Shown: positions 1 to 64,000 of the stretch, in pieces | How positions within the stretch are numbered: the stretch's first letter is position 1 | Layout: each line of letters opens with the position of its first letter | Origin: Curvularia clavata | Lineage: Eukaryota | Direction: 5' to 3' | Assembly (NCBI GenBank): GCA_023920165.1 | Contig: CP089275.1 | Span: 5,766,001-5,830,000, forward strand | DNA length: 64,000 nt | Program-made: the position numbers and the translations under genes | Notes under the pieces: model-generated | The model's input: only the letters and a program-made list of their open reading frames with translations | Databases searched by the model: none | What the model was told of the DNA's origin: nothing

Positions 1-624
1 CTTGCACCTTTGATTATACACAATCGCGCTATACCCGTCTCTCTCATATCCGCTTATTTCGATTGGCACCTTTTTGCTAGACCAACATTTCTTACCACAC
101 CTGTTGTTATGACACGTGAATTCCCCCATGATGTGGGTGCGATATTGGTGGATGAAGCTCTCATCATTGTCACACTTGTTGAACCAGGTTGAGATTATCT
201 CTGGGAGGACTGCTTCTGCAATTTTCTCATGCAGGTCTGGAAAATTGAAGTACTCTCTCGTCTCTTGCTTTGGCCGAAACTTTTTTGTCTTGACTATCTT
301 TGGGGGCTTGGTATTAATCGTGACCGGATTCGTTGAGACAAGTGTTTGAGGGTGGTTTTGAAACGTGAGTGCTGATGTGTCGGCTATGGAACACCTAGCT
401 AGAGCGGTGCTCAATGCGGCCTCATATGGGTGCTGATTTAATGAAGCTTCTTGATCGACCTTACACTTCAATTCATGGCGTATGAGTGCTTTCTCACTCC
501 CGAACGGGAAATTGCAGGTCTTGCAACAAAAGGTCTTGTTGTGCACCGGTGAGTTCCTTTTGTGCTGTTCGAAGGCTTTGCTGCTGCTGAATGAGCGATT
601 GCAAGGGACACATGAGTATCTCAT
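1..624 (-). CDS. C2H2 zinc finger + zf-3CxxC domain protein (3' end runs off the window)
   Basis: Open frame from ATG at 624 to the window edge, absent from the ORF track because there is no stop. It reads MRYSCVPCNRSFSSSKAFEQHKRNSPVHNKTFCCKTCNFPFGSEKALIRH (one clear and one atypical C2H2-like finger), then THIMGEFTCHNNRCGKKCWSSKKVPIEISGYERDGYSAIVYNQRCK, which matches the fungal zf-3CxxC pattern as I recall it. Confidence 0.75.
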   Translation of the reverse strand, partial: MRYSCVPCNRSFSSSKAFEQHKRNSPVHNKTFCCKTCNFPFGSEKALIRHELKCKVDQEASLNQHPYEAALSTALARCSIADTSALTFQNHPQTLVSTNPVTINTKPPKIVKTKKFRPKQETREYFNFPDLHEKIAEAVLPEIISTWFNKCDNDESFIHQYRTHIMGEFTCHNNRCGKKCWSSKKVPIEISGYERDGYSAIVYNQRCK

Positions 625-3600
625 AGTATGAAACAATGTAACTTTATGTTTGTTCCGCTGTGAGATGGGTAGATGTTTATAACACCAATTATCAATGATG
701 GAAGAGCTAAGCACAGTCTTTAGAAGAATTGCGGAGCAGTATCGCGCTGATGTTGTGTAACAAAGGGCTTCTCATCAGCCCAATAGCCCGGTCACACATG
801 TCAAATGATAATGCCGATAGGTATGTTTCACAACAGATTGATTGATGAGACCCGGCGATCCTTGAGGTGCGGGGTATGTCACGGGCAGAGAGCTTACCAA
901 AGGAACAATTGGTTCTAACAACAGTGGTGTGTACAAGGCTGTTTTTTCAGAGGAGTCAGAAGGTGAAAGCTAAGTACAAGGTCGGTGCCAAGGCAATGTA
1001 ACCATAGGGTGAGGGCTGCACTAGCCATCGCAGTGCGATCCCAACCCGCCGTAGCCGGCACGTCGCTCCTCCGTGCACAGCCACCTGCTCTCTTAGTTCT
1101 CACACCCCGCTTTCTATAGTGCATGAACATCCCATTCTTGCACATAACAATCCCCTTAATGCAATCTTTCCGTGATCTGCCTAGTTGTTACAAGCATTTA
1201 TGTTTTATTGGCTCACCATTCTTTACAATTGCTGACGGTCGATGTACACCAACTGAGATCGATCAGAAGAAATGTATACTGTATGTTGAGCGAGGCTCTC
1301 AATCGCTGGGCTGCAGCTTCCGCTAATAGCGTGGGGTCGCTTACGGTTGTTCACGCTGTTACATATGCATTGAGGCCACGAGTCACGAATGTTTATTGAG
1401 GCCGGACTGACACCAAATCACCTGGCTTTACTCCAGATCTGTCCAATCGTGTTGTAGTGTCGCAGTGTATATGATAGGCCGCAAACCGCGCATTGATCTA
1501 ACTGGAAGCATGCATCTGCTGATATCTTCACCAGGATCCCATGAGAAAGCAAGGATCTGGACGCCCACGGCTATCTTATCAACCACATAATGAAGATAGA
1601 TACTTACCAAGATCCTGTACTTATATGGAACATGTGAGTTCCATCTGGTTACATGAATTAGAAACAGACGTGGTACAGCGTCAACGACATCTTGAATCAA
1701 AAGGTCTTCCTAATTACTGTTGTCATAAAACGGGGGCTGCAAGCCTGCCCGAAACTTAGCTACTTTCTCTAGCTGATCCATAAGCACACTTTCATTCAAA
1801 ACAAGAAGACTACATAATTGTTTCGAGCACCGAATGATTCACATATAACCATAGAACAAACATTGAAAACAGGACTTCCCGTTCGTCAGTAGGTTTTGCA
1901 GTCGTCATCGACTTTGGTGGGGGGGCCTGTGCTGAGTCCCAAGGATTTCTTCTACCGGGTGAATACTTAGTTAGATTACTTGCTTGTACGCGTCACTCGC
2001 ATATAAACTATATTAGCACCCAACATCTGAGAGCCAGCCACCGCCTCTAACTATGGCAGTAGTTAGGTATCTGCTCCGAGTACTCGTATGAAGTTTTTTT
2101 TAAACAGCCCTAATAACCTGTATATGGTTGTTGTAGACAATCTATTGCTATTATGATATAGCTGGTAGTCATGTTAGCAAGAATCTCAGCCTTTTTGACC
2201 GTAGCACAGCCTCTCGGAGACTAGCTACAACGATGCACTCCCTGCCATCAAGCGACAAAAGGTGCTACGGACACTACGCAACAACCCATAAGGGCTGACC
2301 GCCAACAAATGCAACGTTTATGTAATCTCATCGACTCACCGATCGACAATGGACAATCCACTTCTCAAAAGGAAAACGCTAAAGGCAACTAGAGGACTAA
2401 TATGCACGAAATGAACTAAATATACACACAAGTTTTCCTCTTTCCCTCTCTGGCAGCCTGTATCATCGCTACACTTGATGTTGCTCCCAAAGAAAACGAT
2501 AGCTTTGAACAAAGGCGGCCCTGGCATACTTGAATCAAACATCGAAGTTCTTTAAGTACTTGGATAGGTTACATTCATATTTCACCGCACGATTCATGAC
2601 AGCTCAAGCGTTTTTCATGTGGTAGCTATACGCAAACCTACATGGAACATACGAATAGTGACATCATCGCTGCGGGGTATCTCTCCACTGTGGACGATCA
2701 TGTTTGCCCAGCTGGCGGAAAGGTCCAGGAATAGTGGGCTCAACAGTACGACTACCTTGCTTTTTCGAACTTAGTCTAGTAAATGAATGCATTAGTCTAA
2801 GAAAGAAATTACAAAGTGACAGAGCGGAGCTGAGAAAATTGCCTATGTAAACAATATGAAGTTACTGCTGGCAGCCCAAGAAGCAAAACGGTCACTTTTG
2901 ACATTGTTTGCTACAATTCGAACAATAGATTTCGCAGTCCACGTGCTATCGTAAAACGACTTTCTATCACGATCTATATCACTTTTACAGTAACCAGAGC
3001 TTCCAGAATACGCAACTATGGTCTACTACGCCTATGCAAAAAATGTAAACATGAGCTGGGAGAAGAAGCAGATACAAGCTGACCACCAGTTTAGAGCAAT
3101 GATGACTGGTCATTTCGCTATGTCATAATTGGATGCGATATCCATGCCGTGAGAGTGTGGTACCGGGCCGTCCGGGCCAAAGTCGGCGACGACGTTCTTC
3201 AGCAAGTCTCCGATGACTTCTACGTATTCGACAGAAATAAGTTAAACCTCGGAAGAAGCACTGATAAAGGAAATGAGGCCCCACAATTTATGAACAAGAT
3301 CATCTTTCAGCTCCTTAGCGACAATGAGGGCAGAAACATCACAACTTTTACCAATGCATAAGGTCATGTTCAAAAGTACAAGTTACCTGTGTACCTCTTA
3401 GGACTAGCATTCGTTCAGCCCGTTCGATCTACAACCAGTTCAGATATATCATAATAACAAAAAGAATTCACATCTCAATGATACTCTTCGTCGGGTTATT
3501 CCGCCTTGTAAAACCTATCGACGACCAACTAGAAGTCTGCCATCGCCGAATTTGATTGACACACTACGCAGCTCAGCGTTGGTGAAGCTGTCACTCGAAT

Positions 3601-4820
3601 TCAACCTCAATCATTGCAATATCACACCCAAGATGGGCATCTATGACGCGGAAGCAGATTCTCCGAACCTCTTCGCCTCTGCCTAGAACTTCCAGAAATA
3701 TGTCACTGCTATCACACTGTACACACAGATTCACGACGCGTCGAAGGTCCTTGCCAGCGAGAAGTCGCGACTACTATACGCCGGCCTCATTGACTAGCCC
3801 AAGTCATTAGTTGGTTTCAGCCAGTGTAGACTTGCCTCCAGTCTTTACAACTGATTGCTCATTACTCTATGTTGCTATTACGTGCTGATTCCTACTGTTC
3901 CCCACCTGCTTGTTGTCCAATATAGGCAGCCTTATAACCTACCCCACAGTTCAGCCGTGTACACTCGCTACTGCTCTTACTAAAACATCCCTTTTATAGT
4001 ATCAAAAAAGCGCACCCTGATTCTATATGGCATAATGTAACGTGAGTTAGTATCTAAAATTCATCATTGCTGTTCATTTATCTTATCCCATTCTATTTTA
4101 TAGCTTGTCTATGGGTGGCTACCTAATTAATAATATGTATTATGAATAGAAATGATGGTCACAGACTTCTAGGGTTGGGCTACAAGAGAACTACCACAAA
4201 TCAGCATGTCTTGGCCTCAATGATAATTTGAATACCGGAATGATGAGTTTGATGCCAAATTCCAGCATCTTGGTTATGCGAGAATGTGTGGTAGAGTGCC
4301 GAGCAGAAAAAAAAAGAGCTGCAGCAGAAAAGAGTAGAAGCCTTGCGATGATGATCGACCAAAGGGGAAGGAACCTTAGGGGAAACATGGCATTTGATAA
4401 AATCGTTGATGAATAGAAGTACGCCCAACGGGTTTGTCCCAGTATTTGTTGCTTTGTTGCGCAAAGCCGCAAAACAACGGTTTGAGTTCTAGAGCTTTTC
4501 TGACTCTTCAACGGTGCGCATGTCTCACAGCGTCGAATATCGAAGGAAGTGTAGGATATGCTTGATGGTGAAGCATGCCCTACCAGAGGATCTTGAAGGT
4601 GAATGTTTCCACCTGACGACAACATTAACTTTTGTTTTCGCTCGTTGATATCTTTGCAATCGGACGCTGTCGGCATTTCTTTGCTGTAATGATTTTCAGT
4701 ATGTACATCGGTTAAAGCACATGAATAAACCGTACTTGATCGGTTGAACGCGTTTCTCCCAGAACACGTCATCGATACCTTTGGCTGATGATTGAATGAA
4801 GCCACATTGCTATCTATTGC

Positions 4821-6425
4821 CTAATCAAGCTGAAGCCTACCCCATCTTTCAAGGACCTTTTCCTTGACATCTTCTGGGTATCCATTGCTGAAGTCACATG
4901 CAACCCATCCTTGCTTATTCTCATATTCGCTGGGTAGCAAGCAATTACTGACAACCTTACCACCTGTTAACTTTGTGCCTGGTCCGTGGCTCATATAAGG
5001 CACGAGGGGATACGCCGTGACGTCTTCAAAATGGAAGTCATCCATCCCTGGGCGACATCGTGTTGCGTATGCCCACATAACGTCATTGAAGCTAAAGGGA
5101 TCGATGTCGTCACCTACAATGAGAAGGCGATGGATCTGCATACCACACTTATGTCGAAACACCAAGTTGCCGACTCGCTCGCAGAATCCTTTAGCATCTA
5201 CCTTTAGCGCCGACAATGCTGCTCGGTCGACCTGCACAGCCGCCCAGATGACCTGTGATTCGTACAAAGCGAAGGCTTGTTTGACAGGGAAACCGTTGTT
5301 TTGCAACAGTTGCCGCATTTCCGCGGCAGCGAGCGTTCCAATCATCGTGTGCGTCTCATCTGGTCCAGACGCCTTTCCGGGCACGCAGATTGGAAGTATT
5401 GCGTCTTTTCTATGGGTGATCACAGATACAGTGTACAATGGCTGCTGTGAATTTTCGTCCAGAAAGCTGTATCCATGCATTTCTCCAAACGGACCCTCTG
5501 GCCCACGATCACGTACGGAAATGGTGCCTTCTAGTACGATCTCGCTGTTCGCCGGAACATAAATGTCGTTCGTTTCGCACTTTACCAACTCAAGAGGTGA
5601 TCCGCAGAGAGATCCTACGTACTCTGCTTCGGTGACACCAGCCGGAAGGGGCATACTCGCTGCCATAACAGCAATTGGAGGTGCGCCAAGCGCGATCGCA
5701 TACGGAACATCTTCACCTTTTTTTACCCATTCCTCGTAGATGCGCGCAATATGTTGAGGTTTCATAATAAGCCCTGCCATGCGAGTTTTATCATGAACCA
5801 TTGCACGTGCGATCGACCAATTTGTCCAAGGCTCCGTCGGATGCTGCAAGATGTTGATTCCGAGCGTCTGGATGTAGTTACCTCCATCAGCTTTATTAAG
5901 CAATGGCACAGGTAGTTCCGTCAGATTCACGTCTGGTCCTAGTATCTTGACCTCCTTACACGGCCCATCTTGGACGTGAACGGGGGGTATTGGCTTTTCA
6001 AACTTCGCCTTCAAAATAAAATCTATGATCTCCTTGGGTCCAGCATATGGCTCAAGACCAAGGTGCAGCGCTAGACGACGATGTGATTTTGTCGGATCCT
6101 TGGAGAGTCCACCAGGTGCACCCAAGATCCGGAAGAAACCATCATCGGCGCCTTTGACGTTATTGAACAAGGGCGCCCTCGAGCGACGTTCGTATGCGCG
6201 GCGTGTAATTGCAGCCACTTCCAGCTTTGGATCCACCTCTTCATTAATATCTACGAGATCGTTCTCTTTCCTGAGCGCATCCACAAACAAGCGAAAGTCG
6301 AGATGTGGAGCTGTAGAAGAAATTGTAGACTGCTGCCGAGTTGCGATCATGTGTAGGTTGAATGAATTCTTATGTGAATTGGAGGAATGCCGCTTGAGCA
6401 ACCTGAAATTGGTTCGGACACTCAT
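4821..6425 (-). CDS. FDC1: Ferulic acid decarboxylase (UbiD family, prFMN-dependent)
   Basis: Intronless ORF with UbiD/Fdc1 motifs WTNWSIAR, PEGPFGEMHGY, DETHT and DVMWAYATRCRPG. The start is ATG 6425 or ATG 6350. Confidence 0.95.
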   Translation of the reverse strand: MSVRTNFRLLKRHSSNSHKNSFNLHMIATRQQSTISSTAPHLDFRLFVDALRKENDLVDINEEVDPKLEVAAITRRAYERRSRAPLFNNVKGADDGFFRILGAPGGLSKDPTKSHRRLALHLGLEPYAGPKEIIDFILKAKFEKPIPPVHVQDGPCKEVKILGPDVNLTELPVPLLNKADGGNYIQTLGINILQHPTEPWTNWSIARAMVHDKTRMAGLIMKPQHIARIYEEWVKKGEDVPYAIALGAPPIAVMAASMPLPAGVTEAEYVGSLCGSPLELVKCETNDIYVPANSEIVLEGTISVRDRGPEGPFGEMHGYSFLDENSQQPLYTVSVITHRKDAILPICVPGKASGPDETHTMIGTLAAAEMRQLLQNNGFPVKQAFALYESQVIWAAVQVDRAALSALKVDAKGFCERVGNLVFRHKCGMQIHRLLIVGDDIDPFSFNDVMWAYATRCRPGMDDFHFEDVTAYPLVPYMSHGPGTKLTGGKVVSNCLLPSEYENKQGWVACDFSNGYPEDVKEKVLERWGRLQLD

Positions 6426-6553
6426 AGCTGCGGAACTTAACAATCGTGCGCTGGTAGTGAAGAGTATAGACAGAAAATAACCTGATCGTTCTTAATTACA
6501 GTCCGATAGATCTCTTCACTGCTTGCAGATTTAGAATCATCTCTACAACAATA

Positions 6554-6656
6554 TATGGTGCATGGTAAAGATGAGGGTATGCTGAGTAAACTTGGAGAGC
6601 TATCCCTATAACGCTACTTATGGTGCTTGGCAAAGATGAGGGTATGCTGAGTAAAC
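6554..6656. repeat. 38-bp imperfect direct repeat in the FDC1/PAD1 divergent promoter
   Basis: tatggtgc(a/t)tgg(t/c)aaagatgagggtatgctgagtaaac at 6554-6591 and 6619-6656, with 2 mismatches. Confidence 0.85.
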
Positions 6657-6709
6657 CTCGAGCTCGGATCACTGATTGTTCTATGAACAACTGATAAGGA
6701 TGATTGTTC

Positions 6710-6727
6710 TGAGTCAGCGTTGAGTCA
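6710..6727. promoter_or_regulatory. Two tandem TGAGTCA (Gcn4/CpcA/AP-1-type) elements
   Basis: TGAGTCA at 6710-6716 and 6721-6727 between the divergent FDC1 and PAD1 genes. Function is inferred only. Confidence 0.4.
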
Positions 6728-6986
6728 TCTCGTATCTTGGTACGATCGCCCGTAGTTGGACACTTTAAGGTAGCCTAGCTACATAAACTATCTTTGTCAG
6801 AAGCCCCGAAGCGCTTAGAAGATGTGCTGCATTGTAGATCAGAGTGTACTAAGTCCTAATCTTTCGGATATCGGCCGCTTTGTGTGACATAGCCTGAGAT
6901 GTTTCCAAAACATGTCGTATCCTATATGCATGGGTATAGTTATATATGAACTTTGCCAGACAGAAATATGTATCTTATGTGCCTTT

Positions 6987-7736
6987 ATGTTCTCCCAAAT
7001 GCTTTGTCGTTGGTCCGGGGTCTTGACGCCCATTCATAATTTCAGGACTCAACGCGTACTTCCATACCACTTCGCTCTACGAACTAGTCGTTTTCAATCA
7101 ACTCTTCCACGTCCAATTCAGCGCAAACGCGTCATCGTCGCTGTAACTGGAGCTACCGGTGCTCCACTTGCCGTGGAATTACTTCAACAGCTTCGCAAAC
7201 ACAATGTCGAAACTCATCTCATCCTCTCAAAATGGGGGGCCTCGACTCTCAAATATGAACTTGAGGCACCACAGAACACAGTACAATACCTCAATTCTTT
7301 AGCAGATCACACCTATGCCGCCAGTGACGTTTCAGCAACCCTCTCGTCAGGATCGTTCCTTACCTATGGTATGATCGTGGTTCCATGCTCGATGAAAACC
7401 CTCGCTGGTATCAGAATAGGTTACGACTCTGACCTCATCACTCGTGCAGCTGGTGTTACTCTCAAGGAGCGACGGAAACTGGTATTGGTAGCGAGAGAAA
7501 CACCATTAAGCTCAATACATCTTGAGAATATGCTGGAAGTTACCAAAGCTGGTGCAATAGTCTTTCCACCGGTGATGGCTTTCTATACTCGACCAAAAGG
7601 AATAGGCGACATGGTAACGCAGAGCGTTATGAGAATGGTGGATTGTCTAGACCTAGCAGTCAAAGACGATAACCACGAAAATGGAAGATGGGGTGGGTTT
7701 AATTGGGAAGGGAAGAGTAGAGAAAAAACAGCTTAA
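6987..7736 (+). CDS. PAD1: Flavin prenyltransferase (UbiX family) with mitochondrial-type presequence
   Basis: Motifs VIVAVTGATG, SSGSF, VVPCSMKTLAGI, LVARETPLS and PPVMAFY, preceded by an Arg-rich N-terminal leader. Divergent from FDC1. The start is uncertain (6912, 6987 or 6999). Confidence 0.93.
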   Translation: MFSQMLCRWSGVLTPIHNFRTQRVLPYHFALRTSRFQSTLPRPIQRKRVIVAVTGATGAPLAVELLQQLRKHNVETHLILSKWGASTLKYELEAPQNTVQYLNSLADHTYAASDVSATLSSGSFLTYGMIVVPCSMKTLAGIRIGYDSDLITRAAGVTLKERRKLVLVARETPLSSIHLENMLEVTKAGAIVFPPVMAFYTRPKGIGDMVTQSVMRMVDCLDLAVKDDNHENGRWGGFNWEGKSREKTA

Positions 7737-8632
7737 GAAGAATCGTATCTTAGTAACTGATGTTTCATTGAATGACTTGTTTCCCAAGCTTGTCGGCTAA
7801 CAGAAACCACTAACACAATTGCACGGCGATAACACGACATATCTGCACAGCACCGAACGTAGAAGACCTCTACTAAAGCACATGTAGAGCTTGTTATCTC
7901 TGATATCAACCTCCAGCAAGTACAAAGTAAAACACTCGCTATATCAGTCTATATTGTCTCTTGGAAACATAATGGTGAGCCGTTTGAGTCGGAAGGAAAG
8001 GCGCTCTATCGTACGTATAGGTACTTTGATTAGCAGGCGACTTGTGGAGGACGAATAGGGACTTAGATGTTTGAATACGATACACCTAAAGCCTCATTCG
8101 TAGGCGGCTCTATTTCAAATTCCCGGAGTTGAATGGCCCATTTACTAACAGTTCTATAACGTCTTAGATCCCAATAAGCTGACCTGCAGATCTACAAACT
8201 CCTAACACTAGCGAAGCCTTGATACAGTCTTTTAGAGCAGGGAATTCAAAAGTGCTAGCTTTATCGTGGAGCAGTGCGATAAGGAAGATCGAGCGTGGTA
8301 TTTTGGAAGACATAGACAGAAATTGCAATATATAGTTACCTGTTTCAGAGTTATAAAGCATTTGGTGCCTTGGGCTTCACATTTTAGGTCGAATACGACC
8401 AGTTTTGAGACACGCAAGTGCATTCAACCTCATTCGTTAGAGGATCAAAGAATTTAGAATCATGTATTAATTCCCAAGGGCGTGATTTGAGAACTAACAG
8501 GATAGAGTCTAACGAGCGTTGGGAGATTACCTCTCAAGAAAAACATATCATAAACGACAGGACATGAAACGCACATGCTTCTCCAATTCAGCCCTTTGGC
8601 AGCCCTTCAAGCCTCTGCAGATCTCAACTCAC

Positions 8633-9028
8633 CTAAAAGCTGCAGAACGCGCACTCAATTTCCAAGTTACTGACGTCCTTTGGCGCATCGCCAAAGAAGA
8701 TATCCACTACGTGAGTGTTCAGGTCGCAAGCAACATTTCCGTTCGCGTCGTTGCCGATTCGGCCAGTGAAAAGGCTGCAAGAGGCACCGGATAGCGTAAT
8801 CTGGATAGTTTTGGGAACAAAGCCAAAAGCGATAGAGTCTGGGTTATTGAGGATTGTAAGAGGTTGTTCCCCAGCACCGCCATCGATTTCACCAATGACG
8901 GTACCGGTTTGTCGCGCGCTGACTGTACGCCGGTTGCTGATTTGACGAGTGTCCTTGGGTGCTGTAGCGGCGGATGCGCCAGCCAGGAGGGCCGCAGTGA
9001 GCAGAGTGGTGATCTTGGAGCAGTACAT
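8633..9028 (-). CDS. Small secreted protein (131 aa)
   Basis: Signal-peptide-like MYCSKITTLLTAALLAGASA, a possible dibasic propeptide site (NRR), and 4 Cys in the mature region. Confidence 0.7.
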   Translation of the reverse strand: MYCSKITTLLTAALLAGASAATAPKDTRQISNRRTVSARQTGTVIGEIDGGAGEQPLTILNNPDSIAFGFVPKTIQITLSGASCSLFTGRIGNDANGNVACDLNTHVVDIFFGDAPKDVSNLEIECAFCSF

Positions 9029-9828
9029 TGCGATTGTTGTTTATTTTCTATCGTTTCTTCTAAGAAATCCCGAGAGAAAAGAGAAGAAAAATGATAGAAG
9101 AAGATCTGATTGTTTACTTGGTTTTGCTGTTGTATACTGAAGAGAAAGATGTCGATGAGATGGTTAAGTTATATAGAGCTCCCTTGGCGGCACTGATTAC
9201 GCTATAGCTGCGGCGGGCTGTGTATGGATGGTATCATAATGGCGCCAGCAACATATAATTTCATATCCATTGCAACCTTGTTTTCAAACCAATGTGCCAC
9301 CGGAGCAAAAACGTATCTCAAGCTAGCCCCAGCCATGTCAGCCTAGGTACCGGATTACGAACCCATGCAGAGATCAGGAAATTTTCCGTTAATCGTCCCG
9401 CAAACCAAGCTCTGGGTAATCTATTGTGAAAGGCGAGCAACGTCCAGTCAGAACCGTTCCGCTGACGTGATGCAGACCACCCGCGGCTACGTCATTCATC
9501 AGCAAGCGCAAAGGACAATGTGTTCGTCGCGCCAACAGACAATTTCGTCATGACATATCTTGTGAGTATTTTTAGTTTTGGCTTGCGTAAAAAGACTATA
9601 ACCAGAAGACGACTTTCACAAGCGCTACAAGACTATATATCAGATAAAACATTTGCATTGACTAAATTAGATTAAAGTAAAATTATGAAGAGAAATGATT
9701 TCTGCTAGGGATTGACAAAACTCCAGGCCGTGCGCAGCTGGGAATTGGATGTGTAGCTAGGTTTAGACTACCATCTCTTTTCAATCCATACAGCCTTTCT
9801 GCTACTGCCACACATGTGCTAATCCGGA

Positions 9829-12800
9829 TCACGAGTTTGACTGCGATATCCATTTGCGGCTCAGGGCGTAGTCTTCGAGCCTAAGTTCCTGTAGGTACTT
9901 AGCATTTGTCGAGTCCTGTGCATGACGAAGGAGGCCGACCTCGAATGATATTTTCCGATAAGCAGGAAGGGCTGTAACAACTTGGAAAATCTCTTTCCCC
10001 CCGGGGGTCTCGTTGATGTAAGAGTCAAACAGAGAAGACGTAACTTCAGGTGTGTTACCGTCGAACAGTGTCGATGTCGTGCAATTGGAATTCAAGCGAC
10101 TTAAGGGCTGGGTGCTACCAGTGCCGCATATGTTGTTTGCCGAGGGTGAGCCGAAGACGACAGAAGGTGGATGACCAGTCGCACTGTTCCCAAACTGGTT
10201 TGATGGACCAGCTGGGTCGCTAGAAGGTGAAGTTGAAGCAGATACGCTGGGGGAATTGAAAACGTTAGTTGGGTGATCAGGCTTCGCCAAAGTAGCCTGG
10301 CCGAAAAGACCACCCGTTGCTATGCTTGGCGCGTTGGAGATACTTGGAACGTTTGAGGTACTGCGGCCCCCGAAGAGATTTGGTGCCGGTGCAACTGTTT
10401 GTTTCATTGGTGTGGACGCTCGCCTAGAGGGTCCACTGAGTGTTGTAGTCTTTGCTCCTGTTGATGGGAGTGTTGTATAGAGATTGAAGTTGAAAAAAGG
10501 CTTGTTATTGGTCATATCAGTACTTGGAGCATCGAGAACGCTCTTAAAAGGTCGTGCTTTCGCTGCGGCTGACGGATCTTGTGCGGCTACTGACGGCTTC
10601 TGTATCACTCGTGTTCCAGTAGATGGGGGTGATTTTTCACCCAGAGTTGGTGGCTTTGATATGGCCTTTGGTGTTCGAGAAGCTGTATTAAAAATCTATT
10701 AGACTGGACTGACGTGCGATTGTGATTGGGCCACCAGGAAATGGACCTGCCGCATACTTACCAGGATGGAATCTTAATATGCCAAGTCCCTTTTCCAAAG
10801 TTTTCACACGATCGCTTAGTCTTGTTCTCTCTTGCATGGTCTCAACTGATTCCGCAGCGATAGCCTGAAGCTCGTCATCTTCCATGTCTCTTACTGTTGC
10901 CGATGAAAGTATCTTGGCTACGCCGGATAGCAAGCATTGCTCAATCGCCAAAGAAGCGACATTATTCATGAATGTGAGGATTGCTGACTAGATTCGGTCA
11001 GAAACGGAAGGTGCTCATGAACAAATCAATATCTAGGTGCGAGTATACCTCGTAATACGCTTCCATTACTTCGTAAGTCTCCAAAGATCCATATTTGTTC
11101 TCATTTGGAGCATCTCCGGCTGAAATCTTAGCCAACAACTCCTCGACAGAAGGCACCCCTTCCTCAAGATCAAGACTATCATGGACCGCTTCCACCACTG
11201 ACCGCGCCACTCTCTTTTCCCTCAATGCCCAGATGTTTTGGGCAAACTTTGGGTCGATACTGAGAGGGTGGTGATTGCGGTGCGGGGTGAGCAGCTCCTC
11301 AAGTTTTGTCTTCAGCTTCTGGCGCTGCTTTTCCAAGGCGGGGTCAATGATGTGGCTGGAAAGTAAGCGACTGGTTCTATCGTCGGTCAGGTGGCATAGA
11401 AGAGTTTCTAAGAATGCCTTGACAGAGTTCCATACCGCTTCCAGATGCTCGGATGCGATACTCTCCCATGGTTCGGATTGTTGTTGGAAGAGCGAGCCGA
11501 CCAAGGCTGGATTGGACATTCCAGGTAGTTCGATGGTTCTTTCCCGGTGCGCCAAAATATCTACATGACGCTTGAGAAACTCCGATTTCAGGATGATGTT
11601 AGGGTGAGTAGTACCCGTAACCAGCTTCGTATCATACTCCTCAACCACATGCCACTTGTGCCCTTGCTGGAGTATCTTAGTAGCAAATTTATCGTTTAGA
11701 TTGCGAACATTCGCTCGCAAGCGTTTCTCTAGGCCATCAGGGTCTAGAGGCTCACCAAAAAAATCTCTTCGGTGGTATCGACCCTCAAGTGCGTCCCTCG
11801 TATACTCACCGAAACTATCCGAGATGTCAAACAGATAATTGCGCATTTCCTTGACAGTAGAGCGCGCGTCTCCGAGTTTGTCCAGGTCTTTTTTGCTTTG
11901 AGTGAGATCTATCTCAAGGCGGTCGACGATGGATGGGAGGCTGAGGGAGATATGATTGATAAGCATTTTGCTGAGCTTTCGGCGTAGACTGTCAATGCCA
12001 CGACCCACGTCACGTGTTGGCAAAGGCTGCCAGCTGCTTTTCTTGAAGAAATCGTTCTCGATTGCATCTCGTTCTTCTAGAGACTTGTTTTGCTCCGCAA
12101 ATGATCGATTACGAACAACGTGCCTAGAGAAGACAAGACCACATCAGCAACTAGAGCGTATCTCAGGGTTCAGATGCGGAGATTGTCACATACCAACCGT
12201 ATTTGAACTTGGCTGTATTTGAGCGAGCGTACTCTATACACTCTTGTTCCTTTTCCGACCCTTGGGGTAGCTCGTCAGGCTTGGTTATGATCCCGAGTGT
12301 GCGGTCGGTGGCTCCGTTGATCTTCTGTATGCTCGTTAGGATAGCCTGAAGCCTAAGGTCGTTATGCGCCGAGACGACCGCAAGAATGATGCTGTTTGGC
12401 TCCCCCATATATTTTCCGACCAGGTCGTTGATCAGCTCAATGTCCCGCGAGCCGGATGGAGCATCGCTATGATGAATAACTCCGGGAAGGTCCACCAGCG
12501 TCAACGGGACAAGTTTTGGACCCATTATCTCGACCTCGAGTACGTGATCGAAGAATTCGGATTTGTCATCGGAGTTTTGGCTCATGACGTTGCGCGCACC
12601 CGCAACGAGGTCTGCAAACTTCTCTGGCGCATCGAACGATTGACTGAATTCTGAAAGTCGCTCTGCGGTTTCAGCATCTACTGTGGGCCCGGCCTTAATT
12701 CGACAACTAATTCGAGATTGTTGCTCCCGGCGTAGGCGAAGTTCGGTAGGAAAGCTTGTGCATGTGGTGCTTTTCGTTGGAAAGCGTACGCGGGTGAGAG

Positions 12801-12990
12801 CCTCAAGAACCGAGCTTTTGCCAGAAGATTGATCTCCACAGACAATAATCTGTGGAAGTCCTTTCCCCTCCAGCAACCTTCCGATTCCGAGAGAGCGGAG
12901 CTCATCGATAGCATCGAGGAGTTGACTGTCGTCATTGGAGAGGAGTTGGTGGAGAGTTGTTCCCTCTAGAGCTGATGTGTGCTCTGCCAT
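9829..12990 (-). CDS. Mx-like dynamin-family GTPase (about 966 aa, 5 exons) with C-terminal FG-like low-complexity tail and GLEBS motif
   Basis: G1 LPQIIVCGDQSSGKSS, G3 LVDLPG, G4 TKPD, then stalk and GED regions. Exons 12990-12194, 12123-11049, 10987-10762, 10682-9940 and 9888-9829 are joined by GT-AG introns and total 2901 nt in one frame. Confidence 0.88.
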
Positions 12991-13745
12991 CCTTGAGAGG
13001 TTATCGAATTTTTCAATATTGTCAAGTTTACAAAATTTGACTGGATTTTGGGGTCTGGGATAGACACTTTGATCGGGGCTGGAGGAGAGATAGCAGCATT
13101 GAGCAACGTTATTTATTTGCCCTTCATTCCTGCTGTGCCGCATGCACGATACTTTTCTTACCCCAGAGTAGGCGCTTAGCTCCACCGATAGGGCCAATGA
13201 GAACAGTTCGTACTGCAGGGCATTTCTGACTGCAGAATCTCTATACGCGATACGAAGTCCTACCTTTTGATGATTGGCTACGATACAAGATCATGCCACA
13301 ATAATGGCCGTGCTCCTTTACTGATCCAGTCTAGTGTGTGTTTCATGGGACGGAAACTTCGCCAACGTAACGGCCCGTACATGTTGTGATACAAGAGGGG
13401 TACATGAACGGACTGCTTTTCCCCCGCTCCCCCTCCTGTCACCGCCACCAAGCTTGGCAAAAAGACACCTGTTTTCCAACTATTTGTCACTTTCTTGTCT
13501 CTCCCTTAGCGTCAAATATAGCCTGGCAGTGTTCCCTCACATTTTGTATATAATTTGAGAAGTTAAGTAGCTCAGTAAGGACCTTTCTTATTACATCCAA
13601 CTTAAAGTATGCGGAGGCTTCAGTCTCATAGTAGGTATCAAAACGACTATACTATATTTCGGATCGACCATAAACGTCCATTTCATGTAAACTACTTATT
13701 ACAGTCTTCTACTAATAGCTATTCTAAGCAGACTAATTTAGTATC

Positions 13746-14123
13746 TGTTAAGAGTAAGGGTCTCAGGCGGAAGTAATACAAGACTTCGGTGCTAGAGCTC
13801 TCAGGGTTGGTTTTCGCGGATAAAGCAACAGTATATTATGAAGAAAGGTTCTGCAAGTAACTCGTGTATTATACTTGTACTCGTAACTTAAGTTAAACAC
13901 ATCGAGCTATACGGGTTCGATATCTATTCCTATATACTTAATCTTCATTCCATATATTCTATGTTATGTCGCGTTGTTCCATGCGTGGTACTTTGTAGAA
14001 CGTAAAGAACATATAGAATACACGTGACTTGTTCTATAGTGGCGTTCCGCCAAGCGCGTGGAACGTAGGGCTATATTATCGTTATTAGCTGATATGCGGT
14101 TGTGAAAGAGATAGGTCTTGACA
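13746..14123 (-). mobile_element. Probable RIP-degenerated LTR of an older retroelement
   Basis: Begins TGTTAAGA and ends TCTTGACA (imperfect inverted ends). It is followed by a pyrimidine run that is PPT-like on the minus strand, and the sequence is TpA-rich. No matching TSD. Confidence 0.4.
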
Positions 14124-14291
14124 TAGGCTTCTTCCTTCCTTCTTTCTATATCTTCTTGTGGTGCCCTCTTCTTAGGTTCGTAATATAAAGTTACTATAAG
14201 TATTATACTAGATTAGCGGTATACTTCTCTAATATTTAATCTAGATCAGAGCCAGTTAGTACATTAATAGTAAGTAGTATAATATTATAAT

Positions 14292-14500
14292 TGTTAGACT
14301 GTTAGTGGCGTGAAGGTACAGCACGAGATAGATAAGAGAGAACTATGCTTTAACAGCCATGTATTCACGAGACGAATCGCTATCGAGCACCTCTAGCGAT
14401 CGTAGAGGCTTTATAGCCTTAGGTAAGCCCTAGCTAACTAACTAGCGTGAAGAAGGAGGGAATTAGACCAACATGTCCCAATTTAGACCAGGTCCTGACA
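14292..14500 (-). repeat. 3' LTR
   Basis: TG...CA ends. Differs from the other LTR at 6 positions, all TpG/TpA (RIP type). Confidence 0.93.
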
Positions 14501-15093
14501 ATACCTCCCTTCTTAGGGTGCAGCTGTCCCAGCTGCGCAACTTATCATGCTTACCGCCCAGTTTGAGCGGTTACTAGGTGATGCCGCCGTGTGGGTTAGA
14601 GGGTGTATTTTACTTGCTCACCGCCCCAGGGCTATAACGTCATAATAGCGGAGTTTTGCGCTACTACCTAGCCGACTGCCCCACTTTGGGCCAACCCGGC
14701 CCATCAGAGTACTCCTGGGCAGCGCCAAGAGTCACGTGACGCGCTAATTTAGTGCGGATCCAAGGATACAATAGCCAGTTTTTGACTAAGCCCAGTACAC
14801 CCTACAGTCCACCAACCCCACTTTAGTAAGTAGACTCCCATTTTATAGGTCTTCTCAGTTTAGGCCCGACACCTTCCACCCACGGTCTGTTTGCAACAGT
14901 TTGGCCCAATTTAGGCCAGTTTGCAGTCGACCTTAGTTTTATTACCTTTTTCTAAGGTTCTTCCCCTAGACTTAGAGTTTTCTGCTAACTTTTCTTTTTA
15001 GACTGTTTCCTCCCATACAATCCATTTCACGACAGATTCGACCAATTCGTCCCAAACACCCCCAAATTAGGGCCTTCAAGACCCACTTGAACC

Positions 15094-16159
15094 ATAACGA
15101 ACGCACTTAGATCCGTCAACCGCAGTACAGTATCAAACCTATTCATACGCAAAGGCCAGAGGTCTTACTACGCTTATATATACTGTCTGAACGCCTTCAG
15201 AAATAATAAGCCCGTTACTTTTAGCAGAGCGGGTTGCGTTATATTAGACATCAACAATCCTAAAGTAGCTGAGGCTTAGTCTAGCTACAAGGTTGAACCG
15301 GAGTCTAGCAGTATACCTAGGCAGGTGATAAAGTGTCTTCGCTGCTCTTACATCAACCATATCTGTTTTGCGGTAAGTTGCCCTATTTTACTCTAATTTA
15401 GTCCAATTTGGAGCTAAATAAGTAGTTAGGTGCCTCCTCCCGACAAGTTCTCCCCCAACTAGATAAGACTTGGCCAGCTCATTAGGAAAGTTGAGGATAC
15501 CTTCCATACCATTAACAAAGATATCCCCGAGGGTGCCAATAAGACTAAAGTTCGTACTAAGCGCAGGGAAATATACGAGGTAGCCGTTACTAGACTTAGT
15601 ATATTCAGCAAGCCTATTATTAAGTCACTCAAGAAGTAAGTAATCCAATTTTCCTAAATCTAGCCCAAATTAGACTAATTTGTATAGATTTGAGCCTCAT
15701 GCTACTCATCTGTCTCTTTCCTCTAGTACCATCGAGAAGGAAGATGATCCCCGCTCTAGTATAAAGACTTCTGCCCTTAGCCGCTCCAAGAAGGATAAAG
15801 AAGTCAAGAGGAAAGCTCATAAGATCGAGGTGGAAACTTTAGTCGAGGCAAAGGTCAAGAAGTCCAAGTATGGCTCTAGTGGGCGCAAGAAGGAGATTTG
15901 TAATCCTTTTCCCCCCTATTTACGCCAAATTGCCCCAATTTAGACTAACTTGGTTCTTTAGGTCAAGATTGCCGAGGATGTCACTAATAAGCTTCAGAAG
16001 CGCATTAATAACATTAATAAAGAGATTTTGCAAAAAATGTCTGAGAAGAAGAGGGCCAAGGGTCAAGCCAAAAGGAAGATCACCAATAACATCAAGAACT
16101 TAGAAAAAGCCAAGACAAGGCTTAACAAGGAGTACGAGGCCACAGTTACTAGTAATTAA
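15094..16159 (+). pseudogene. RIP-mutated, spliced, antisense extra gene inside the Gypsy element (Cys-motif N-terminus, Lys/Glu-rich C-terminus)
   Basis: Four exons are separated by introns 15373-15429 and 15636-15687 (both GTAAGT...TAG) and about 15896-15961 (donor G>A). Splicing keeps a single frame with KCLRCSYINHICF. There are two in-frame TAG stops, and the start is probably ATG>ATA. Confidence 0.6.
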
Positions 16160-16479
16160 GGGTAGTTGGGTCTAGTTTTGTCCGTTTTAGCCCAAATTGG
16201 GTTAGTATAGGCTATAGTAGTTTTCTTCCCTTTCATATAAGATACCCAGAGCATTAGAATAGAGGTAATAATTGAAATTCTCTTTTCTTTACTTTTCCAT
16301 TCCTTAGTTTTTATTATGCAATATCAGTTCAACATAGACCAATTTGGGCCAGGTTGCCCTAATTAGCTTATACCGTTAAACACCTATAAAACCCTTTAGA
16401 GAAAAAAGTAGGTAAAAGTACATACACTAATTTAGCTCCTATTAGCCCTATTTGGCCCATTTTGGCCCGCGTCTGCGTC

Positions 16480-19400
16480 GAGGGACCTAATTTAATTTAT
16501 TCCAGAACTCTTAAAGCGTTTTCTAAGTAACATTAGCAGCTAGCTCCCATATATTTTCAGAGTCGGGGTATCCAGTCTATTTCACTAAGTATTCCCACTA
16601 ATCATCCTTATTCTTCCTATGTCCTACTATTTTGTCCACGAGGTAGACATCGTCGCCTGTCTCGCCTAGTTCGTGTTGTATTAGGACTTCAGGATATGGT
16701 ATATCACCTAGGGGGTGATACTGCTCTAGTAAGGATGCATAGAACACTAGGTATACATTTTTTAGACCAGGCATATCTACTTTAAATACTAATAGGCCGA
16801 TTTGCTCAGTTATTATGCCTGGGCCAACGTATTTCCAGTCAATCTTCTTCTTTAGTCACAGGGATTTAATATGCTTATTAGATAGCAGTACTTTATCCCC
16901 TACCTTAAAAGGAATAGGTTATCTTTTCTTATCTGCGTGCCGTTTTTAGTACTCTTACGCTTTTAGAATATTATTCTTACACTCTTATTATATTTCGATT
17001 ATTCTTGAGACAGTACTTGCCGCTAGGGGGTTTTCGCCCCCAGTTTAGGCGTCTTTAGGCCATTCTACGCCTCTTAGGTGTATGCCGTTGCATGCTTAGA
17101 AGGGGGTAACCTTAGTAGTCGAATGTACACTATCATTATACGCGTATTCCCCTACTAAAATCCATAATACCCAGTCGTCCTACTCTAGAGAACAGTAGCA
17201 GCAGAGGTACTATTCTAGAGTCTAATTTTAGCATTCAGTCTGGCCATCTATTTATAGGTAGTATGCCGAAGTAAGTACACGTTTCGAGTTAAGGTAGTGA
17301 AAAAAGGTCTTCCAATAGATAGAGTTCATTAAAGGGCCTCTATCTAATATAATTCAGCGTAGTACGCCATAGAGACGGATTACTTCGCGCAACCATACCT
17401 AAGCTAGGTCTACTCCGTCCCAATTAGACCGTGCTGGCACGTAATGGGCCATTTTGGTCAGTCTGTCGACTATCACGAGAATTGCGTCGTATACTACGCC
17501 TTGCAGTTTACTTAGTAGCAATTCAGTTATAAAGTCCATTATTACTTCCTCCCAGGCTCTATTAGGTAGTGGTAATGGTGCAAGGGGCCCGTATGGCAGG
17601 TGCCGTTTCGGGGTAGATTTTTGACAGATAAGGCATAATTTGCAGTAGTCTTCCACGTCTTTCCTCATGCCAGCCCACTTATAGTGGCGCATTAGTTTCT
17701 CTAATGTGCGTCTTGCGCCAAAATGTCCAGAAAGCGGGTCGTCGTAACCTTATTTTAATGCTGCTGCTTTTTCCTGTGCCGTCTTGGGCACGGTTGGGCT
17801 AGAGTGGCCCTGTTTAAGCCTTTGTAGACTTGGTTTGGCCACGTCGTCTTCTTCTGAGCTATATGAGTCCGAAGTGTATTCGTCCGTCTCTAAGTCGGCC
17901 TCTTGAGCCAATGCTGCATGCCTCTGGTCTTCATATTGCTTCGCTGCTGTATTCTGCCGTCCTTGTGATCGTGTGGTGGTAGCTGCAGCTATAGCAGTCC
18001 CTTCAGCATTAAATTTGAGCAGATGGCGTAGCGATGGCACATATGCGCTATTATTCTTCTGCTTTAGCTCTTAGGCGGCTTTTATGTAGTCGGGTCTGCG
18101 CGATAGGCCGTCGGCGGGGTTTATTTTCCCAGATTAGTGTACAATTGTAAAATCAAAACCTAATAGGGCTAAGTAAGACCATACCTGGCAGTAATTCAGT
18201 ATTTTAGTTTCCATAAACCACTTCAGGTTTCGATAGTTAGTAATTAGATTAAAGTGTATCCTATCAAGATATCTTCGCCAGTGTTGGAGACTAGCGACGA
18301 TAGCTAGTAGCTCTTAGTCATACGTATCATAGTTATACTCCGCGGCGATTAATTTGCGCAAGTAGAAGTCTACGGGTCTCCAGCAAGCCTCTTTAGACAC
18401 GTACTAGCTTAGGATACCAGCAATCGCTCCTCCCAACGCATCGACCTATACTCTAGTCTAATTGTCTAGATTAAAATAGATTAGGATAGGTACTGCTATA
18501 AAGGAGTTTTTTAGCGTCTTAAACGCGCTCTTAGCGTTTTCGTCTAGAATTAGCAGTACGCTTTTCTCTTTTCGCTGAGCTTTACCCCCTTTAGCGGCAT
18601 TCGGCTCCTTTTTCAGTAACTCAGTTAAAGGCAGTGCGATTCTAGAGAAGTTAGCAATAAATCAACAATAGTAGTTCATAAAGCCTAGAAACACGCAGAC
18701 ATCGCGCACTATACGCGGTTCTAGCCATTCTTAGGCTATTTTAGCCCGATCTGGGTCGATACTTATACCCTCAGGGCTAACTATGTAGCCAAGGAACTCA
18801 GTATATTAGATATGCCATTCACACTTCGAAGTCTTCAAATACAGCTTAGCTTCGCGCAATCTATTTAAGACTTCGCGCACATATCTCTCGTGCTCCTCTT
18901 CTATATTAGAGAACACCAGGATATCGTCCAAATACACAATACAACTCACATCTACCAATCCTACAAGAATATAGTATATATACGCCTGAAATTATACAGG
19001 AGCGTTTATAAGACCAAAAGACATCACAGTATACTCGAAATGGCCGTATCTAGTGCAGAAGGCTATCTTCCACTCATCTCCCTCCTTAATCCTCACCCTA
19101 TAATATGCTTCTCGGACGTCTAGCTTAGTATAGAATTTTGCCTCAGCCAATCTATCCAAGGACTCCATAATCAAGGGTAAAGGGTGACAGTTTTTAAGCA
19201 TTATATTATTTAGACCTCTATAGTCCACACATAACCTCATCATACCGTCTTTCTTCTTCGCGAAGAGTATTAGTGCGCCTGCTAGCAACTTCAAATATCT
19301 AATCCACCCTCTCGCGAGATACTCACGCAAGTAATCCCAGAGTAGCACTAACTCACTCTTCGAGAGCCCATATAGCGGCTGATATAATAGCGTAGTACCT

Positions 19401-21366
19401 TCTTTCAAAGTTATCACCAAATCGTGCGGGCCATACTCAGCAAAGCACTTAGCATCCTCTTCCAAAGCCAAATCCGCAAAGTCCTCATACTATAGTGGCA
19501 ACTAAGACAACTTAGCTTAATCAGGGCCAACCTAGGCGTTCTTAGACTTCTCCAACCCCTCCCAGTCCTCTTCCTCATCGCTTAGGTCCCAACCCATCAC
19601 AGTAGACACTTTAAGCGCGTAAACGTCCGTCGTAGACGTTCAGAGTATTTTCTCAAACTCTTCAGCGCTTTCTATCGCGATTTTCTCATATAAAGCCCTA
19701 TCTACATATTTCACGCCCCTAAATAGCACTCGACGCAACCAGAGGCTTATTTTAGACTTATAGAAATCGACCCAGGGCATACCTAAGCATACTAGATAAT
19801 GCTTCATTTCTATCACCACAAAAGGTATATTCTAGACTTTAGTCCTCCCTCTTATGTCTATAACTTTCATAGTCACCTCTATAGTACCATAAATCTCAAA
19901 CTCCGCACCGCTTAAGGCTTCTACCACTAAGTTCGGTATAGGAGTTATTGTTAAATCGTGATCCTTAGCTTAGTAGATTAAGAGTAGATTTAGTTAAGAC
20001 CCTCCATCTATCAGCGCTTCGAGTGGATCTTGGCCAATTTACACCATTATAGTCAATAGTAGGCTAGGTTTGCTAAACATTGCTTCGCGAAGTGTCTTCA
20101 AGTCCTCTTCTAGCTCTAGCCTTGCAATATAGGCGGAGAGTAGGGCTACTAGGTTCTCCACCCCTTACCTTTTTCCAGTTTAGGTTCCTCAGGTGCCACT
20201 TAGCTTTATTTGTGCTTACTACAGTTCCTACTAATATATCCAGATTCCCCGCAGTTGTAACAAACAATTTTGCCCTCTACATCGCGTCCTCAAACCTTAT
20301 TTGCCGCGTATAAACCTTTTATATCCGCAGAGTTCCATCTTTGTTTTTTCAGAGTTTTTTCGTACCCTCTTATATTCTTTAGTAGTGTGCCGCTCCTAGC
20401 TTACTTATTCTGCGTTATTCTAGCGTTGCTAGACTTCTCTCTTTTCATTCTATCCCAGATAAGTCGCGCTCGCGCGTTTAGGTCTGAGATTATACTTCTT
20501 TAACCTAGTTCGAGTAAAAGCAACTCTTTCTATATTATCATTATCAAAGCGCCCATAAAGTCCCTCACTCTCTACTCTTCCGAGTAGGCATTACCCAATT
20601 CAGACCAAAGTATATCCAATTTAGCCAACAAGTCGTTTAGGTCCTAAGACCAGTCCTATCTAATATATTTGAGAGCTCGGTGGGCTTCAAGCTTCCGCTA
20701 TTCTAGTAGTCCCAGTAAATCCACCATTACAGTCTTCAGGTCTAGCCACGTGGGTGTCCAATTCGTGTCTTTTCTACAGTAGTCGTAATAATAGGCGTCC
20801 CATATAGAGCGTAGAGGGTCAGTGATATACCTAAGCCCAAAATCAATCTTAACTACCTCTGTTTAGAACGTTTTAGGGCTTCCCCTAAACGTTACCTCAC
20901 ATTCGCGTTCCCAGCGATTGTACTCAGCACGATCGCGGCTTATAAACTGTGTTAGTTTTTCTAGTCGTAGAGCTCCCACATTTAGTTCTAGTTATATCCC
21001 CACCGCACGGTGTGGTTCATATAGGTCCTCTGTCAGTGCTGTCGTGTCACCTTAGTCAAACCGACGCTTGATTTCCTAGAGACGTTTCAGTTCTTACTCG
21101 TCAAGCGCTCGTTGCCTCCAAGCGCGCAGTTCGTCTAGCTGTTGAGCAATGGTGGTCTGAGGTGGTTCAAGTCGAGCTAGGCTGCCCTGAATTGGGCTTC
21201 TCTATACCAGTTCGGCCTAATCTGCCTCCGTAACGGCAGGCTCGGATAGTTCACTTGAAGATGGCTAGATTAAGTCTCTAGTTAGAGTGGGCTATGAGTC
21301 CCCTACTACCGTGTTTCAAGTTAACCTTGGGCGGCTCCGAGTTTGGCGACTACCTGGGTTCGGCAT
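16480..21366 (-). pseudogene. gag-pol polyprotein remnants (Gag-CCHC, PR, RT, RH, IN, chromodomain)
   Basis: ORF-track fragments 18992-19471 (RT) and 17399-17692 (IN), plus motifs read by eye. The 3' end is approximate. Confidence 0.9.
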
Positions 21367-21413
21367 AGCTCTCTCTGACATCTCGTAGGTGTACTTAAGG
21401 AGAGCGATTCGAA

Positions 21414-21622
21414 TATTAGACTGTTAGTGGCGTAAAGGTACAGCACGAGATAGATAAGAGAGAACTATGCTTTAACAGCCATGTATTCACGAGACGAATC
21501 GCTATCGAGCACCTCTAGCGATCGTGGAGGCTTTATAGCCTTAGGTAAGCCCTAGCTGACTAACTAGCGTGAAGAAGGAGGGAATTGGACCAACATGTCC
21601 CAATTTGGACCAGGTCCTGACA
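21414..21622 (-). repeat. 5' LTR
   Basis: Near-identical to 14292-14500 and followed by the TSD ATAAT. Confidence 0.93.
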
Positions 21623-22069
21623 ATAATATCTCTAGAGACGTCTTAAGTCTCTAGATAATAGAGCATTTCTAGATACTCTAATGTCTCTAGACTATATAGT
21701 ATTCTAAGATAATAACTAGTCTTAGAACTTAGTCTATAATATAAATAAAAAGACTTCTTTTTTTCAAATTAACTATAAATTATAGAAGAGTGTATAGACA
21801 ACATTAAGACGAAGATTATCGGCATCAGAGATTGCAATTCTGTTAGGCAATGATCGTTATTAGAGAATTTTTAAAGATAGTAGCTCTATATCATCGTGCT
21901 TCCACAAAAGCTTCAGCGCAGTCGCAACCCCAACCTGTTCAGTCCTTCATATCGGCTTGAGCTTAGGTTGTATCTGAGAGCTCTTGAGGGGTCTGGAGTG
22001 TCTTTTATCTAAAGATTGGTGAAAATGGTCCGCAGGTTGATGCAGCGATACACTTACGAGTGGTAAGCC

Positions 22070-22408
22070 TTATCCAGACCGAGATCCGAATGCCCTTGCG
22101 CTATAGCCCAAAGTGATGCACTTGCCGACTTGGAAGGCGTTTTCCCGTCCATCTGCCCACCAGATCCTGCGAGCAGAGCCAACACAGTTTCCGACGTCGT
22201 AGAAGTCTGCCTTCTGGAGGTTACCACCAAGATTCAGGATACGGAATGATTGAGTCGCGGGAATGTTCTGATCACGGCAAGTGTTGTCCCACACATTGAC
22301 GTCTTTCGCATCACCTGTGCAGTCTTTGCCAGAGAAGGCGGTGAACTTGTAACCAAGAGCTCCCGAAGAGAGACCAAGGAGAGCGACTAAGGTAGATGTG
22401 AAGTGCAT
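22070..22408 (-). CDS. Small secreted cysteine-containing protein (112 aa), effector-like
   Basis: Signal peptide MHFTSTLVALLGLSSGALG, 4 Cys, intronless, next to the retrotransposon. Confidence 0.8.
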   Translation of the reverse strand: MHFTSTLVALLGLSSGALGYKFTAFSGKDCTGDAKDVNVWDNTCRDQNIPATQSFRILNLGGNLQKADFYDVGNCVGSARRIWWADGRENAFQVGKCITLGYSARAFGSRSG

Positions 22409-24348
22409 GATTGTTGTTGGTATCTTAGGGGTAGCTTTGTGCTAGGAATGAGATTGTAAGGATTTGAAGATATGGTGATGATGAGATGAATGTAAGTTTG
22501 GTTCTGTCTCTTAAGAGGAGACATAGCTAATATATATACTTCAAGATTCAAAGGTGACAGAGGACTCTGTCGACAGAGTTACGTAACTCCATGTAACCTT
22601 TCTGATATATTATTAACAATTTCGTCATAGAAGTGCCGTCCACTGAACTTGGGTTTTCTTAGCCAACATCGATATGATGAGTTTTAACCTAAAAAATATG
22701 AATATGTTGACTATTGACCCAAAAGGGTGCGTATACAAGCTCGACTAGTCTCTAGTGGCGACTAGTGATGACTGTGTAGAAGATAGAACCTGAGTCTTAT
22801 GCCAAGATATGCTACGTAAACAACCTGAATTAGCCCGCCTCTATATTGTTGGTTTAATGCGAGTCAAGCTCACCCGTTGGTGACCAGTGCATACTTGCTT
22901 ATTCTGCCAAATCCCTTAATTGAATGAATGATTCGGAAGGACACTGTATGTGTCTGCGAATCAGTCTTCTGCCTTTGGGCGCAAGTGAGAGTCCAGGTGC
23001 AAGCGTGATATTTTGTTTCCATGTTTCCAGTATCTTTCCGACCAAGGAATGGTTTCATTTACGGTTTATGTAATTTTCTAGTATATTGAGTGACGAGATT
23101 ATTTGGTCGAACACGACGAGTCGCCCTGCAAGCCACCTACTCTATTGTATCTTTTTCGGTACGACAGCTATGACGCGGGCTCAGATTTGTTGGATACCAC
23201 GATGAACTGGGTTCGCAAAGCCCCACGTTGGCGTAAGCCACGTGTTGGCCGGACGAATATAATCAATTTTCAAAGATCCTTGTGTATATGCAAACTCTAA
23301 TTGGCACACAGATATGGGGAAAGATCTAGTCTGACTATTAGCTGTTCTGTAATAACTTAGTTGGAATTAGCGCTATTAGAAGTGGATGCGGCTTAGATGT
23401 TGGCTATGCAAATAGATGTGGAACAACTCTGACTATGATCGAACAAGAGCGCCAAGCTTGCTGGACAGATGCGCGCTTAGCGGGTGCGTGCATCACCACG
23501 GGGATGACTTGACAACGCCTATTGGCTGCCCTGTTGGGAACATTCCAGGCATCTACCATGTCCACATCTGCCAATGTAAGGCAACCCGCAATGGGTACAG
23601 CAAACCTTGGCTTAGGGCCTGACCAACATGAGGCGTAAATCGAACTCCGATATGTGCCGTAATAAGACTAGTGTTGAGGATGAGGCTTTATGCGTCTGCC
23701 GAGGCGGAAATGAGTGTACAGCATTAAACGATGATATAGGAATGCGGGATCTCATTCACTGATTGTAGAACTCAGACCTCGTCCACAACCTCAACCTAGT
23801 AGCTTTAGATCTCTCTAAGAAATATGCCAGCGAGTTACTCGCGTGTAAACAATACACAAGGCGCCTTACCTACGTCAATACAAATACGTCAACTATTGTG
23901 GCCACTTCTACCAACTTCTCAAATTCAGGCTACTATTTCCAGAGCGAAAGCGCTGAGGACGTGGTCCTCTTCAAGATCACGACTAGCTTTAGACATTATG
24001 GTCCAATCTTCTACTATACTGCACGGCTTAAGTGAGCTCAACTCCTATAACGAAAGATTAGTCTCGAAAGTTTTGCTAGATAATTTGACCCTCCGAAATC
24101 ACTTAGTAGACACTACTGAAAGTACTATCGGCATCTGCCACTATCGCAGAATGTCTCTTTGGGCGTTTGAGCTAGTTAGGGGCTAACTCAATTCATGGCG
24201 TTCCGGGCGACTCAAACTTCCTATTTGCTAGACTCTATCTAGCCTTCCGGAATTCTTTGTATGAGAACACTAATGAAATTAATTGTAAATATACTGCTAG
24301 GTGGCAGCGACTAGAAGGAAATAAGATTGATGTTACTATAGCGAGCTC

Positions 24349-24913
24349 ATGTCAGGTAGTACTTAACGCACTAACAATGTGTACGCCAGCGAATGGTCGC
24401 AAGTTATAGCTATTATAGTCCACGGATCACTATATATACTTTATTTCGATATAAGTATGCTTAGTAAACAATAGCTAGGCCTAGGCGATATACTCAACGG
24501 CCTGCCAACTACCAAGGACATGCCATTTAATGCGTACTAGCGATAATATGACCTAATCTACCCATATGATACCCGTGTCAAATTCCTCTACAAGATATAT
24601 AATCAGGCCAATAGAGTATATCTACTGTAGATATTCAAGCTAAATAGCTTATCTGGTACTAGTAAGTCTACAGTAGCGCAGACAGTAGCCGCACAGCAGT
24701 ATAGACAAGATTGGTTTGTGGCGAGCTTCTTCTTATTGTAAGATGGTAGAGAAGATGGGTATTAGCATAGCGCAAGGGGATTTATAGTAACTATTATAGT
24801 ACGGCTTACTAATAATATATATAGTGTAAAGTAGATAATATAGAAACAACATATTTATCTAGCGAGCTAGTTAATAAAATAAACTAGTTACTCTATTATA
24901 ATCTTGTTAACTT
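24349..24913 (+). pseudogene. RIP-degenerated NACHT-domain (HET-E-like NLR) gene relic, abutted by the Fot1 insertion
   Basis: The frame from 24487 reads DILNGLPTTKDMPFNAY*R*YDLIYPYDTRVKFLYKIYNQAN...IFKLNSLSGTSKSTVAQTVA...FVASFFL. This parallels the HET-E-type consensus (TRVxLL...IFWLNGLAGTGKSTIARTVA...LGASFFF), with G>A/C>T decay. Confidence 0.7.
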
Positions 24914-24915
24914 TA

Positions 24916-26777
24916 ACGTACCTCACGGGTTCGCGGTCCACACGGGTTCGCGGTCCACTTTTGCCAAGACCCCACCAAAATACCTACTACCCACAAATGT
25001 TACAACAACAACAGCAGTTACAGCCTTCTAGTGAATGTCAAATACAGCTTGCTCTTCAAGCTCTCAAACAGGACGCGAATCTCTCAGAACGACGCGCTGC
25101 AGCTCTTTATAACGTCTCTCGAACAACACTACGTCAAAGACGCGACGGACGGGATTCACAAGCAGATCGCAGGCCTAAAACAATGAATCTAACTAAGCTT
25201 GAGGAGGAGGTGGTTGTTGAGCATATTCTTGATCTTGGTTCACGTGGATTTCCCCCTAGGCTCGCAGATGTGGCTAATATGGCCAATTCCTTGCGCGCTG
25301 AGCGCAATTTGGGCCAGGTTGGCCAAAACTGGCCCAGCACATTCGTTAAGCGCCGCCCTGAGCTTAAAGTAAAGTTTAATCGCAAGTATGACTACAAGAG
25401 AGCACTCTGTGAGGATCCTAAGGCTATTCAAGACTGGTTTGGCCTAGTAGCCAATATGAAAGCCAAGTATGGTATCCAAGATGACGACACGTACAACTTT
25501 GACGAGACAGGCTTTATGATGGGCCAGATTACCCCTGGAGCAGTTGTTACAGCTTCAGAGAGACGTGGACGGCCAAAGACTATCCAGCCTGGCAATAGAG
25601 AGTGGGCGACGGTTATCCAGGGCATCAATGCGACCGGGTGGACGATTCCGCCCTTCATCATACTTAAGGCGCGCCACCACCTCTCAAGCTGGTACAAAGA
25701 TGGAGATATACCCCAGAACTGGGTTATTGGAGTCTCTGAGAACGGCTGGACGACCAATGAGCTTGGTCTTGCGTGGCTAAAGCACTTTGATGAGCATACA
25801 AAGAAGAAGGTGGTAGGTACCCACCGTCTACTCTTTATTGACGGCCATGAGAGCCACAACTCGCTGGATTTCCAAAAATACTGCAAAGATAACAAAATTG
25901 TTACTCTTTGCATGCCTCCACACTCGTCTCACCTCTTACAGCCGCTTGATGTGGGCTGTTTTGCCCCTTTAAAGCAGGCCTATGGGCGCCAAGTCGAATC
26001 GCTCATGCGCACCCAGATCAACCACATCACCAAACAAGAGTTCCTACCTTGCTTTAGGCGGGCTTTTGACGCATCATTTATAGCTAGCAATGTCCAAGGA
26101 GGGTTTCGAGGCGCTGGATTGGTCCCATTTGACCCAGAACGGGTCATATCCGCCCTTAATGTCCAGTTGCGCACTCCATCACCCCTACCTGTCGATACCC
26201 AGCCCTGGCTGTCGCAAACCCCGAGGAATACCCTTGAAATAGGGTCGCAATCGACGCTAGTGAAGCAGAGGATTCAGAGGCACCTAGACAGCTCACCAAC
26301 GTCTATGGTGGAGGCTTTTGAGAAGGTCTCAAAGGGGGCAGCTATTATCGCGCATAAGCTAGTGTTGGCACAAAAACGGATTAGTGAGCTTGAAGCAGCT
26401 AACGCAGCCGCCACGCGACGAAAATCGCACAAAAGAAAGCGGGTTCAGGCAGAGGGGACCTTAACAGTTGAAGATGGGGCGCGCTTGACTGCTCTCCAGG
26501 ACTTTGGGGTGCGTAGTGATGGGAAGAAGTCAAAGAAGCAGAAGCGCGCTGAAGTGGGTGAACCGTCTCAACGGCGGTGTGGACGGTGCAATAGGACTGG
26601 GCATAACGCGCGAACGTGTAAGAATGAAGCAGAAGTAGGCTCTGAATAGTATTTTATGTTTTTTTGCATTAAACTGGCCAAGGTTGGGCTGTATTAGGCC
26701 ATAATGTGGTGGTTTTGGTGGGGTCTTGGCAAAAGTGGACCGCGAACCCGTGTGGACCGCGAACCCGTGAGGTACGT
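24916..26777 (+). mobile_element. Intact Fot1/pogo (Tc1/mariner superfamily) DNA transposon
   Basis: Perfect 65-bp TIRs (24916-24980, 26713-26777) starting ACGT, each with an internal cacgggttcgcggtcca duplication. TA target duplication on both sides. Length 1862 bp. Confidence 0.96.
24997..26649 (+). CDS. pogo/Fot1 DDE transposase (550 aa)
   Basis: HTH regions, YNFDETGF, LFIDGHESH, HLLQPLDVGCF and a C-terminal CGRCNRTGHNARTC knuckle. Uninterrupted. Confidence 0.95.
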   Translation: MLQQQQQLQPSSECQIQLALQALKQDANLSERRAAALYNVSRTTLRQRRDGRDSQADRRPKTMNLTKLEEEVVVEHILDLGSRGFPPRLADVANMANSLRAERNLGQVGQNWPSTFVKRRPELKVKFNRKYDYKRALCEDPKAIQDWFGLVANMKAKYGIQDDDTYNFDETGFMMGQITPGAVVTASERRGRPKTIQPGNREWATVIQGINATGWTIPPFIILKARHHLSSWYKDGDIPQNWVIGVSENGWTTNELGLAWLKHFDEHTKKKVVGTHRLLFIDGHESHNSLDFQKYCKDNKIVTLCMPPHSSHLLQPLDVGCFAPLKQAYGRQVESLMRTQINHITKQEFLPCFRRAFDASFIASNVQGGFRGAGLVPFDPERVISALNVQLRTPSPLPVDTQPWLSQTPRNTLEIGSQSTLVKQRIQRHLDSSPTSMVEAFEKVSKGAAIIAHKLVLAQKRISELEAANAAATRRKSHKRKRVQAEGTLTVEDGARLTALQDFGVRSDGKKSKKQKRAEVGEPSQRRCGRCNRTGHNARTCKNEAEVGSE

Positions 26778-28393
26778 TAACTAATTTATATAATGCCAGT
26801 ATAGCGGGTGTGCATTAGTTCCTAAGTCCACGTTGGTAAGTATAGAACGAGCTTCATCTCATGCTCACTACTGAACCGATCCGATCCGGTATGTAAGGCA
26901 TGACCCAGTTGTGAATGTAAGGCTTTGGGAGCAACCATTGGAGATGAAAATGAGCAAGAGTGCACATGAGAAGCAGCAGCAGCGTTAAGACATCACAAGT
27001 TCTGGTCCTTTGAGCACTTGAATAGAGAAGGTATAGTTTAGATTATCTTAACAAATAAATTCCTAAAAGGCGTCTCGTTAGCCTAATTCTAAGATCTCGA
27101 TCACCTCAAGTAGTCATTGTACGGACACCGCCAAAAGGGCCGACCGGATAAGATTTCTAATCATACGACTGTATGCACATCTTGCGACTGTGTATCAGGT
27201 GGATCGATCACAAAGTCTGGTATCGGCTTTAACTTGGTGGTAGAGTGGAGCGTAGGGCTGTGTTCAGCCCAATCCAAGACTTTACCAGAATTACTTCAGC
27301 TGCTTCCATCACTTTGTGAGCTCGTCTACAGCGTAAGCGCGCGAAGCATTAGGGAGCTCCGCAGCTTTTCCGTTCACGACGAAGTCCGGTGTCGCTGATG
27401 TGCATTGTCCTATTAGAGCTGTCCTTTCGGCTTTCAGTGCGTATTAAGAAATATTACAGTAAAAAAATTATTTCCTAGAGTAGTAGTATAATGCGAAAAG
27501 AGTTATATATAGAATTACATCTAAATAGATAGAATATTAACAACATCTTATCAAAGACTAAACCTAGTAAGCTTTCTATTAGGTATTGCGTAGCTTCGTT
27601 ATTGCAGTATATTACCGCGCGGGATGCGGCTATTTAGGCTTGAATGTATCTTGATCGAGCTTATATAATAGATTAGGCGAGAGCATCTTATGCTCTGCTA
27701 GCAGTTCTGATTCCCGTGACGTTGGTAGGACCGTACAAGGCATTACATGTCGATATTTTGCCTGCATGATGTAGAAAGGTATCACGTCGGAAGCCTTAAG
27801 AAGCAGAAATTGCACTCCAAACGTGTCGGTTCAGAAGGCGACTGCCTCGATTGGTTTGCGCACGCTGACATTCCTTCCATGCCATCGGTCAAGACACGGC
27901 GAGCAAACTGTCGGAATATGTCCGCCATGCTATTGCGCTGTTATAATCACTTCTCTTCATTAGAATCGAGCTAGGTAATCTCTAGTAACTCAGCGACCCC
28001 ATGTTATGTGACTTCCAGTGGGTTCTGATTTTGTTAGGTATGAGTTTCTGTCAATAGGAACCATGTTTCCGGTGGTAAAGCTAGTCATCTTCGAGGACTT
28101 CTATCGCCATTCCTTAGATACGCTGTGTTCAATATTTTCGAGAGGTCATGCATTGCTGTACTGGTCACGATGTCAGTAGGGATGGATGATCAGCACCCGA
28201 TGGGAAAAGTGTCAGCATCCAATTAAGCTGACCATACCTTCACACTCCCCTCATCAAAATTTTCAACTTATGTATACAATTGGAGTGTATAATAATTGTC
28301 ATACAGACGACATTCTGTGATAGTTTCAGGAGGTACCCTCGAATCTGTACCGCTCTCGCAAACGCCCATTCAAATTAAACCGAATTAACAACC

Positions 28394-29611
28394 ATGTCTT
28401 TCCCTCAACTCAACTACGCCGACTACATCAGCGGAGACCCCATCCGCCGAGAAGCCTTCGCCAAAGCGATTGCACATAGCTTTGAAGTTTATGGGTTCGC
28501 TACGGTTCGTGAACTTTGGCATTCCACCGCACCATGACATGCAGTCTTTTGACATGGATACAACAGGTTGTGAACCATGGGGTGGCAGAGGAGGATATCA
28601 ATCAGGCTTTCAGATATGTATGGACCATAGTATGAGATTGATGATCTTGCAATGTCACTCACAAAGCCCATAGAGCCGCGAATTCTTTGCACTGCCCCAC
28701 GAAGAGAAGATGAAGTCTGAACACCCACCCCAATCAAACCCACATAGGGGCTACAGCTGGGTGGGGCAGGAGAACCTCTCATCCCTGACGCGACGCGACC
28801 GCGGGCTCGCGCCACTCAAAGAAACCAAGGTAACACTCTTCAGCCCGGCGCATTCACTCTACACATGTATACTGAAACATTCGACCAGGAATCATGGGAC
28901 CAAGGCGCCACCGACGACGAGTTGAACCCTAACCTGTGGGCAGCCACTGAATCACTCCCTGGATTCCGTCCTTTCATGGAGAAGTTCTTCAATACGTGCC
29001 ATGAAGCAGAGGAGCGACTCCTACGCGCCGTTGCTGTGGGTCTGGGACTCGATGAGACACACTTCGATGACAAACTGACGGATCGGGTTAACGAGTTCCG
29101 TCTCACGCATTACCCGCCCGTGCGCAAGAGCGACATCAGCCTCGAAATGGGAAGTCAGACGCGCACCTCTGAGCATACGGATTTCGGTACTATTACATTG
29201 CTTTTCCAGGACTCTGTGGGAGGGCTTGAGGTGGAGTCGCACAAAGAGCAGGGTGTTTTCCATCCCATCACGGCAGCTGCGCCGACCATGGTGATCAACA
29301 TTGGTATGTTTCTACTGGAAAATAGATTTATTTTTGGCTGTTTTTGTTGACACTGAGTAGGCGATTCATTGCAGAGGTGGACAAACGACCGCCTTAGATC
29401 AACGGTTCACCGCGTCACCGTTCCCATAAATGGAGATGCAATGGATGACGATATTGTCATTCCGTCGCGTTACTCAGTCGTCTTCTTTGGAAAGCCGAAC
29501 CGAGATGTTAGCTTATATCCCTTCCCAGAATTCTTAAAGGACAAAGAAAGTAAGTATGAAGATATTACAGCAGGCGAATACAACCAGAGGCGCTTGATTC
29601 GGGTCTATTAA
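28394..29611 (+). pseudogene. IPNS-like 2OG-Fe(II) dioxygenase A, with apparent frameshift and splice lesion in exon 1
   Basis: Motifs NPHRGYSWVGQE, HTDFGTITLLFQD, TVHRV and RYSVVFF, and the later introns are canonical. The frame from ATG 28394 stops at 28535-28537 while the conserved VNFGIP segment is in the +1 frame. Confidence 0.7.
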
Positions 29612-31152
29612 GTGTATGTTAGGGCCACGTAGATAGACTTGTAGCTACATTCATCAATCTGCACATTTACTCTACCCAGATGGCTTGCTCACAACATAAA
29701 GCCTCCTGATGATGCAATGTATCCTCCAGGTCCAACATTATAGCTCTGCCATGTCCCTTCCAGCCCTTTAGAGAATATAGCGCATTCGATGATTCACTGC
29801 TAACAAGAGTTTCATATCCAGCCCGGTACTGTATCATTCGGGTACAATATCACAACATGTTCATCGACTTTTAAGACAAAGAAATGTAAGGTAAAGCTAG
29901 ATACAGTTGATAAAGTACAATGATATAACTAGTTGGTAAGAAGATGTCATTACATTGCGTACAGATATTCAATAATCACTATAGCATTTTTGAGCTACGA
30001 ATTTACCAAAGAACGGATGACCGCATTTCGAAATATATATCTCTACATACCCAATCGCAATCTAAGCATCCGGATGACCAGCCCGGATTTCCAACTGCGC
30101 CATCATGTCCACCTGGCCAAACTAACTTAACACAAAATCAACATGCTTCCTCCCAATTCTGGCATATCTTAAAAACACTCAGCTTGGCGTACGCCTTGAA
30201 AAATGTCATACCAATTCACTAGCCCTCATAGATTGCCCGCGTGTCGGCGACGCAGTTTTTTCGATATGGAATGAGCACTCAGACGCCTACGACGCCTTTG
30301 TTTCACCTGAGACACCGAAGTAGTCGTTCCCCGTTTCTGTTAAATAGTTCTGTTCAGAGCCAAGACATCCTAATAGAGCTCTATCGAAGGTCATGTGCGA
30401 TGATTGACGGCAAAGCGTAGTAATATTGAGATGGTAACTCGTTACCATGGAACATGACTGCGACGAAGTTGTCGCAGCTTTCGCATGCTATGCTGCACGA
30501 GAAGGTTGCTCAAGAGGAAGATATCGGATGGCGAATTGGTGGTTGGTAGGCAATGAGAGTATCGCTTTGGATCCGTACAGAGAGATACGTAGGCTCGACT
30601 CCCGTACGAAAGAGGTTTTTGTACAAGGGGTATGTCGGTTCAAGACTTGGAGCTCAGGGTGCGTATAGAGATTACAATGCAAATCTGTGTGGACTGTTTT
30701 GTATGGTTTGGTAACTCAGTGTTCTAGGAGGCAGGGGTTCTCAAAATTGTACATGGTTCCTGACTCTGTAGACTCTCGGCAAAGTGTCAGGCTGGCGAAC
30801 ATGTGTATAATCACTAGAGTGCTGTTGTTAGATATCGCTGCGAAGTCGATCATGAGGTTGAGTGTCAGCTTGTCAGCTTGTTAACTCGTTGTCAGCCACG
30901 CTGACTCTTCAGACTATGCGGCGCAAGGGTAGAAAAAAAAAGTCAGAAAACGCTCTAAGCTCTCTAGAGGAATATGCAATGGAATAGTAAGCTTTGGTGA
31001 CATCACCTATGTGGAGGACAAATCTGTAACTGTTGTGTGGGCACCCAATTTGGCATGGTGAAGTGTGCACAACAAAGAACGGTTTGTCTACTGCACAGCG
31101 CCGCCCAAACCATACCTGTCTTGCCCAGGACAAGAAGTTTTTACAGTTGCCC

Positions 31153-32297
31153 ATGATAGCCTCCGATGTTGAAATGTACACCTGCAATACGTGCTCTTGT
31201 ACCTTCGATTGCAGCGAGCTTCAACGATCGCATATGCTTGCGCCTTGGCAGTGCGATATGTTTCCTCATATATTGTACATGTACTAATGATGTTTGCAGC
31301 ATATATAATGTGAAGCAGCGCATAATCGAGATGCCAGCCTTGACTCTGGAGCAATTCGACGCCCTAGCTCAGCCTGAGGAAGGTTCCAATCATAAGATGA
31401 GCAAGGAAGATTATACGCGAGCTACACCAGAATCCAAGTTTGAATCCGAGGAAGAGAATGAAGTGGACAAACAAACTTCTCCTTCAGAGTGTCTGTTTTG
31501 CAATATCGATTCGTTCAACGTAGAAGACAACGTTGAACACATGCGTTTTACTCACGGACTATATATACCTGAGGCCGACCAACTATCTGACCTGGAGACA
31601 TTCATCGGCTACCTTGCATTCATCATTTACGAATACAACGAGTGTCTTTACTGCGGAGTTGAGAAAAATAGTCTGGAGGCGATCCAGACACATATGAAAG
31701 ACAAGGGCCATTGTATGATCAATTTAGACAGTGAATCAGAGCTTCTGGATTTCTGGGACGTTTCTGGCGACGAAGACAGTGAAAAGCAAAGAGATGTGGA
31801 GAACGAGACCAGTAATGACAATCGATTTCATGTCTCTGCGACTGAAATGCGACTCCCGTCTGGTTCCATCATCACCTCGCGCTCTGATACTGCTCAGCTC
31901 CGTGCGAAGCCAACGCTCACCAAGTCGAGGGTCAAGGCTTCGCAGAAACGGATCAAGAGGGATAGGGTAAAAGCTATAACAAATGGGACCGAGGACAAAC
32001 CTCAAGCACCCGACAACAACCGGTCTATGCGCACACAGCCCGGCAAAGATAGTCGCGTGGCTGTTCGCGGGGAGAGGGGACTTATTGGCTTGCCTGAAGA
32101 ACGAAGGCACGCTTTGATGGTGGCAGAGATCAAGATGAAGAAGCGCGAGCATATCGCCAAATCGGCACAGAGATGGGCTACGGAAAAAGTTGCAAATAAG
32201 CAAAAGTTCTTCAAGGTATGAGATGTTTTCCAGTGATTATCAAGAACATTCACTAACAGCACCGCAGACAGACGTGCCGGGGAGGAAAAATGGCTAA
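31153..32297 (+). CDS. REI1/ZNF622 (pre-60S factor)-like, TRI15-like C2H2 zinc-finger protein (about 347 aa)
   Basis: Exons 31153-31250, 31300-32215 and 32268-32297. Motifs CNTC...HMLAPWHIYNVKQR, CLFC...HMRFTHGLYIP, ECLYC...HMKDKGHCMI and EMRLPSG. Confidence 0.85.
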
Positions 32298-32428
32298 ATA
32301 TTGGATGCGTGTTTTCAACCTCTCACTGTTGATTGGTGATTAGAACATCGCACGATGGCAGAGAATCAACTCCTTTTCCATATTTGATAAATACAACAGT
32401 GTGGAAAAGGTGTAAATTTTGATCAAAG

Positions 32429-34869
32429 TCACTTCTCTGCATCAAAAATGACCTTTTGCACCTCCATCCTTTCAAACTTTGCATACCACTTAGGCGCTTC
32501 CGAAAGAGGTACCACTGTCTCCGTCAGAAAGTCTAACTTGTCTTGACACCTACCCAGGCAATCTAATGCATCCTGAAAAACAGACCTAACAGGACACCGC
32601 CCCATATAAAGTCGTATGTTCTTATCGTACCCTTCATCCCATCTGATTAGCAAACACACAGACTCCTAGATACATGTACTCAACCACTCACCCTGTGAAG
32701 CTGTAAAGGGGAATTCGGCGCTGTGCACCCCGATCGAACTGATAACGCCCCCTGGGCGTACCAAGTCATATGCCAGTTGCAAGGCGGATTTCTGTCCTAC
32801 GAGCTCCAAAACAACGTCTACACCCCTACCATTAGTGACGCAGCGAACATGCTCGAATAAATCTGCTTCATTGGTACTATAGTTCTTGGGCTCAGCGCCC
32901 AAGGAGGCGGCATTTTGCAGGCGGGAGGGCACGGCGTCGATTGCAATGAGGTGATTTGGGTGGAAGGTTCCTGCGGCAGCGATGGCGCAGAGTCCGACAG
33001 GCCCACAGCCTATGACTGCAACTATGCATTTTCGTATCTGAGGGGGTTTGAGCTGTGAGAAACCGTTGCGAACGGCGTAGAACTGGGAGAGCAGTTAATC
33101 AAGGTAGACGGGATTAAGCAAAAGTGGGATTTGATGCGGGTTCACTCACGCCTGTCTTGTAGGGAATGTCAGCTTTTGTTGAACTTCAAAAAAGAAATGG
33201 TGACTTTGGTACTTACGGGAAATATATCTGCCATCAAGATGTTGTTTCGTGGAGCAATACCTGGTGGGCTCTTGAAGGCAGTCGTATCAGCAGATGGTAC
33301 CCTCACTTTGGCACACTATCGTCAGCTTCCCCTCTCGAAGTTCCTAGTAAACTTAGAGATATCTTACCATACTGCGCCTGTACGCCTCCTAAATGTTTTG
33401 TCCCATAAACCATGCATGCTTCGCAGCGAGACGACAAACCATTCTCGCAATAGAAACAAGCCCCACTGCCATCGTTAGTAAAACCCTTTAGAGTTGCAAC
33501 AGAAGGAAAGAATACCTACCAACTGATAGTGAACGGAGATACCACTGTATCACCGACCTGGAACCCGTGAACCTTCTTACCAATCTTTACTACGGTCCCC
33601 GAGAACTCATGACCCATAATGAGATCACTACCGCCATCTTCAGTTCCACGATATAGATGCAAATCACTGCCAAAATCAGATCATCGAATGTCTTTCAAAC
33701 CGGATGATCTGCAGGCTTACCTTCCGCAAAGGCCAGAAAGCTGAACCTTCACAATCATATCGCAATCATCCACAATCATAGGCACGGACCTATACTCGAC
33801 CTCAATCTGCCTCACGCCCTTCAATACCACAGCGCGCATTGTCTCTGGAATCACATGCGCCTGGCCCGACAAGTCCACACCCACACTTGCACCATTCTCC
33901 ACTGTAGCAGCAGGCTTAATAGCACCCAACTTCTTGGCCGCCTCAAACGTGGCATTCACAGCGCGGCCAAACCCCTCCCTCACACCCAACTCTTCCAGAA
34001 GTCTCAACCCCTTCTCGGTAGACCCCCCCACTGTCGCAACCTGTTTAATAATATACTCTGGCGTTTGCCCAGTAACAGCAAGTTTGGCTGTACTCCGCAT
34101 CGAAGCAGCTGCAAACATCCGCGCAGAGTCCTCATCGAATCCCTTCGCGACCAAAGCCAGACTCACGCTCTGTAGTACCGCTGCAAAGAAGGCAGGTCCC
34201 GATGCAGTGACTACAGCTGCTGCTTCAATTTTCTCAGGGGGAACTTCGTGCACAGAACCGACATGTTGGAAGAGTTCACACGCCGTCTGTCGCGCGCTTG
34301 CGCTCCCCCCAGAAACAAGCGTCGCGCTTTCGCCTACCAACGCCGCAACATTCGGCAATGCGCGAACAATGTCGCATTGCGCTTCGCCTTCCTCGCCTCC
34401 CAGTGCGGTGCAAAGGTCGGATTCTGTGACGCCGCCGAGGACTGAAATGAGGGTTTTACCGCAAAGAGCAGCCCGAACGCCTGGTGTGCTTAGAATCTCG
34501 CGGTACTGTGAGGATTTGCAGCCCAGGACAATGGTGTTGGCGGCCTGGATTGTGCTTGCGGTTTCGAGGACATGAAGCTGAAGGTTCGTCGTGGGAGAGG
34601 CGCGCAGGATGGATGAGAGGCGGAGTTTGCTTTCAGCGGTGCGGGTCGTGATGTGGAGGGTATGCGTGTCAAGGAATTTGGCGTATAGAAGGCGTTGAAC
34701 GATCGGGGTGCAGATTTTACCTGTGGAAGATAAGGTTAAGTCGTGTCGTCTTGTATCGTAAATCCACAGGAAAAATATCTTGTTGTCTGTTGGCAAATTG
34801 TTCTTGAAGGAACTCACCGCATCCAATGAATGCCAAGCTCTGCTGTCCGATGGTATCTTGTTGCGCCAT
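32429..34869 (-). CDS. Fusion of pyrroline-5-carboxylate reductase-like domain and Zn-dependent (MDR) alcohol dehydrogenase (about 661 aa, 8 exons)
   Basis: The P5CR part has [33 protein letters not shown] and [12 protein letters not shown]. The ADH part has LCGSDLH, MGHEFSG, CGACFYC..SSRC, ADIFPTG and IGCGPVG. Exons are 34869-34818, 34720-33721, 33666-33520, 33465-33368, 33305-33217, 33155-33150, 33082-32692 and 32631-32429 (1986 nt). Confidence 0.85.
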
Positions 34870-35568
34870 AGTGATGAGGTGCATATCACTGTCTTAATGA
34901 CTACAATCTTTACTGGCCTGCCTTTTGAGGACTTTCAAGAATCATTCTATACTTTGCACCTGCTGACATCGCGCCATCCCTACATTCCAGCATAACTAAC
35001 TCAATCGGATGGATTACCTTTAGTTCTCAAACACGACGTTACATGCATGTAACCAGCTCTCGCACTACGCTCTAATTGAATTTTTGGATTAGAAAGAGAA
35101 TTATAATCAAAGCATGTCATCCTACCTAAGTGAATCGAAAAAATCGGACAGCAATGAACAAGTTGGATAACATCATTGCTAAATACATAAGAGAGACAAA
35201 ATCAAGACTTTATTTTTCTCTACCATTTTCTTCTTAATTTCCTCCACCATCAAATCATGTGGAATGGATATAATGATCCGGCTCAAATGCATAAAAGCCC
35301 ACTGTGGCACGAACTCTTGCCCAAGCCAGCAGTAATGTCAGGACAGAACTGAAAAAGGAAATATCTAATTTTTGATTGCTATCCTAAGATTCTGAGTATC
35401 TATATGTGGGGGGGCGCTGATTTGCAGAAGCCGAGGCATGTTGGGCAGGCGGGGTTTACTACCAAGGCTCGGAGACGTTCGTGTTTCGGCTAACAGGTGG
35501 TAGCCAGCAAAAAATCGTGTCAGCGCCACCAGGTCGATGAAGAAAGCTAGGCATCCTCATGACAATGC

Positions 35569-36648
35569 TCAATATGCAGTCAGCAACCTCTTTTTTTGGA
35601 ATTCCAAAGCTGTCATGGTTTCTTTTGCATCTACTGGGTGATCTCCCTGGAACGGCTCCAAAGGCATTACATAGGCTTGACGCGCAGCCTTGCAAAAGTA
35701 CGCGATCGAGTAGCGCTCAGGGACGATGCCGTTACCCTCTGAATCAAGCTTTGTGTCTTTTGGACTCGTAACCCTGTGCAAGCCAGCTGGTAGGGCTTTG
35801 GCAGTCCAGTGTTCCATGGTCTCAGAAATATTGACGATGAGGTCCGTCTTGTCAACCTGCTCCACCTGTATGAATTCCTTTGGACGCTCGCGATCCTCAA
35901 ACTCGAGACCACCGACACAGTCTGTGAACAGGAGTGTGATGACGCCTAAATCATAATGAGGCCATATGCGTTCGACCTTTCTGTCCTCGAGAGCCTTGGC
36001 TGACATCGCTGGGTAGTGGTTGATACGGAACTCGCTCGCGTTAGGTAGGCACTGCTGACGAAAAGTTCCCTCGGGGACGCCCATGGCTTCTTCCAACGCT
36101 TGCATGATCTCGAGGCTCAGCTTCTCGCATATCTGGAAGAAGTCCTCGAGGTGCGCACGAAAGCCAGGCAGTGTGGCTTCGTCGGGCCATCTGCTTTCGA
36201 ACATGTTGTCTTCTGGCGCTCCAAAATCAAAGTGCTCGCGTGCATCTTTGAGATCTTCGGCTACTGAGTGGCCCATAAGTTTTCCGTATAGAGTTGATGT
36301 CTTTTCAGCACCGAGCGTGCTCCATCCACGCTGTGGGCGGGGTCCGGGAGGGTTCAATACTTTGCGCTTCTCCTCGAGCGGAAGGGCGAAGAACCTCTTA
36401 CCCTAGATAGCTTGTTAGTTTCCTATGATTTTCCAGTGTATTGTTTCTCTTGTTTTGTTTGAAGAATCGCGCGGGAAACTCACCCATTCAAAGGCTTCCT
36501 CGACTCTTTGTGAATCGATGCCGTGATTCCTGATCCTTGCGAAACCATTTTTACTTAGCTGCTCCAGCAGGCTCTTGGAATATTGTAACCGTTCCTCAGG
36601 TGTTCCAGTTTGGAATTTAGAGGCATCAAGAAGTATGGATGCGACCAT
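35569..36648 (-). CDS. IPNS-like 2OG-Fe(II) dioxygenase B (332 aa, 2 exons)
   Basis: Motifs GFARIRNHGI, PQRGWS, PHYDLGVITLLF, GLHRV and RYSIAYF. Intron at 36403-36483. Confidence 0.92.
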
Positions 36649-37922
36649 GGTGTTGATTAAAGACTGCGATGAGACTATTCTGCTAATTGATGCACAGCTA
36701 TGTTCAAAATTGTGTTCTCACTTGCAAACATTTCGACCTTTCATATAGATGAAAATCAGTGATGGGTTAAAGCCAGACTTAGCAATCGTAATCGCTTAAC
36801 GTATGGTGTCATCAGTTGCTGACAGTCGATCGGAGCGCACGTCTTATGCATTGCCTCGATATTCCATCACAATCCTGGCTGTCTCTTCGAAACATTCTCA
36901 GTTAGGTAGAGTGGAATCGTATTACTTGGCCCAGATACGTATATACAAATAATCAAAATGTTTAGCACTATCACGAGATGCGCCAAGACGTTACTCGACA
37001 AGCTTGTCAAGCAACTCGTTGTATGCGGGTTGGAAGATAGCGCTTCACCCCGATGAATAGCTATGAATGACGTCTTCTGATCGGTGCCAAGATCAAGAGA
37101 AGAGATTATAGAGAAGAACACCTAGTCTAATCAGAAAGTCATGTTATCTACGGATGTATTTGCTAGTCATACTTCCATGAAGACCTCAAAAACTTGAATT
37201 ACCTTTCAAACTTGCCCTCAGAGAGCGTTTGAAAGCCTCTCTTAGTATGATTACAAATAATAGAAATCGAATCTGACTGTAACAACAGCAGGAAATCTAC
37301 ACTGTTTAAGTCCCTGGCACATGCCCTAAGACGCACGACGCTCTCAAAAACACAACCCGCGGCATATGGTGCACCCAATTCACTAATATTCCTACGTACT
37401 ACGGCATAAAAGTGGGAGATTGTCAACAACAGTAACTAACGACAGGATCAGAATGAATCGTGCAGATCTTTTTGGTTACAGAGAGGGCTATAGTCTTTGT
37501 ACTACAGAGGTGTAGATAGTTTCTTGAGGTCTATGATAGATAAAGACTTGAGAATATTCTGAATGGAGCCAGTGTTTTATCCACTCGTTTGGAGCAGAGT
37601 ATGAAAATGTCAATAGGATATATTATCTATTTCTGTTTTTATCTCCCACAAGTGGAGATTAGCCCAAAATATACATTGTATGAATAAGCGGCAGGCCGCC
37701 CCGTAGCCTACTAAAAATTGAAAGTGAAGATAAATAATACTATGTATCTAAGCAGACATTCGAAACCAAAACCTTTGGCTCTGGATCTTAGGCACTAAAA
37801 TTATTAAAGCTCTTATCTCGAAAAGTTAGTATCAGTCTAGATAGAACTAAGTTATAAAATAATGATGCCTATCTTATTAGACGCCTAATGATAGATGATA
37901 AAATCTATGCTTGATAACTATA

Positions 37923-39777
37923 ACGTGTTGGATAAGCGAGTGAGCCAGGCAAGCGAGTGAGCCACCTCACCAACTTCGCGCATCTATACAAGCGTGTAGC
38001 TCCACCATAGTATAATAATATAGATATATATTAATATAGCAGATTAAGCAGTATCTATAGTATCATTTTTACACGTACGCGAATTATGGCCAGTCTCTCT
38101 ACACCTGCTACAGCGCGTAAAAGCCCAGCGGCTAACACCTGATCGCTCTCCTCCCTGACGCTCTTCATAAGCAATTTGCTCATCAGCCTCGCGTTAAGCA
38201 ATAATATCCTCGCCAGCTCCCTTCGTAAGCACTCCTTGCTTCTATATCCGCTTTCTTTTACGCTCTCTACGCTTTGACGCTGCCTCATTAACTCTCTCAA
38301 GGTTGGCGATCCGCTCGCGCATTAGCTCAGCTAAGAGCATCATTATCTCTGCCCCCTTCTTAAGCTGGCCAATCGCCGCAATAATCGACGCTAGTAATAA
38401 GCTTTTGTGCCGTCGAACACGATCACTTATTAGCGTTGATTAAGCTTCAAGCTCGCGTACGTTGCCTGGCGTACAGGCCTGCCAGAGAGCTTCTGCGAGA
38501 GCAGCTAGAGGAGTAGACGTACGTAGCTGCACGTCAAGCTTTGATAGAACAGTGTCTGGCTGGAGAAGAACAAGGCCTGCACCTCGAAAAGCTGAGCAGA
38601 TATTGGCTGACGTAAACGATTGATTAAAGGCTGCCTTAAATGCTGGCAGAAACTCGAGCTTAGTGATATGGTTGATGTAGTTGCGTATTAGACTCTCCAC
38701 CTCACGGCTATACGCACGCTTCAATGGCGAGAAGCAGCCAACGTCAAGAGGCTGGAGCAGGTGAGACGAGTAAAGCGGCATACAGAGCGTATAGATATTG
38801 TTCTCCTTACAGAGCTCTTAGAACTCAAGTGACTGGTGGCTCTCATGGCCGTCAAGAATAAACAGCCGGCGTGCCCCAACAACCTTGCCATCTGTATGCT
38901 TAACAAAGTGCTTTAGCCACTCAACTCCTAGCTCGTTGGTCGTCCAGCCGTTATCGCTGACTACGATCGCCCAGTCGCGTGGGATCTCTGCCTCCTCGTA
39001 CCAGGCAGATAGGTGATACTTGCCAGTAAAGATCAGAAACGGCGGGATAGACCAGCCGGCTGCGTTAATCCCAGCGATAAATGTCACCCACTCGCGACCA
39101 CCTGGCTGGATAGCCTTTGGCCGAGCTCTTCTTTCTGACGCTGTAACGACAAGCTGAGTAGTAATCTTGCCCATTAAGAAGCCAGCTTCGTCGAAGTTGT
39201 AGACGTCGTCGTCGCAGATGCCGTACTTGGCCTTTATCTACTCTACAAGCTCAAACTAGCTCTTGATTAAGACTGGATCTTCACATAGAGCTCTCTGTCT
39301 ATCGTACGCCCGATTAAAGCGCGTTGTAAGACTGTCTGTACGCTTAACAAAGTTGGCTGGCCACTTCTGCCCAACCTGGCCAGCGCCGCGCGCAGCCAGC
39401 AGCTTATCAGCCATATCGCGCACAGCAGCGTACGCGGGCGCAAATCCACGTGAATCGAGATTGAGTATATGATCAACTATCATCTCCTCTTCTAGCTTAG
39501 TTAGCTTCTTTGAGTTGGGCTGACAATCGCGTCGGGTAGGGCAACCAGCGCGTCGGCGGTGGAGTGTAGCTCGCGAGATATTGAACGTCTTAGCAGCGCA
39601 TCTCTCGGTTTCAATTTGCTTTGTATTAAGAGCTGAAATCGCAAGATACATATCAGCCTCACAAGAGACCTTAGAAGCTTGTTGGGGGGACGCCATAGTT
39701 GATTGAAGTTGAGGCGTTGTGGAAAGTTGGTGAGGTGGCTCACTCGCTTGCCTGGCTCACTCGCTTATCCAACACGT
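37923..39777 (-). mobile_element. Second Fot1/pogo-family DNA transposon, RIP-inactivated
   Basis: 54-bp TIRs (37923-37976, 39724-39777) and TA duplication. Transposase fragments (YNFDEAGF, LDGHESH, HLLQPLDVGCF) are broken by TAA/TAG stops. The TIR sequence differs from the 24.9 kb element. Confidence 0.95.
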
Positions 39778-41374
39778 TAGTTATAATAAATTGATATAGT
39801 ATAGAGTAGTAGAATATCTTACTAATGTCTACAAATCTTCTGTCTTTATAAACTTATTAATAGTATTTTCTAACTAATTTCAATCTCTTATATATCGGAC
39901 AACTTTCTCTAAGTTTTCTTAATTTAACTGTATTACTAAACTGTATGAATCCATCTAGATAGTAAAGGATTACAGTTATTCTTATACTATATACTATATC
40001 TGTAACGGAGTTTCATGTCTATATAGGAACGAGCTGTAGGTTTAATATCCAAGTCGATGGGCATATCCATCTTCTCATCCTCCTGGAACAAAATTTCTAC
40101 AACTTGGAACTCGAGCAACTGGGTGTGATAGCCGTATGCTACCTTACTGGTCTATCTTGTGTAAAATATAATCGTTAATTCAATCTACGAAAATGTAATG
40201 AGATGTGATGGAAAACTCATTCCTCGATGAAAATCAATAGCTCTTTGCTCATCCCCTAGTAGAAATCCTCTAGCGCATTGGTAAGAGGTAAAGAGAGGTG
40301 CATCGGCACTGGCATAAACTGTCCAGCTTTCCTGTCGCAGGCTTCACAAGTGGCAACAAGGTCGCATCTAGGGCGTGTTTCAACTAACATTTTGAACGAC
40401 ATGATATGGTATTCTCTTCAAGGATCAATTGCAAGTTGTTTAGCTTCAAAAACAGGTTCTAGCTCCACTTCCCAACTGCACACATTTTCGTTGTTTCTCT
40501 GTGTGTGTTTTTCCTCGTTGCAATGCGATCATTCGGACCAATCAAGTGGGGCATGTCAGCAAACATGCTGACACCCGCTGTCACTACCTGTCAGCAAGTT
40601 GTTGACATAAGCATGTCAGCCATGCTGACCGTGTACTGTAGATGGAATACGGGATAGCTACAGTACATTGCAGGTCAGCCAGTGTCATCATAACCCATCG
40701 AAGATCATGGTGATTTTGAAACATCGCGCTGAGCTATGCCAAAAAGGTTTCTTTACTCTATTACATCATCACACCGAAACTCTTCATATGTTCTTAACTC
40801 ACTACTATCATATGTTGAGACTCAAAAATATTGTAAGACGTACTTGGAAAAAATAAACACAGAACTCTTTCTAAATTTAATATCATCTTTGAAGGATATA
40901 TAGATAGATTTAATATATGGAAATGAAACAAACTTAGTCTAAATGTCTATTTCTAGGCCAAATTTATAGTAAATATTGACTATGAATCTTGTTTGTGATG
41001 CATCTAGTATCAAAACTCGGAGTTAGAATATAGAGGTAGTATCTATACTTCATCTTTAGGGTACGTACTTGGCGGACACAGTCGAAGCCAGGGTGCGGTA
41101 GTATTCCTAGGTCAAAGACGACAATAGACAACCAGTGCTACTAGTCTTAGACTGCACTGAGTCGTTGGAGTAGTTCAATGCGAGCGGTCGAAATGGCAAA
41201 ATCGACTTAGCGTGGTAGATAGAAGACTTAACGGCAGATGGGGAGACGCATACCTGGACGACAGTGAGACTATAGGCCAAGGGGCGTCGTGAGGATATAC
41301 ATTGATGTAAACGAGATGCTACTTCTCACGTGATAGAACTCTCGCATCTATCTATCCTTTTGTTCCACTTCATT

Positions 41375-44300
41375 TTACTTCAATTTGTTCCTTCCGCTAC
41401 CGCCCAATATCATCTGCTCAATCACATCCCTCTCCCCACTCTTGGCCAGCATGTCACGAAACGCTGCATTGCTCTTCATAAGTCTGGCTGGTGTGTCGCA
41501 CTCGCCACGCCCGTCGTCCATGACAAGGACCTTGTCGAAGTCTGCAATGGTGCTGAGGCGATGAGCAATGACAATCAGTGTCGAGTCTTTGAACTCGTCA
41601 CGGATCGAGCGCTGGATTTTCTGATCCGTTGCCATATCGACGGCTGACGTGGCCTCATCGAGGACCATGATGCGAGGGCGCAACACCATAGCGCGTGCTA
41701 GGCACAGCAGTTGCCGCTGACCCTGTGAAAGATTGAGCCCACCGCGGGCAATTTGGGATTGCAGGTTGCGGAAGATGTTGACGTTGGAGCCTGGTACGTC
41801 TTCATCTTCGTCATCGTCTAGGTCTGAATCGATGAGGTGGACACGACGAAGCGCATCCTTCAGTTCGCCGTCGCTGTGTTTGTCAAATGGGTCGAGGTTG
41901 GAGCGCAACGTGCCCGAAAAGAGAACAGGGTCCTGCGGGATGATGGCGAGTCTGCTGCGGAGATCTGAGAGGCGGATCTTAGAGATGTCCACGCCATCCA
42001 CCATGATGCTGCCCTTCTCTGCCTCGAGAACGCGGAAGATAGCAAGTGAGAGAGACGACTTGCCACTTCCAGTACGGCCTACGACGCCCACACGTTGGCG
42101 CGCTGCGATCGAAAAGGAGAGGCCCTTCAGAACCAAAGGTAGTTCGGGCGCATACTTGGCGTTCAGGTTCCTAACCTCCAATCGTCCTTCCCTCGGCCAA
42201 TCATGTTCGACCGGGTTGCCAGAAGGGTCTTCCGTCTTCATCTCTGTGTACTCGACTACTCGCTCGGCAGAGTTCATGTCAAGCTCAAAGCTGGTGTAGC
42301 GGCTGATGGTCTCGATGGCAATGTATGAGTAATCGAGCACAAAGCCCAGCGTGAAGCCTGCAAGGGAGGCGCTGATGCCGTCAATACTGATGACGACGGC
42401 AGCAACGACAAAGGTGAAGATGCTACCAGACAAACCCTGTCGGAAAGACATCCAACGGGAAGCAAGAAGCAGATGCCAAGTTGTACGGCCGTAGTCATCG
42501 ATGCGATCAAACATGCGGTCCATGTACTCGTCCACCTTGCCAAAGCTACGCACCGTAGCCAGACCTGCCAGAGAAGAGCCCAAAAGTTCGAAAATCGGTG
42601 ACTTTGCATTGCTCTCTAACCGCTTGATATCTCGCACACCCTCGAGATATACATTGGCGTAATATAGACTGACCACGGCAAATATGGCTATGGGAGCTAT
42701 CATCATCAGCGAGACAAATAATGCTGATCCAATAATGGTGATGATGATCAAGAACCCATGGAAGGCCCAGTTGAAATCTCCAGCAAGACGCGAGTCCACC
42801 AGTGCAAAGTCACTGACGAACCGGTTCATGATGCGGCCGGTAGGAACAGTGTCCAGCCAGCGTAGCGGCGCTCGAAGGACTGTGTGCGTGATGGTTTCGA
42901 ACAGTTTGCGGGAGGCCCGAATCGATGCTCGCAGAACCATTAGGGACTTGACAGCGATAAGAAGTGCTGCCAACGCAGAAAGAACGATGTATACAGCGAG
43001 GTAGTATTTGATTCCGCGATGATCGGCGTCCGGTGACGACTGCGCCTTGGCAAGGTCCTTTTGCGTCCAGTGCTTGACCCAGTACGACCGGCCCAGCATC
43101 GATAGGGCAGAAACGACATAAATGCTAATCACCAGAGTCCAGTACTTGGTACCGCCCGAAGAGCCCATATAGACCTTGAACACGTTTAGCCTAACTCGAC
43201 CCTTCTCTCTGAATTCATCTTGCACAAATTTCATGGGTGCATCGGCTTTTTTGGTATCGTCCAATTCGACGTCGTTCAAAGCAGCTTTTGCATTGTCTGA
43301 CGCAGCAGTCTGAGATGAAACATGCCCCAAAGACTTGAGTGTGGGTGTGTGACGGGTAGCTCTCCTCACTCCTCCCTCACCCAGCTCTACGATGTAATTT
43401 GCCAAGGACGAGACCAGGCCGACGTGATGTGTGACGAGGATGCGCGTTCGCCCTTGCATGAGGTCTCCATGGAGAGCATGATTCAGAATGTGCTGTCCAA
43501 CATGGGCGTCTACGGCACTGAAGATGTCATCGAGCACGAGAATGCCGGCGCGAGAGTACAATGCGCGGGCCAGTGTCACTCTCCAGCGCTGGCCACCGCT
43601 GAGATTGATACCACTTGCGCCAATCTCTGTGTCTTCACCATCCGGTAGCATATCCAAGTCCTTGGTCAGCGCACATGCGTCGAGCACTTTGCGATAGCGC
43701 GACCTGACGTAAGGCAGTCCGAAGAGAACATTGTCCTTGAGCGATGCATTCTCAATCCAGGGGATCTGGGCGACAAAACCCATCAGAGACGGGACAATCC
43801 AGTCATGCTGTGAGATGGCGATGGGGGCATGATGATGACTAGAGGGTGGTCGGGGTGCGCTAACGCTGCCTGAAATGATATCGGCTTCACCGAGTATGGC
43901 TGCCAGCAGAAGACTCTTGCCCGAACCCGTTTTGCCATGAACAACACTGAATTCGTTATTTGGAAAGCGCAAATTGATGTCTCTCAACCGAAAGGAACCC
44001 TCAGCCTCGTTCTGCGAAGGCCACGAGATGGTAGCATGTTCGAAGGCCACACAGTCTCCGGATTGGGGTGGCTTGCGTTCATTGGGTTGTTTGAGATGCT
44101 GCTCGATTCTAGAAAGACTTACTTTTGCGTCTAGCAGCTCGGTAATAGTGGTGGGGACAACGCTGAGGGTCCATTCAAGGCTGGAAAAGACGGAGAGAGC
44201 CGTGAATGCAATGGCGGGAGTAACGGAGCCGTTGATCCAGGCGTAGGCACCCAAGGCTGCGGCTCCAAGAAGAATCGGCATGGACAGCCACGTAAATGTC

Positions 44301-46021
44301 ATAAAGGTGGCCCACTTGAACAAGCGCCATTGAGCCTTCAGTTCCTTGTTACGCGTGGTCATGATAATCTTCTGCCACTGCGGCTCAATGGCGGACAGCT
44401 TGATCTGACGGATGCCGTGCAAGGCCTCGGTGACGACGTGGGCCTTTTCGTCCCGGATCATCATGACGGCCTCAGCGGCATTGGAGTATCCTCGAGTGGC
44501 CACCTGATTGAGAGGCTGGAAGACGAGGGGCACGGCGAAACCCACTAGGGTACTCACCCACCCGATCAAGTTGACAAGGAAAACGGAAGCGATGATGATC
44601 TTGAGAAGACTGGCGGGGATGAGCACATTGTAACCGGCAAAATCGGAGACACGCTGCACATCCACACCCAGCAGGTTGACCGCGCCCTGGGCGTCTTCGT
44701 CAGAATCCTCCTTGGGCGACGAGTCGTCGTCGTCTCCGTCGTCTCCGTTGGCGGCATGGGTATGGGCATTGGCACTCGCACGCTCATCCTTGGTCATCAA
44801 TGCCTCCATCTCGTAGCCGTCGTCTTCACCAATACCCGAGTCGCCGTCGCTGCTTTTGCGCGAAGACTTGGTCGAGGCCGACGAGGCGGAATTGGAAGCA
44901 GCCGTCTTGACATCTTTGAGGCGCATGGATTTGTCGTAGATGAGGGCCGAGAGCTGAGAGCGAATCGGGGTAGCGAGCAGAGCAAAGTTGACCCATTCCA
45001 GCCACGACTCGGTGAACAGATGGGCAATTTTGAAGACGACCAGGCCGCCCGCCCACAGCCATAGCTGGCGCACGTCGGGCTCGTCTGTAGCCTTGCGTTC
45101 GAGCAGTGTGAGGAGCTTGAACAGGGCGGCCTGGGGCCCGACCAGCAGCACGCTCTCGAGGGCAGCGAGGCTCCACTGGACGGTGATGGCGTGGCGATGG
45201 TCGGCGATGACGCTGCGCCAGAGGGGGCGGGCCGAGGGCTGGAAGCATGGGGGAAACCGGTGGCGCAAATGGCGGGTCAGGTACTGGCGGGTGAGGGCGG
45301 GCAGGTCATGAACCTCGAGCAGCTGGTTAGGGTTGTTGCGCACGCGGTCCAGCAGCGGCCGCGTCCACGCGAACGAGTGCTTGGACAGGGCTGACACAGC
45401 GTGCTGGGCGTCGACGCGGGCGGCGTCGAGCGTGGCGCGTGGCAGCGACAGGGCCGCCGTGGCCGCCAGCGCGGCCCCGCCCGCGGCTACTCCCGTCACC
45501 ATGAGCAGCAGGTGCGGGCTGGCCGCCGCCTTGGCCCGCAGCGCCAAGACTCCGCCCGCTAGGCAGAGGGCGCCGCTCGACGCTGCCAAGCGGCAGCCGG
45601 TGCGGAAACGACGATGGCCGCTCTTCTCACCCACCAGCCGCGCCGCCTGTAGCGCCGCCAGGGCCCAGCCCGCCACCAGCACGACGGCGCCCATGCTGAA
45701 GGCGAGCCTCAGCACCACGACCGACGCCAGCAGCCCCGTCGCTGTGCCCACGGCGGCCAGGTACGTGTATGCGCGGCCCTCTTTCACCGTCGCCTCGTCG
45801 TCGTCGCTGTCCATCTCGCCCTCCAACTCGGCGTCGTCCACCTCTCCCGACCACGGCCCCCGTGCATCATCGTCCTCTTCGTCCCCTGCGAGCGAAGCAT
45901 ACCTTGCCTGCTCCGCATTCTTTGTCTTCTTCTTCTTCCGGTCCCGCAATGTGAACCAGGTCGACGCAGCTGCTACCGCGACACTGACCCACGTCACCGC
46001 TGTCGTCGTGCTATCTGCCAT
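41375..46021 (-). CDS. ABC transporter, ABCC/MRP type (1548 aa, apparently intronless)
   Basis: NBD1 GKTGSGKS / LSGGQ / ILVLDD and NBD2 GRTGSGKS / LSQGQ / VLDEATS, with two TM regions. Divergent from the NRPS. Confidence 0.95.
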   Translation of the reverse strand: MADSTTTAVTWVSVAVAAASTWFTLRDRKKKKTKNAEQARYASLAGDEEDDDARGPWSGEVDDAELEGEMDSDDDEATVKEGRAYTYLAAVGTATGLLASVVVLRLAFSMGAVVLVAGWALAALQAARLVGEKSGHRRFRTGCRLAASSGALCLAGGVLALRAKAAASPHLLLMVTGVAAGGAALAATAALSLPRATLDAARVDAQHAVSALSKHSFAWTRPLLDRVRNNPNQLLEVHDLPALTRQYLTRHLRHRFPPCFQPSARPLWRSVIADHRHAITVQWSLAALESVLLVGPQAALFKLLTLLERKATDEPDVRQLWLWAGGLVVFKIAHLFTESWLEWVNFALLATPIRSQLSALIYDKSMRLKDVKTAASNSASSASTKSSRKSSDGDSGIGEDDGYEMEALMTKDERASANAHTHAANGDDGDDDDSSPKEDSDEDAQGAVNLLGVDVQRVSDFAGYNVLIPASLLKIIIASVFLVNLIGWVSTLVGFAVPLVFQPLNQVATRGYSNAAEAVMMIRDEKAHVVTEALHGIRQIKLSAIEPQWQKIIMTTRNKELKAQWRLFKWATFMTFTWLSMPILLGAAALGAYAWINGSVTPAIAFTALSVFSSLEWTLSVVPTTITELLDAKVSLSRIEQHLKQPNERKPPQSGDCVAFEHATISWPSQNEAEGSFRLRDINLRFPNNEFSVVHGKTGSGKSLLLAAILGEADIISGSVSAPRPPSSHHHAPIAISQHDWIVPSLMGFVAQIPWIENASLKDNVLFGLPYVRSRYRKVLDACALTKDLDMLPDGEDTEIGASGINLSGGQRWRVTLARALYSRAGILVLDDIFSAVDAHVGQHILNHALHGDLMQGRTRILVTHHVGLVSSLANYIVELGEGGVRRATRHTPTLKSLGHVSSQTAASDNAKAALNDVELDDTKKADAPMKFVQDEFREKGRVRLNVFKVYMGSSGGTKYWTLVISIYVVSALSMLGRSYWVKHWTQKDLAKAQSSPDADHRGIKYYLAVYIVLSALAALLIAVKSLMVLRASIRASRKLFETITHTVLRAPLRWLDTVPTGRIMNRFVSDFALVDSRLAGDFNWAFHGFLIIITIIGSALFVSLMMIAPIAIFAVVSLYYANVYLEGVRDIKRLESNAKSPIFELLGSSLAGLATVRSFGKVDEYMDRMFDRIDDYGRTTWHLLLASRWMSFRQGLSGSIFTFVVAAVVISIDGISASLAGFTLGFVLDYSYIAIETISRYTSFELDMNSAERVVEYTEMKTEDPSGNPVEHDWPREGRLEVRNLNAKYAPELPLVLKGLSFSIAARQRVGVVGRTGSGKSSLSLAIFRVLEAEKGSIMVDGVDISKIRLSDLRSRLAIIPQDPVLFSGTLRSNLDPFDKHSDGELKDALRRVHLIDSDLDDDEDEDVPGSNVNIFRNLQSQIARGGLNLSQGQRQLLCLARAMVLRPRIMVLDEATSAVDMATDQKIQRSIRDEFKDSTLIVIAHRLSTIADFDKVLVMDDGRGECDTPARLMKSNAAFRDMLAKSGERDVIEQMILGGSGRNKLK

Positions 46022-46917
46022 GGTGATTGACCACGAGATAGAGATGAAGAGGGAGAGAGCGTGTGTGCGTGTGTGCGTGTGTTGATGTTGGCGTACGGGC
46101 TAATACCGTGCTGCCATAAGCAGCTCTACTGCCCCTTCACGCAATCTGCTGGCCCGCACGTCCAGATAAACAGCCAGCAAGCCGTGCTATGCTGGATTGG
46201 GCAAAGAAAGCGAAAATAACGGCTCCGTTCGCTATTTCATGTCATCATCAATAGTCGGTCGGATCCAGGGTTGGAGCGAGACAGACAAGCGCCGCTCACC
46301 TGGATACTCACCTGTTTCTTAGCTGTTTCCACGTCACTATGTTTGATGTACCAAAAAGCAGACGGGTATGAGGAGCCAAAGGGGTTGCACCTTCCCTTCA
46401 GTGCGAATAATTACGCGAGAGCGAGCATGCTAGTCCTAGCTAGTGACCTGTCATCAACGCTGCTGACAGCCCATGGACTTGATGACTGAATCTTCAGTTT
46501 GGGCAACGCATCCTCTATCAATGCCTCGCCACGTGATCAGGGCAGCTCCTTCCTGCACCAGACCCAGATACCCATGGCGTGGCCCTGTGCACAATTCATA
46601 CCCTTCTTTTGGCTGACCAGTTATCCATTGTAAACGTGCCTCTATCGGTTCCAGCATGCTCTGCATAACCCCCCCTTAGCCTGCTCCTATTCAACGCTTG
46701 CTTGCATCCATCCCAACACCTCGTTGGAATTCATATGACTTTTTGATGCATCCTCCATTGTTGAAGATTTGAGTATCGAAACCGGGCCATGTCCAGCAAA
46801 ACCAACCTTTCTTGAATCTTTACCCAAAACGAGACGAAGAAACGAAACGTTATTTGCCCTCTCTGAAATACCACTAACCTAGACAGACGGTAGACTCACC
46901 ACCTTGCATAGACGACC

Positions 46918-47927
46918 ATGTCGACTCCTCCTAACACGAACGATGCCCCCGGGCAGTTGACCACCGCCGACATCGAGCAGATCAAGGCATGGAACAGCAA
47001 CCGTGAAACAGAAACCTTGCATCTCTGTCTTCACGACGTCTTGCACCAGCAAGCCGTCAGGACCCCCTCTCGCCCTGCCTTATGTTCATGGGACGGCGAC
47101 ATGGACTATGCACACCTTGACCAGCTCAGCACTCGCCTAGCTCACTGGCTCGTGTCCGACCGAGGCCTCAAGGTCGAGGACATCGTGGCATTTACCTTTG
47201 AGAAATCTTCAGTAGCCGTCGTCACCATGATTGCTGTCATGAAGGCGGGAGGTGTCGTTATGCCCCTGGACCCCCGTATGCCTCAGGGTGCTTGGCACGA
47301 AAGAATCCATCAGTTCGACGCTAAGACGGCAGTGACTTCGTCCACCTTCGCCAGTCGCTTCCCCAGCAGCATCTCAGGAAGATGCTTTATCATTGACGCC
47401 GACTTCCTCGAGACTCTCCCCGACCTGACCCATCAGCCGTGCTCCGACGTCCGCCCACACAACGGAGCGCTCCTAGCCTTCACCTCGGGCAGCACGGGTA
47501 AACCAAAGGGTATTCTCCAAGAGCACTATGCCTTGAGCACTAGCTGTCGTGATCATGGCGCCGCCATGAGAATCACCTCTGAGTCCCGGACCTATCAGTT
47601 CTCCAGCTATGCCTTTGACACCGCCGTTGGCGACATGTTTTGCACCTTTTTAGTTGGCGGCTGTGTGTGCCTTCCATCCGATACGGATCGAGTCAACAAC
47701 CTCGCTGCATCTATCACCCAGTTGGGAGCCAACCTGGCATGCCTGACCCCTAGCGCCGCCGATTCGCTAAGTCCAGAGGAGGTACCGACACTCAAGGTAC
47801 TCTGCCTCGGAGGCGAAACATTGACGGAGCGCCTTGTCAAAAAATGGGCTTCTGTTGTCCAGCTCATCAACATTTACGGAGTGACCGAATGCGTAAGTAG
47901 CCCTAATCCCCCTCCCCAACGCACACA

Positions 47928-47977
<50 letters not shown>

Positions 47978-50900
47978 CACACAAGATGTATAAGACCAGG
48001 CGATAACCCAGAATAGATCATCTGGTGCGTGGCCACTGAACCCATTCGCCCTGGAGATAAGCCGAGCAACATCGGCCGGGCCGCGTGTGGTACCACCTGG
48101 ATCGTGGATCAAGCAGATCACACTAAGCTGGTTCCCATCGGAGAGGTTGGCGAACTTCTTATTCAAGGGCCAAATATGGCCAGGCACTACGTTCAGAACC
48201 CACAGGCCACAGAAAAAGCTTTTGTATATCTGCCGCCATTCCTCAGCAGCGCCGATACTGATTCATTGTGTCGCTTCTATCGCACAGGTGATCTCGCAAA
48301 GTATGCAAGCGATGGGAGCATTGAGTACCTTGGTCGACGAGACACGCAGGTCAAGTTTGCAGGCCAAAGAATTGATCTATCCTACATCGAGTACCACATG
48401 GAGAAATGTGTTCCCAGCCATGTCGAGGTTTGTGTCGTAGTCGCTGCTCACCAGCGCGTCTTGGCTGGGTTTCTGGCCGATAATCGTTCAGCTTCCGAAT
48501 ACAACCCTTCAGACATCAAGGCTCAACTATCGCATCAACTTCCGTCTTATATGGTTCCGGGTATCATCATCCCTCTCAGCCGGATGCCAACTACCGCTAC
48601 TGGCAAACTGGATCGCCAAAGGCTAAGTAAGATGGCCTCTGAGTCCATGACTAACATGCCACTAGCACTTGCTACACGACAATGCTCCGAAGCTGAAGAA
48701 TCATTGCGCAATCTCTGGGCTTCAGCACTGGATGTGTCACCAACAGTGCTCCATCCTCAATCCATCTTCCTTCAATATGGTGACTCCGTCTCCGCCATAA
48801 AGCTGTCCAGTCTCGCTCGTAAATCAGGCATTGCTCTTGACATGGCAACTATCTTTATGCATCCAACCCTTTCTGATATGGCTCTTCACCTCGAATCAGC
48901 CGCAACCAACATGCTCGAAGTTACTGCTTTCAGCCTTATCGAGCCTGAAACGCTGAACATGGCCGTGCGTGAAGCCGCTTTGCAGTGTGGTCTTGGTGTG
49001 GAAGATATTGAAGATTTATATCCATGTACCCCGCTGCAAGAAGGCTTGATGGCTTTGTCGATGAAGCAAAAGGGAGAATACATTTCCCGATACATTCTAC
49101 CCCTCAACCCTTCTGTTGATTTGTCGACGCTCAAGAGCGCCTGGAAAACGGTTATAGATTACAACCCCATCCTTCGCACCAGATTAGTGCAGTTCAACAA
49201 CCAGACCCTACAAGCAGTCATCGCCTCTCAATTCGACTGGACTATCGAAAAAGATCTTGAGGCCTACCTGAAAACAGACTTTGCGATACGTTCAGGATAT
49301 GGAGAGGCTTTGATCAGCTCTGCTCTGGTACAGAATGCAGGAGACTGTGTTTTAGTACTCACCATGCATCACTCCATCTATGATGGATGGTCTATCTATC
49401 GAATTCAAGAACAGATTGAAAAAGCCTATCGGGGTCAATTACAGCAGCCTTCGATACATTTCCGCTCGTTCATCAGCAGTCTTCTCTCCAGTAACCAGGA
49501 GTCTTCGGCATCATACTGGCGAGGGCAGCTTCAAGACGCTCCAGACATCGCATTTCCTCCTATATCGTCCTCCAATCGAACCCCATCTGCCAACAGTGTC
49601 CAAGCTCACAACTTCGTATTGCCGGTAGTGCCCACGTCAGAAATCACAACTTCTACATTTGTTCGTGCAGCATGGGCAATCCTGATATCGCAGCACTGCC
49701 TTTCAGATGATGTCGTCATTGGCACTACACTATCCGGCCGATCTATGCCGCTTGCTGGAATCAACGAACTTGTGGGTCCTACCATTACGACTTTACCGGT
49801 TCGAATAAGGTTGTTGGGCTCGCAAATGGTAGAGAGCTTTTTGCGCCAGCTGCAAGATCAGGCGACGGACATGATTCCTCATGAGCACTTTGGCCTCCGC
49901 AACATTCGCAAACTGGGTCCTGATATAGAAGCTGCCAGCAACTTCCAGAGTCTGCTCATTCTTCAACCTCCGGTCAGTCTTGTGGAAGGCGATGTGTTTG
50001 AACAGAGAGACATAGAGATGATAGAGCAGACTGGAACGTTTGTTCTGACTCTGCAAGTACGTCTCGAGGGCCAACAAGTTGAACTTGTTGGAAACTTTGA
50101 CGAGACCATGTTAGATGGTCGTTATGTCTCCTGGCTACTGCACCAAATGGAACACATCATGAAGCAGCTTTATGAGAACCCATTTACGCTCCTGCAAGAC
50201 ATCAAGGCCTTTTGTCCTAATGATGAGACACAGATTGCCCAATGGCTGCCAGACATGGACTTTGTGGACCGCTGTGTTCAAGACGTTTTTGCAGACCGAG
50301 TACAGGAGACGCCAGATTCATGCGCAATATTTGCCTGGGATGGCGAGGTGACGTACAAAGAACTGGACGATATGTCAAACCGGCTCGCCTGGCATATTTA
50401 TGGACTAGGTATCCGACCTGGAGATCGTGTTCCTCTCCTTTTTGAGAAGTCGCTTTGGACACAGATTGCCCTATTTGGAGTCATCAAAGCCGGTGCAACG
50501 TTTGTCTTGATCGATCCAGACCACCCATCTATCCGAATTCAGGGAATATTTGATGACGTGGAAGCCAAACTCACGCTCAGCTCTGTTCAGTATGAGAGTG
50601 CGTCTCATGGTTTTGGGGTCTCTGTTCTTGTAGTCGATAAGTCATTGATAGAGCAATTGCCCAGCATGGAAGGCAAATTGCCCGTGGAAATATCGCCAAG
50701 ACAAGAGCTTTACATCCACTTTTCCTCGGGCACGACTGGGAAACCCAAGGGCTCTATTATCGAGCACTGCTCGTATTCATCTTCGGCAGCTGCCACATGC
50801 AAGGCCACGGAATTTTACCCCGGCCCAGAGAGCGCAAATAGGGTACTTCACTTTGCATCTCACTCATATGATATGTGCATTGAAGAGATTCTTGCGACTC

Positions 50901-53900
50901 TTATGCATGGTGGCGTTCTCTGCATTCCTTCCGATTTCGAGAGGAACAACGACGTCATCGGCTCCATCAACAAGTACAACTGCACGAGGGCGAACTTTAC
51001 CCCATCATTCGGGCGACTCATTGCGCCCTCTGACGTACCAGGCCTCCGTGTTGTGACCATCGGTGGTGAAGCCATAGCAGAGCAAGACATAGCCCACTGG
51101 AACGGAGTCAAACTATGTAAGTCCGAAAATGACTACTTTCCATGCCTTTTGCGATACACTAATCTATCATCAGTTAATGCGTACGGACCATCTGAGGCAG
51201 CCGTAACGTCTTGCGTCAAGGAATGGCCTACGATTAACAGTACCACCGACTTCAGGAGCATAGGTCATCCCATCGAGTCAGGACACTTCTTCCTTGTTGA
51301 GCCTGGTAACCATCACCAGCGAACTCCTTTGGGTGGCTTGGGCGAGATCGTCATCGATTCTCCCACAGTTGCGAGGCAGTACCTCAAGGAGGCTGAGAAG
51401 TCAAAGAAAGCCTTTGTCGATAGACCGGCGTGGCTATCCGGTGAGGGCACTCCAGCAGGTCGCAAGCTTTACAAGACGGGTGATATTGGACGCTACTCCG
51501 CCGACGGAGAGATCATATTCCTTGGACGTAGGGACACCCAGGTCAAGCTTCGCGGTCAGAGATTAGAGCTGTCCGAGGTCGAATACCATGTTTCCTCGCA
51601 ACTGGCAAGCGTTGATGAGGTGGTTGCGGACGTGATTACTATTGCGTCGCTACCGAATCCTGTTCTTGCTGCATTCATCCGTCTTGGTTCCAAGCAGTGT
51701 CAGGGCGACATGATCGATGAATTTGCCGCGTCTGGGCAAAGCTGGGTGGCACTCCAAGATCGAATTACGAACCATCTTGGAAAAGTGGTCCCAGGCTACA
51801 TGATTCCGACCGTCTTCTTCCCAATGCGGCGCATTCCACTGACAAACTCCCATAAGGTCGACCGCAAAGTGCTACGCGAAGCCTGTGTCAATCTCACTAC
51901 CGAACAGCTCGCATCTTTCTCGTCGACTCTAGAGAACAAGAGGGCTCCGACAACTCGACTAGAGTTGGCCATGAGCACAATATGGTCTGATATCTTGGGA
52001 ATAAACAAAGATTTGATTGGAGCAGAAGATAATTTTTTCCAGCTAGGAGGTGACTCTATAGATGCGATGAAATTGGTCGCCATTTGTCGTTCCCAGGGAC
52101 TGTCGTTGACAATGGCTACATCTTTTCAGCATCCGTGTCTTGCTGACATGTGTCTCGCGCTGACGGAGACGATTCAAGATTCTAGCAAGGATCTGGATGA
52201 AGTTGAACCATTTTCTCTCCTCTCAGAACACGAAACGGAAGCTTTACGGAAGGAAGCGGGTTTTCAGTGTTGTTTGAGCTTGGATCTCATTGAAGATATT
52301 TACCCAACGACACCACTCCAAGAGGGATTACTTGCTATCTCGGCCAAGCGACCGGGGATGGAGATGGCGCAGATGAGCTTTCCACTTGATGCTCAAGTCG
52401 ACGTTGAACGCCTGAAGATGGCTTGGGAGTCTGTCGTGCATCAAACTCCAATTCTTCGAACGAGAATGATTGCCACGAAGTCTGGGACTTTCCAGGTAGT
52501 TACTAACGAGCAGATTGAATGGATTTCAGCCAATAATCTACAAAAATACGTCAAACATGATCGGGAGATGCCTATGCTTAATGGGGACAAGCTATGTCGA
52601 CTAGCTATGATTACAGAAGCGGGCTCTGAAAAAGCACACATTTGCATCACGATGCATCACGCTCTATACGATGGCTGGTCATGGGCTCGATTGATTGAGT
52701 CCGTTGAAAAGGTCTATGCGGGCGTAACCATCACACCTTCGGTTCCATTCAACCATTTTGTCAGATTCCTCATGACGCTGAATCTGAATTCCAAGCGTGC
52801 AGCTAAGGAACACTGGTCAAGTGTCTTGGCCGGCACCAGTGCAGACATATTCCCCAAGCTGCCTGATGCCTTCTACTCCCCGCAATCAGATAGTTGCATC
52901 AAAAAGATGGTGTTGGGAAAGAATCTCTCACATGTCACCTTAGCTAACGTCATTCGTGCAGCTTGGGCCTTGCTCATCTCGCGTTATACCGAGAACTCGG
53001 ATGTCGTTTTTGGCTCTGTCGTCACCGGTCGCGACGCTCCAGTTGAGGGTATTGATGGTCTCGTAGGCCCTACTTTCACGACCATCCCTGTGCGCGTCCA
53101 GGTGGACGCAAACTTGACCATCGGAGCCTACCTTCAGCAGGTTCAAGCCCAAAGTGGTTCTACAGATTCTTTTGAACACATTGGTCTCCAGAGAATCAGA
53201 AACATCAACTCCGATACCAAGATCGCATGCAGCTTCCAGAATGTGTTGGTTGTGCAGCCAGAGGAGGAAGATGTTTCCCAGCAGGGAATTCTCAACGAAC
53301 GACAAGATCTAGATGAGATGGGTACTTTCAACAATTACGGACTCATGCTGGAATGCACACCAAGTCGTGATGGCATCCATATCAATGCCAGTTTTGACAG
53401 TAACATGGTCACAGAGTTCCAGATGAGTCGTATCTTAGATCAGCTAGCACATGTCCTCCGACAGCTTTTGAGCCGCGAAGAGAAGCAGCTTCGAGATGTG
53501 GACATGCTCTGCCCTGAAGACTACGAACTGATACGCCAGTGGAACCAAAAAACTCCCGAGATTCCCGAACAGTGCATGCACACTGCGATAAAGGTTCGAG
53601 CTGAACAACAGCCAAAGGCCGAAGCCGTGTGCGCGTGGGATGGCAGCTTCTCTTATGAAGAAGTAATGGCACTGTCTTCACGCCTTGCGACACATCTCCA
53701 CGAATTAGGAGCCCGACCAAACACAGTAATACCTATCGCGTTTGAAAAATCAAAATGGACCATCATCTCCATGATTGCCGTCTCAATGAGTGGTGCAGCA
53801 TTTGTTCTCCTAGACACTGCTCACTATGATCAGGAACGGCTCATCAGTCTATCAAGGGATGTTGATGCAGAAATAATCGTTGCCAGTCCCACTTATGCGC

Positions 53901-56900
53901 CTTACTACGACGAAAACTGGAAAAAGGTTGTTACCTTGTCGTCAGAATTTGTCCAGATGCTGCCTGCAGATTCGGGCCTCCCCGACCATCTCTATCATCA
54001 CGACAACTATTTCTGTGTCATGTTTACCTCCGGTAGCACGGGAAAACCAAAGGCAATCATTCACAGCCACGCTGGGTTATACGCCAGTTACGAAGCGTTT
54101 GGCTCGGCCCTTGTCCTGAACTCAGAAACCCGCGTTTTCCAGTTTGCTTCGAACTCCTTCGATCCTGCCATTATCGACCCCTTTTCTACATTAATGCATG
54201 GTGGATGCGTATGCATACCTTCAGAGAAAGAGCGTATCGATGACTTTTATGGCGCTTTCCATAGGCTGCAAGCAAATTGGGTGCATCTGACTCCATCTTT
54301 GGGACGCAGTTTGAATCCTGATAAGCTCCCCGGACTGAAAAATATTCTTCTAGGAGGTGAGCCGCTTATGCAGACGGAGCTGAACGTCTGGTCTGAGAAG
54401 GCTCATTTGATGTCTGCATACGGGCCGGCCGAATCCTCGTTATGCATCTCCGGTACACTCAAAAAAGGGGTGCGCTCGCCACCCAACTTGGGCTGGCCTG
54501 TTGCGTGTAGGGCCTGGGTCGTTGAAGTCTCAGACTATACAAAGCTAGCGCCTGTCGGAATGATTGGTCACCTCATTATAGAAGGACCAGTGAACGCCCT
54601 TTGCTACATGAACGATGCCGAGAAAACTGCTGCTGGTTTTATATCACCTCAACACGTCTGGATGCCCGAAGTCGCATCCCCAGTCAATCAACGAATGTTC
54701 CGAACGGGTGATCTAGTCAGATATACTCCGAATGGCACTGTCGAGTTTGTGGAAAGACGAGACACACAGATCAAACTTCGAGGTCAGCGCATCGAGCTCA
54801 GCGAAGTGGAGTTCCATCTCAAAGAAGCATTGAAGCAAAGCGGCTATGACGTAGAGAGCATTGTTGCCAAGATAACACCTTCCGAGTCCAGCTCACTTCT
54901 AGCCGCCTTCATTGAGAGTCATGAACTGTCAACCGGCTGTCAAGAGAAGAATGATGATATCATCGGCCAACTTCTGGAGTCAGTGACTGTACACATGAAA
55001 TCAAAGCTGGTAGCTTACAAGATCCCAACCGTGCTGATACCGGTGGCAACTATACCTCGCACCCCGTCTCAGAAGATTGACCGTAAAGAGTTGCTAAGAA
55101 TAGCTTCCAAGTTATCAGAAAAGGAAATCGCCTCACGCACTTGCTCGAGCCGCGTTGGACGAGCCCCGATCACCGAAGCGGAAAAGCACATTTGTTCGCT
55201 CTTTGCGCGTGTCCTGGAGCTTCGTGAAGAACAAGTCTTTGCAGATGACATGTTCTCACGACTGGGCGGCGATTCCATCCAAGGCATGCGATTAGTAGCT
55301 TTGGCAAGAGAAGAAGGAGTCGTTATAACTGTATCTCAATTATTTTCCTCATCCAGTGTAACGGAGCTGGCGAGTCAGCTTCCTTCTCCTGCGGCCACCT
55401 TCGTCGAGCACCAGCAACCTGCTTCACGTCAGTCCGCATTGTTCCATCTTGCAGCGGACCAGTGCAATGTCAGCACAAATTGCATCGAAGATGTATACCC
55501 GTGCACACCACTTCAAGAAGGACTCATGTCGCTATCTCTTGAGAAAGACAATGCCTACGTCGCTCATAATGTCTTCCAACTGCCACCTGACGTGGAGGTT
55601 GAACGATTGAAACAGGCTTGGGCTGAAGTGTCGGCCAGGAATCCCATTTTGCGCATGCGAATGATTTCCCTGCAAGGCAGATCGCTCCTAGTCGTCGTGC
55701 AGGAAGAGTTCTCCTGGCGGACTGGAAATTCTCTTAAAGACGGTATAGATGAAGAGAAACGGCTTACAATGGGGCTCGGCTCACCCCTCAATCACTTCTG
55801 CCTGGTTGGCTCTGACGAGGGAAATTTCCTACTTTGGACCTCCCATCACTCCACATACGATGGCTGGTCAATGAAACTCTTAATTGATCAAGTTGGAGCT
55901 GCCTATCACGGCCGCACACTCCCTATGAGTACGGCTTTCAGAAACTTTGCCTTGGATCTCGAATCACGTCATTTAGATTCCAGTGCTTTCTGGGCCCGTA
56001 TGACGAACGTCAGCCCTATCCAGACATTCCCCGAGAAGCCTTTACCAGGCGTTCGCCCAAAGGCCAATCTGACAGCAAGCCGGCAGTTCAATCTAAACAG
56101 GAGAACAGGCTCACCGATAACGACTTCGGTCATTTTGCGCGCAGCATGGGCACTCACTCTACGCCAACATGTAAGTTTATCTTGAAACTCACATCTCATT
56201 TGATTAAAATCTTTCTGACATGCTAACCCACACCTTCAGTGCGACGCGGGTGCTGTCTCCTTTGGTACAGTCTCCTTTGGGCGGAACAGCGATTTCCCTG
56301 GCATTGAAGGGATCGTCGGGCCCACATTCTGCACATACCCTGTCATCACACAGGTAGAACCAAACCTCTCCGTTCTCTCCTTCCTTGAGGCGCAACAGGC
56401 AGCATGGTTAGAGGCTCTTCCACATGAACACTTTGGTCTCCAGAATATCGCAAAATTGAACAATTTCTGTAAAGAGGCTTGCGATTTCCAAAACCTCCTA
56501 CTCATACAGCCAAAGCAACTGCGGGAGGCAGAGTCCACGGACGTCATGGGTACCTGGTTGCAATCGACAGAATATTCGGAATTTTTCTCCTATCCGCTCA
56601 CCATCGAATGTTCACTGAGCGAGACCGGTTGCGATGTCCTTGCTGGTTGGGATGAAGATCTCATCGAGAAGAATGTCGTGGAGAATATGCTGTCACAATT
56701 CGATAGTATGGTCCAACAGCTGTTGACCGAAGAACCCACACAAACTATTGGGCAGCTCGACATGCTCGGTGCCAGTGGCCTTGAGCAAATTAGGAGCTGG
56801 AACAAGTTGTGTATTGAGTTACAAGCGCCTTACACCGAGGAGAACGACATGCCTGTGCACATACGCATAGCAAAACGAGCGCAGGAAAATCCACATGCCG

Positions 56901-59900
56901 AGGCGGTGTGTGCAAGAGACGCCAGTCTTACTTATGCAGAAGTGCAAAGATATTCAGATGCATTGGCTGCGTATCTTGTTCTTCAAGGAGTTGGCCCAGA
57001 GGTCCTTGTCCCCTTTTGCTTCGAAAAGTCGGCATGGACTGTTGTCACCATGCTGGCTATCTCGAAAGCTGGAGGAGCGTTTGTCCCGCTAGAAGGATCA
57101 TACCCAGTGAGTTGGCTCACTAATGTAATCGAACAGATAAGCGCACATATAGTGGTCACATCACCGGAAATGGCACATGTGTGCTCTCAGTTGCCCGCCA
57201 AAACAGTGGAAGTATCACGCAAGTTCCTTGATGCTTTACCAGAAAGCACTGTACAGCAAAATGTCAAATTGGCGGATGCGGCATACGTGATATTTACTTC
57301 TGGTAGTACGGGAACACCCAAGGGTGTAATCATGGAGCATGGCGCCTTTAGCCGTGGCGTCACTGACCATGGCTACATCCTAAGATTGGGGGCAGCATCG
57401 CGTGCCTTGAACTTTGCTTCGGATGTCTTCGACGCAAGGTGAGGCTACTCCAACTTTATGAATTGTCTTTGAATCTAACGCAAAACAGTATCACTGAAAC
57501 CATTACAACCTTAGTGCATGGAGGCTGCGTGTGCGTACCATCAGCAGCAGAACGAACTGGTGACCTCGTATCTGCCATGACGCGAATGAAGGTCAACTGG
57601 GCATTCTTCACAACCTCGTTCCTTTACACATTAAGTTCAGAAAACTTACCACATCTGGAAACCATAGTGGTTGGTGGCGAGCCTATAAGTGCCGAGATAT
57701 TCCAGGCATGGGCTGACAAGGTATGTCTCATTGAGGGGTACGGTCCAGCAGAGTGCTGCATCTATTCCACAGCTGCGGTGAATGTAAAACCTTCTGATAG
57801 TCCCACGAATATCGGACGAGCAACGTCTGGACATTGCTGGATTGTTGATGCACAGGATCACAACCAGCTGGCTAGTATAGGTAGCGTCGGAGAGCTCCTG
57901 ATCGAGGCTCCCACTCTCGCCCGCGGATACCTCAACGATCCCACCAAGACTGCGGCTGTTTTCGTTGAGGACTTGGCATGGGCAGCTGCTACAGGGACCG
58001 TACCTCGGCGCATGTATAAGACAGGCGACCTTGCTAAGTACAACCATGACGGAACCATAGAGTTTGTTGGTCGGAAAGACACACAGGTGAAGCTGCGTGG
58101 TCAACGCGTTGAACTAACACTCATTGAGCATCATGTCCGCAAGGTTTTACCGGACTTAGTGCATGTTGCCGTTGAGGTTATCACAACGGCTAGTGATAAG
58201 GTACGTTCTCTGATACATGTTACAGTGCATCTCGCTGATTGTGTGCCCCGATTTCTAGATACAACTGCTCGCTGCTTTTTTGGAATTCAAGGATTCTACC
58301 ACCGATATGCATCTATCTGGAGAGCTTCGATCTACGTTGATCGAGGCACAACGCAACTTGAGCAAGCAGATTCCACGACATATGATTCCTTCTCTCTTCC
58401 TACCCCTTGCGGCAATGCCTCTATCTGCCTCGGGAAAGATCAATCGCCGAGAACTTCGGAACAAAGGTGCAAATCTCTCCAAACAGCAGATTGCCTTGTT
58501 TTCCTTAACTGCTAATGACAAGCGGCCCCCTTCGACAAAGAACGAGTCCACCTTACAACTCTTTTGGGCAGATCTTCTGCGCATACCAATAGATTCAATT
58601 GGTATCGATGATGGTTTCTACCAACTAGGTGGAGACTCCATTCTTGCCATGCGCTTGGCTACACTGGCCAGAGAACAAGGTCTCGATTTGAATGTGCAGA
58701 CGATTCTCAAAAGCTCCTCATTAAGCGAGATGGCCTCTCTTGCACATGCAATCCACGAACACGAGGAATATAGCATCAAGCCCTTCGCGCTTGTAGATGG
58801 GTGTGAAAAACTGCAAGAGCAACTGGAAACACTACACAACATCGATGGCACCCTAATCGAAGACGCATACGCATGCACCCCACTTCAAGAAGGCCTTGTG
58901 GCACTATCGGCCAGATATTCTGGTACCTATGTCGCTCAATTCGTGTTCAAGCTTCATCCTTTCATCGATCTGGCTCGGTTCAAACAGTGCTGGGAATCAT
59001 TGGTCTGTCGGCACGCCATTCTTCGAACAGTTATTGCGAATGTAGATGGTACATCGCTGCAGCTGGTTCAAAAACCGTTCTCAATTAGCTGGCTAGCTCA
59101 CTTCAGTCTCAGTGAATATCTGGATGAAGACCGAGCTTCTCCAATGGACACGATGCAACATCTTGCCAGGTACGGCATCGTGAGTGACCGAGATGGTCAA
59201 ATCTTCTTCGTATGGACAGCGCATCATGCTATATACGACGGATGGACTGTCGATTTACTTTTCTCTGAGTTGAAACAGATGTACAATGGGACGCTCATAA
59301 CTTCTCTGCCTCCTGTACAACCGTTTGCCAAAGTTGCAAAATACGTCAGTAGCCTTGACGCGGACAACAGTGCTCAATACTGGAGAGATCAGCTCACGGA
59401 TAAAGACCATGCTGTATTCCCAGATACTTCGTTATCGAAAGAAGATCCCATTGCTAACGCGACCTATACACACACGATTACGATGTCACGAACACACAAT
59501 TCGACAGTTGCAATGTCGACTCTGATAAGATCAGCCTGCGCTGTTGTACTTTCTAGCTATGCGAACTCCAAGGATATAGTATTTGGGGAAATTTTATCTG
59601 GTAGGGATATTCCCGTTTCTGGAGTGGCTAGCATCGCAGGACCGCTCATCACAACGGTTCCCGTTTCCGTCTCCTTGGACTTTGAACAACGCACCTCCAG
59701 GTTCCTTAAGCAAATGCAGGTACAAGCAGCAGACATGATCCCTCACCAGTATTTTGGGCTGCAGAAGATTCGCCAGCTCGGCCCAGAGTGTAGCAGCGCT
59801 AGCAACTTCACAACGTTGCTCGTCATTCAGCCCGCCAACGAGTCTGCTGATGTCGTCGAGATGTGGGAGCAGGAAGAAGCGGCGACAGCCACCTCGGGGT

Positions 59901-62900
59901 TCTTAAATTATCCGCTTGTACTCGAAGCCGCGCTTACCAGCTCCGGATTGAAACTGAATATCCTTCATGCCACGTCCATCCTATCGAGGGAGCAAGTCGA
60001 CCGCATAGCTCACCAATTTGAACATGTGCTACGACAACTGAGTGATGGAGAGCGATCTGAAGCCACTCTGGCAGACACTGACGTGTTTTCCTTGCGCGAC
60101 AAGCAAGATCTATCAGCCTGGAACGGCGATCAACTTTCGACATTTTCAACTACCATTCACTCCATGGTTGGCAATCGCGTAGCTTTACAAGGAGATTCCA
60201 TCGCCGTATACGCCAAACAAACAAGCCTATCTTTCAACGAGCTTGACGTTCTATCAACCAAACTCATGCATCACCTTGCGAAACTGGGTGTCAAACGTGG
60301 AGAGCGAGTCCCGCTTCTGTTCAGAAAATCACCATGGATGATCGTTGCTGCCTTGGCTGTGCTTAAGATTGGGGCAGCATACATCCCACTGGACCCCAAG
60401 TTCCCGAAAAGCCGCAACGATTATGTTGTGAGAAAAGTTTCCGCAAAGGTCCTGCTTGTGGGAGATGGCTGTGAGGGTTTCAGGGATGATGAGGTGTTGG
60501 TCAATCAAAACACGTGCGAAGGCTACGAAATTGAGAATGCTGTGTGGGCACTACGCGAAGGTGACCCATCCGATGCAGCATGTATAATCTTTACATCTGG
60601 AACGACTGGCCAACCCAAGGGTGTCATCCTTTCTCACGCTTCACTTTGCAGCAGCATCCGCAGTATCGTGTCCAGGATGAACATGAACAGGCAATCCAGG
60701 GTTCTCCAGTTTGCGGGATATATTTTCGACGCTAGTATCTTGGAGATCTGGGGCACGCTCATGTGTGGCGCCACCGTTTGCATTCCTGATGAGACGGATC
60801 GACTCAACCGCCTCGCCGGCGTCATCAACGAGATGGATGTCAATTGGATGTTTCTAACACCCACCGTAGCCTCAATGCTGGCTCCATATGACGTTCCGAC
60901 TTTACGCACACTCGTATTGGGCGGTGAAAAGTTGACAAAGGAAGTGATTGACAGATGGAGTACTCACGTTCATCTCATCAACGGCTACGGCCCAGCAGAG
61001 ACATCCATCTTCACGGCGTGTACTGGCCCATTGTCGCCACTGTCTAATCCCGAAAACATTGGGCGCGGCGTGGGCAGTCGCATCTGGATCGTTGATCCAA
61101 AGGACCCTGCTCGTTTGACCCCACCTGGTGGCGTTGGAGAAATCTTAGTAGAAGGGCCTGGAGTATCAAATGGCTACGTGGGCGAGCCCGAGAAAACAGC
61201 TGCTGTCTTCATCGAACGTCCCAGCTGGCACAAAAATATGATGCTCGATCTAGTCTCGCCTGCATGCCGCATGTACAGGACGGGAGACTTGGGGCATTTT
61301 GACTCGGAGGGAAACATTCATATTGTCGGGCGAAGGGATAATCAGGTGAAGATACACGGACAGCGTGTGGAGCTAGGCGATGTCGAAATGGCGTTGTTGG
61401 CTTCATTACCACAAGGCTGGAGGGCGATTGCAGGAGAGAGAGAAGCAAGAATCACGGCGTTCATCTTGAGAGGTGGGGAAGAGACGGGAGATGGTGCGCG
61501 ACTAGTGTCAGGGACGGAAGAGACCAAGAAACTGGCGTTGTCATTGCGCCGCAAAGTGGGAACTCTACTGCCTGCCTACATGATTCCATCGGAGTTTGTC
61601 CTTGTGAGCCCAGTTCCATTGACGGCGGGCGGTAAGGTAGACAGGCAAGCCGTGTTGAGACTTGGAGACCGTATTGAGTCGCAACATCTTTTGGATTACG
61701 ACGAAGCAATTGAAGCACCTCGAACCGCCAACGAGAGTAAGTATCACATGTCTTATATCTTCTAGATGCTAATTACTGACTGGTGCTATAGGAATGCTCC
61801 AGTGCATATGGGCCTCTGTCCTTCAAGTGAAGGAAGAAGAGATTGGCATCCATTCCAATTTCATCCACCTCGGTGCGGATTCTATTGCTGCTATGAGACT
61901 TGTGCAAGCCGTGCGAGCTGCCGGACATGCGCTCAGTGTCCAAGAAATCTTTACGTCACCGTTACTGTGCGACATGGCGCAACGTGTAGAGTCCGGGGAG
62001 AAGGACAAGGAGAAGCAGAAGCAGCAAACCGAGTCTCAAGACAATGAGGATGATCAGGCCACATGTCTCAAGGGTCTATACGCAACAGCAGAGATCGCGG
62101 CGGACAATGTGGCCAAAGTATGTGCGGCCACCGACTACCAATCCTACGCGCTAGCTAGCGGCCACCTGCGTACCAGAGGCTACAACAACTACCTTGTCTA
62201 CGACATTGCCGGCCCACTGGACGTAGCGCGTCTTCATCGGGCTTGCCAGCAGGTAGTTGACCAGCACGAAATCCTACGGACGGTATTTGTAGTGCGCGAA
62301 CGCCAGCTGGTCCAAGTGGTGTTGAAGCATATGTCTGCCCGCATCGAATATCCGTCTCGAGTGGAGGGGCTGAGCACACTGATCAGCGACGACGGCAACG
62401 AAGAGATGAAGCTTGCCAGCAGCCCTGTCAAGTTTATGATTATGCGACAAGCCGGCGACCGAAATCGCCTGGTGATGCGCATCTCGCACGCGCAGTACGA
62501 CGGCATAAGCTTGCCCATCTTGCTAGATGACCTTTCGGCGGCGTATGCAGGCCGCAGGATGCACAGTAGCCTGCCTTTCTCATCCTTCGTGCGCAGTGAG
62601 TGCGAGCGTCAGCAGCTTGACGGTTCTGATGGTGCTGCTGCTGCTCAGCAGCACTGGAAGGAATGCCTTGCAGGGGCGCGCATGGCGGAAATTGTCGTGC
62701 ACAAAGGGCCATCGTATCGCTACGCCATGGATGCTACCAAAACCCACACCGTCTCTCCGCACATGCAGGGACTGCCCTATACGTTTGCAACGGTGCTGCA
62801 AACAGCATGGGCGCTGGTGCTGGCCGAGCTTGGCGGGCGCAACGATGTCGTCTTTGGTTACATTGCGTCGGGCCGAAGCACGCTTACGGGCGGCACCGTC

Positions 62901-63695
62901 GTGGGGCCGTGTATGAACATCCTTCCTATGCGCATCAGGGTCCCCGTCTCTGCACATGATGCGCCGCTGGATACGGAACCTTTCCTCTCGCAGGTGCAGT
63001 CGCAATACCTGGCCAACATCCCCTTTGAGCACTACGGCTTCCGCCATGTCATCGAGGCCTGCACCGACTGGCCGCCGTGGACACGCTTCTCGTCGGTCGT
63101 GCAGCACAACAACCTGCCCGCCTGGCCAGCGTCAAGCGCCAAGCAGCAACAGCCCGACGGCACCGTCTGGCATTTCTCATCATACACGCCCCCGCATGAT
63201 GCCGCTGACGTGTGGGTGAGTTCGACGCCATCGCCAACCGGACGTGGCTTCACTGTCAACCTCGACTATAGCCACCAGGCCATGCCTGATGGCGTCGCCT
63301 CCACTATGCTCGAGCTGCTGTGTCGCTACATTGAGACACTCACGAGTGCTGCGGACCCACCAGCGCCTCGCCGTGCTCCTCTCCAAGTGCTCCCCACACT
63401 GCCGCTCGAGCACAAGACGTGGACGCCGCCAGACTCGCCTCCTGTCAACGAGGGCCCTTCAGACCCCTACAAGCTCGTCAACACGGTCTGGGACACGGTG
63501 CTGGGTGTCGACAGCGCTATCGATGGCAACACACCCTTCTTCGAAATCTGGGGCGACGCGATACTGGCCGCCGCCTGCCTCAGCGAGCAGTACCGTCGCA
63601 TGGGTCTGGCCGTTTCAACGGAAAATGTCATCGACCGCCCCACCAAGCGGTTACAGGTGCTGATGCTCGGAGGCGAAATTGACCACGTAGCCTGA
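46918..63695 (+). CDS. Five-module NRPS: A-T-C-A-T-C-A-T-C-A-T-C-A-T-CT-(T-like), about 5454 aa
   Basis: Five A domains (SG(S/T)TGxPK; YG(P/V)xE; RTGD/KTGD). T motifs are YGDS, GGDS, GGDS, GGDS and GADS. C motifs are HHSIYDG, HHALYDG, HHSTYDG and HHAIYDG, with terminal SHAQYDG. Introns at 47893-48016, 51117-51173, 56171-56239, 57439-57488, 58201-58258 and 61737-61791 give 16365 nt in frame. Confidence 0.95.
47921..47983. repeat. (CA)n microsatellite in NRPS intron 1
   Basis: About 30 CA units with interruptions, lying between the GTAAGT donor at 47893 and the TAG acceptor at 48016. Confidence 0.95.
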
Positions 63696-64000
63696 TTGTG
63701 CGACGGTGAGCTAACGCAGCATGCTCCTGAAGGATGTATCTAGAGACTATGGACAGAGTGCAAACTGGAGAGAGTGGGTGCAAAAATATGTCGACGATCC
63801 CAAAATAGAGGTAAAAAAAAGGCCAAGTAAATTAAGCGATATGTCTGTAATCGTATATAGGTTTCCAATTGGCCAGAATTCACAGCATCCTCATGCACAA
63901 CTCATGATATACCAAGGATGCTCTCTGCGAGTCCATGTCGTGGGCCTGGGTGTAGCACTAGCATCGTCAGGACGATCTAGAACACGGTCAAGAGCCGCAT

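Follow-up and report, generated by a model that had tools for sequence, protein, structure and literature searches.

An Mx-like dynamin GTPase with a predicted Nup98-type GLEBS tail in filamentous ascomycetes

Mx proteins are classic antiviral GTPases. It was only in 2025 that their relatives in fungi received a name, and these have no known function (PMC11789081). A preprint on human MX2 (MxB), in which RAE1 does not occur, proposes that the protein assembles FG nucleoporins into decoy condensates which mimic pores and trap capsids (bioRxiv 10.1101/2023.06.22.545931). The tie between MX2 and the FG nucleoporins is made by a disordered extension, which is N-terminal, about 90 residues long and not derived from a nucleoporin, and which recruits FG nucleoporins in trans. 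The fungal proteins, termed MxF, are presented by Langley et al. (PNAS 2025, PMC11789081) as uncharacterised Mx-like dynamins of very variable copy number; in the main text of that report there is no occurrence of nucleoporin, FG-repeat or disordered tails. The other relevant group comprises Nup98, Nup116, Nup145N and SonB, in which an FG tract is followed by a Gle2/Rae1-binding sequence (GLEBS). The cohesive FG domains of Nup98-type proteins span 400-1000 aa, with a median of about 9 FG per 100 aa and about 2.5% charged residues (PMC4283134), and a further study reports that the glutamate pair of GLEBS forms salt bridges to Rae1/Gle2 and that its mutation abolishes binding (PMC3783196).

Within a 64,000-nucleotide stretch of DNA from Curvularia clavata (the window), we analysed a gene whose predicted product combines features of all these proteins. 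It resembles MX2 in being an Mx-type GTPase-stalk protein, with Mx2 the best solved match to its GTPase domain (4whj, E 2.1e-24), and in carrying a probably disordered extension related to FG nucleoporins. Unlike that of MX2, the extension is C-terminal, about 267 aa long and apparently descended from Nup98-96, and it includes a GLEBS; to our knowledge there is no interferon system in fungi. With MxF the protein shares the succession of GTPase, middle region and GTPase effector domain (GED), and the finding that Mx is the nearest solved relative. With the Nup98-type nucleoporins it shares an FG tract followed by GLEBS, with the same core and glutamate pair, but it lacks PF04096 and the Nup96 part, and its GLEBS, the N-terminal arm of which is poorly conserved relative to that of the nucleoporins, sits at the extreme C-terminus rather than embedded in the FG domain. 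In the integrated decoys of plant NLR immune receptors, an immune-type protein has taken up, as bait, a host component that pathogen proteins attack. The likeness of the present protein to these lies in the targeting of Rae1-Nup98 by VSV M, ORF6 and ORF10, any bait role of the tail being hypothetical; protein family, kingdom and signalling all differ.

The gene lies on the minus strand at 12990-9829 and is read as a single five-exon gene with four GT-AG introns (70, 61, 79 and 51 nt), a start ATG at 12990 and a TGA stop at 9831-9829, giving a CDS of 2901 nt and a product of 966 aa. Exon 1 (12194-12990) supplies the start codon and the dynamin-type GTPase domain (Dynamin_N, E 1.5e-30), including the P-loop, G52-S60, at 12811-12837. 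Removal of intron 1 (12124-12193; GTATGT..TAG) yields the same residues at the joint as in the orthologues P0001 and P0002, the latter from Periconia digitata. Exon 2 (11049-12123) encodes the dynamin middle/stalk region (Dynamin_M, E 3.8e-19) and is 85% identical to Periconia macrospinosa and 83% identical to the P. digitata protein; the product joined across intron 2 (10988-11048; GTATAC..TAG) again agrees with the orthologues. The GED follows in exon 3 (10762-10987; E 5.4e-4). Intron 3 (10683-10761; GTAAGT..CAG) is in phase 1 and contains CTAAT, which resembles a branch site; without splicing the frame runs into a stop at 10688-10690, and splicing gives ...FHP|ASR..., identical to P0001 and P0002. 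Exon 4 (9940-10682) encodes a 247-aa S/T/P/A/G/N-rich, probably disordered tail with four FG motifs, and its last 17 codons (9940-9990) form the first portion of the GLEBS core. Intron 4 (9889-9939; GTCGGC..CAG) has a weak donor, is in frame without a stop, and falls between the two glutamates of GLEBS. The rest of the core (9853-9888) is in exon 5 (9829-9888), with seven more residues and the stop codon, so that the whole core occupies 9853-9990 and residues 931-959 of the product.

All four junctions, including that of a spliced intron 4, agree with the annotated P. digitata orthologue, and the first three junction products also agree with the P. macrospinosa protein. These matches uphold the first-pass annotation, which had placed within one gene an intron at 10683-10761 that splices in frame and an in-frame intron at 9889-9939, and support the view from sequence comparison that dynamin part and tail are one gene. 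The frame of the tail (9829-10695) stays open through 288 codons, for which the chance expectation is (61/64)^288 = 1e-6; the plus-strand ORFs listed over the tail span reach 73 aa at most, and no DNA tandem repeats were found in the tail. Matches to the gene were present in six sequencing runs, all with small shares, and in the four of these that were examined no joint and no contig spans intron 3 or intron 4; these runs therefore neither demonstrate the splicing nor speak against it. Metatranscriptome contigs of library X3 cover 9962-10243, inside exon 4, and those of library X4 cover 11340-11593, inside exon 2; contigs from RNA libraries on these two exons may reflect DNA carry-over. A run of guessed kind (X1) covers 10096-10308 and 11354-11523, and one of unknown kind (X6) contributes four pieces, every one inside exons. 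Three metagenome loci were found for comparison at the DNA level, none of which extends into the tail.

Exons 1-3 have the build of the dynamin superfamily, with middle/stalk and GED and without PH or proline-rich domain. Pfam searches of the window were run on single exons, and in these the GED scored 20.5 bits, just below the cut-off of 21.4, with 22.8 bits for P0002; a PH domain was reported neither for the window's exons nor for the relatives searched. The motifs GDQSSGKSS, DLPG and TKPD can be read in the translation of exon 1, and across 10 orthologues neither DLPG nor TKPD varies, with at least 90% conservation of the P-loop. The description of the protein as Mx-like was borne out for the GTPase domain, for which the top eight of 43 PDB matches were Mx2 or Mx1, ahead by some five orders of E-value of Vps1 (E 2.8e-19) and Drp1 (E 1.8e-18). 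For the stalk exon alone the sole PDB match was a dynamin (E 0.0039), with no Mx-specific signal. Some relatives are named 'Mx' in their source annotations. The comparison thus supports an Mx-like GTPase domain that is probably closest to the solved Mx2 and Mx1 structures.

After the GED comes the S/T/P-rich tail of 267 aa, which ends in the Nup98-type GLEBS core. The motifs NLFGG, GLFGQ, NQFGN, VVFGS, TLFDG and SLFDS are all present as listed earlier (there with GGLFGQ for the second), together with NVFNS. To call this a nucleoporin-like FG tail, as was done at first pass, is apt as far as the motifs themselves go, but the resemblance is weak: four FG in 267 aa amount to 1.5 per 100 aa, against about 9 in Nup98, 14.2% of residues are charged, against 2.5%, and the match to Pfam Nucleoporin_FG has an E-value of 0.37. 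Some relatives match better, and P0020 (E 3.3e-10) and P0128 (E 2.9e-9) both exceed the Nucleoporin_FG cut-off; over all the tails the FG density is still only 0.9-5.7 per 100 aa. PF04096, the autoproteolytic domain that anchors nucleoporins at the pore, is absent from the window's exons and from eight relatives. Searches with the unspliced tail gave no homologue at E<=0.01 among 7992 scored candidates (longer-length sequences) and, in the PDB, no match other than a ribosomal protein (E 0.32), which we put down to chance; when the ESM Atlas was queried with the tail of P. digitata, no feature match was usable and the structure matches had a TM of 0.21 at most. We infer that in the window's lineage the FG part is thin and that GLEBS is the conserved working part.

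For GLEBS, a profile was built locally from 46 non-redundant fungal Nup98-96 GLEBS segments and run against a search set of 535 sequences. The product with intron 4 spliced scored 24.6 bits (E 4.9e-7), the product with intron 4 retained 8.4 bits (E 0.057), and none of the other six-frame ORFs of at least 60 aa in the window exceeded 4 bits. The glutamate pair is present in the spliced product. When the P. digitata orthologue was compared with the PDB, eight of eight matches were Nup98 GLEBS chains, and Bub1 or Mad3 chains were absent among matches with E up to 10; the same protein matched Pfam PF21240 (Nup98_GLEBS) at positions 20-39 of 39 with 19.9 bits (E 7.9e-4), below the cut-off of 27. 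The unspliced tail of the window had no match to PF21240, and the Melanomma C-terminus found no Nup98 in the PDB but five weak, unrelated matches. The profile score and the PDB matches are in line with the GLEBS proposed earlier, and support the C-terminal motif as a real, if sequence-defined, relative of the Nup98/Nup116 GLEBS. With a longer profile of 85 columns the window scored 23.0 bits and aligned over columns 43-83 only, so that just the C-terminal arm aligns with confidence; in a full GLEBS, a hairpin of about 57 residues, this is preceded by an N-terminal arm, to which at best a faint P-x7-F-x7-P spacing corresponds here. The Trichoderma tails have both arms (59-73 bits, from column 3, 5 or 23 to 78), and SLFDS, perhaps also TLFDG, may represent a diverged N-terminal arm rather than degenerate FG repeats. 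GLEBS is a conserved island in the tail: it is 66% identical between window and P. digitata, against 39-46% for the remaining tail, and 54% identical to Melanomma, against 18-20%.

The first-pass annotation had raised the question of whether dynamin and GLEBS co-occur elsewhere in fungi. Of the 197 dynamin-type relatives collected, 22 carry a GLEBS of at least 8 bits, always 4-79 aa from the C-terminus, and the next best score is 2.2 bits. Those named belong to Periconia, Melanomma, Coccidioides, Penicillium and Talaromyces, with 15 proteins from Trichoderma. Judged from annotated protein models, the fusion is present in three classes or more, among them Dothideomycetes, Eurotiomycetes and Sordariomycetes. 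The architecture is thus not peculiar to the window's genome but is found in many filamentous ascomycetes; no account of it was found in the literature, as had been stated before. On a tree of 136 proteins the GLEBS bearers fall in at least four separate clades, and the distribution needs nine changes for GLEBS and 22 for any FG/GLEBS tail. One ancient capture and several captures are indistinguishable on this tree because truncated gene models confound the distribution. When the P0128 tail, from Trichoderma atroviride, was used as query, 74 matches were returned, namely 19 Trichoderma dynamins and 55 Nup98-Nup96/SonB proteins; all 55 carry PF04096, and no other type of protein was present. 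At the level of homology searches, this establishes Nup98-96 ancestry for the tail. The Trichoderma dynamin GLEBS is nearer to the Sordariomycete nucleoporins (19-26 as opposed to 15-17 of 36 positions). A similar closeness of the window GLEBS to the Nup98-96 of its own class was considered and ruled out, 11-15 of 36 positions being shared with the nucleoporins of every class, its own included.

The architecture, its conservation and the ancestry of the tail are secure on this evidence, and the function can be approached only by analogy. Our preferred explanation, held tentatively and at rather less than even odds, is a one-gene fungal Mx-like dynamin GTPase of the MxF kind with a Nup98-derived C-terminal module that works by mimicking the pore. 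The module, derived from the N-terminal part of Nup98/Nup145N/SonB, would consist of an FG-containing disordered tether and the Gle2/Rae1-binding sequence. GTPase and stalk would self-assemble in the fashion of Mx, and the assembly would display many copies of the flexible tail of about 240 aa, the terminal GLEBS of which would capture Gle2, so that the whole would look like the face that Nup98-Rae1 presents at the nuclear pore. The assembly might sit in or beside the FG phase of the pore, or form pore-like decoys in the cytoplasm, and could intercept particles or proteins that depend on FG nucleoporins or on Nup98-Rae1, retrotransposon capsids and viral factors among them. By analogy, this would be a built-in version of the recruitment of FG nucleoporins by human MX2. 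Precedents for the targets exist: the FG region of Nup116 is reported to bind Ty3 Gag3 (PMC5918913), and the heterodimer of Rae1 with the Nup98 GLEBS is a target of VSV M and of herpesvirus ORF10 (PMC7604486). Docking of the protein at the pore through Gle2, as suggested at first pass, is questionable. The solved Rae1:GLEBS complexes are 1:1 (PMC7604486); Gle2 therefore cannot connect the dynamin GLEBS with that of the nucleoporin, and the dynamin GLEBS would compete with the nucleoporin for Gle2 rather than be anchored by it. The window itself contains no Gle2/Rae1 sequence. That the fusion recurs in many moulds suggests a device for defence or control that is connected with the nuclear pore and has so far gone undescribed. 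A bolder form of the preferred explanation, which we regard as doubtful, is that these proteins are widespread innate-immunity effectors of ascomycetes, in which an in-cis mimic of Nup98-Rae1 (FG tether and Gle2-bound GLEBS) serves as integrated bait. Retrotransposon capsids or viral proteins needing FG nucleoporins or Nup98-Rae1 would be caught by the oligomerising GTPase on their way to the pore, the in-frame intron inside GLEBS could act as an on/off switch, and the proteins would be a convergent, hard-wired counterpart of the MX2 decoy condensates.

The 1:1 stoichiometry would also suit a protein that acts simply by titrating Gle2 off Nup98-96, slowing the export of mRNA or pre-60S particles upon induction or assembly, as a stress or abortive-defence response. 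Over-expressed Nup98 GLEBS is reported to displace RAE1 from the envelope with build-up of nuclear poly(A) RNA (PMC2133102). The in-frame intron within GLEBS could possibly switch such a brake: retention, for which the weak donor gives an opening, destroys the motif, and in Talaromyces stipitatus two annotated isoforms of one gene share an identical 859 aa and differ in having or lacking the GLEBS end. We nevertheless consider a Gle2 sponge unlikely, as it gives no reason for the joint retention of GTPase-stalk machine, FG tether and motif in many lineages. Dynamin-family proteins remodel membranes, and a tail derived from a pore protein could hold such a mechano-enzyme close to pores, where it would serve in membrane remodelling, in the assembly or turnover of pores, or in the handling of mRNPs, with no role in defence. 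The size of the family (7556 matches at E<=1e-3, 1220 at E<=1e-30) is compatible with housekeeping of this kind, but its nearest solved relatives are Mx proteins, not membrane-fission dynamins, the PH domain is missing, and the tail is patchy, with short ends in 64 of the 136 models on the tree. The MxF genes are reported to be highly variable in copy number and absent from some fungi (PMC11789081), which makes an essential pore function ill-suited, and we hold the housekeeping view to be improbable. Equally improbable, in our judgement, is a decaying relic, that is, a fusion functional in an ancestor, with the FG tract since eroded in Periconia and the tail now devoid of a specific role. Erosion would account for the FG counts (four in the window and three in P. 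digitata, against 11-24 in the GLEBS-bearing Trichoderma tails), for motifs of FD or FN type in place of FG, and for the low identity of the tail between window and P. digitata, the dynamin parts of which are 87% identical. In a related strain the tail differs from the window by two amino-acid changes and one silent change, and the dynamin part by two silent changes. Decay does not, however, fit an intact frame of 288 codons, a gap-free 681-nt contig over the tail in a related strain, or a GLEBS core conserved well above its surroundings.

Two further possibilities have little probability. Were the dynamin gene to end at the stop within intron 3 (10688), the tail would be a separate gene or non-coding; this would agree with the lack of an RNA contig over 10683-10761 and with several orthologue models that end just past the GED. 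However, the open frame of the tail begins a mere 13 nt upstream of the acceptor of intron 3, and its first Met comes 57 residues into the tail, after residues that are 39-45% conserved with the Periconia orthologues. Dynamin and tail are also joined in models from different annotation projects for Periconia, Melanomma, Amniculicola, Glonium, Coccidioides and Penicillium, and in 18 further Trichoderma protein models, and the short Pleosporales models have endings that fit an unspliced GT donor. A gene-model artefact is on these grounds very unlikely. Bub1, Mad3/BubR1 and BuGZ bind Bub3, a paralogue of Rae1, through GLEBS motifs, and if the motif were read by Bub3 the GTPase would be linked to kinetochore or spindle-checkpoint biology. 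We give this hardly any credence, since the motif of P. digitata finds Nup98 chains and the Nup98_GLEBS family rather than Bub1 or Mad3, comes after an FG tract as in Nup98, and belongs to a type of tail whose non-dynamin relatives, in the Trichoderma search, are Nup98-96 proteins only.

Here the gene itself encodes the putative tie of an Mx-like machine to the pore, as a piece of Nup98-96 with a predicted Gle2/Rae1-binding motif fused to the GTPase and kept in Dothideomycetes, Eurotiomycetes and Sordariomycetes. This offers a testable handle on the function of fungal Mx-like proteins, on whether pore mimicry is an old and recurrent principle of defence, and on the policing, in fungi, of retroelements that have to pass through an intact nuclear envelope. 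A systematic annotation error is suggested as well, as many public models seem to end at the post-GED intron or before the last small exon, hiding the tail. Many of the distant short models may be truly tail-less: with a fixed register, the signature of reading through the donor is found in 4 of 46 short models. By eye it is limited to four short Pleosporales orthologues ending right after the GED, in which the conserved Pro is followed by G and then K, M or N, as expected from read-through of the intron 3 donor.

The tail of this family of dynamins descends from Nup98-Nup96. The decisive search took as its query residues 741–1151 of P0128, the tail of a more remote relative from Trichoderma atroviride; its 74 matches at E≤1 comprised 19 dynamin-type proteins, all from Trichoderma, and 55 nucleoporins of the Nup98-Nup96/Nup145/SonB type (best E 1.4e-8), with no match outside these two groups. 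PF04096 is present in 55/55 of the nucleoporins and precomputed Nucleoporin_FG in 18 of the 19 dynamins, while a GLEBS core is visible in 54/55 nucleoporins and recurs in near-identical wording in 15 of the Trichoderma dynamins. In Pfam, the unspliced window tail matches Nucleoporin_FG alone (E 0.37). Nup98 FG domains are reported to have a median of 9 FG per 100 residues and about 2.5% charged residues over 400–1000 residues (Schmidt and Görlich, PMC4283134), whereas the window tail has 4 FG in 267 residues (1.5 per 100) and is 14.2% charged; the 45 FG- or GLEBS-bearing tails analysed range over 0.9–5.7 FG per 100 and 5–22% charged, and the FG part reads as notably thin in Periconia. The tails derive from Nup98-96 but lack a cohesive FG domain of Nup98 grade, and the ‘nucleoporin-like FG tail’ of the first-pass annotation is weak in this gene.

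The GLEBS assignment made in the same annotation is borne out. A profile built from 46 non-redundant nucleoporin GLEBS segments was scored on a local set of 535 sequences, in which the best domains of the Trichoderma dynamins reached 41–63 bits and that of Penicillium robsamsonii (P0154) 27.7 bits. The window product scores 24.6 bits (E 4.9e-7) with intron 4 spliced and 8.4 bits (E 0.057) with it retained, and all other window ORFs of at least 60 aa fall below 4 bits. Intron 4 lies between two glutamates of the motif; the corresponding residues, E201/E202 of Nup98 and E154/E155 of Nup116, are reported to form salt bridges to Rae1/Gle2, with mutation abolishing binding (PMC3783196). When the C-terminal 46 residues of the Periconia digitata orthologue were compared with the PDB (E≤10), 8/8 matches were to Nup98, the aligned part being the Rae1-binding sequence; in the best (3mmy_B, E 0.031), query residues 17–41 align with chain residues 31–55. 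Pfam Nup98_GLEBS matches the same residues over the second half of the model only (E 7.9e-4; 19.9 bits, under the 27-bit cut-off). On an 85-column GLEBS profile the window aligns at the C-terminal arm only (columns 43–83, 23.0 bits), and the Trichoderma tails align along both arms (59–73 bits). SLFDS, and perhaps TLFDG (9991–10060, minus strand; residues ~905–930), sit at the expected place of the N-terminal arm, and have a faint P-x7-F-x7-P spacing in common with the nucleoporin consensus. The segment around SLFDS...TP may thus be a diverged N-terminal arm rather than degenerate FG repeats.

The script-assembled model places the gene on the minus strand, from an ATG at 12990 to a TGA at 9831–9829, with exons at 12990–12194, 12123–11049 (the stalk exon, with Dynamin_M), 10987–10762 (GED), 10682–9940 (the tail exon) and 9888–9829, giving a CDS of 2901 nt and a protein of 966 aa. 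All four introns (70, 61, 79 and 51 nt) are bounded by GT and AG. Intron 3 (10761–10683) has a GTAAGT donor and a CTAAT branch-like site close to its end, and leaving it unspliced brings the frame to a stop at 10688–10690. Intron 4 (9939–9889) is in frame and stop-free; its donor (GTCGGC) is weak, its acceptor and branch site plausible. The six F-containing motifs described earlier, and the motif formed by removal of intron 4, are all present. The tail frame (9829–10695) is open across 288 codons, which has a chance of about 1e-6 by (61/64)^288, and ORFs on the opposite (plus) strand of this span do not exceed 73 aa. That the tail might be a separate gene, a possibility raised in the first-pass annotation, is unlikely, since its frame begins just 13 nt ahead of the intron 3 acceptor, its first methionine lies 57 residues into the tail and the residues preceding that methionine are 39–45% identical to the Periconia orthologues. 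The RNA evidence is weak: two contigs from a root metatranscriptome lie on 9962–10243, within the tail exon, and one from a second metatranscriptome on 11340–11593, DNA in the library being possible in both cases, and no contig spanning intron 3 or 4 was found in the RNA libraries examined.

Single exons of the gene match Dynamin_N (E 1.5e-30), Dynamin_M (E 3.8e-19) and GED (E 5.4e-4; 20.5 bits, slightly under the 21.4 cut-off) in Pfam. The top 8 of 43 PDB matches to the GTPase exon are Mx2 (4whj, E 2.1e-24; 5uot) or Mx1, ahead of Vps1 (E 2.8e-19), Drp1 (1.8e-18) and dynamin-1 (~1e-13). Since the sole match of the stalk exon alone is a dynamin (E 0.0039), the label ‘Mx-like’ rests on the GTPase domain, the PH-less domain order and the source-given names of relatives.

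With the P. digitata protein as query, a full phmmer scan returned 7556 relatives at E≤1e-3 (1220 at E≤1e-30), of which the best 150 were examined. Co-occurrence of dynamin and GLEBS extends well beyond the window: 22 of the 197 dynamin-type proteins collected carry the motif at 8 bits or more, the next best score being 2.2 bits, and always 4–79 residues from the C-terminus. They include P. digitata and Melanomma (Dothideomycetes), Coccidioides posadasii, P. robsamsonii and Talaromyces stipitatus (Eurotiomycetes), 15 Trichoderma proteins (Sordariomycetes) and one further cluster of two. FG tails in which GLEBS was not detected occur in Aspergillus, Cudoniella, Podospora, Lasiosphaeria, Conoideocrella, Akanthomyces, Staphylotrichum, Xylona and Cercophora. 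On a midpoint-rooted FastTree phylogeny of 136 GTPase-to-GED cores, tails excluded, the proteins with GLEBS are divided among at least four separate clades, and the tree requires 9 changes to account for GLEBS and 22 to account for any FG/GLEBS tail; because many gene models are truncated, gain and loss are indistinguishable on this tree.

Longer proteins searched with the stalk exon yielded 28 relatives, led by those of P. macrospinosa (910 aa, 85% identity) and P. digitata (949 aa, 83%). Among the 11 of these examined, five have long post-GED tails, these two together with Melanomma pulvis-pyrius (1061 aa), Amniculicola lignicola (979 aa) and Glonium stellatum (1099 aa); a Neocucurbitaria relative has a shorter one. 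The models from Lindgomyces, Massariosphaeria, Pleomassaria and Clohesyomyces (P0004, P0006, P0009 and P0011) end or drift after a conserved proline with Gly and K/M/N, which is the reading of an unspliced G|GTAAG or G|GTATG donor, as in the window. We infer that these four short Pleosporales models overlooked an intron homologous to intron 3, and tails are probably under-annotated across the family in databases. In Talaromyces stipitatus, a single gene is annotated with two isoforms (P0042/P0252; EED18554.1/EED18555.1), identical over 859 residues, the short one ending past a G-K junction resembling read-through and the long one in a GLEBS-like motif (13.5 bits), a hint that alternative splicing may decide whether GLEBS is included there.

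The fusion, its Nup98-96 ancestry and the selective retention of GLEBS are shown by the sequence comparisons; the mechanism is inferred. Self-assembly of the GTPase-stalk part is established for Mx proteins, and that of the fusion would assemble in the same way, its tails presenting many GLEBS motifs, each predicted to bind Gle2. Solved Rae1:GLEBS complexes have 1:1 stoichiometry (PMC7604486), so the fusion's GLEBS would carry its own Gle2 rather than hang from pore-bound Gle2, making the protein a mimic of, or competitor to, the Nup98-Rae1 module. A role as bait or decoy is the most attractive reading, since restriction of HIV-1 and HSV-1 by MX2 is reported to work via its assembly of FG nucleoporins into condensates that mimic the pore and trap capsids (bioRxiv 10.1101/2023.06.22.545931), the Nup116 FG region is reported to bind Ty3 Gag3, with nucleoporin evolution under Ty-element pressure (PMC5918913), and the Rae1-Nup98 GLEBS heterodimer is a target of unrelated viruses (PMC7604486).

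The main rival to the bait or decoy role has the protein act as a Gle2 sponge and so put a brake on export, exactly the reported effect of GLEBS over-expression in HeLa cells (PMC2133102), and we regard it as unlikely. A housekeeping pore accessory seems somewhat less probable again, and we give a decaying relic the same low standing. Identity to P. digitata is 87% in the dynamin part, 39–46% in the tail and 66% (19/29) in the GLEBS core, the corresponding values for Melanomma being 61%, 18–20% and 54% (14/26); such a conserved island amid a fast-moving disordered region marks out, on these alignments, a working short motif. Judged by protein identity, which reaches 89% in the dynamin part, the window derives from a near relative of Periconia. 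It is highly improbable that the fusion is an annotation artefact: the P. digitata protein agrees with the window's junction products at 4/4 junctions, and that of P. macrospinosa at the first three. Binding of Bub3 has the slimmest prospect of all, and Bub1/Mad3 chains were absent from the PDB matches (E≤10) of the P. digitata C-terminal 46 residues.

As the first-pass annotation had supposed, the literature searched, most subscription journals being outside its scope, yielded no account of FG repeats or GLEBS fused to a dynamin or Mx protein. In the main text of the paper naming the fungal MxF dynamins, the only one retrieved on them (Langley et al., PNAS 2025, PMC11789081), nucleoporin, FG-repeat and disordered have 0 occurrences. 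Precomputed Pfam annotations in public databases already show this combination of domains, so the fusions exist as database entries but, as far as the literature searches reach, have not been described as a class.

No WD40/Gle2 gene lies within the 64-kb window. The dynamin-tail gene is flanked on one side by a small ORF and an Fdc1/Pad1-like pair, and on the other by a lower-GC stretch and a transposase ORF. The pair, a UbiD-family decarboxylase (4824–6491, minus; UbiD_N, UbiD at E 2.8e-67, UbiD_C) divergent from a flavoprotein (6888–7733, plus; PF02441, E 4.4e-39), has a layout we take to be that of the fungal phenylacrylic-acid decarboxylase pair Fdc1/Pad1. The 135-aa ORF directly downstream of the dynamin gene (8636–9040, minus) begins with a hydrophobic stretch resembling a signal peptide, matches nothing in Pfam and may encode a small secreted protein. 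On the promoter side, 14001–22000 has a GC content of 0.418–0.436 and lacks ORFs of at least 200 aa; with the 588-aa DDE_1 ORF beyond it (24883–26646, plus; E 7.1e-32), it looks like a transposon-affected region. Further on, 33720–63692 is a probable secondary-metabolite cluster, containing P5C-reductase-like and 2OG-Fe(II) oxygenase ORFs, an ABC transporter (41378–46099, minus; GC 0.63 at 44–46 kb) and a multi-module NRPS, distributed over ORFs 46912–63692 (plus), in which A, C and PP-binding domains recur.

Follow-up and report, generated by a model that had tools for sequence, protein, structure and literature searches.

Methylprolines confer rigidity and metabolic stability on peptide drugs and toxins such as griselimycin, the echinocandins, the destruxins and bottromycin, and to our knowledge few routes to them are known. 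The closest described fungal enzyme is UcsF, which according to PMC8233208 turns L-isoleucine into 4-methyl-P5C, from which (3S)-methylproline is formed. The same paper describes that DetxE, which is 42% identical to UcsF, also turns L-Ile into 4-methyl-P5C, that a P5CR then completes (3S)-methylproline and that 5-hydroxy-Ile is left over when DetxE acts alone (PMC8233208). It also quotes the steps catalysed by GriE, GriF and GriH (PMC8233208). For Curvularia clavata itself two papers describe KK-1, a cyclic peptide with 10 residues of which five are N-methylated (PMC10512319, PMC5900794).

We compared these systems to a locus within a window of 64,000 nucleotides of C. clavata, the window being the whole stretch of DNA analysed. 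Positions 28394 to 63695 are an orphan biosynthetic gene cluster of six genes, all of which are intact in the ORF and Pfam scan: two dioxygenases (A and E), a REI1-like gene, a P5CR-ADH fusion, an ABCC transporter and an NRPS. The first position is the ATG of dioxygenase A and the last is the final base of the NRPS stop codon, 305 bp before the edge of the window. No transcription factor gene was found in the part of the cluster within the window. A first-pass annotation had listed the same parts (a five-module NRPS with CT, an ABCC transporter, two 2OG dioxygenases, a P5CR-ADH fusion and a REI1-like gene), which we located at or near the positions it gave, and its claim of a built-in cyclic imino-acid route is borne out by the set of dioxygenase, ADH and P5CR genes. 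It had also found no characterised cluster to match; the source names of the relatives and the full-text literature agree with this, and within that literature, whose coverage ends at subscription journals, we found no paper on the present cluster or on a fungal methylproline cyclic pentapeptide. Transcript evidence came from the Logan contigs of four public runs (X1-X4), which are unable to rank expression. The tailoring genes and the ABCC transporter are transcribed in these runs, and spliced contigs support the models of the tailoring genes, down to a micro-exon of 6 nt in the fusion.

Dioxygenase E (35569..36648, minus strand, 332 aa) is a 2OG/Fe(II) dioxygenase with the Pfam domains DIOX_N and 2OG-FeII_Oxy and a match to UcsF. 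It has two exons (36648-36484 and 36402-35569) and the intron between them is seen as a joint in an X1 contig. The match to UcsF (PDB 9KTP) has an E-value of 1.2e-77 and 264 bits, the alignment reaches the last residue of both proteins and the identity is ∼50% over the full length (139 of the 275 aligned query residues in the HMMER match line), compared to 42% between UcsF and DetxE, while thymine dioxygenase follows as the next family with an E-value of 5.5e-29. WPHYDLG, GLHRVT and RYSIAYF are aligned to identical residues of UcsF and we take them to be the HxD...H iron triad and the RxS motif that binds 2OG. Among the 36 solved chains matching dioxygenase E at E ≤ 0.001 there is no leucine hydroxylase by name; a GriE structure is presumably present in the PDB. 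The first-pass annotation had assumed 5-hydroxylation of leucine, as by EcdK and GriE, leading to 4-methylproline. We found no support for this in the form given: dioxygenase E is so close to the Ile-oxidising UcsF that the evidence favours 3-methylproline derived from Ile over 4-methylproline derived from Leu. The substrate choice of the UcsF family is known for two enzymes only, so that Leu or another substrate may also be accepted.

Dioxygenase A (28394..29611, plus strand, 327 aa) shows the 2OG-FeII_Oxy domain on two exon ORFs. The gene model has five exons (28394-28504, 28567-28617, 28674-28829, 28889-29303 and 29361-29611), and a single spliced X1 contig of 1128 nt contains the GT..AG joints of all four introns. 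Among solved structures its 138-aa exon matches the thymine dioxygenase 5C3O best (E 5e-26), with UcsF at 1.3e-11; in this comparison thymine 7-hydroxylase is the closest enzyme. The two dioxygenases share 33% identity (108/328), and in the translations of both the HxD...H triad and the RxS motif are preserved. None of the 44 solved matches of dioxygenase A is a leucine hydroxylase by name. The enzyme probably carries out a further hydroxylation or makes a second modified residue.

The P5CR-zinc-ADH fusion (32429..34869, minus strand, 661 aa) was identified by P5CR_dimer (1.7e-21) and ADH_zinc_N (4.2e-18) in Pfam. Gene model and transcripts give eight exons (34869-34818, 34720-33721, 33666-33520, 33465-33368, 33305-33217, 33155-33150, 33082-32692 and 32631-32429). 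The sixth, 33155-33150, has only 6 nt (ACAGGC, Thr-Gly); it is seen as GCCTGT between the joints 33082 and 33217 in X1, X2 and X4, which stem from two studies, as are five introns of the gene. One X4 contig (34469-34909) is unspliced across intron 1, and for the splicing of this intron we followed the database model P0121 together with the N-terminus of the Lasiodiplodia protein. The passage from the P5CR dimerisation domain to the start of the zinc ADH is in frame and lies within exon 2, which is 100% identical to P0121, a protein named 'alcohol dehydrogenase [Curvularia clavata]' with the domains PF03807, PF14748, PF08240 and PF00107. Full-length identity between the model and the fusion of Lasiodiplodia theobromae (P0122) is 50.8%. 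With the Lasiodiplodia orthologue as query the ADH half matched the solved zinc ADHs 4CPD (E 2e-57) and 5YLN (E 1e-49). The fusion carries GGST(E)KG, GHE and four Cys, which we assume to be the P5CR substrate loop, an ADH motif and the structural zinc site, respectively. Only two relatives of the fusion were found among the 8000 word-sharing candidates that were scored, and the best 150 HMMER matches were mostly to the ADH half, P0245 alone among them spanning the domain junction. These counts are suggestive of a fusion that is rare among proteins.

The NRPS (46918..63695, plus strand, 5454 aa) was delimited by Pfam, core motifs, a splice model and orthologue alignment. Its seven predicted exons (46918-47892, 48017-51116, 51174-56170, 56240-57438, 57489-58200, 58259-61736 and 61792-63695) join into one open frame; a 57-nt intron that is itself in frame was inferred from the orthologue alignment and the signals GTAAGT...CTAAT...CAG. 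The only part of the gene that was compared with transcripts (46892-48200) has almost no contig cover in X1-X4, a result that we weigh in neither direction. On the exon ORFs Pfam reports five AMP-binding, five PP-binding and five Condensation domains in the architecture A-T-(C-A-T)4-CT, and we counted five A3 core motifs. HHxxxDG is present in the four internal C domains, whereas the terminal one reads SHAQYDG. We saw neither an E nor an MT motif in the protein, and its five A domains are accompanied by neither a TE nor an R domain. At the C-terminus a PP-binding domain is followed by a Condensation domain (exon 6 ORF, Pfam) and the stop codon occupies 63693-63695. The terminal C domain matches the CT domain of TqaA best among solved structures (E 1.6e-30, while the top-scoring canonical C domain reaches 1.6e-20), and the SHxxxD variant is typical of CT domains. 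Motif and structural match thus support a predicted releasing domain of the CT type.

We extracted the 10-residue codes of the A domains at the GrsA anchor positions: A1 DTGCCGIIWK, A2 DMENTGAVTK, A3 DPIHLGALCK, A4 DATFVGGIYK and A5 DALFVGGIFK. None of these codes could be assigned to a substrate and no module could be tied to the imino acid. Several code positions differ between C. clavata and Lasiodiplodia. A comparison of the codes with a dtxS1 labelled as such by its source was dropped as the resulting codes were implausible. Also rejected as the product was a cyclic pentapeptide from Botryosphaeriales, which according to PMC9088075 contains D-Leu and no proline, the NRPS having no E domain.

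The NRPS is colinear with four orthologues of the Botryosphaeriaceae type at 52.6-53.9% identity. Among the matches listed, colinear orthologues were found in Lasiodiplodia and Diplodia only and all other matches had at most 38% identity. Of the relatives that carry names, the closest come from Diplodia corticola, L. theobromae and L. hormozganensis; these proteins have ∼53% identity and are uncharacterised, and no BGC with a known product turned up at high identity. Some orthologues carry the labels 'vlmS' and 'easA', which are source annotations. The first search for relatives reached only proteins of 4758-5000 aa; the repeat search, with residues 3300-4992 of the Diplodia protein as query, missed the C. 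clavata NRPS itself, so relatives, for instance in other Curvularia or Bipolaris species, can escape it. A single L. theobromae contig of 260,352 bp carries both the fusion (KAF4537156) and, eight accession numbers away, the NRPS orthologue (KAF4537164/65). In two further assemblies fragments of the fusion lie on contigs of 117,668 and 113,404 bp, and the NRPS orthologues P0244 and P0124 lie on contigs of equal size. Accession order and equal contig sizes are indirect indications that the linkage of fusion and NRPS is conserved in another fungal order. Of the genes beside the NRPS, this tracing in other genomes covered the fusion gene alone.

The ABCC transporter (41375..46021, minus strand) is of the MRP/YCF1 type with 1548 aa encoded in a single coding exon. 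Pfam finds two ABC_membrane and two ABC_tran domains in a (TMD-NBD)2 architecture, and among solved structures ABCC2 and YCF1 come closest, with E-values from 1e-179 to 1e-172. Transporter and NRPS are divergent and have an upstream region of 896 bp in common. Transcript contigs of 4.3-4.4 kb were found in X2-X4 with 6 of ∼4070 letters differing. Since the translation shows no ORF downstream of the stop codon, we assign the two introns located there to the 3' UTR. The REI1-like gene (31174..32297, plus strand, 340 aa) belongs to the REI1/REH1 family of C2H2 zinc-finger proteins (zf-C2H2_2, E 2.1e-28 in Pfam) and combines the zf-C2H2_2 core with an N-terminal C2H2 finger. Both introns between its three exons (31174-31250, 31300-32215 and 32268-32297) are joints in X1 contigs. 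REI1, REH1 and ZNF622 account for all six solved matches (E 1e-16 to 2e-14), and the closest cluster in the Atlas, a zf-C2H2_2 family of 334 aa, counts 381 members, most of them from Ascomycota.

The transporter/NRPS pair is set apart from the tailoring genes by a degenerate Tc5/pogo transposon remnant (38058..39756, minus strand), recognised by DDE_1 and HTH_Tnp_Tc5 on three ORF fragments broken by stop codons. It has multi-copy transcripts at 90-95% likeness in which the differences are mostly transitions, and it is outside the pathway. In the 8,579 bp of intergenic DNA of the cluster we counted 14 copies of GCTGACA, compared to a mean of 1.43 (maximum 7) over 2000 first-order Markov simulations; the remaining 55.4 kb of the window contain seven sites. 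The enrichment in the intergenic DNA of the cluster is ∼13-fold. The heptamer occurs upstream of every cluster gene, i.e. A, the REI1-like gene, the fusion, E and the ABCC/NRPS pair. A dense GCTGACA/TGTCAGC array at 40540..40630 (no strand assigned) comprises four exact copies along with degenerate partners, two inverted pairs among them. Judged by its distribution, GCTGACA is a candidate cis-element common to the cluster promoters and might serve as a handle for cluster activation.

The reading we prefer, though tentatively and at somewhat less than an even chance, is that the cluster makes a cyclic pentapeptide with (2S,3S)-3-methylproline, which dioxygenase E and the ADH-P5CR fusion would form from Ile. 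We infer all substrates and products, the imino-acid-loading module and the cyclisation. Dioxygenase E would hydroxylate the delta-methyl group of free L-isoleucine to give 5-hydroxy-L-isoleucine and possibly continue to the aldehyde. The zinc-ADH domain of the fusion would oxidise 5-hydroxy-Ile to the aldehyde, which would cyclise spontaneously to 4-methyl-delta1-pyrroline-5-carboxylate, and the P5CR domain would reduce this cyclic imine to (2S,3S)-3-methylproline. The 5-hydroxy-Ile left over by DetxE alone makes such a role available for an ADH; however, neither UcsF nor DetxE needs one to arrive at the imine, so the ADH domain may serve otherwise. One of the five A domains would load the imino acid. 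As epimerisation and N-methylation domains are missing from the NRPS, the pentapeptide should be all-L; the CT domain would release it by head-to-tail macrocyclisation and the ABCC pump would export it.

We also considered a bolder form of this scheme, unlikely in our view, in which the fusion is a redox-neutral 'hydrogen-borrowing' cyclase and, separately, the REI1-like protein is a co-regulated protective extra copy for 60S maturation. The ADH would move the hydride of 5-hydroxy-Ile to NAD(P)+ and the P5CR would hand it on to the cyclic imine, so that a catalytic amount of cofactor and one polypeptide would suffice for the conversion of the hydroxy amino acid to 3-methylproline. The REI1-like gene has the GCTGACA promoter element of the cluster and may therefore be co-regulated and protect the producer, in which case the target of the peptide would be ribosome biogenesis.

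Three other explanations compete with 3-methylproline formation for this synthetase. C5 hydroxylation of Leu following the EcdK/GriE logic, with the ADH acting as NosE/GriF and the P5CR as NosF, would yield 4-methylproline, perhaps hydroxylated by the second dioxygenase. The three-step logic suits the gene set, ADH and P5CR reproduce the NosE/NosF pairing, dioxygenase A could be a leucine hydroxylase and little has been learned so far about which substrates the UcsF family accepts. However, only one characterised enzyme is close to either dioxygenase and it oxidises Ile, and the absence of a named leucine hydroxylase from the 36 matches of E and the 44 of A also speaks against this route, which we regard as improbable. 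The ring residue could instead be pipecolate or another imino acid that is not a methylproline, with the P5CR domain reducing a Lys-derived piperideine carboxylate and the dioxygenases hydroxylating the ring or other residues. P5CR-like reductases of fungal peptide clusters are tied to pipecolate supply (APS3 of apicidin) and the ADH could act on a 6-hydroxy amino acid. Nevertheless, we consider this very unlikely, as the homology to UcsF indicates a branched-chain substrate and the ORFs scanned between 26 and 64 kb include no gene for an aminotransferase, a saccharopine-type enzyme or a lysine cyclodeaminase.

Finally, the tailoring genes and the NRPS/ABCC pair may be mere neighbours in separate pathways, the methylproline being destined for another synthetase or being a free metabolite, or membership may be partial and exclude A and the REI1-like gene. 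The transposon remnant divides the two halves, the REI1-like gene comes from a widespread ascomycete family and dioxygenase A is nearest to an enzyme of pyrimidine salvage. Against such a division the fusion is kept with the NRPS orthologue in Lasiodiplodia and two further assemblies, and GCTGACA lies upstream of all six genes and is almost absent from the remaining window. We hold separate pathways to be distinctly unlikely. If 3-methylproline is indeed the ring residue, the cluster would offer a compact cassette of three activities for converting isoleucine to 3-methylproline in engineered hosts, and a five-residue peptide would be common to a Curvularia leaf pathogen and the trunk pathogens of the Botryosphaeriaceae.

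With respect to its synthetase the locus resembles several known systems. The SHxxxDG terminal C-like domain is common to the C. clavata NRPS and the fungal NRPSs that macrocyclise by CT, for which the CT of TqaA is the reference. Malformin synthetase makes a cyclic pentapeptide and has, like the present enzyme, five modules; a protein labelled malformin synthetase by its source matches 64% of exon 2 of the C. clavata NRPS at 28% identity, and one labelled dtxS1 is 33-34% identical. The KK-1 cluster occurs in the same species and also makes a cyclic non-ribosomal peptide. As the NRPS described here has five modules and no methyltransferase domain, the two clusters are distinct.

For the imino acid the nearest systems are UcsF of the UCS1025A pathway (Acremonium sp.), whose homology dioxygenase E shares, and DetxE of the destruxin cluster (Beauveria felina). 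The reduction of 4-methyl-P5C to (3S)-methylproline by P5CR, as described for DetxE with SX-P5CR1/2, is the same step as proposed here (PMC8233208). In B. felina this step is left to housekeeping P5CRs and no ADH is involved, whereas in C. clavata the cluster itself supplies the reductase, as part of a fusion with an ADH. The methylproline of UCS1025A feeds a PKS-NRPS; in C. clavata the cluster has a five-module NRPS. The bacterial 4-methylproline systems of griselimycin (GriE/GriF/GriH) and nostopeptolide (NosE/NosF) follow a similar logic of three steps with 2OG hydroxylase, zinc ADH and imine reductase, and NosF is a P5CR homologue; for the ADH and P5CR parts the likeness was judged by the domain families PF08240, PF00107, PF03807 and PF14748. 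GriH is F420-dependent. The bacterial enzymes are separate proteins acting on leucine, whereas C. clavata has the last two activities on one polypeptide together with a hydroxylase of the UcsF family. As far as the sequence can tell, the cluster would thus present a known pathway in a new form that matches no characterised cluster or product, with a UcsF-type hydroxylase beside an ADH and a P5CR fused in one protein.

All elements listed by the first-pass annotation (NRPS, ABCC transporter, two 2OG dioxygenases, P5CR-ADH fusion and REI1-like gene) were found in the window by Pfam searches and gene models. The window is fungal DNA, with short GT..AG introns in its genes and a GC content of 42-63%. 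On the left the cluster is bordered by repeats, namely a pogo/Tc5 transposase ORF (24883-26646; 588 aa, stop-free) and degenerate LTR retroelement fragments with an integrase zinc-binding domain and RT (17402-19489, ~17-20 kb), and then by unrelated genes. These are a dynamin-family GTPase gene (9832-13290, minus) and a UbiD-family decarboxylase gene (4824-6491, minus) divergent from a flavoprotein/prenyl-FMN synthase-like gene (6888-7733, plus), the layout (4824-7733) typical of fungal FDC1/PAD1 phenylacrylic-acid decarboxylase pairs. At its right edge the window extends 305 bp beyond the NRPS stop codon.

We compared contigs from four public runs (two organisms, two studies) with positions 28300-48200, which include the initial 1.3 kb of the NRPS gene; contig depth gives no ranking of genes by expression. 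The GT..AG joints in the contigs indicate that they stem from spliced RNA. They confirmed 4/4 introns of the first dioxygenase gene, A (28394-29611, plus), the single intron of the second, E (35569-36648, minus), 2/2 introns of the REI1-like C2H2 zinc-finger gene (31174-32297, plus) and five introns of the fusion gene (32429-34869, minus). The latter also contains a 6-nt micro-exon (33150-33155, minus; ACAGGC = Thr-Gly) between introns of 61 and 67 nt, which was foretold from the Lasiodiplodia sequence ADIFPTGFF and then seen in spliced contigs: those of three runs carry the letters GCCTGT, its reverse complement, between 33082 and 33217. The RNA-supported fusion protein, 661 aa long, shares 50.8% identity with the Lasiodiplodia fusion over its full length. 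Exon 2 is 100% identical to the public model P0121 (603 aa; source name 'alcohol dehydrogenase [Curvularia clavata]'), but compared to the RNA contigs this model is mis-spliced: it lacks the micro-exon, a 17-residue segment and ~40 residues close to the C-terminus. In run X4, one contig (34469-34909) crosses intron 1 of the fusion gene unspliced, possibly owing to intron retention or to carry-over of DNA.

Dioxygenase gene E is separated from the ABCC gene by a Tc5/pogo remnant riddled with stops (38058-40047). Its match to multi-copy transcripts is just 90-95%, and the differences are mostly transitions (RIP-like). The contigs of organism B depart from the window sequence at 40047, which points to a difference between strains in the insertion or in its border.

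The NRPS gene (plus, ATG at 46918, stop at 63695; 7 exons, 5454 aa) is a single open frame once five GT..AG introns are removed. A sixth intron, in-frame and stop-free, is probable at 51117-51173 (57 nt) within the second A domain, since it accounts for 19 extra residues that the Diplodia orthologue lacks, and since it carries GTAAGT, CTAAT and CAG signals; unspliced it would insert these residues immediately ahead of the A5 core motif. Intron 1 holds a (CA)n microsatellite (47920-47985). In Pfam searches of the exon ORFs, AMP-binding, PP-binding and Condensation domains were each found five times; judged by the positions of their motifs, they are arranged as A-T-C-A-T-C-A-T-C-A-T-C-A-T-C. The four internal C domains carry HHxxxDG and the terminal one SHAQYDG. 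With modules ~1,100 aa apart there is no space for E or MT domains in the NRPS, and a SAM motif was searched for in it and not found. The best solved relative of the terminal domain is the macrocyclising CT domain of TqaA (E-value 1.6e-30; the best-scoring ordinary C domain had 1.6e-20). The ABCC gene (46021-41375, minus), one 1548-aa ORF closest to ABCC2 and YCF1, shares an upstream region of 896 bp with the NRPS. Its 5' part (45000-46000) has a GC content of 67-74% compared to 45-55% in the surroundings and codes for an N-terminal membrane region that is rich in alanine and contains acidic low-complexity stretches. A single transcript contig (40839-45368) shows two spliced introns 3' of the ABCC stop (41004-41068 and 41250-41296); as no ORF follows them, they are 3'-UTR introns.

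Dioxygenase E aligned with UcsF (PDB 9KTP) through the final residue of each protein with an E-value of 1.2e-77 and 139 identities over 275 aligned query residues, counted on the match line. The runner-up family was thymine 7-hydroxylase (5.5e-29). According to the passages of PMC8233208 on these enzymes, UcsF oxidises L-isoleucine to (4S,5S)-4-methyl-delta1-pyrroline-5-carboxylate, DetxE (42% identical to UcsF) performs the same reaction in vitro and in vivo while also leaving 5-hydroxy-Ile, and ordinary P5CRs then form (3S)-methyl-L-proline. As E is nearer to UcsF than DetxE is, isoleucine delta-oxidation is the most economical reading of its activity. The adjoining gene encodes an in-frame fusion of a reductase (PF03807 and PF14748) and a zinc ADH (PF08240 and PF00107). 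In the bacterial 4-methylproline routes NosE provides an ADH step between hydroxylation and imine reduction. The ADH GriF is likewise placed there (PMC8233208). In the present cluster, the ADH domain of the fusion would remove the 5-hydroxy-Ile that builds up with UcsF-type enzymes. Dioxygenase A shares 33% identity with E, and one of its exons (138 aa) scored 5e-26 against thymine 7-hydroxylase compared to 1.3e-11 against UcsF.

The 8-mer TGCTGACA is shared by the DNA upstream of dioxygenase gene A, the fusion gene, E and the ABCC/NRPS pair. The window contains 9 copies of it where 3.18 are expected (0/100 dinucleotide shuffles reached 9), and 9/9 sites fall within 28210-55475. Its core GCTGACA/TGTCAGC occurs 21 times with both strands counted, 14 of them in non-coding DNA of 27800-46917 (8,579 bp) and 7 in the other 55.4 kb, which corresponds to 1.63 per kb in cluster intergenic DNA compared to 0.13 per kb elsewhere (~13-fold). 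In 2000 first-order Markov simulations the mean was 1.43 and the maximum 7, and GCTGACA is the most frequent heptamer of this intergenic DNA. The intergenic sites span 27864-46468 and lie upstream of every cluster gene (A 2, REI1-like 3, fusion 2, E 1, ABCC/NRPS pair 1); one further site is within the transposon remnant and four form an array at 40540-40630. At five positions (30890, 36807, 40554, 40614, 46449) we found inverted pairs TGTCA(G/T)C-N-GCTGAC, which look like a candidate binding site of a dimeric regulator; no regulator gene was found in the window. The shared motif gives in-silico support for one regulon that would include the REI1-like gene.

Among the matches listed, NRPS relatives above 50% identity came only from Diplodia corticola, Lasiodiplodia theobromae, L. 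hormozganensis and two further assemblies, and all remaining matches were at or below 38%. The four orthologues tested were all colinear with the window NRPS (52.6-53.9% identity), and their source labels 'vlmS' and 'easA' do not denote a known product. Among the matches listed, a second full-length P5CR-ADH fusion came only from L. theobromae (KAF4537156); it is eight accession numbers off the NRPS orthologue KAF4537164/65 and on the same 260,352-bp contig. The contigs of two fusion fragments, P0245 (117,668 bp) and P0395 (113,404 bp), equal in size those with the NRPS orthologues P0244 and P0124. Accession order and equal contig sizes thus indirectly indicate that the pairing of fusion and NRPS, the two cluster genes covered by this comparison, recurs in another order of Dothideomycetes. 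The rarity of the NRPS family and of the fusion is apparent but not proven, because one NRPS search used a length window, another NRPS search and one fusion search used word prefilters, and the ADH half dominated the HMMER ranking of the fusion.

We tentatively propose that E and the fusion make 3-methylproline for a cyclic all-L pentapeptide. E would convert Ile to 5-hydroxy-Ile, the ADH domain would oxidise this to an aldehyde that cyclises to 4-methyl-P5C, and the P5CR domain would reduce the imine to 3-methylproline. One NRPS module would take up this residue, the CT domain would cyclise the pentapeptide and the ABCC pump would export it; the imino acid would presumably help such a short all-L peptide to cyclise. 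The first-pass annotation had modelled the route on 5-hydroxylation of Leu leading to 4-methylproline. Its imino-acid route is supported by the presence of hydroxylase, ADH and P5CR genes, but not its substrate: the nearest characterised relative of E, UcsF, oxidises Ile, and we regard 4-methylproline from Leu as unlikely. Pipecolate or another ring residue seems very improbable beside the match of E to UcsF. No interpretation was reached for the A-domain codes of the NRPS. That the genes are merely neighbours and not one pathway is quite improbable given the shared GCTGACA sites and the apparent recurrence of the fusion-NRPS pairing.

A description of this cluster was not found in the open-access literature searched. 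KK-1 of C. clavata is described in PMC10512319 and PMC5900794 as having ten residues, five of them N-methylated, and on this description its cluster is distinct from the present one with its five-module NRPS. The UcsF-type hydroxylase, ADH, P5CR, CT-terminated NRPS and ABCC pump are each of a known kind. What is new is the combination of a cluster-encoded ADH-P5CR fusion next to a UcsF homologue and an NRPS family without an assigned product. Taken together, fusion and UcsF homologue represent a cross between the fungal UcsF/P5CR route and the bacterial one by way of hydroxylase, ADH and reductase.

Follow-up and report, generated by a model that had tools for sequence, protein, structure and literature searches.

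Methylprolines occur as key residues in several bioactive peptides, among them griselimycins, echinocandins, destruxins and nostopeptolides. The locus described here, in a window of 64,000 nucleotides of Curvularia clavata DNA (the whole stretch that was analysed, to which all coordinates refer), raises the question of whether a pyrroline-5-carboxylate reductase-like (P5CR) domain and a zinc-dependent alcohol dehydrogenase (ADH) domain are carried by a single polypeptide, and of what such an enzyme would make beside an amino-acid oxygenase. No description of an ADH-P5CR fusion was found in the open-access literature searched.

Gene model and transcription across the domain junction

The fusion gene lies on the minus strand, with its ATG at 34869 and its TGA ending at 32429 as read from the sequence, and the span given in the preliminary description was exact. 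Splicing and translation were computed: eight exons yield 1986 nt and 661 amino acids without an internal stop, and each of the seven introns has GT..AG borders. The gene and its parts are the following.

32429..34869, minus strand: complete coding region of the fusion gene (sequence read; splicing and translation computed)
34869-34818, 34720-33721, 33666-33520, 33465-33368, minus strand: exons 1-4 (computed splice model)
33305-33217, 33155-33150, 33082-32692, 32631-32429, minus strand: exons 5-8 (computed splice model)
33927..34869, minus strand: P5C reductase-like domain (Rossmann part and P5CR_dimer), residues about 1-282, split by intron 1 (34721-34817)
33840..33926, minus strand: linker of 29 residues inside exon 2, following the P5CR_dimer match and preceding the conserved Met-x-Ala-Val-Val that opens the ADH
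32432..33839, minus strand: predicted Zn-dependent medium-chain ADH domain (ADH_N and ADH_zinc_N, Pfam), exons 2-8
33150..33155, minus strand: 6-nt micro-exon ACAGGC (RNA contigs), encoding Thr-Gly of the conserved DIFPTG motif

Exon 2 is exactly 1000 nt long and holds the P5C reductase-like domain, the linker and the start of the Zn-ADH. The domain junction is bridged by spliced RNA contigs in all four runs, which belong to two studies, and a single RNA contig of 1251 nt runs from 32786 to 34334 and spans four introns. The fusion is not a splicing artefact, as had been argued from the position of the junction within one 1000-nt exon. All seven introns appear as joints in RNA contigs; the joint of intron 1 was seen in one of the four runs, and a contig from a different run keeps this intron. 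Where some runs left stretches of the gene without contigs, such as the intronic 33119-33209, no weight was placed on the gap.

That the fusion would not be the functional product, either because two proteins are made (e.g. the ADH from an internal Met) or because the junction is an artefact of assembly or annotation, is extremely improbable. The ADH domain does open with an in-frame Met, an additional internal transcription start is compatible with the RNA contigs, and the retention of intron 1 could be read in the same way. Against this, the junction lies inside one exon and is crossed by RNA in every run, it is kept in independent assemblies and in metagenome contigs, and the stretch of exon 2 that encodes the linker and the ADH start has a dN/dS of 0.159. 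As first proposed, the gene encodes one genuine fused chain; it is transcribed across the junction and conserved in relatives.

The micro-exon was recognised as GCCTGT (plus strand) between 33082 and 33217 in contigs of all four runs, and only one site with AG/GT flanks exists for it in the genomic sequence; the Thr-Gly that it encodes is also present in the orthologues P0002-P0004. In the NCBI protein model P0001 (603 aa), exon 4 is incomplete, the micro-exon is missing and the last exon is mostly absent. This public gene model is wrong in three places, one of them the missed 6-nt micro-exon, and expressing the enzyme requires the corrected gene model. The public name of P0001 is 'alcohol dehydrogenase' only.

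Domain content, relatives and selection

By its Pfam content, the N-terminal half is assigned to the P5CR family, both domains scoring above their cut-offs: P5CR_dimer in exon 2 (1.1e-21, 77.5 bits against a cut-off of 25) and F420_oxidored, which appears once exon 1 is joined (in the joined model P0001 1.4e-5 and 26.1 bits, the cut-off being 21.6; 29-37 bits in P0002-P0004). The best solved match of exon 2 is a plant P5CR (7e-15, 58.5 bits), and the Atlas structure of the orthologue P0002, a model with a pTM of 0.55 and a pLDDT of 0.79, matches P5CR clusters with a TM of 0.73.

The substrate and cofactor motifs of P5C reductases are a Pro-Asn after the third strand and a Gly-Gly-Thr/Ser-Thr loop. 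The deviation of these motifs from the canonical form that had been pointed out is real when the solved plant P5CR, with motifs RVMPNTAATVGE and VTSPGGTTIAG, is taken as the reference in the alignment: the fusion protein retains Pro-Asn and Gly-Gly-Ser-Thr, and the flanks are changed (Leu for Met, Val-Ala for Thr-Pro/Ala, Val for Pro). The Gly-Gly-Ser-Thr core is retained in all four fused proteins, and in the orthologue P0004 Ser replaces the Asn of the Pro-Asn motif.

The C-terminal half is assigned to the Zn-dependent medium-chain dehydrogenases/reductases on the basis of its domains (ADH_N, 6.6e-10, and ADH_zinc_N, 3.8e-18, each on single exons), its catalytic and four structural Zn ligands and its GxGxxG motif. 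The architecture that had been predicted (F420_oxidored + P5CR_dimer + ADH_N + ADH_zinc_N) was thus recovered with Pfam in all four of its parts. The catalytic and structural Zn ligands reported earlier could be read in the spliced protein (the Cys of GLCGSDLH, the His-Glu of GHEF, four Cys, and the Asp of ADIFPTG), and their columns are invariant in alignments of 24 ADH relatives and of 9 relatives. The GxGxxG motifs of the fusion protein are intact. The Rossmann fold of the ADH looks NAD-type, and an Asp at the end of its second strand is common to the fusion ADH and its relatives.

The closest solved chains for P0002 are 4cpd (2e-57, 198 bits) and then 5yln. The nearest relatives of the ADH half are fungal stand-alone Zn-ADHs, some of them named 'Rv1895-like' or 'GroES-like protein', which are 46-53% identical to P0002. 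These proteins and the TADH-type 4cpd have the same Zn ligands as the fusion ADH but, unlike the fusion, are without a P5CR domain. The tree places the fused ADH domains within the fungal stand-alone ADHs as a single clade (SH-aLRT 100), consistent with one fusion event. Around the nearest bacterial ADH relatives, a P5CR gene within 8 kb was found at 0 of 80 loci.

Full-length proteins with all four Pfam domains numbered four (Curvularia, Lasiodiplodia theobromae, Diplodia corticola, Botryosphaeria dothidea). The fusion recurs in three Botryosphaeriaceae, in a metagenome relative that shares synteny and in a number of fragments, and is kept in two orders of Dothideomycetes; the syntenic orthologue on metagenome contig L001 covers residues 1-661. 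The linker differs in length and sequence among the four full-length fused proteins (alignment). The linker and the beginning of the ADH are present in all seven P5CR-domain relatives inspected (six of the eight closest, and P0014). Of the 150 best representatives, 149 matched the ADH half only. The dN/dS of the P5CR half is 0.175 against the L001 orthologue and that of the ADH half is 0.04-0.16; both halves are under purifying selection (0.04-0.18).

Gene neighbourhood

The genes on the upstream side of the fusion gene that may bear on its function are the following.

35569..36648, minus strand: UcsF-like Fe(II)/2-oxoglutarate (2OG) dioxygenase gene of two exons, 700 bp upstream of the fusion gene (Pfam DIOX_N and 2OG-FeII_Oxy)
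41375..46099, minus strand: ABC transporter, open frame bounds (Pfam ABC_membrane and ABC_tran, two stretches each)
46912..64000, plus strand: multimodular non-ribosomal peptide synthetase (NRPS), A-T-C at least five times (Pfam AMP-binding, PP-binding and Condensation in order), running off the end of the window

The fusion gene is adjoined on the same strand by a 2OG dioxygenase gene. Sequence and domains assign this gene to the UcsF/DetxE type: it matches PDB 9ktp, 'dioxygenase ucsF', with an E-value of 1.2e-77 and 264 bits, and is identical to UcsF at 139 of 275 positions (~50%), over UcsF residues 56-333 of 333, i.e. up to the C-terminus. The pairing of the UcsF-like gene with the fusion gene is kept in L001, where the UcsF-like gene adjoins a LEU1-type isopropylmalate isomerase and not an ABC transporter or NRPS. 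This isomerase passes the leuC equivalog cut-off and may be the housekeeping LEU1; a LEU1-type isomerase is absent from the window.

A role of the fusion in primary metabolism (of proline, ornithine or lysine), unlinked to secondary metabolism, is improbable. In its favour, the gene downstream of the fusion has a housekeeping appearance, as does the upstream neighbour in the relative; such a role is opposed by the very narrow distribution of the fusion (four full-length proteins found, with nearly all best representatives matching the ADH half only), by the divergent P5CR motifs and by the pairing with a UcsF-like oxygenase of secondary metabolism.

Both the ABC transporter and the NRPS, with its five or more modules, are encoded within 12 kb of the fusion gene. 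By its position the ABC transporter is a possible cluster member, and proximity likewise suggests a possible link between the NRPS and the fusion gene. Transposase remnants were observed at 38440-39756, between the fusion/oxygenase pair and the ABC/NRPS genes; the NRPS link may thus be recent or coincidental. A proline-like A4 pattern was found in none of four A domains of the NRPS, fungal codes being poorly predictive; no A4 motif was recognised in the fourth A domain, and just two A domains showed the A5 pattern.

On the downstream side, a C2H2 zinc finger gene looks housekeeping. A second 2OG oxygenase gene, at about 28395-29610 (plus strand), was considered as a member of the system and rejected: its product is thymine-dioxygenase-like (5c3o, 2e-27) and weakly UcsF-like (2.8e-12), and it lies past the probably housekeeping zinc finger gene. 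This second oxygenase gene is syntenic in L002.

Known methylproline routes and the proposed reaction

The fusion had been described as NosF-NosE-like, after the cyanobacterial methylproline enzymes NosE and NosF (cited in PMC4946873). NosE (Zn dehydrogenase) and NosF (P5C reductase) belong to the same superfamilies as the two halves of the fusion, follow the same proposed order of reactions and are encoded beside an NRPS and an ABC transporter; they are products of separate genes, whereas the fusion is one chain, and their substrate is leucine (4-methylproline; nostopeptolide/nostocyclopeptide clusters). A cyanobacterial genome cassette (L095) containing an NRPS, a WelO5-like oxygenase, a Zn-ADH, a P5CR and an ABC gene is, judging from this gene content, probably of the nos/ncp type, and its oxygenase family differs from the UcsF-like one found here. 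Its ADH is 30% identical to that of the fusion (79 bits) and its P5CR 25% (35 bits), matches that are weaker than those to unrelated solved enzymes (198 bits for the P0002 ADH to 4cpd, 58.5 bits for exon 2 to the plant P5CR). The tree gives the L095 ADH a branch of 3.6-4.1 and places it outside the entire clade of the fungal domain, which itself nests in fungal ADHs. On the basis of this cassette, orthology to NosE/NosF was rejected, and the earlier label stands only as an analogy of chemistry.

In Actinobacteria, the griselimycin (GriE/GriF/GriH-ProC) and mycoplanecin (MypE/MypF/ProC) systems, likened to the fusion by description, employ a 2OG hydroxylase, an NAD+ Zn dehydrogenase, spontaneous cyclisation and a P5C reductase to provide 4-alkylprolines for an NRPS (PMC10817943, PMC8233208); their products are 4-methyl- and 4-ethylproline, and NADH is described as arising from MypF (PMC10817943). 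These are separate proteins, the reductase role often falling to the housekeeping ProC. In fungi, UcsF with the proposed reductase UcsG (UCS1025A) and DetxE with SX-P5CR1 (destruxins, isaridins) supply 3-methylproline from L-isoleucine to assembly-line clusters: L-Ile is oxidised to 5-hydroxy-Ile and 4-methyl-P5C, from which a P5CR forms 3-methylproline (PMC8233208). As PMC8233208 describes them, UcsF and DetxE (42% identical to UcsF) perform both oxidations in vitro themselves, so that in these systems the oxygenase alone makes the imine, without an ADH, and the reductase is stand-alone, unlike in the fusion. The characterised methylproline routes compared either divide the dehydrogenase and the imine reductase between two proteins or do without the dehydrogenase.

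Given the amino-acid oxygenase encoded next to it, the fusion probably produces a building block of the methylproline type through two linked reactions. The reading that we favour, at a probability of roughly 55%, is that the UcsF-like dioxygenase and the ADH and P5CR domains make an alkylproline, most likely (2S,3S)-3-methylproline from L-isoleucine. Oxidation of an alcohol to an aldehyde, formation of a cyclic imine and its reduction is the chemistry that best fits the gene context, and we infer all catalytic steps, the substrate, the cofactor use and the NRPS link as follows. The UcsF-like dioxygenase would hydroxylate the terminal side-chain carbon of a branched aliphatic amino acid; the resulting primary alcohol would be oxidised to the semialdehyde by the C-terminal Zn-ADH domain with NAD+; the semialdehyde and the alpha-amino group would cyclise spontaneously to methyl-pyrroline-5-carboxylate; and the N-terminal P5CR-like domain would reduce this imine with NAD(P)H. 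The fusion would hold the labile semialdehyde/imine beside the reductase, the last three steps would be redox-neutral overall if the P5CR domain takes NADH, and the imino acid product would probably be loaded by the nearby NRPS.

The preliminary description named 5-hydroxyleucine as the substrate, which would lead to 4-methylproline; this proposal gives way, since the UcsF-like neighbour points to L-isoleucine and 3-methylproline instead. The same two-step chemistry on another substrate, i.e. L-leucine converted via 5-hydroxyleucine to 4-methylproline, or a chain-extended amino acid converted to ethylproline or a six-membered methylpipecolate, is considered unlikely. NosE/NosF, GriF and MypF use leucine- or homoisoleucine-derived alcohols (PMC4946873, PMC10817943), the mycoplanecin pathway as described extends amino acids with Leu-pathway-like genes (PMC10817943), which recalls the LEU1-type isomerase beside the UcsF-like gene in L001, and the Val/Ala/Thr that stands for Pro before Gly-Gly in the P5CR motif would allow a changed ring substituent. 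Weighing against another substrate are the ~50% identity of the neighbouring oxygenase to UcsF, DetxE still using L-Ile at 42% (PMC8233208), and the isomerase, which may be just the housekeeping enzyme and has no counterpart in the window.

The in vitro activities of UcsF and DetxE also mean that the need for the ADH domain in the favoured route to 3-methylproline is not self-evident, and that this domain may be redundant. It is unlikely that the ADH and P5CR domains do not act in sequence, with the ADH working in the reductive direction or on some alcohol or aldehyde outside the pathway (e.g. in detoxification or diversion of the semialdehyde) and the fusion serving only to co-express them. 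Besides the imine formation by UcsF-type enzymes unaided (PMC8233208), this would accord with the fungal stand-alone ADHs of the same clade, which are widespread, about 50% identical and without a known role, and with the lack of P5CR linkage at the 80 bacterial loci. It is countered by the single clade of fused ADHs, fitting one fusion event, by the retention of the fusion in two Dothideomycetes orders with both halves constrained, and by the origin of all seven inspected closest relatives of the P5CR half from fused genes.

A bolder version of the alkylproline route, which we regard as tentative and not very likely, is that the fusion is a self-sufficient 'hydrogen-borrowing' cyclase converting a delta-hydroxy amino acid to an alkylproline, with a catalytic nicotinamide shuttled between the domains and no net redox input; some relatives might then take chain-extended amino acids to ethylproline- or methylpipecolate-type residues of a Dothideomycete peptide. 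A conserved and expressed ADH-P5CR in one chain would offer a compact natural template for turning a hydroxy amino acid into a cyclic imino acid in a redox-neutral way, and would serve as a specific genome-mining bait for alkylproline-containing fungal peptides.

Other P5CR paralogues have been recruited for NRPS pipecolate, namely kk1I in the KK-1 cluster of the same species and APF3 (apicidin F), according to PMC10512319. The KK-1 cluster was rejected as the identity of the present locus: the kk1B synthetase is described with 10 modules and five N-methyltransferase domains, beside a separate kk1I (PMC10512319), and the window's NRPS shows neither. No methyltransferase or epimerase was matched by Pfam in the NRPS frames of the window, which argues that this NRPS is not the 10-module KK-1 synthetase. 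As described, kk1I is a stand-alone P5CR of 311 aa encoded in another cluster, as against the 661 aa of the fusion.

Gene structure and RNA contigs of the fusion gene

The window DNA is eukaryotic and intron-bearing. The fusion gene, which joins a P5C-reductase-like (P5CR) domain and a Zn alcohol dehydrogenase (ADH) domain, was modelled by minus-strand reading as follows:

34869-34818, 34720-33721, 33666-33520, 33465-33368, 33305-33217, 33155-33150, 33082-32692 and 32631-32429, minus strand: fusion gene, 8 exons
33150-33155, minus strand: micro-exon ACAGGC, 6 nt

Computed by script, the spliced model is 1986 nt long and encodes 661 aa without an internal stop; its seven introns are all GT..AG and measure 54-97 nt. 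Exon 2, exactly 1000 nt long, carries the P5CR-like domain and the linker as well as the first ~40 ADH residues, as had been claimed for the domain junction. P0001, the database entry that shares exon 2 exactly and is annotated 'alcohol dehydrogenase [Curvularia clavata]', is an NCBI model of 603 aa. It misses most of exon 8, the micro-exon and part of exon 4; the missing part of exon 4 includes two of the four structural-Zn cysteines.

Twelve public runs cover part of the stretch, and contigs of four of them, from two studies, were compared with the window. These contigs are spliced and at least 99% like the window, and therefore come from processed RNA, either of close relatives or of other isolates. 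Matching joints were found for introns 2-6 in all four runs, for intron 7 in two and for intron 1 in one, the latter intron being retained in one contig of another run. Six extra letters between 33082 and 33217 are present in 4/4 runs and correspond to the micro-exon, which encodes Thr-Gly of the conserved Asp-Ile-Phe-Pro-Thr-Gly motif. The RNA contigs support the 661-aa model over the 603-aa P0001. The domain junction is bridged in every one of the four runs (one contig, of 1251 nt, spans 32786 to 34334), in agreement with the single-chain fusion of the preliminary description; an extra internal start is still compatible with the contigs, and the probability that the fusion is not a single protein is considered close to negligible.

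Domains, residues and conservation

Pfam detected P5CR_dimer (1.1e-21), ADH_N (6.6e-10) and ADH_zinc_N (3.8e-18) on single exons, and the complete predicted architecture (F420_oxidored, P5CR_dimer, ADH_N, ADH_zinc_N) was recovered on joined database models. The zinc ligands previously reported for the ADH domain (catalytic Cys, His-Glu, Asp of Asp-Ile-Phe-Pro-Thr-Gly and four structural-Zn cysteines) were found together with GCGPVG, and these residues occupy columns invariant in 24 relatives. The second Rossmann strand of this domain closes with an Asp, which the closest solved chain (4cpd) also has there; an Asp at this place is a sign of NAD rather than NADP, which suggests that NAD is the cofactor of the ADH domain. 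In the P5CR half, whose best match among solved structures is weak (7e-15), the motif flanks depart from those of solved P5CRs in just the way first described, with Pro-Asn and Gly-Gly-Ser-Thr kept.

A search for longer proteins found two, and a search with the Lasiodiplodia orthologue 13, of which four (Curvularia, Lasiodiplodia, Diplodia, Botryosphaeria) have all four domains and nine have the ADH without the P5CR. In a set of 1.84 billion proteins, 149 of the 150 best representatives match the ADH half only, and the remaining one is a junction-spanning fragment. The P5CR half alone retrieved 27 proteins (eight at 57-88% identity, the rest at 29-37%). Six of these eight and the junction fragment were inspected, and all seven continue via the linker into the ADH start and stop at the conserved intron; among those inspected, the closest relatives of the P5CR half are without exception parts of fused genes. 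Three metagenome contigs, syntenic with window positions 27713-37413 at 75-80% nucleotide identity, encode a fusion orthologue over residues 1-661. Compared with this orthologue, the P5CR part has a dN/dS of 0.175, the linker together with the ADH start 0.159 and the later ADH exons 0.04-0.11; both halves are maintained. Orthologues differ in both the length and the sequence of the linker. Searches of open-access papers found no description of such an ADH-P5CR fusion.

Relation to NosE/NosF and bacterial systems

Bacterial and archaeal genomes were scanned with an alignment of ADH relatives, giving 572 relatives; within 8 kb of the best 80 (at most 43% identity) no P5CR-like gene was found. 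Two or more P5CR_dimer matches occur in 4 of 301 cyanobacterial genomes; three were inspected, the two matches of the fourth being adjacent fragments. A second full-length P5CR copy occurs in only one of the 301 genomes sampled, in the only cassette of its kind among them (L095):

G043, contig 1, 36500-56400: NRPS with terminal reductase, WelO5-like oxygenase, Zn-ADH, acetyltransferase-like gene (hexapeptide transferase), P5CR (second copy) and ABC transporter

From its gene content, we infer a nos/ncp-type (nostocyclopeptide/nostopeptolide-type) methylproline cassette. The label 'NosF-NosE-like' did not hold as kinship: the fungal ADH domain is 30% identical to the cassette ADH (79 bits), and the fungal P5CR domain 25% identical to its P5CR (35 bits). 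A quick maximum-likelihood ADH tree covered 68 rows: one for the window's domain, 3 for fused orthologues, 6 for named fungal proteins, 20 for representatives, 37 for bacterial loci (L004-L040) and one for the cassette ADH, leaving out L041-L083 and the remaining representatives. In this tree the four fused domains group together in a single clade (SH-aLRT 100) nested among stand-alone fungal ADHs (95 and 97), and the cassette ADH lies on a very long branch outside everything. The fusion would thus have arisen once, from fungal parts, since one fused clade falls within stand-alone fungal ADHs. As described in PMC10817943 and PMC4946873, NosE/NosF, GriF/ProC and MypF/ProC share their logic with the fungal fusion but probably not its descent.

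Oxygenase partner, putative pathway and neighbourhood

35569-36648, minus strand (as the fusion gene): two-exon 2OG dioxygenase gene, 700 bp upstream of the fusion gene
41375-46099: ABC transporter, further upstream of the oxygenase
L001 2249-4366, minus strand: LeuC+LeuD (LEU1-type) isopropylmalate isomerase, directly upstream of the UcsF-like gene
L001 1486-2085, plus strand: small open frame with no family match, likewise directly upstream of the UcsF-like gene

The dioxygenase matches the solved 'dioxygenase ucsF' at 1.2e-77, with an alignment that reaches the last residue and 139 of 275 aligned positions identical (counted). According to excerpts of PMC8233208, UcsF and DetxE (42% identical) each convert L-isoleucine via 5-hydroxy-isoleucine to 4-methyl-P5C, which a P5CR reduces to 3-methylproline. 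Our preferred reading, at a probability of about 0.55, is that oxygenase, ADH domain and P5CR domain make an alkylproline in four steps, probably for the NRPS. The oxygenase would hydroxylate L-Ile, or an amino acid like it, at the end of its side chain; the ADH domain would then make the semialdehyde, this would cyclise, and the P5CR domain would reduce the imine to the alkylproline. Given that UcsF-type enzymes can do both oxidations, this oxygenase may halt at the alcohol stage, or the ADH domain may rescue released alcohol. Cofactor recycling between the two domains is possible. Action on another substrate is a much less probable alternative to this route, and unlinked activities of the two domains are judged unlikely.

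The conserved unit is the oxygenase-fusion gene pair, because the metagenome relative keeps this pair but has other genes beside the oxygenase. The isomerase and small open frame of L001, a metagenome contig, are both absent from the window; the isomerase may be LEU1 in its housekeeping role, or it may hint at the kind of amino-acid chain extension found in the mycoplanecin pathway. In both the window and the metagenome relative, a C2H2 zinc-finger gene, apparently a housekeeping one, is the downstream neighbour of the fusion gene. A role of the fusion itself in primary metabolism is regarded as highly unlikely. Further upstream, the NRPS shows the A-T-C order at least five times before leaving the window, and proximity is the one tie between it and the fusion gene. 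Identity with the KK-1 cluster, which belongs to the same species, Curvularia clavata, was rejected: according to excerpts of PMC10512319, the synthetase of that cluster has 10 modules, carries five methyltransferase domains and is accompanied by a dedicated P5CR of 311 aa.

Further features of the window were recorded:

38440-39756, minus strand: DDE-type transposase broken into three frames, between oxygenase and ABC transporter
24883-26649, plus strand: DDE_1 transposase frame, 588 aa
18992-19489, minus strand: reverse-transcriptase fragment
28395-29610, plus strand: second 2OG oxygenase gene, several introns
4821-6491, minus strand: UbiD-family decarboxylase
6888-7736, plus strand: flavoprotein (prenyl-FMN synthase type)

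The two transposases and the reverse-transcriptase fragment are remnants of mobile elements. The GC content rises to 0.63 at 44001-46000 (about 0.45-0.50 elsewhere). This segment covers the ABC transporter frame's N-terminal part, where Ala, Asp and Ser runs are abundant. A CA-type dinucleotide repeat translated as His-Thr (about 47950-48010, plus strand) is found where the first NRPS open frame ends; it probably lies inside an intron. The second 2OG oxygenase, whose closest match is fungal thymine dioxygenase (5c3o, 2e-27) and which is syntenic in the metagenome contig L002, probably belongs to pyrimidine salvage rather than to the cluster. The UbiD-family decarboxylase and the flavoprotein form a divergent pair, the one usual in fungi for phenolic-acid decarboxylase.
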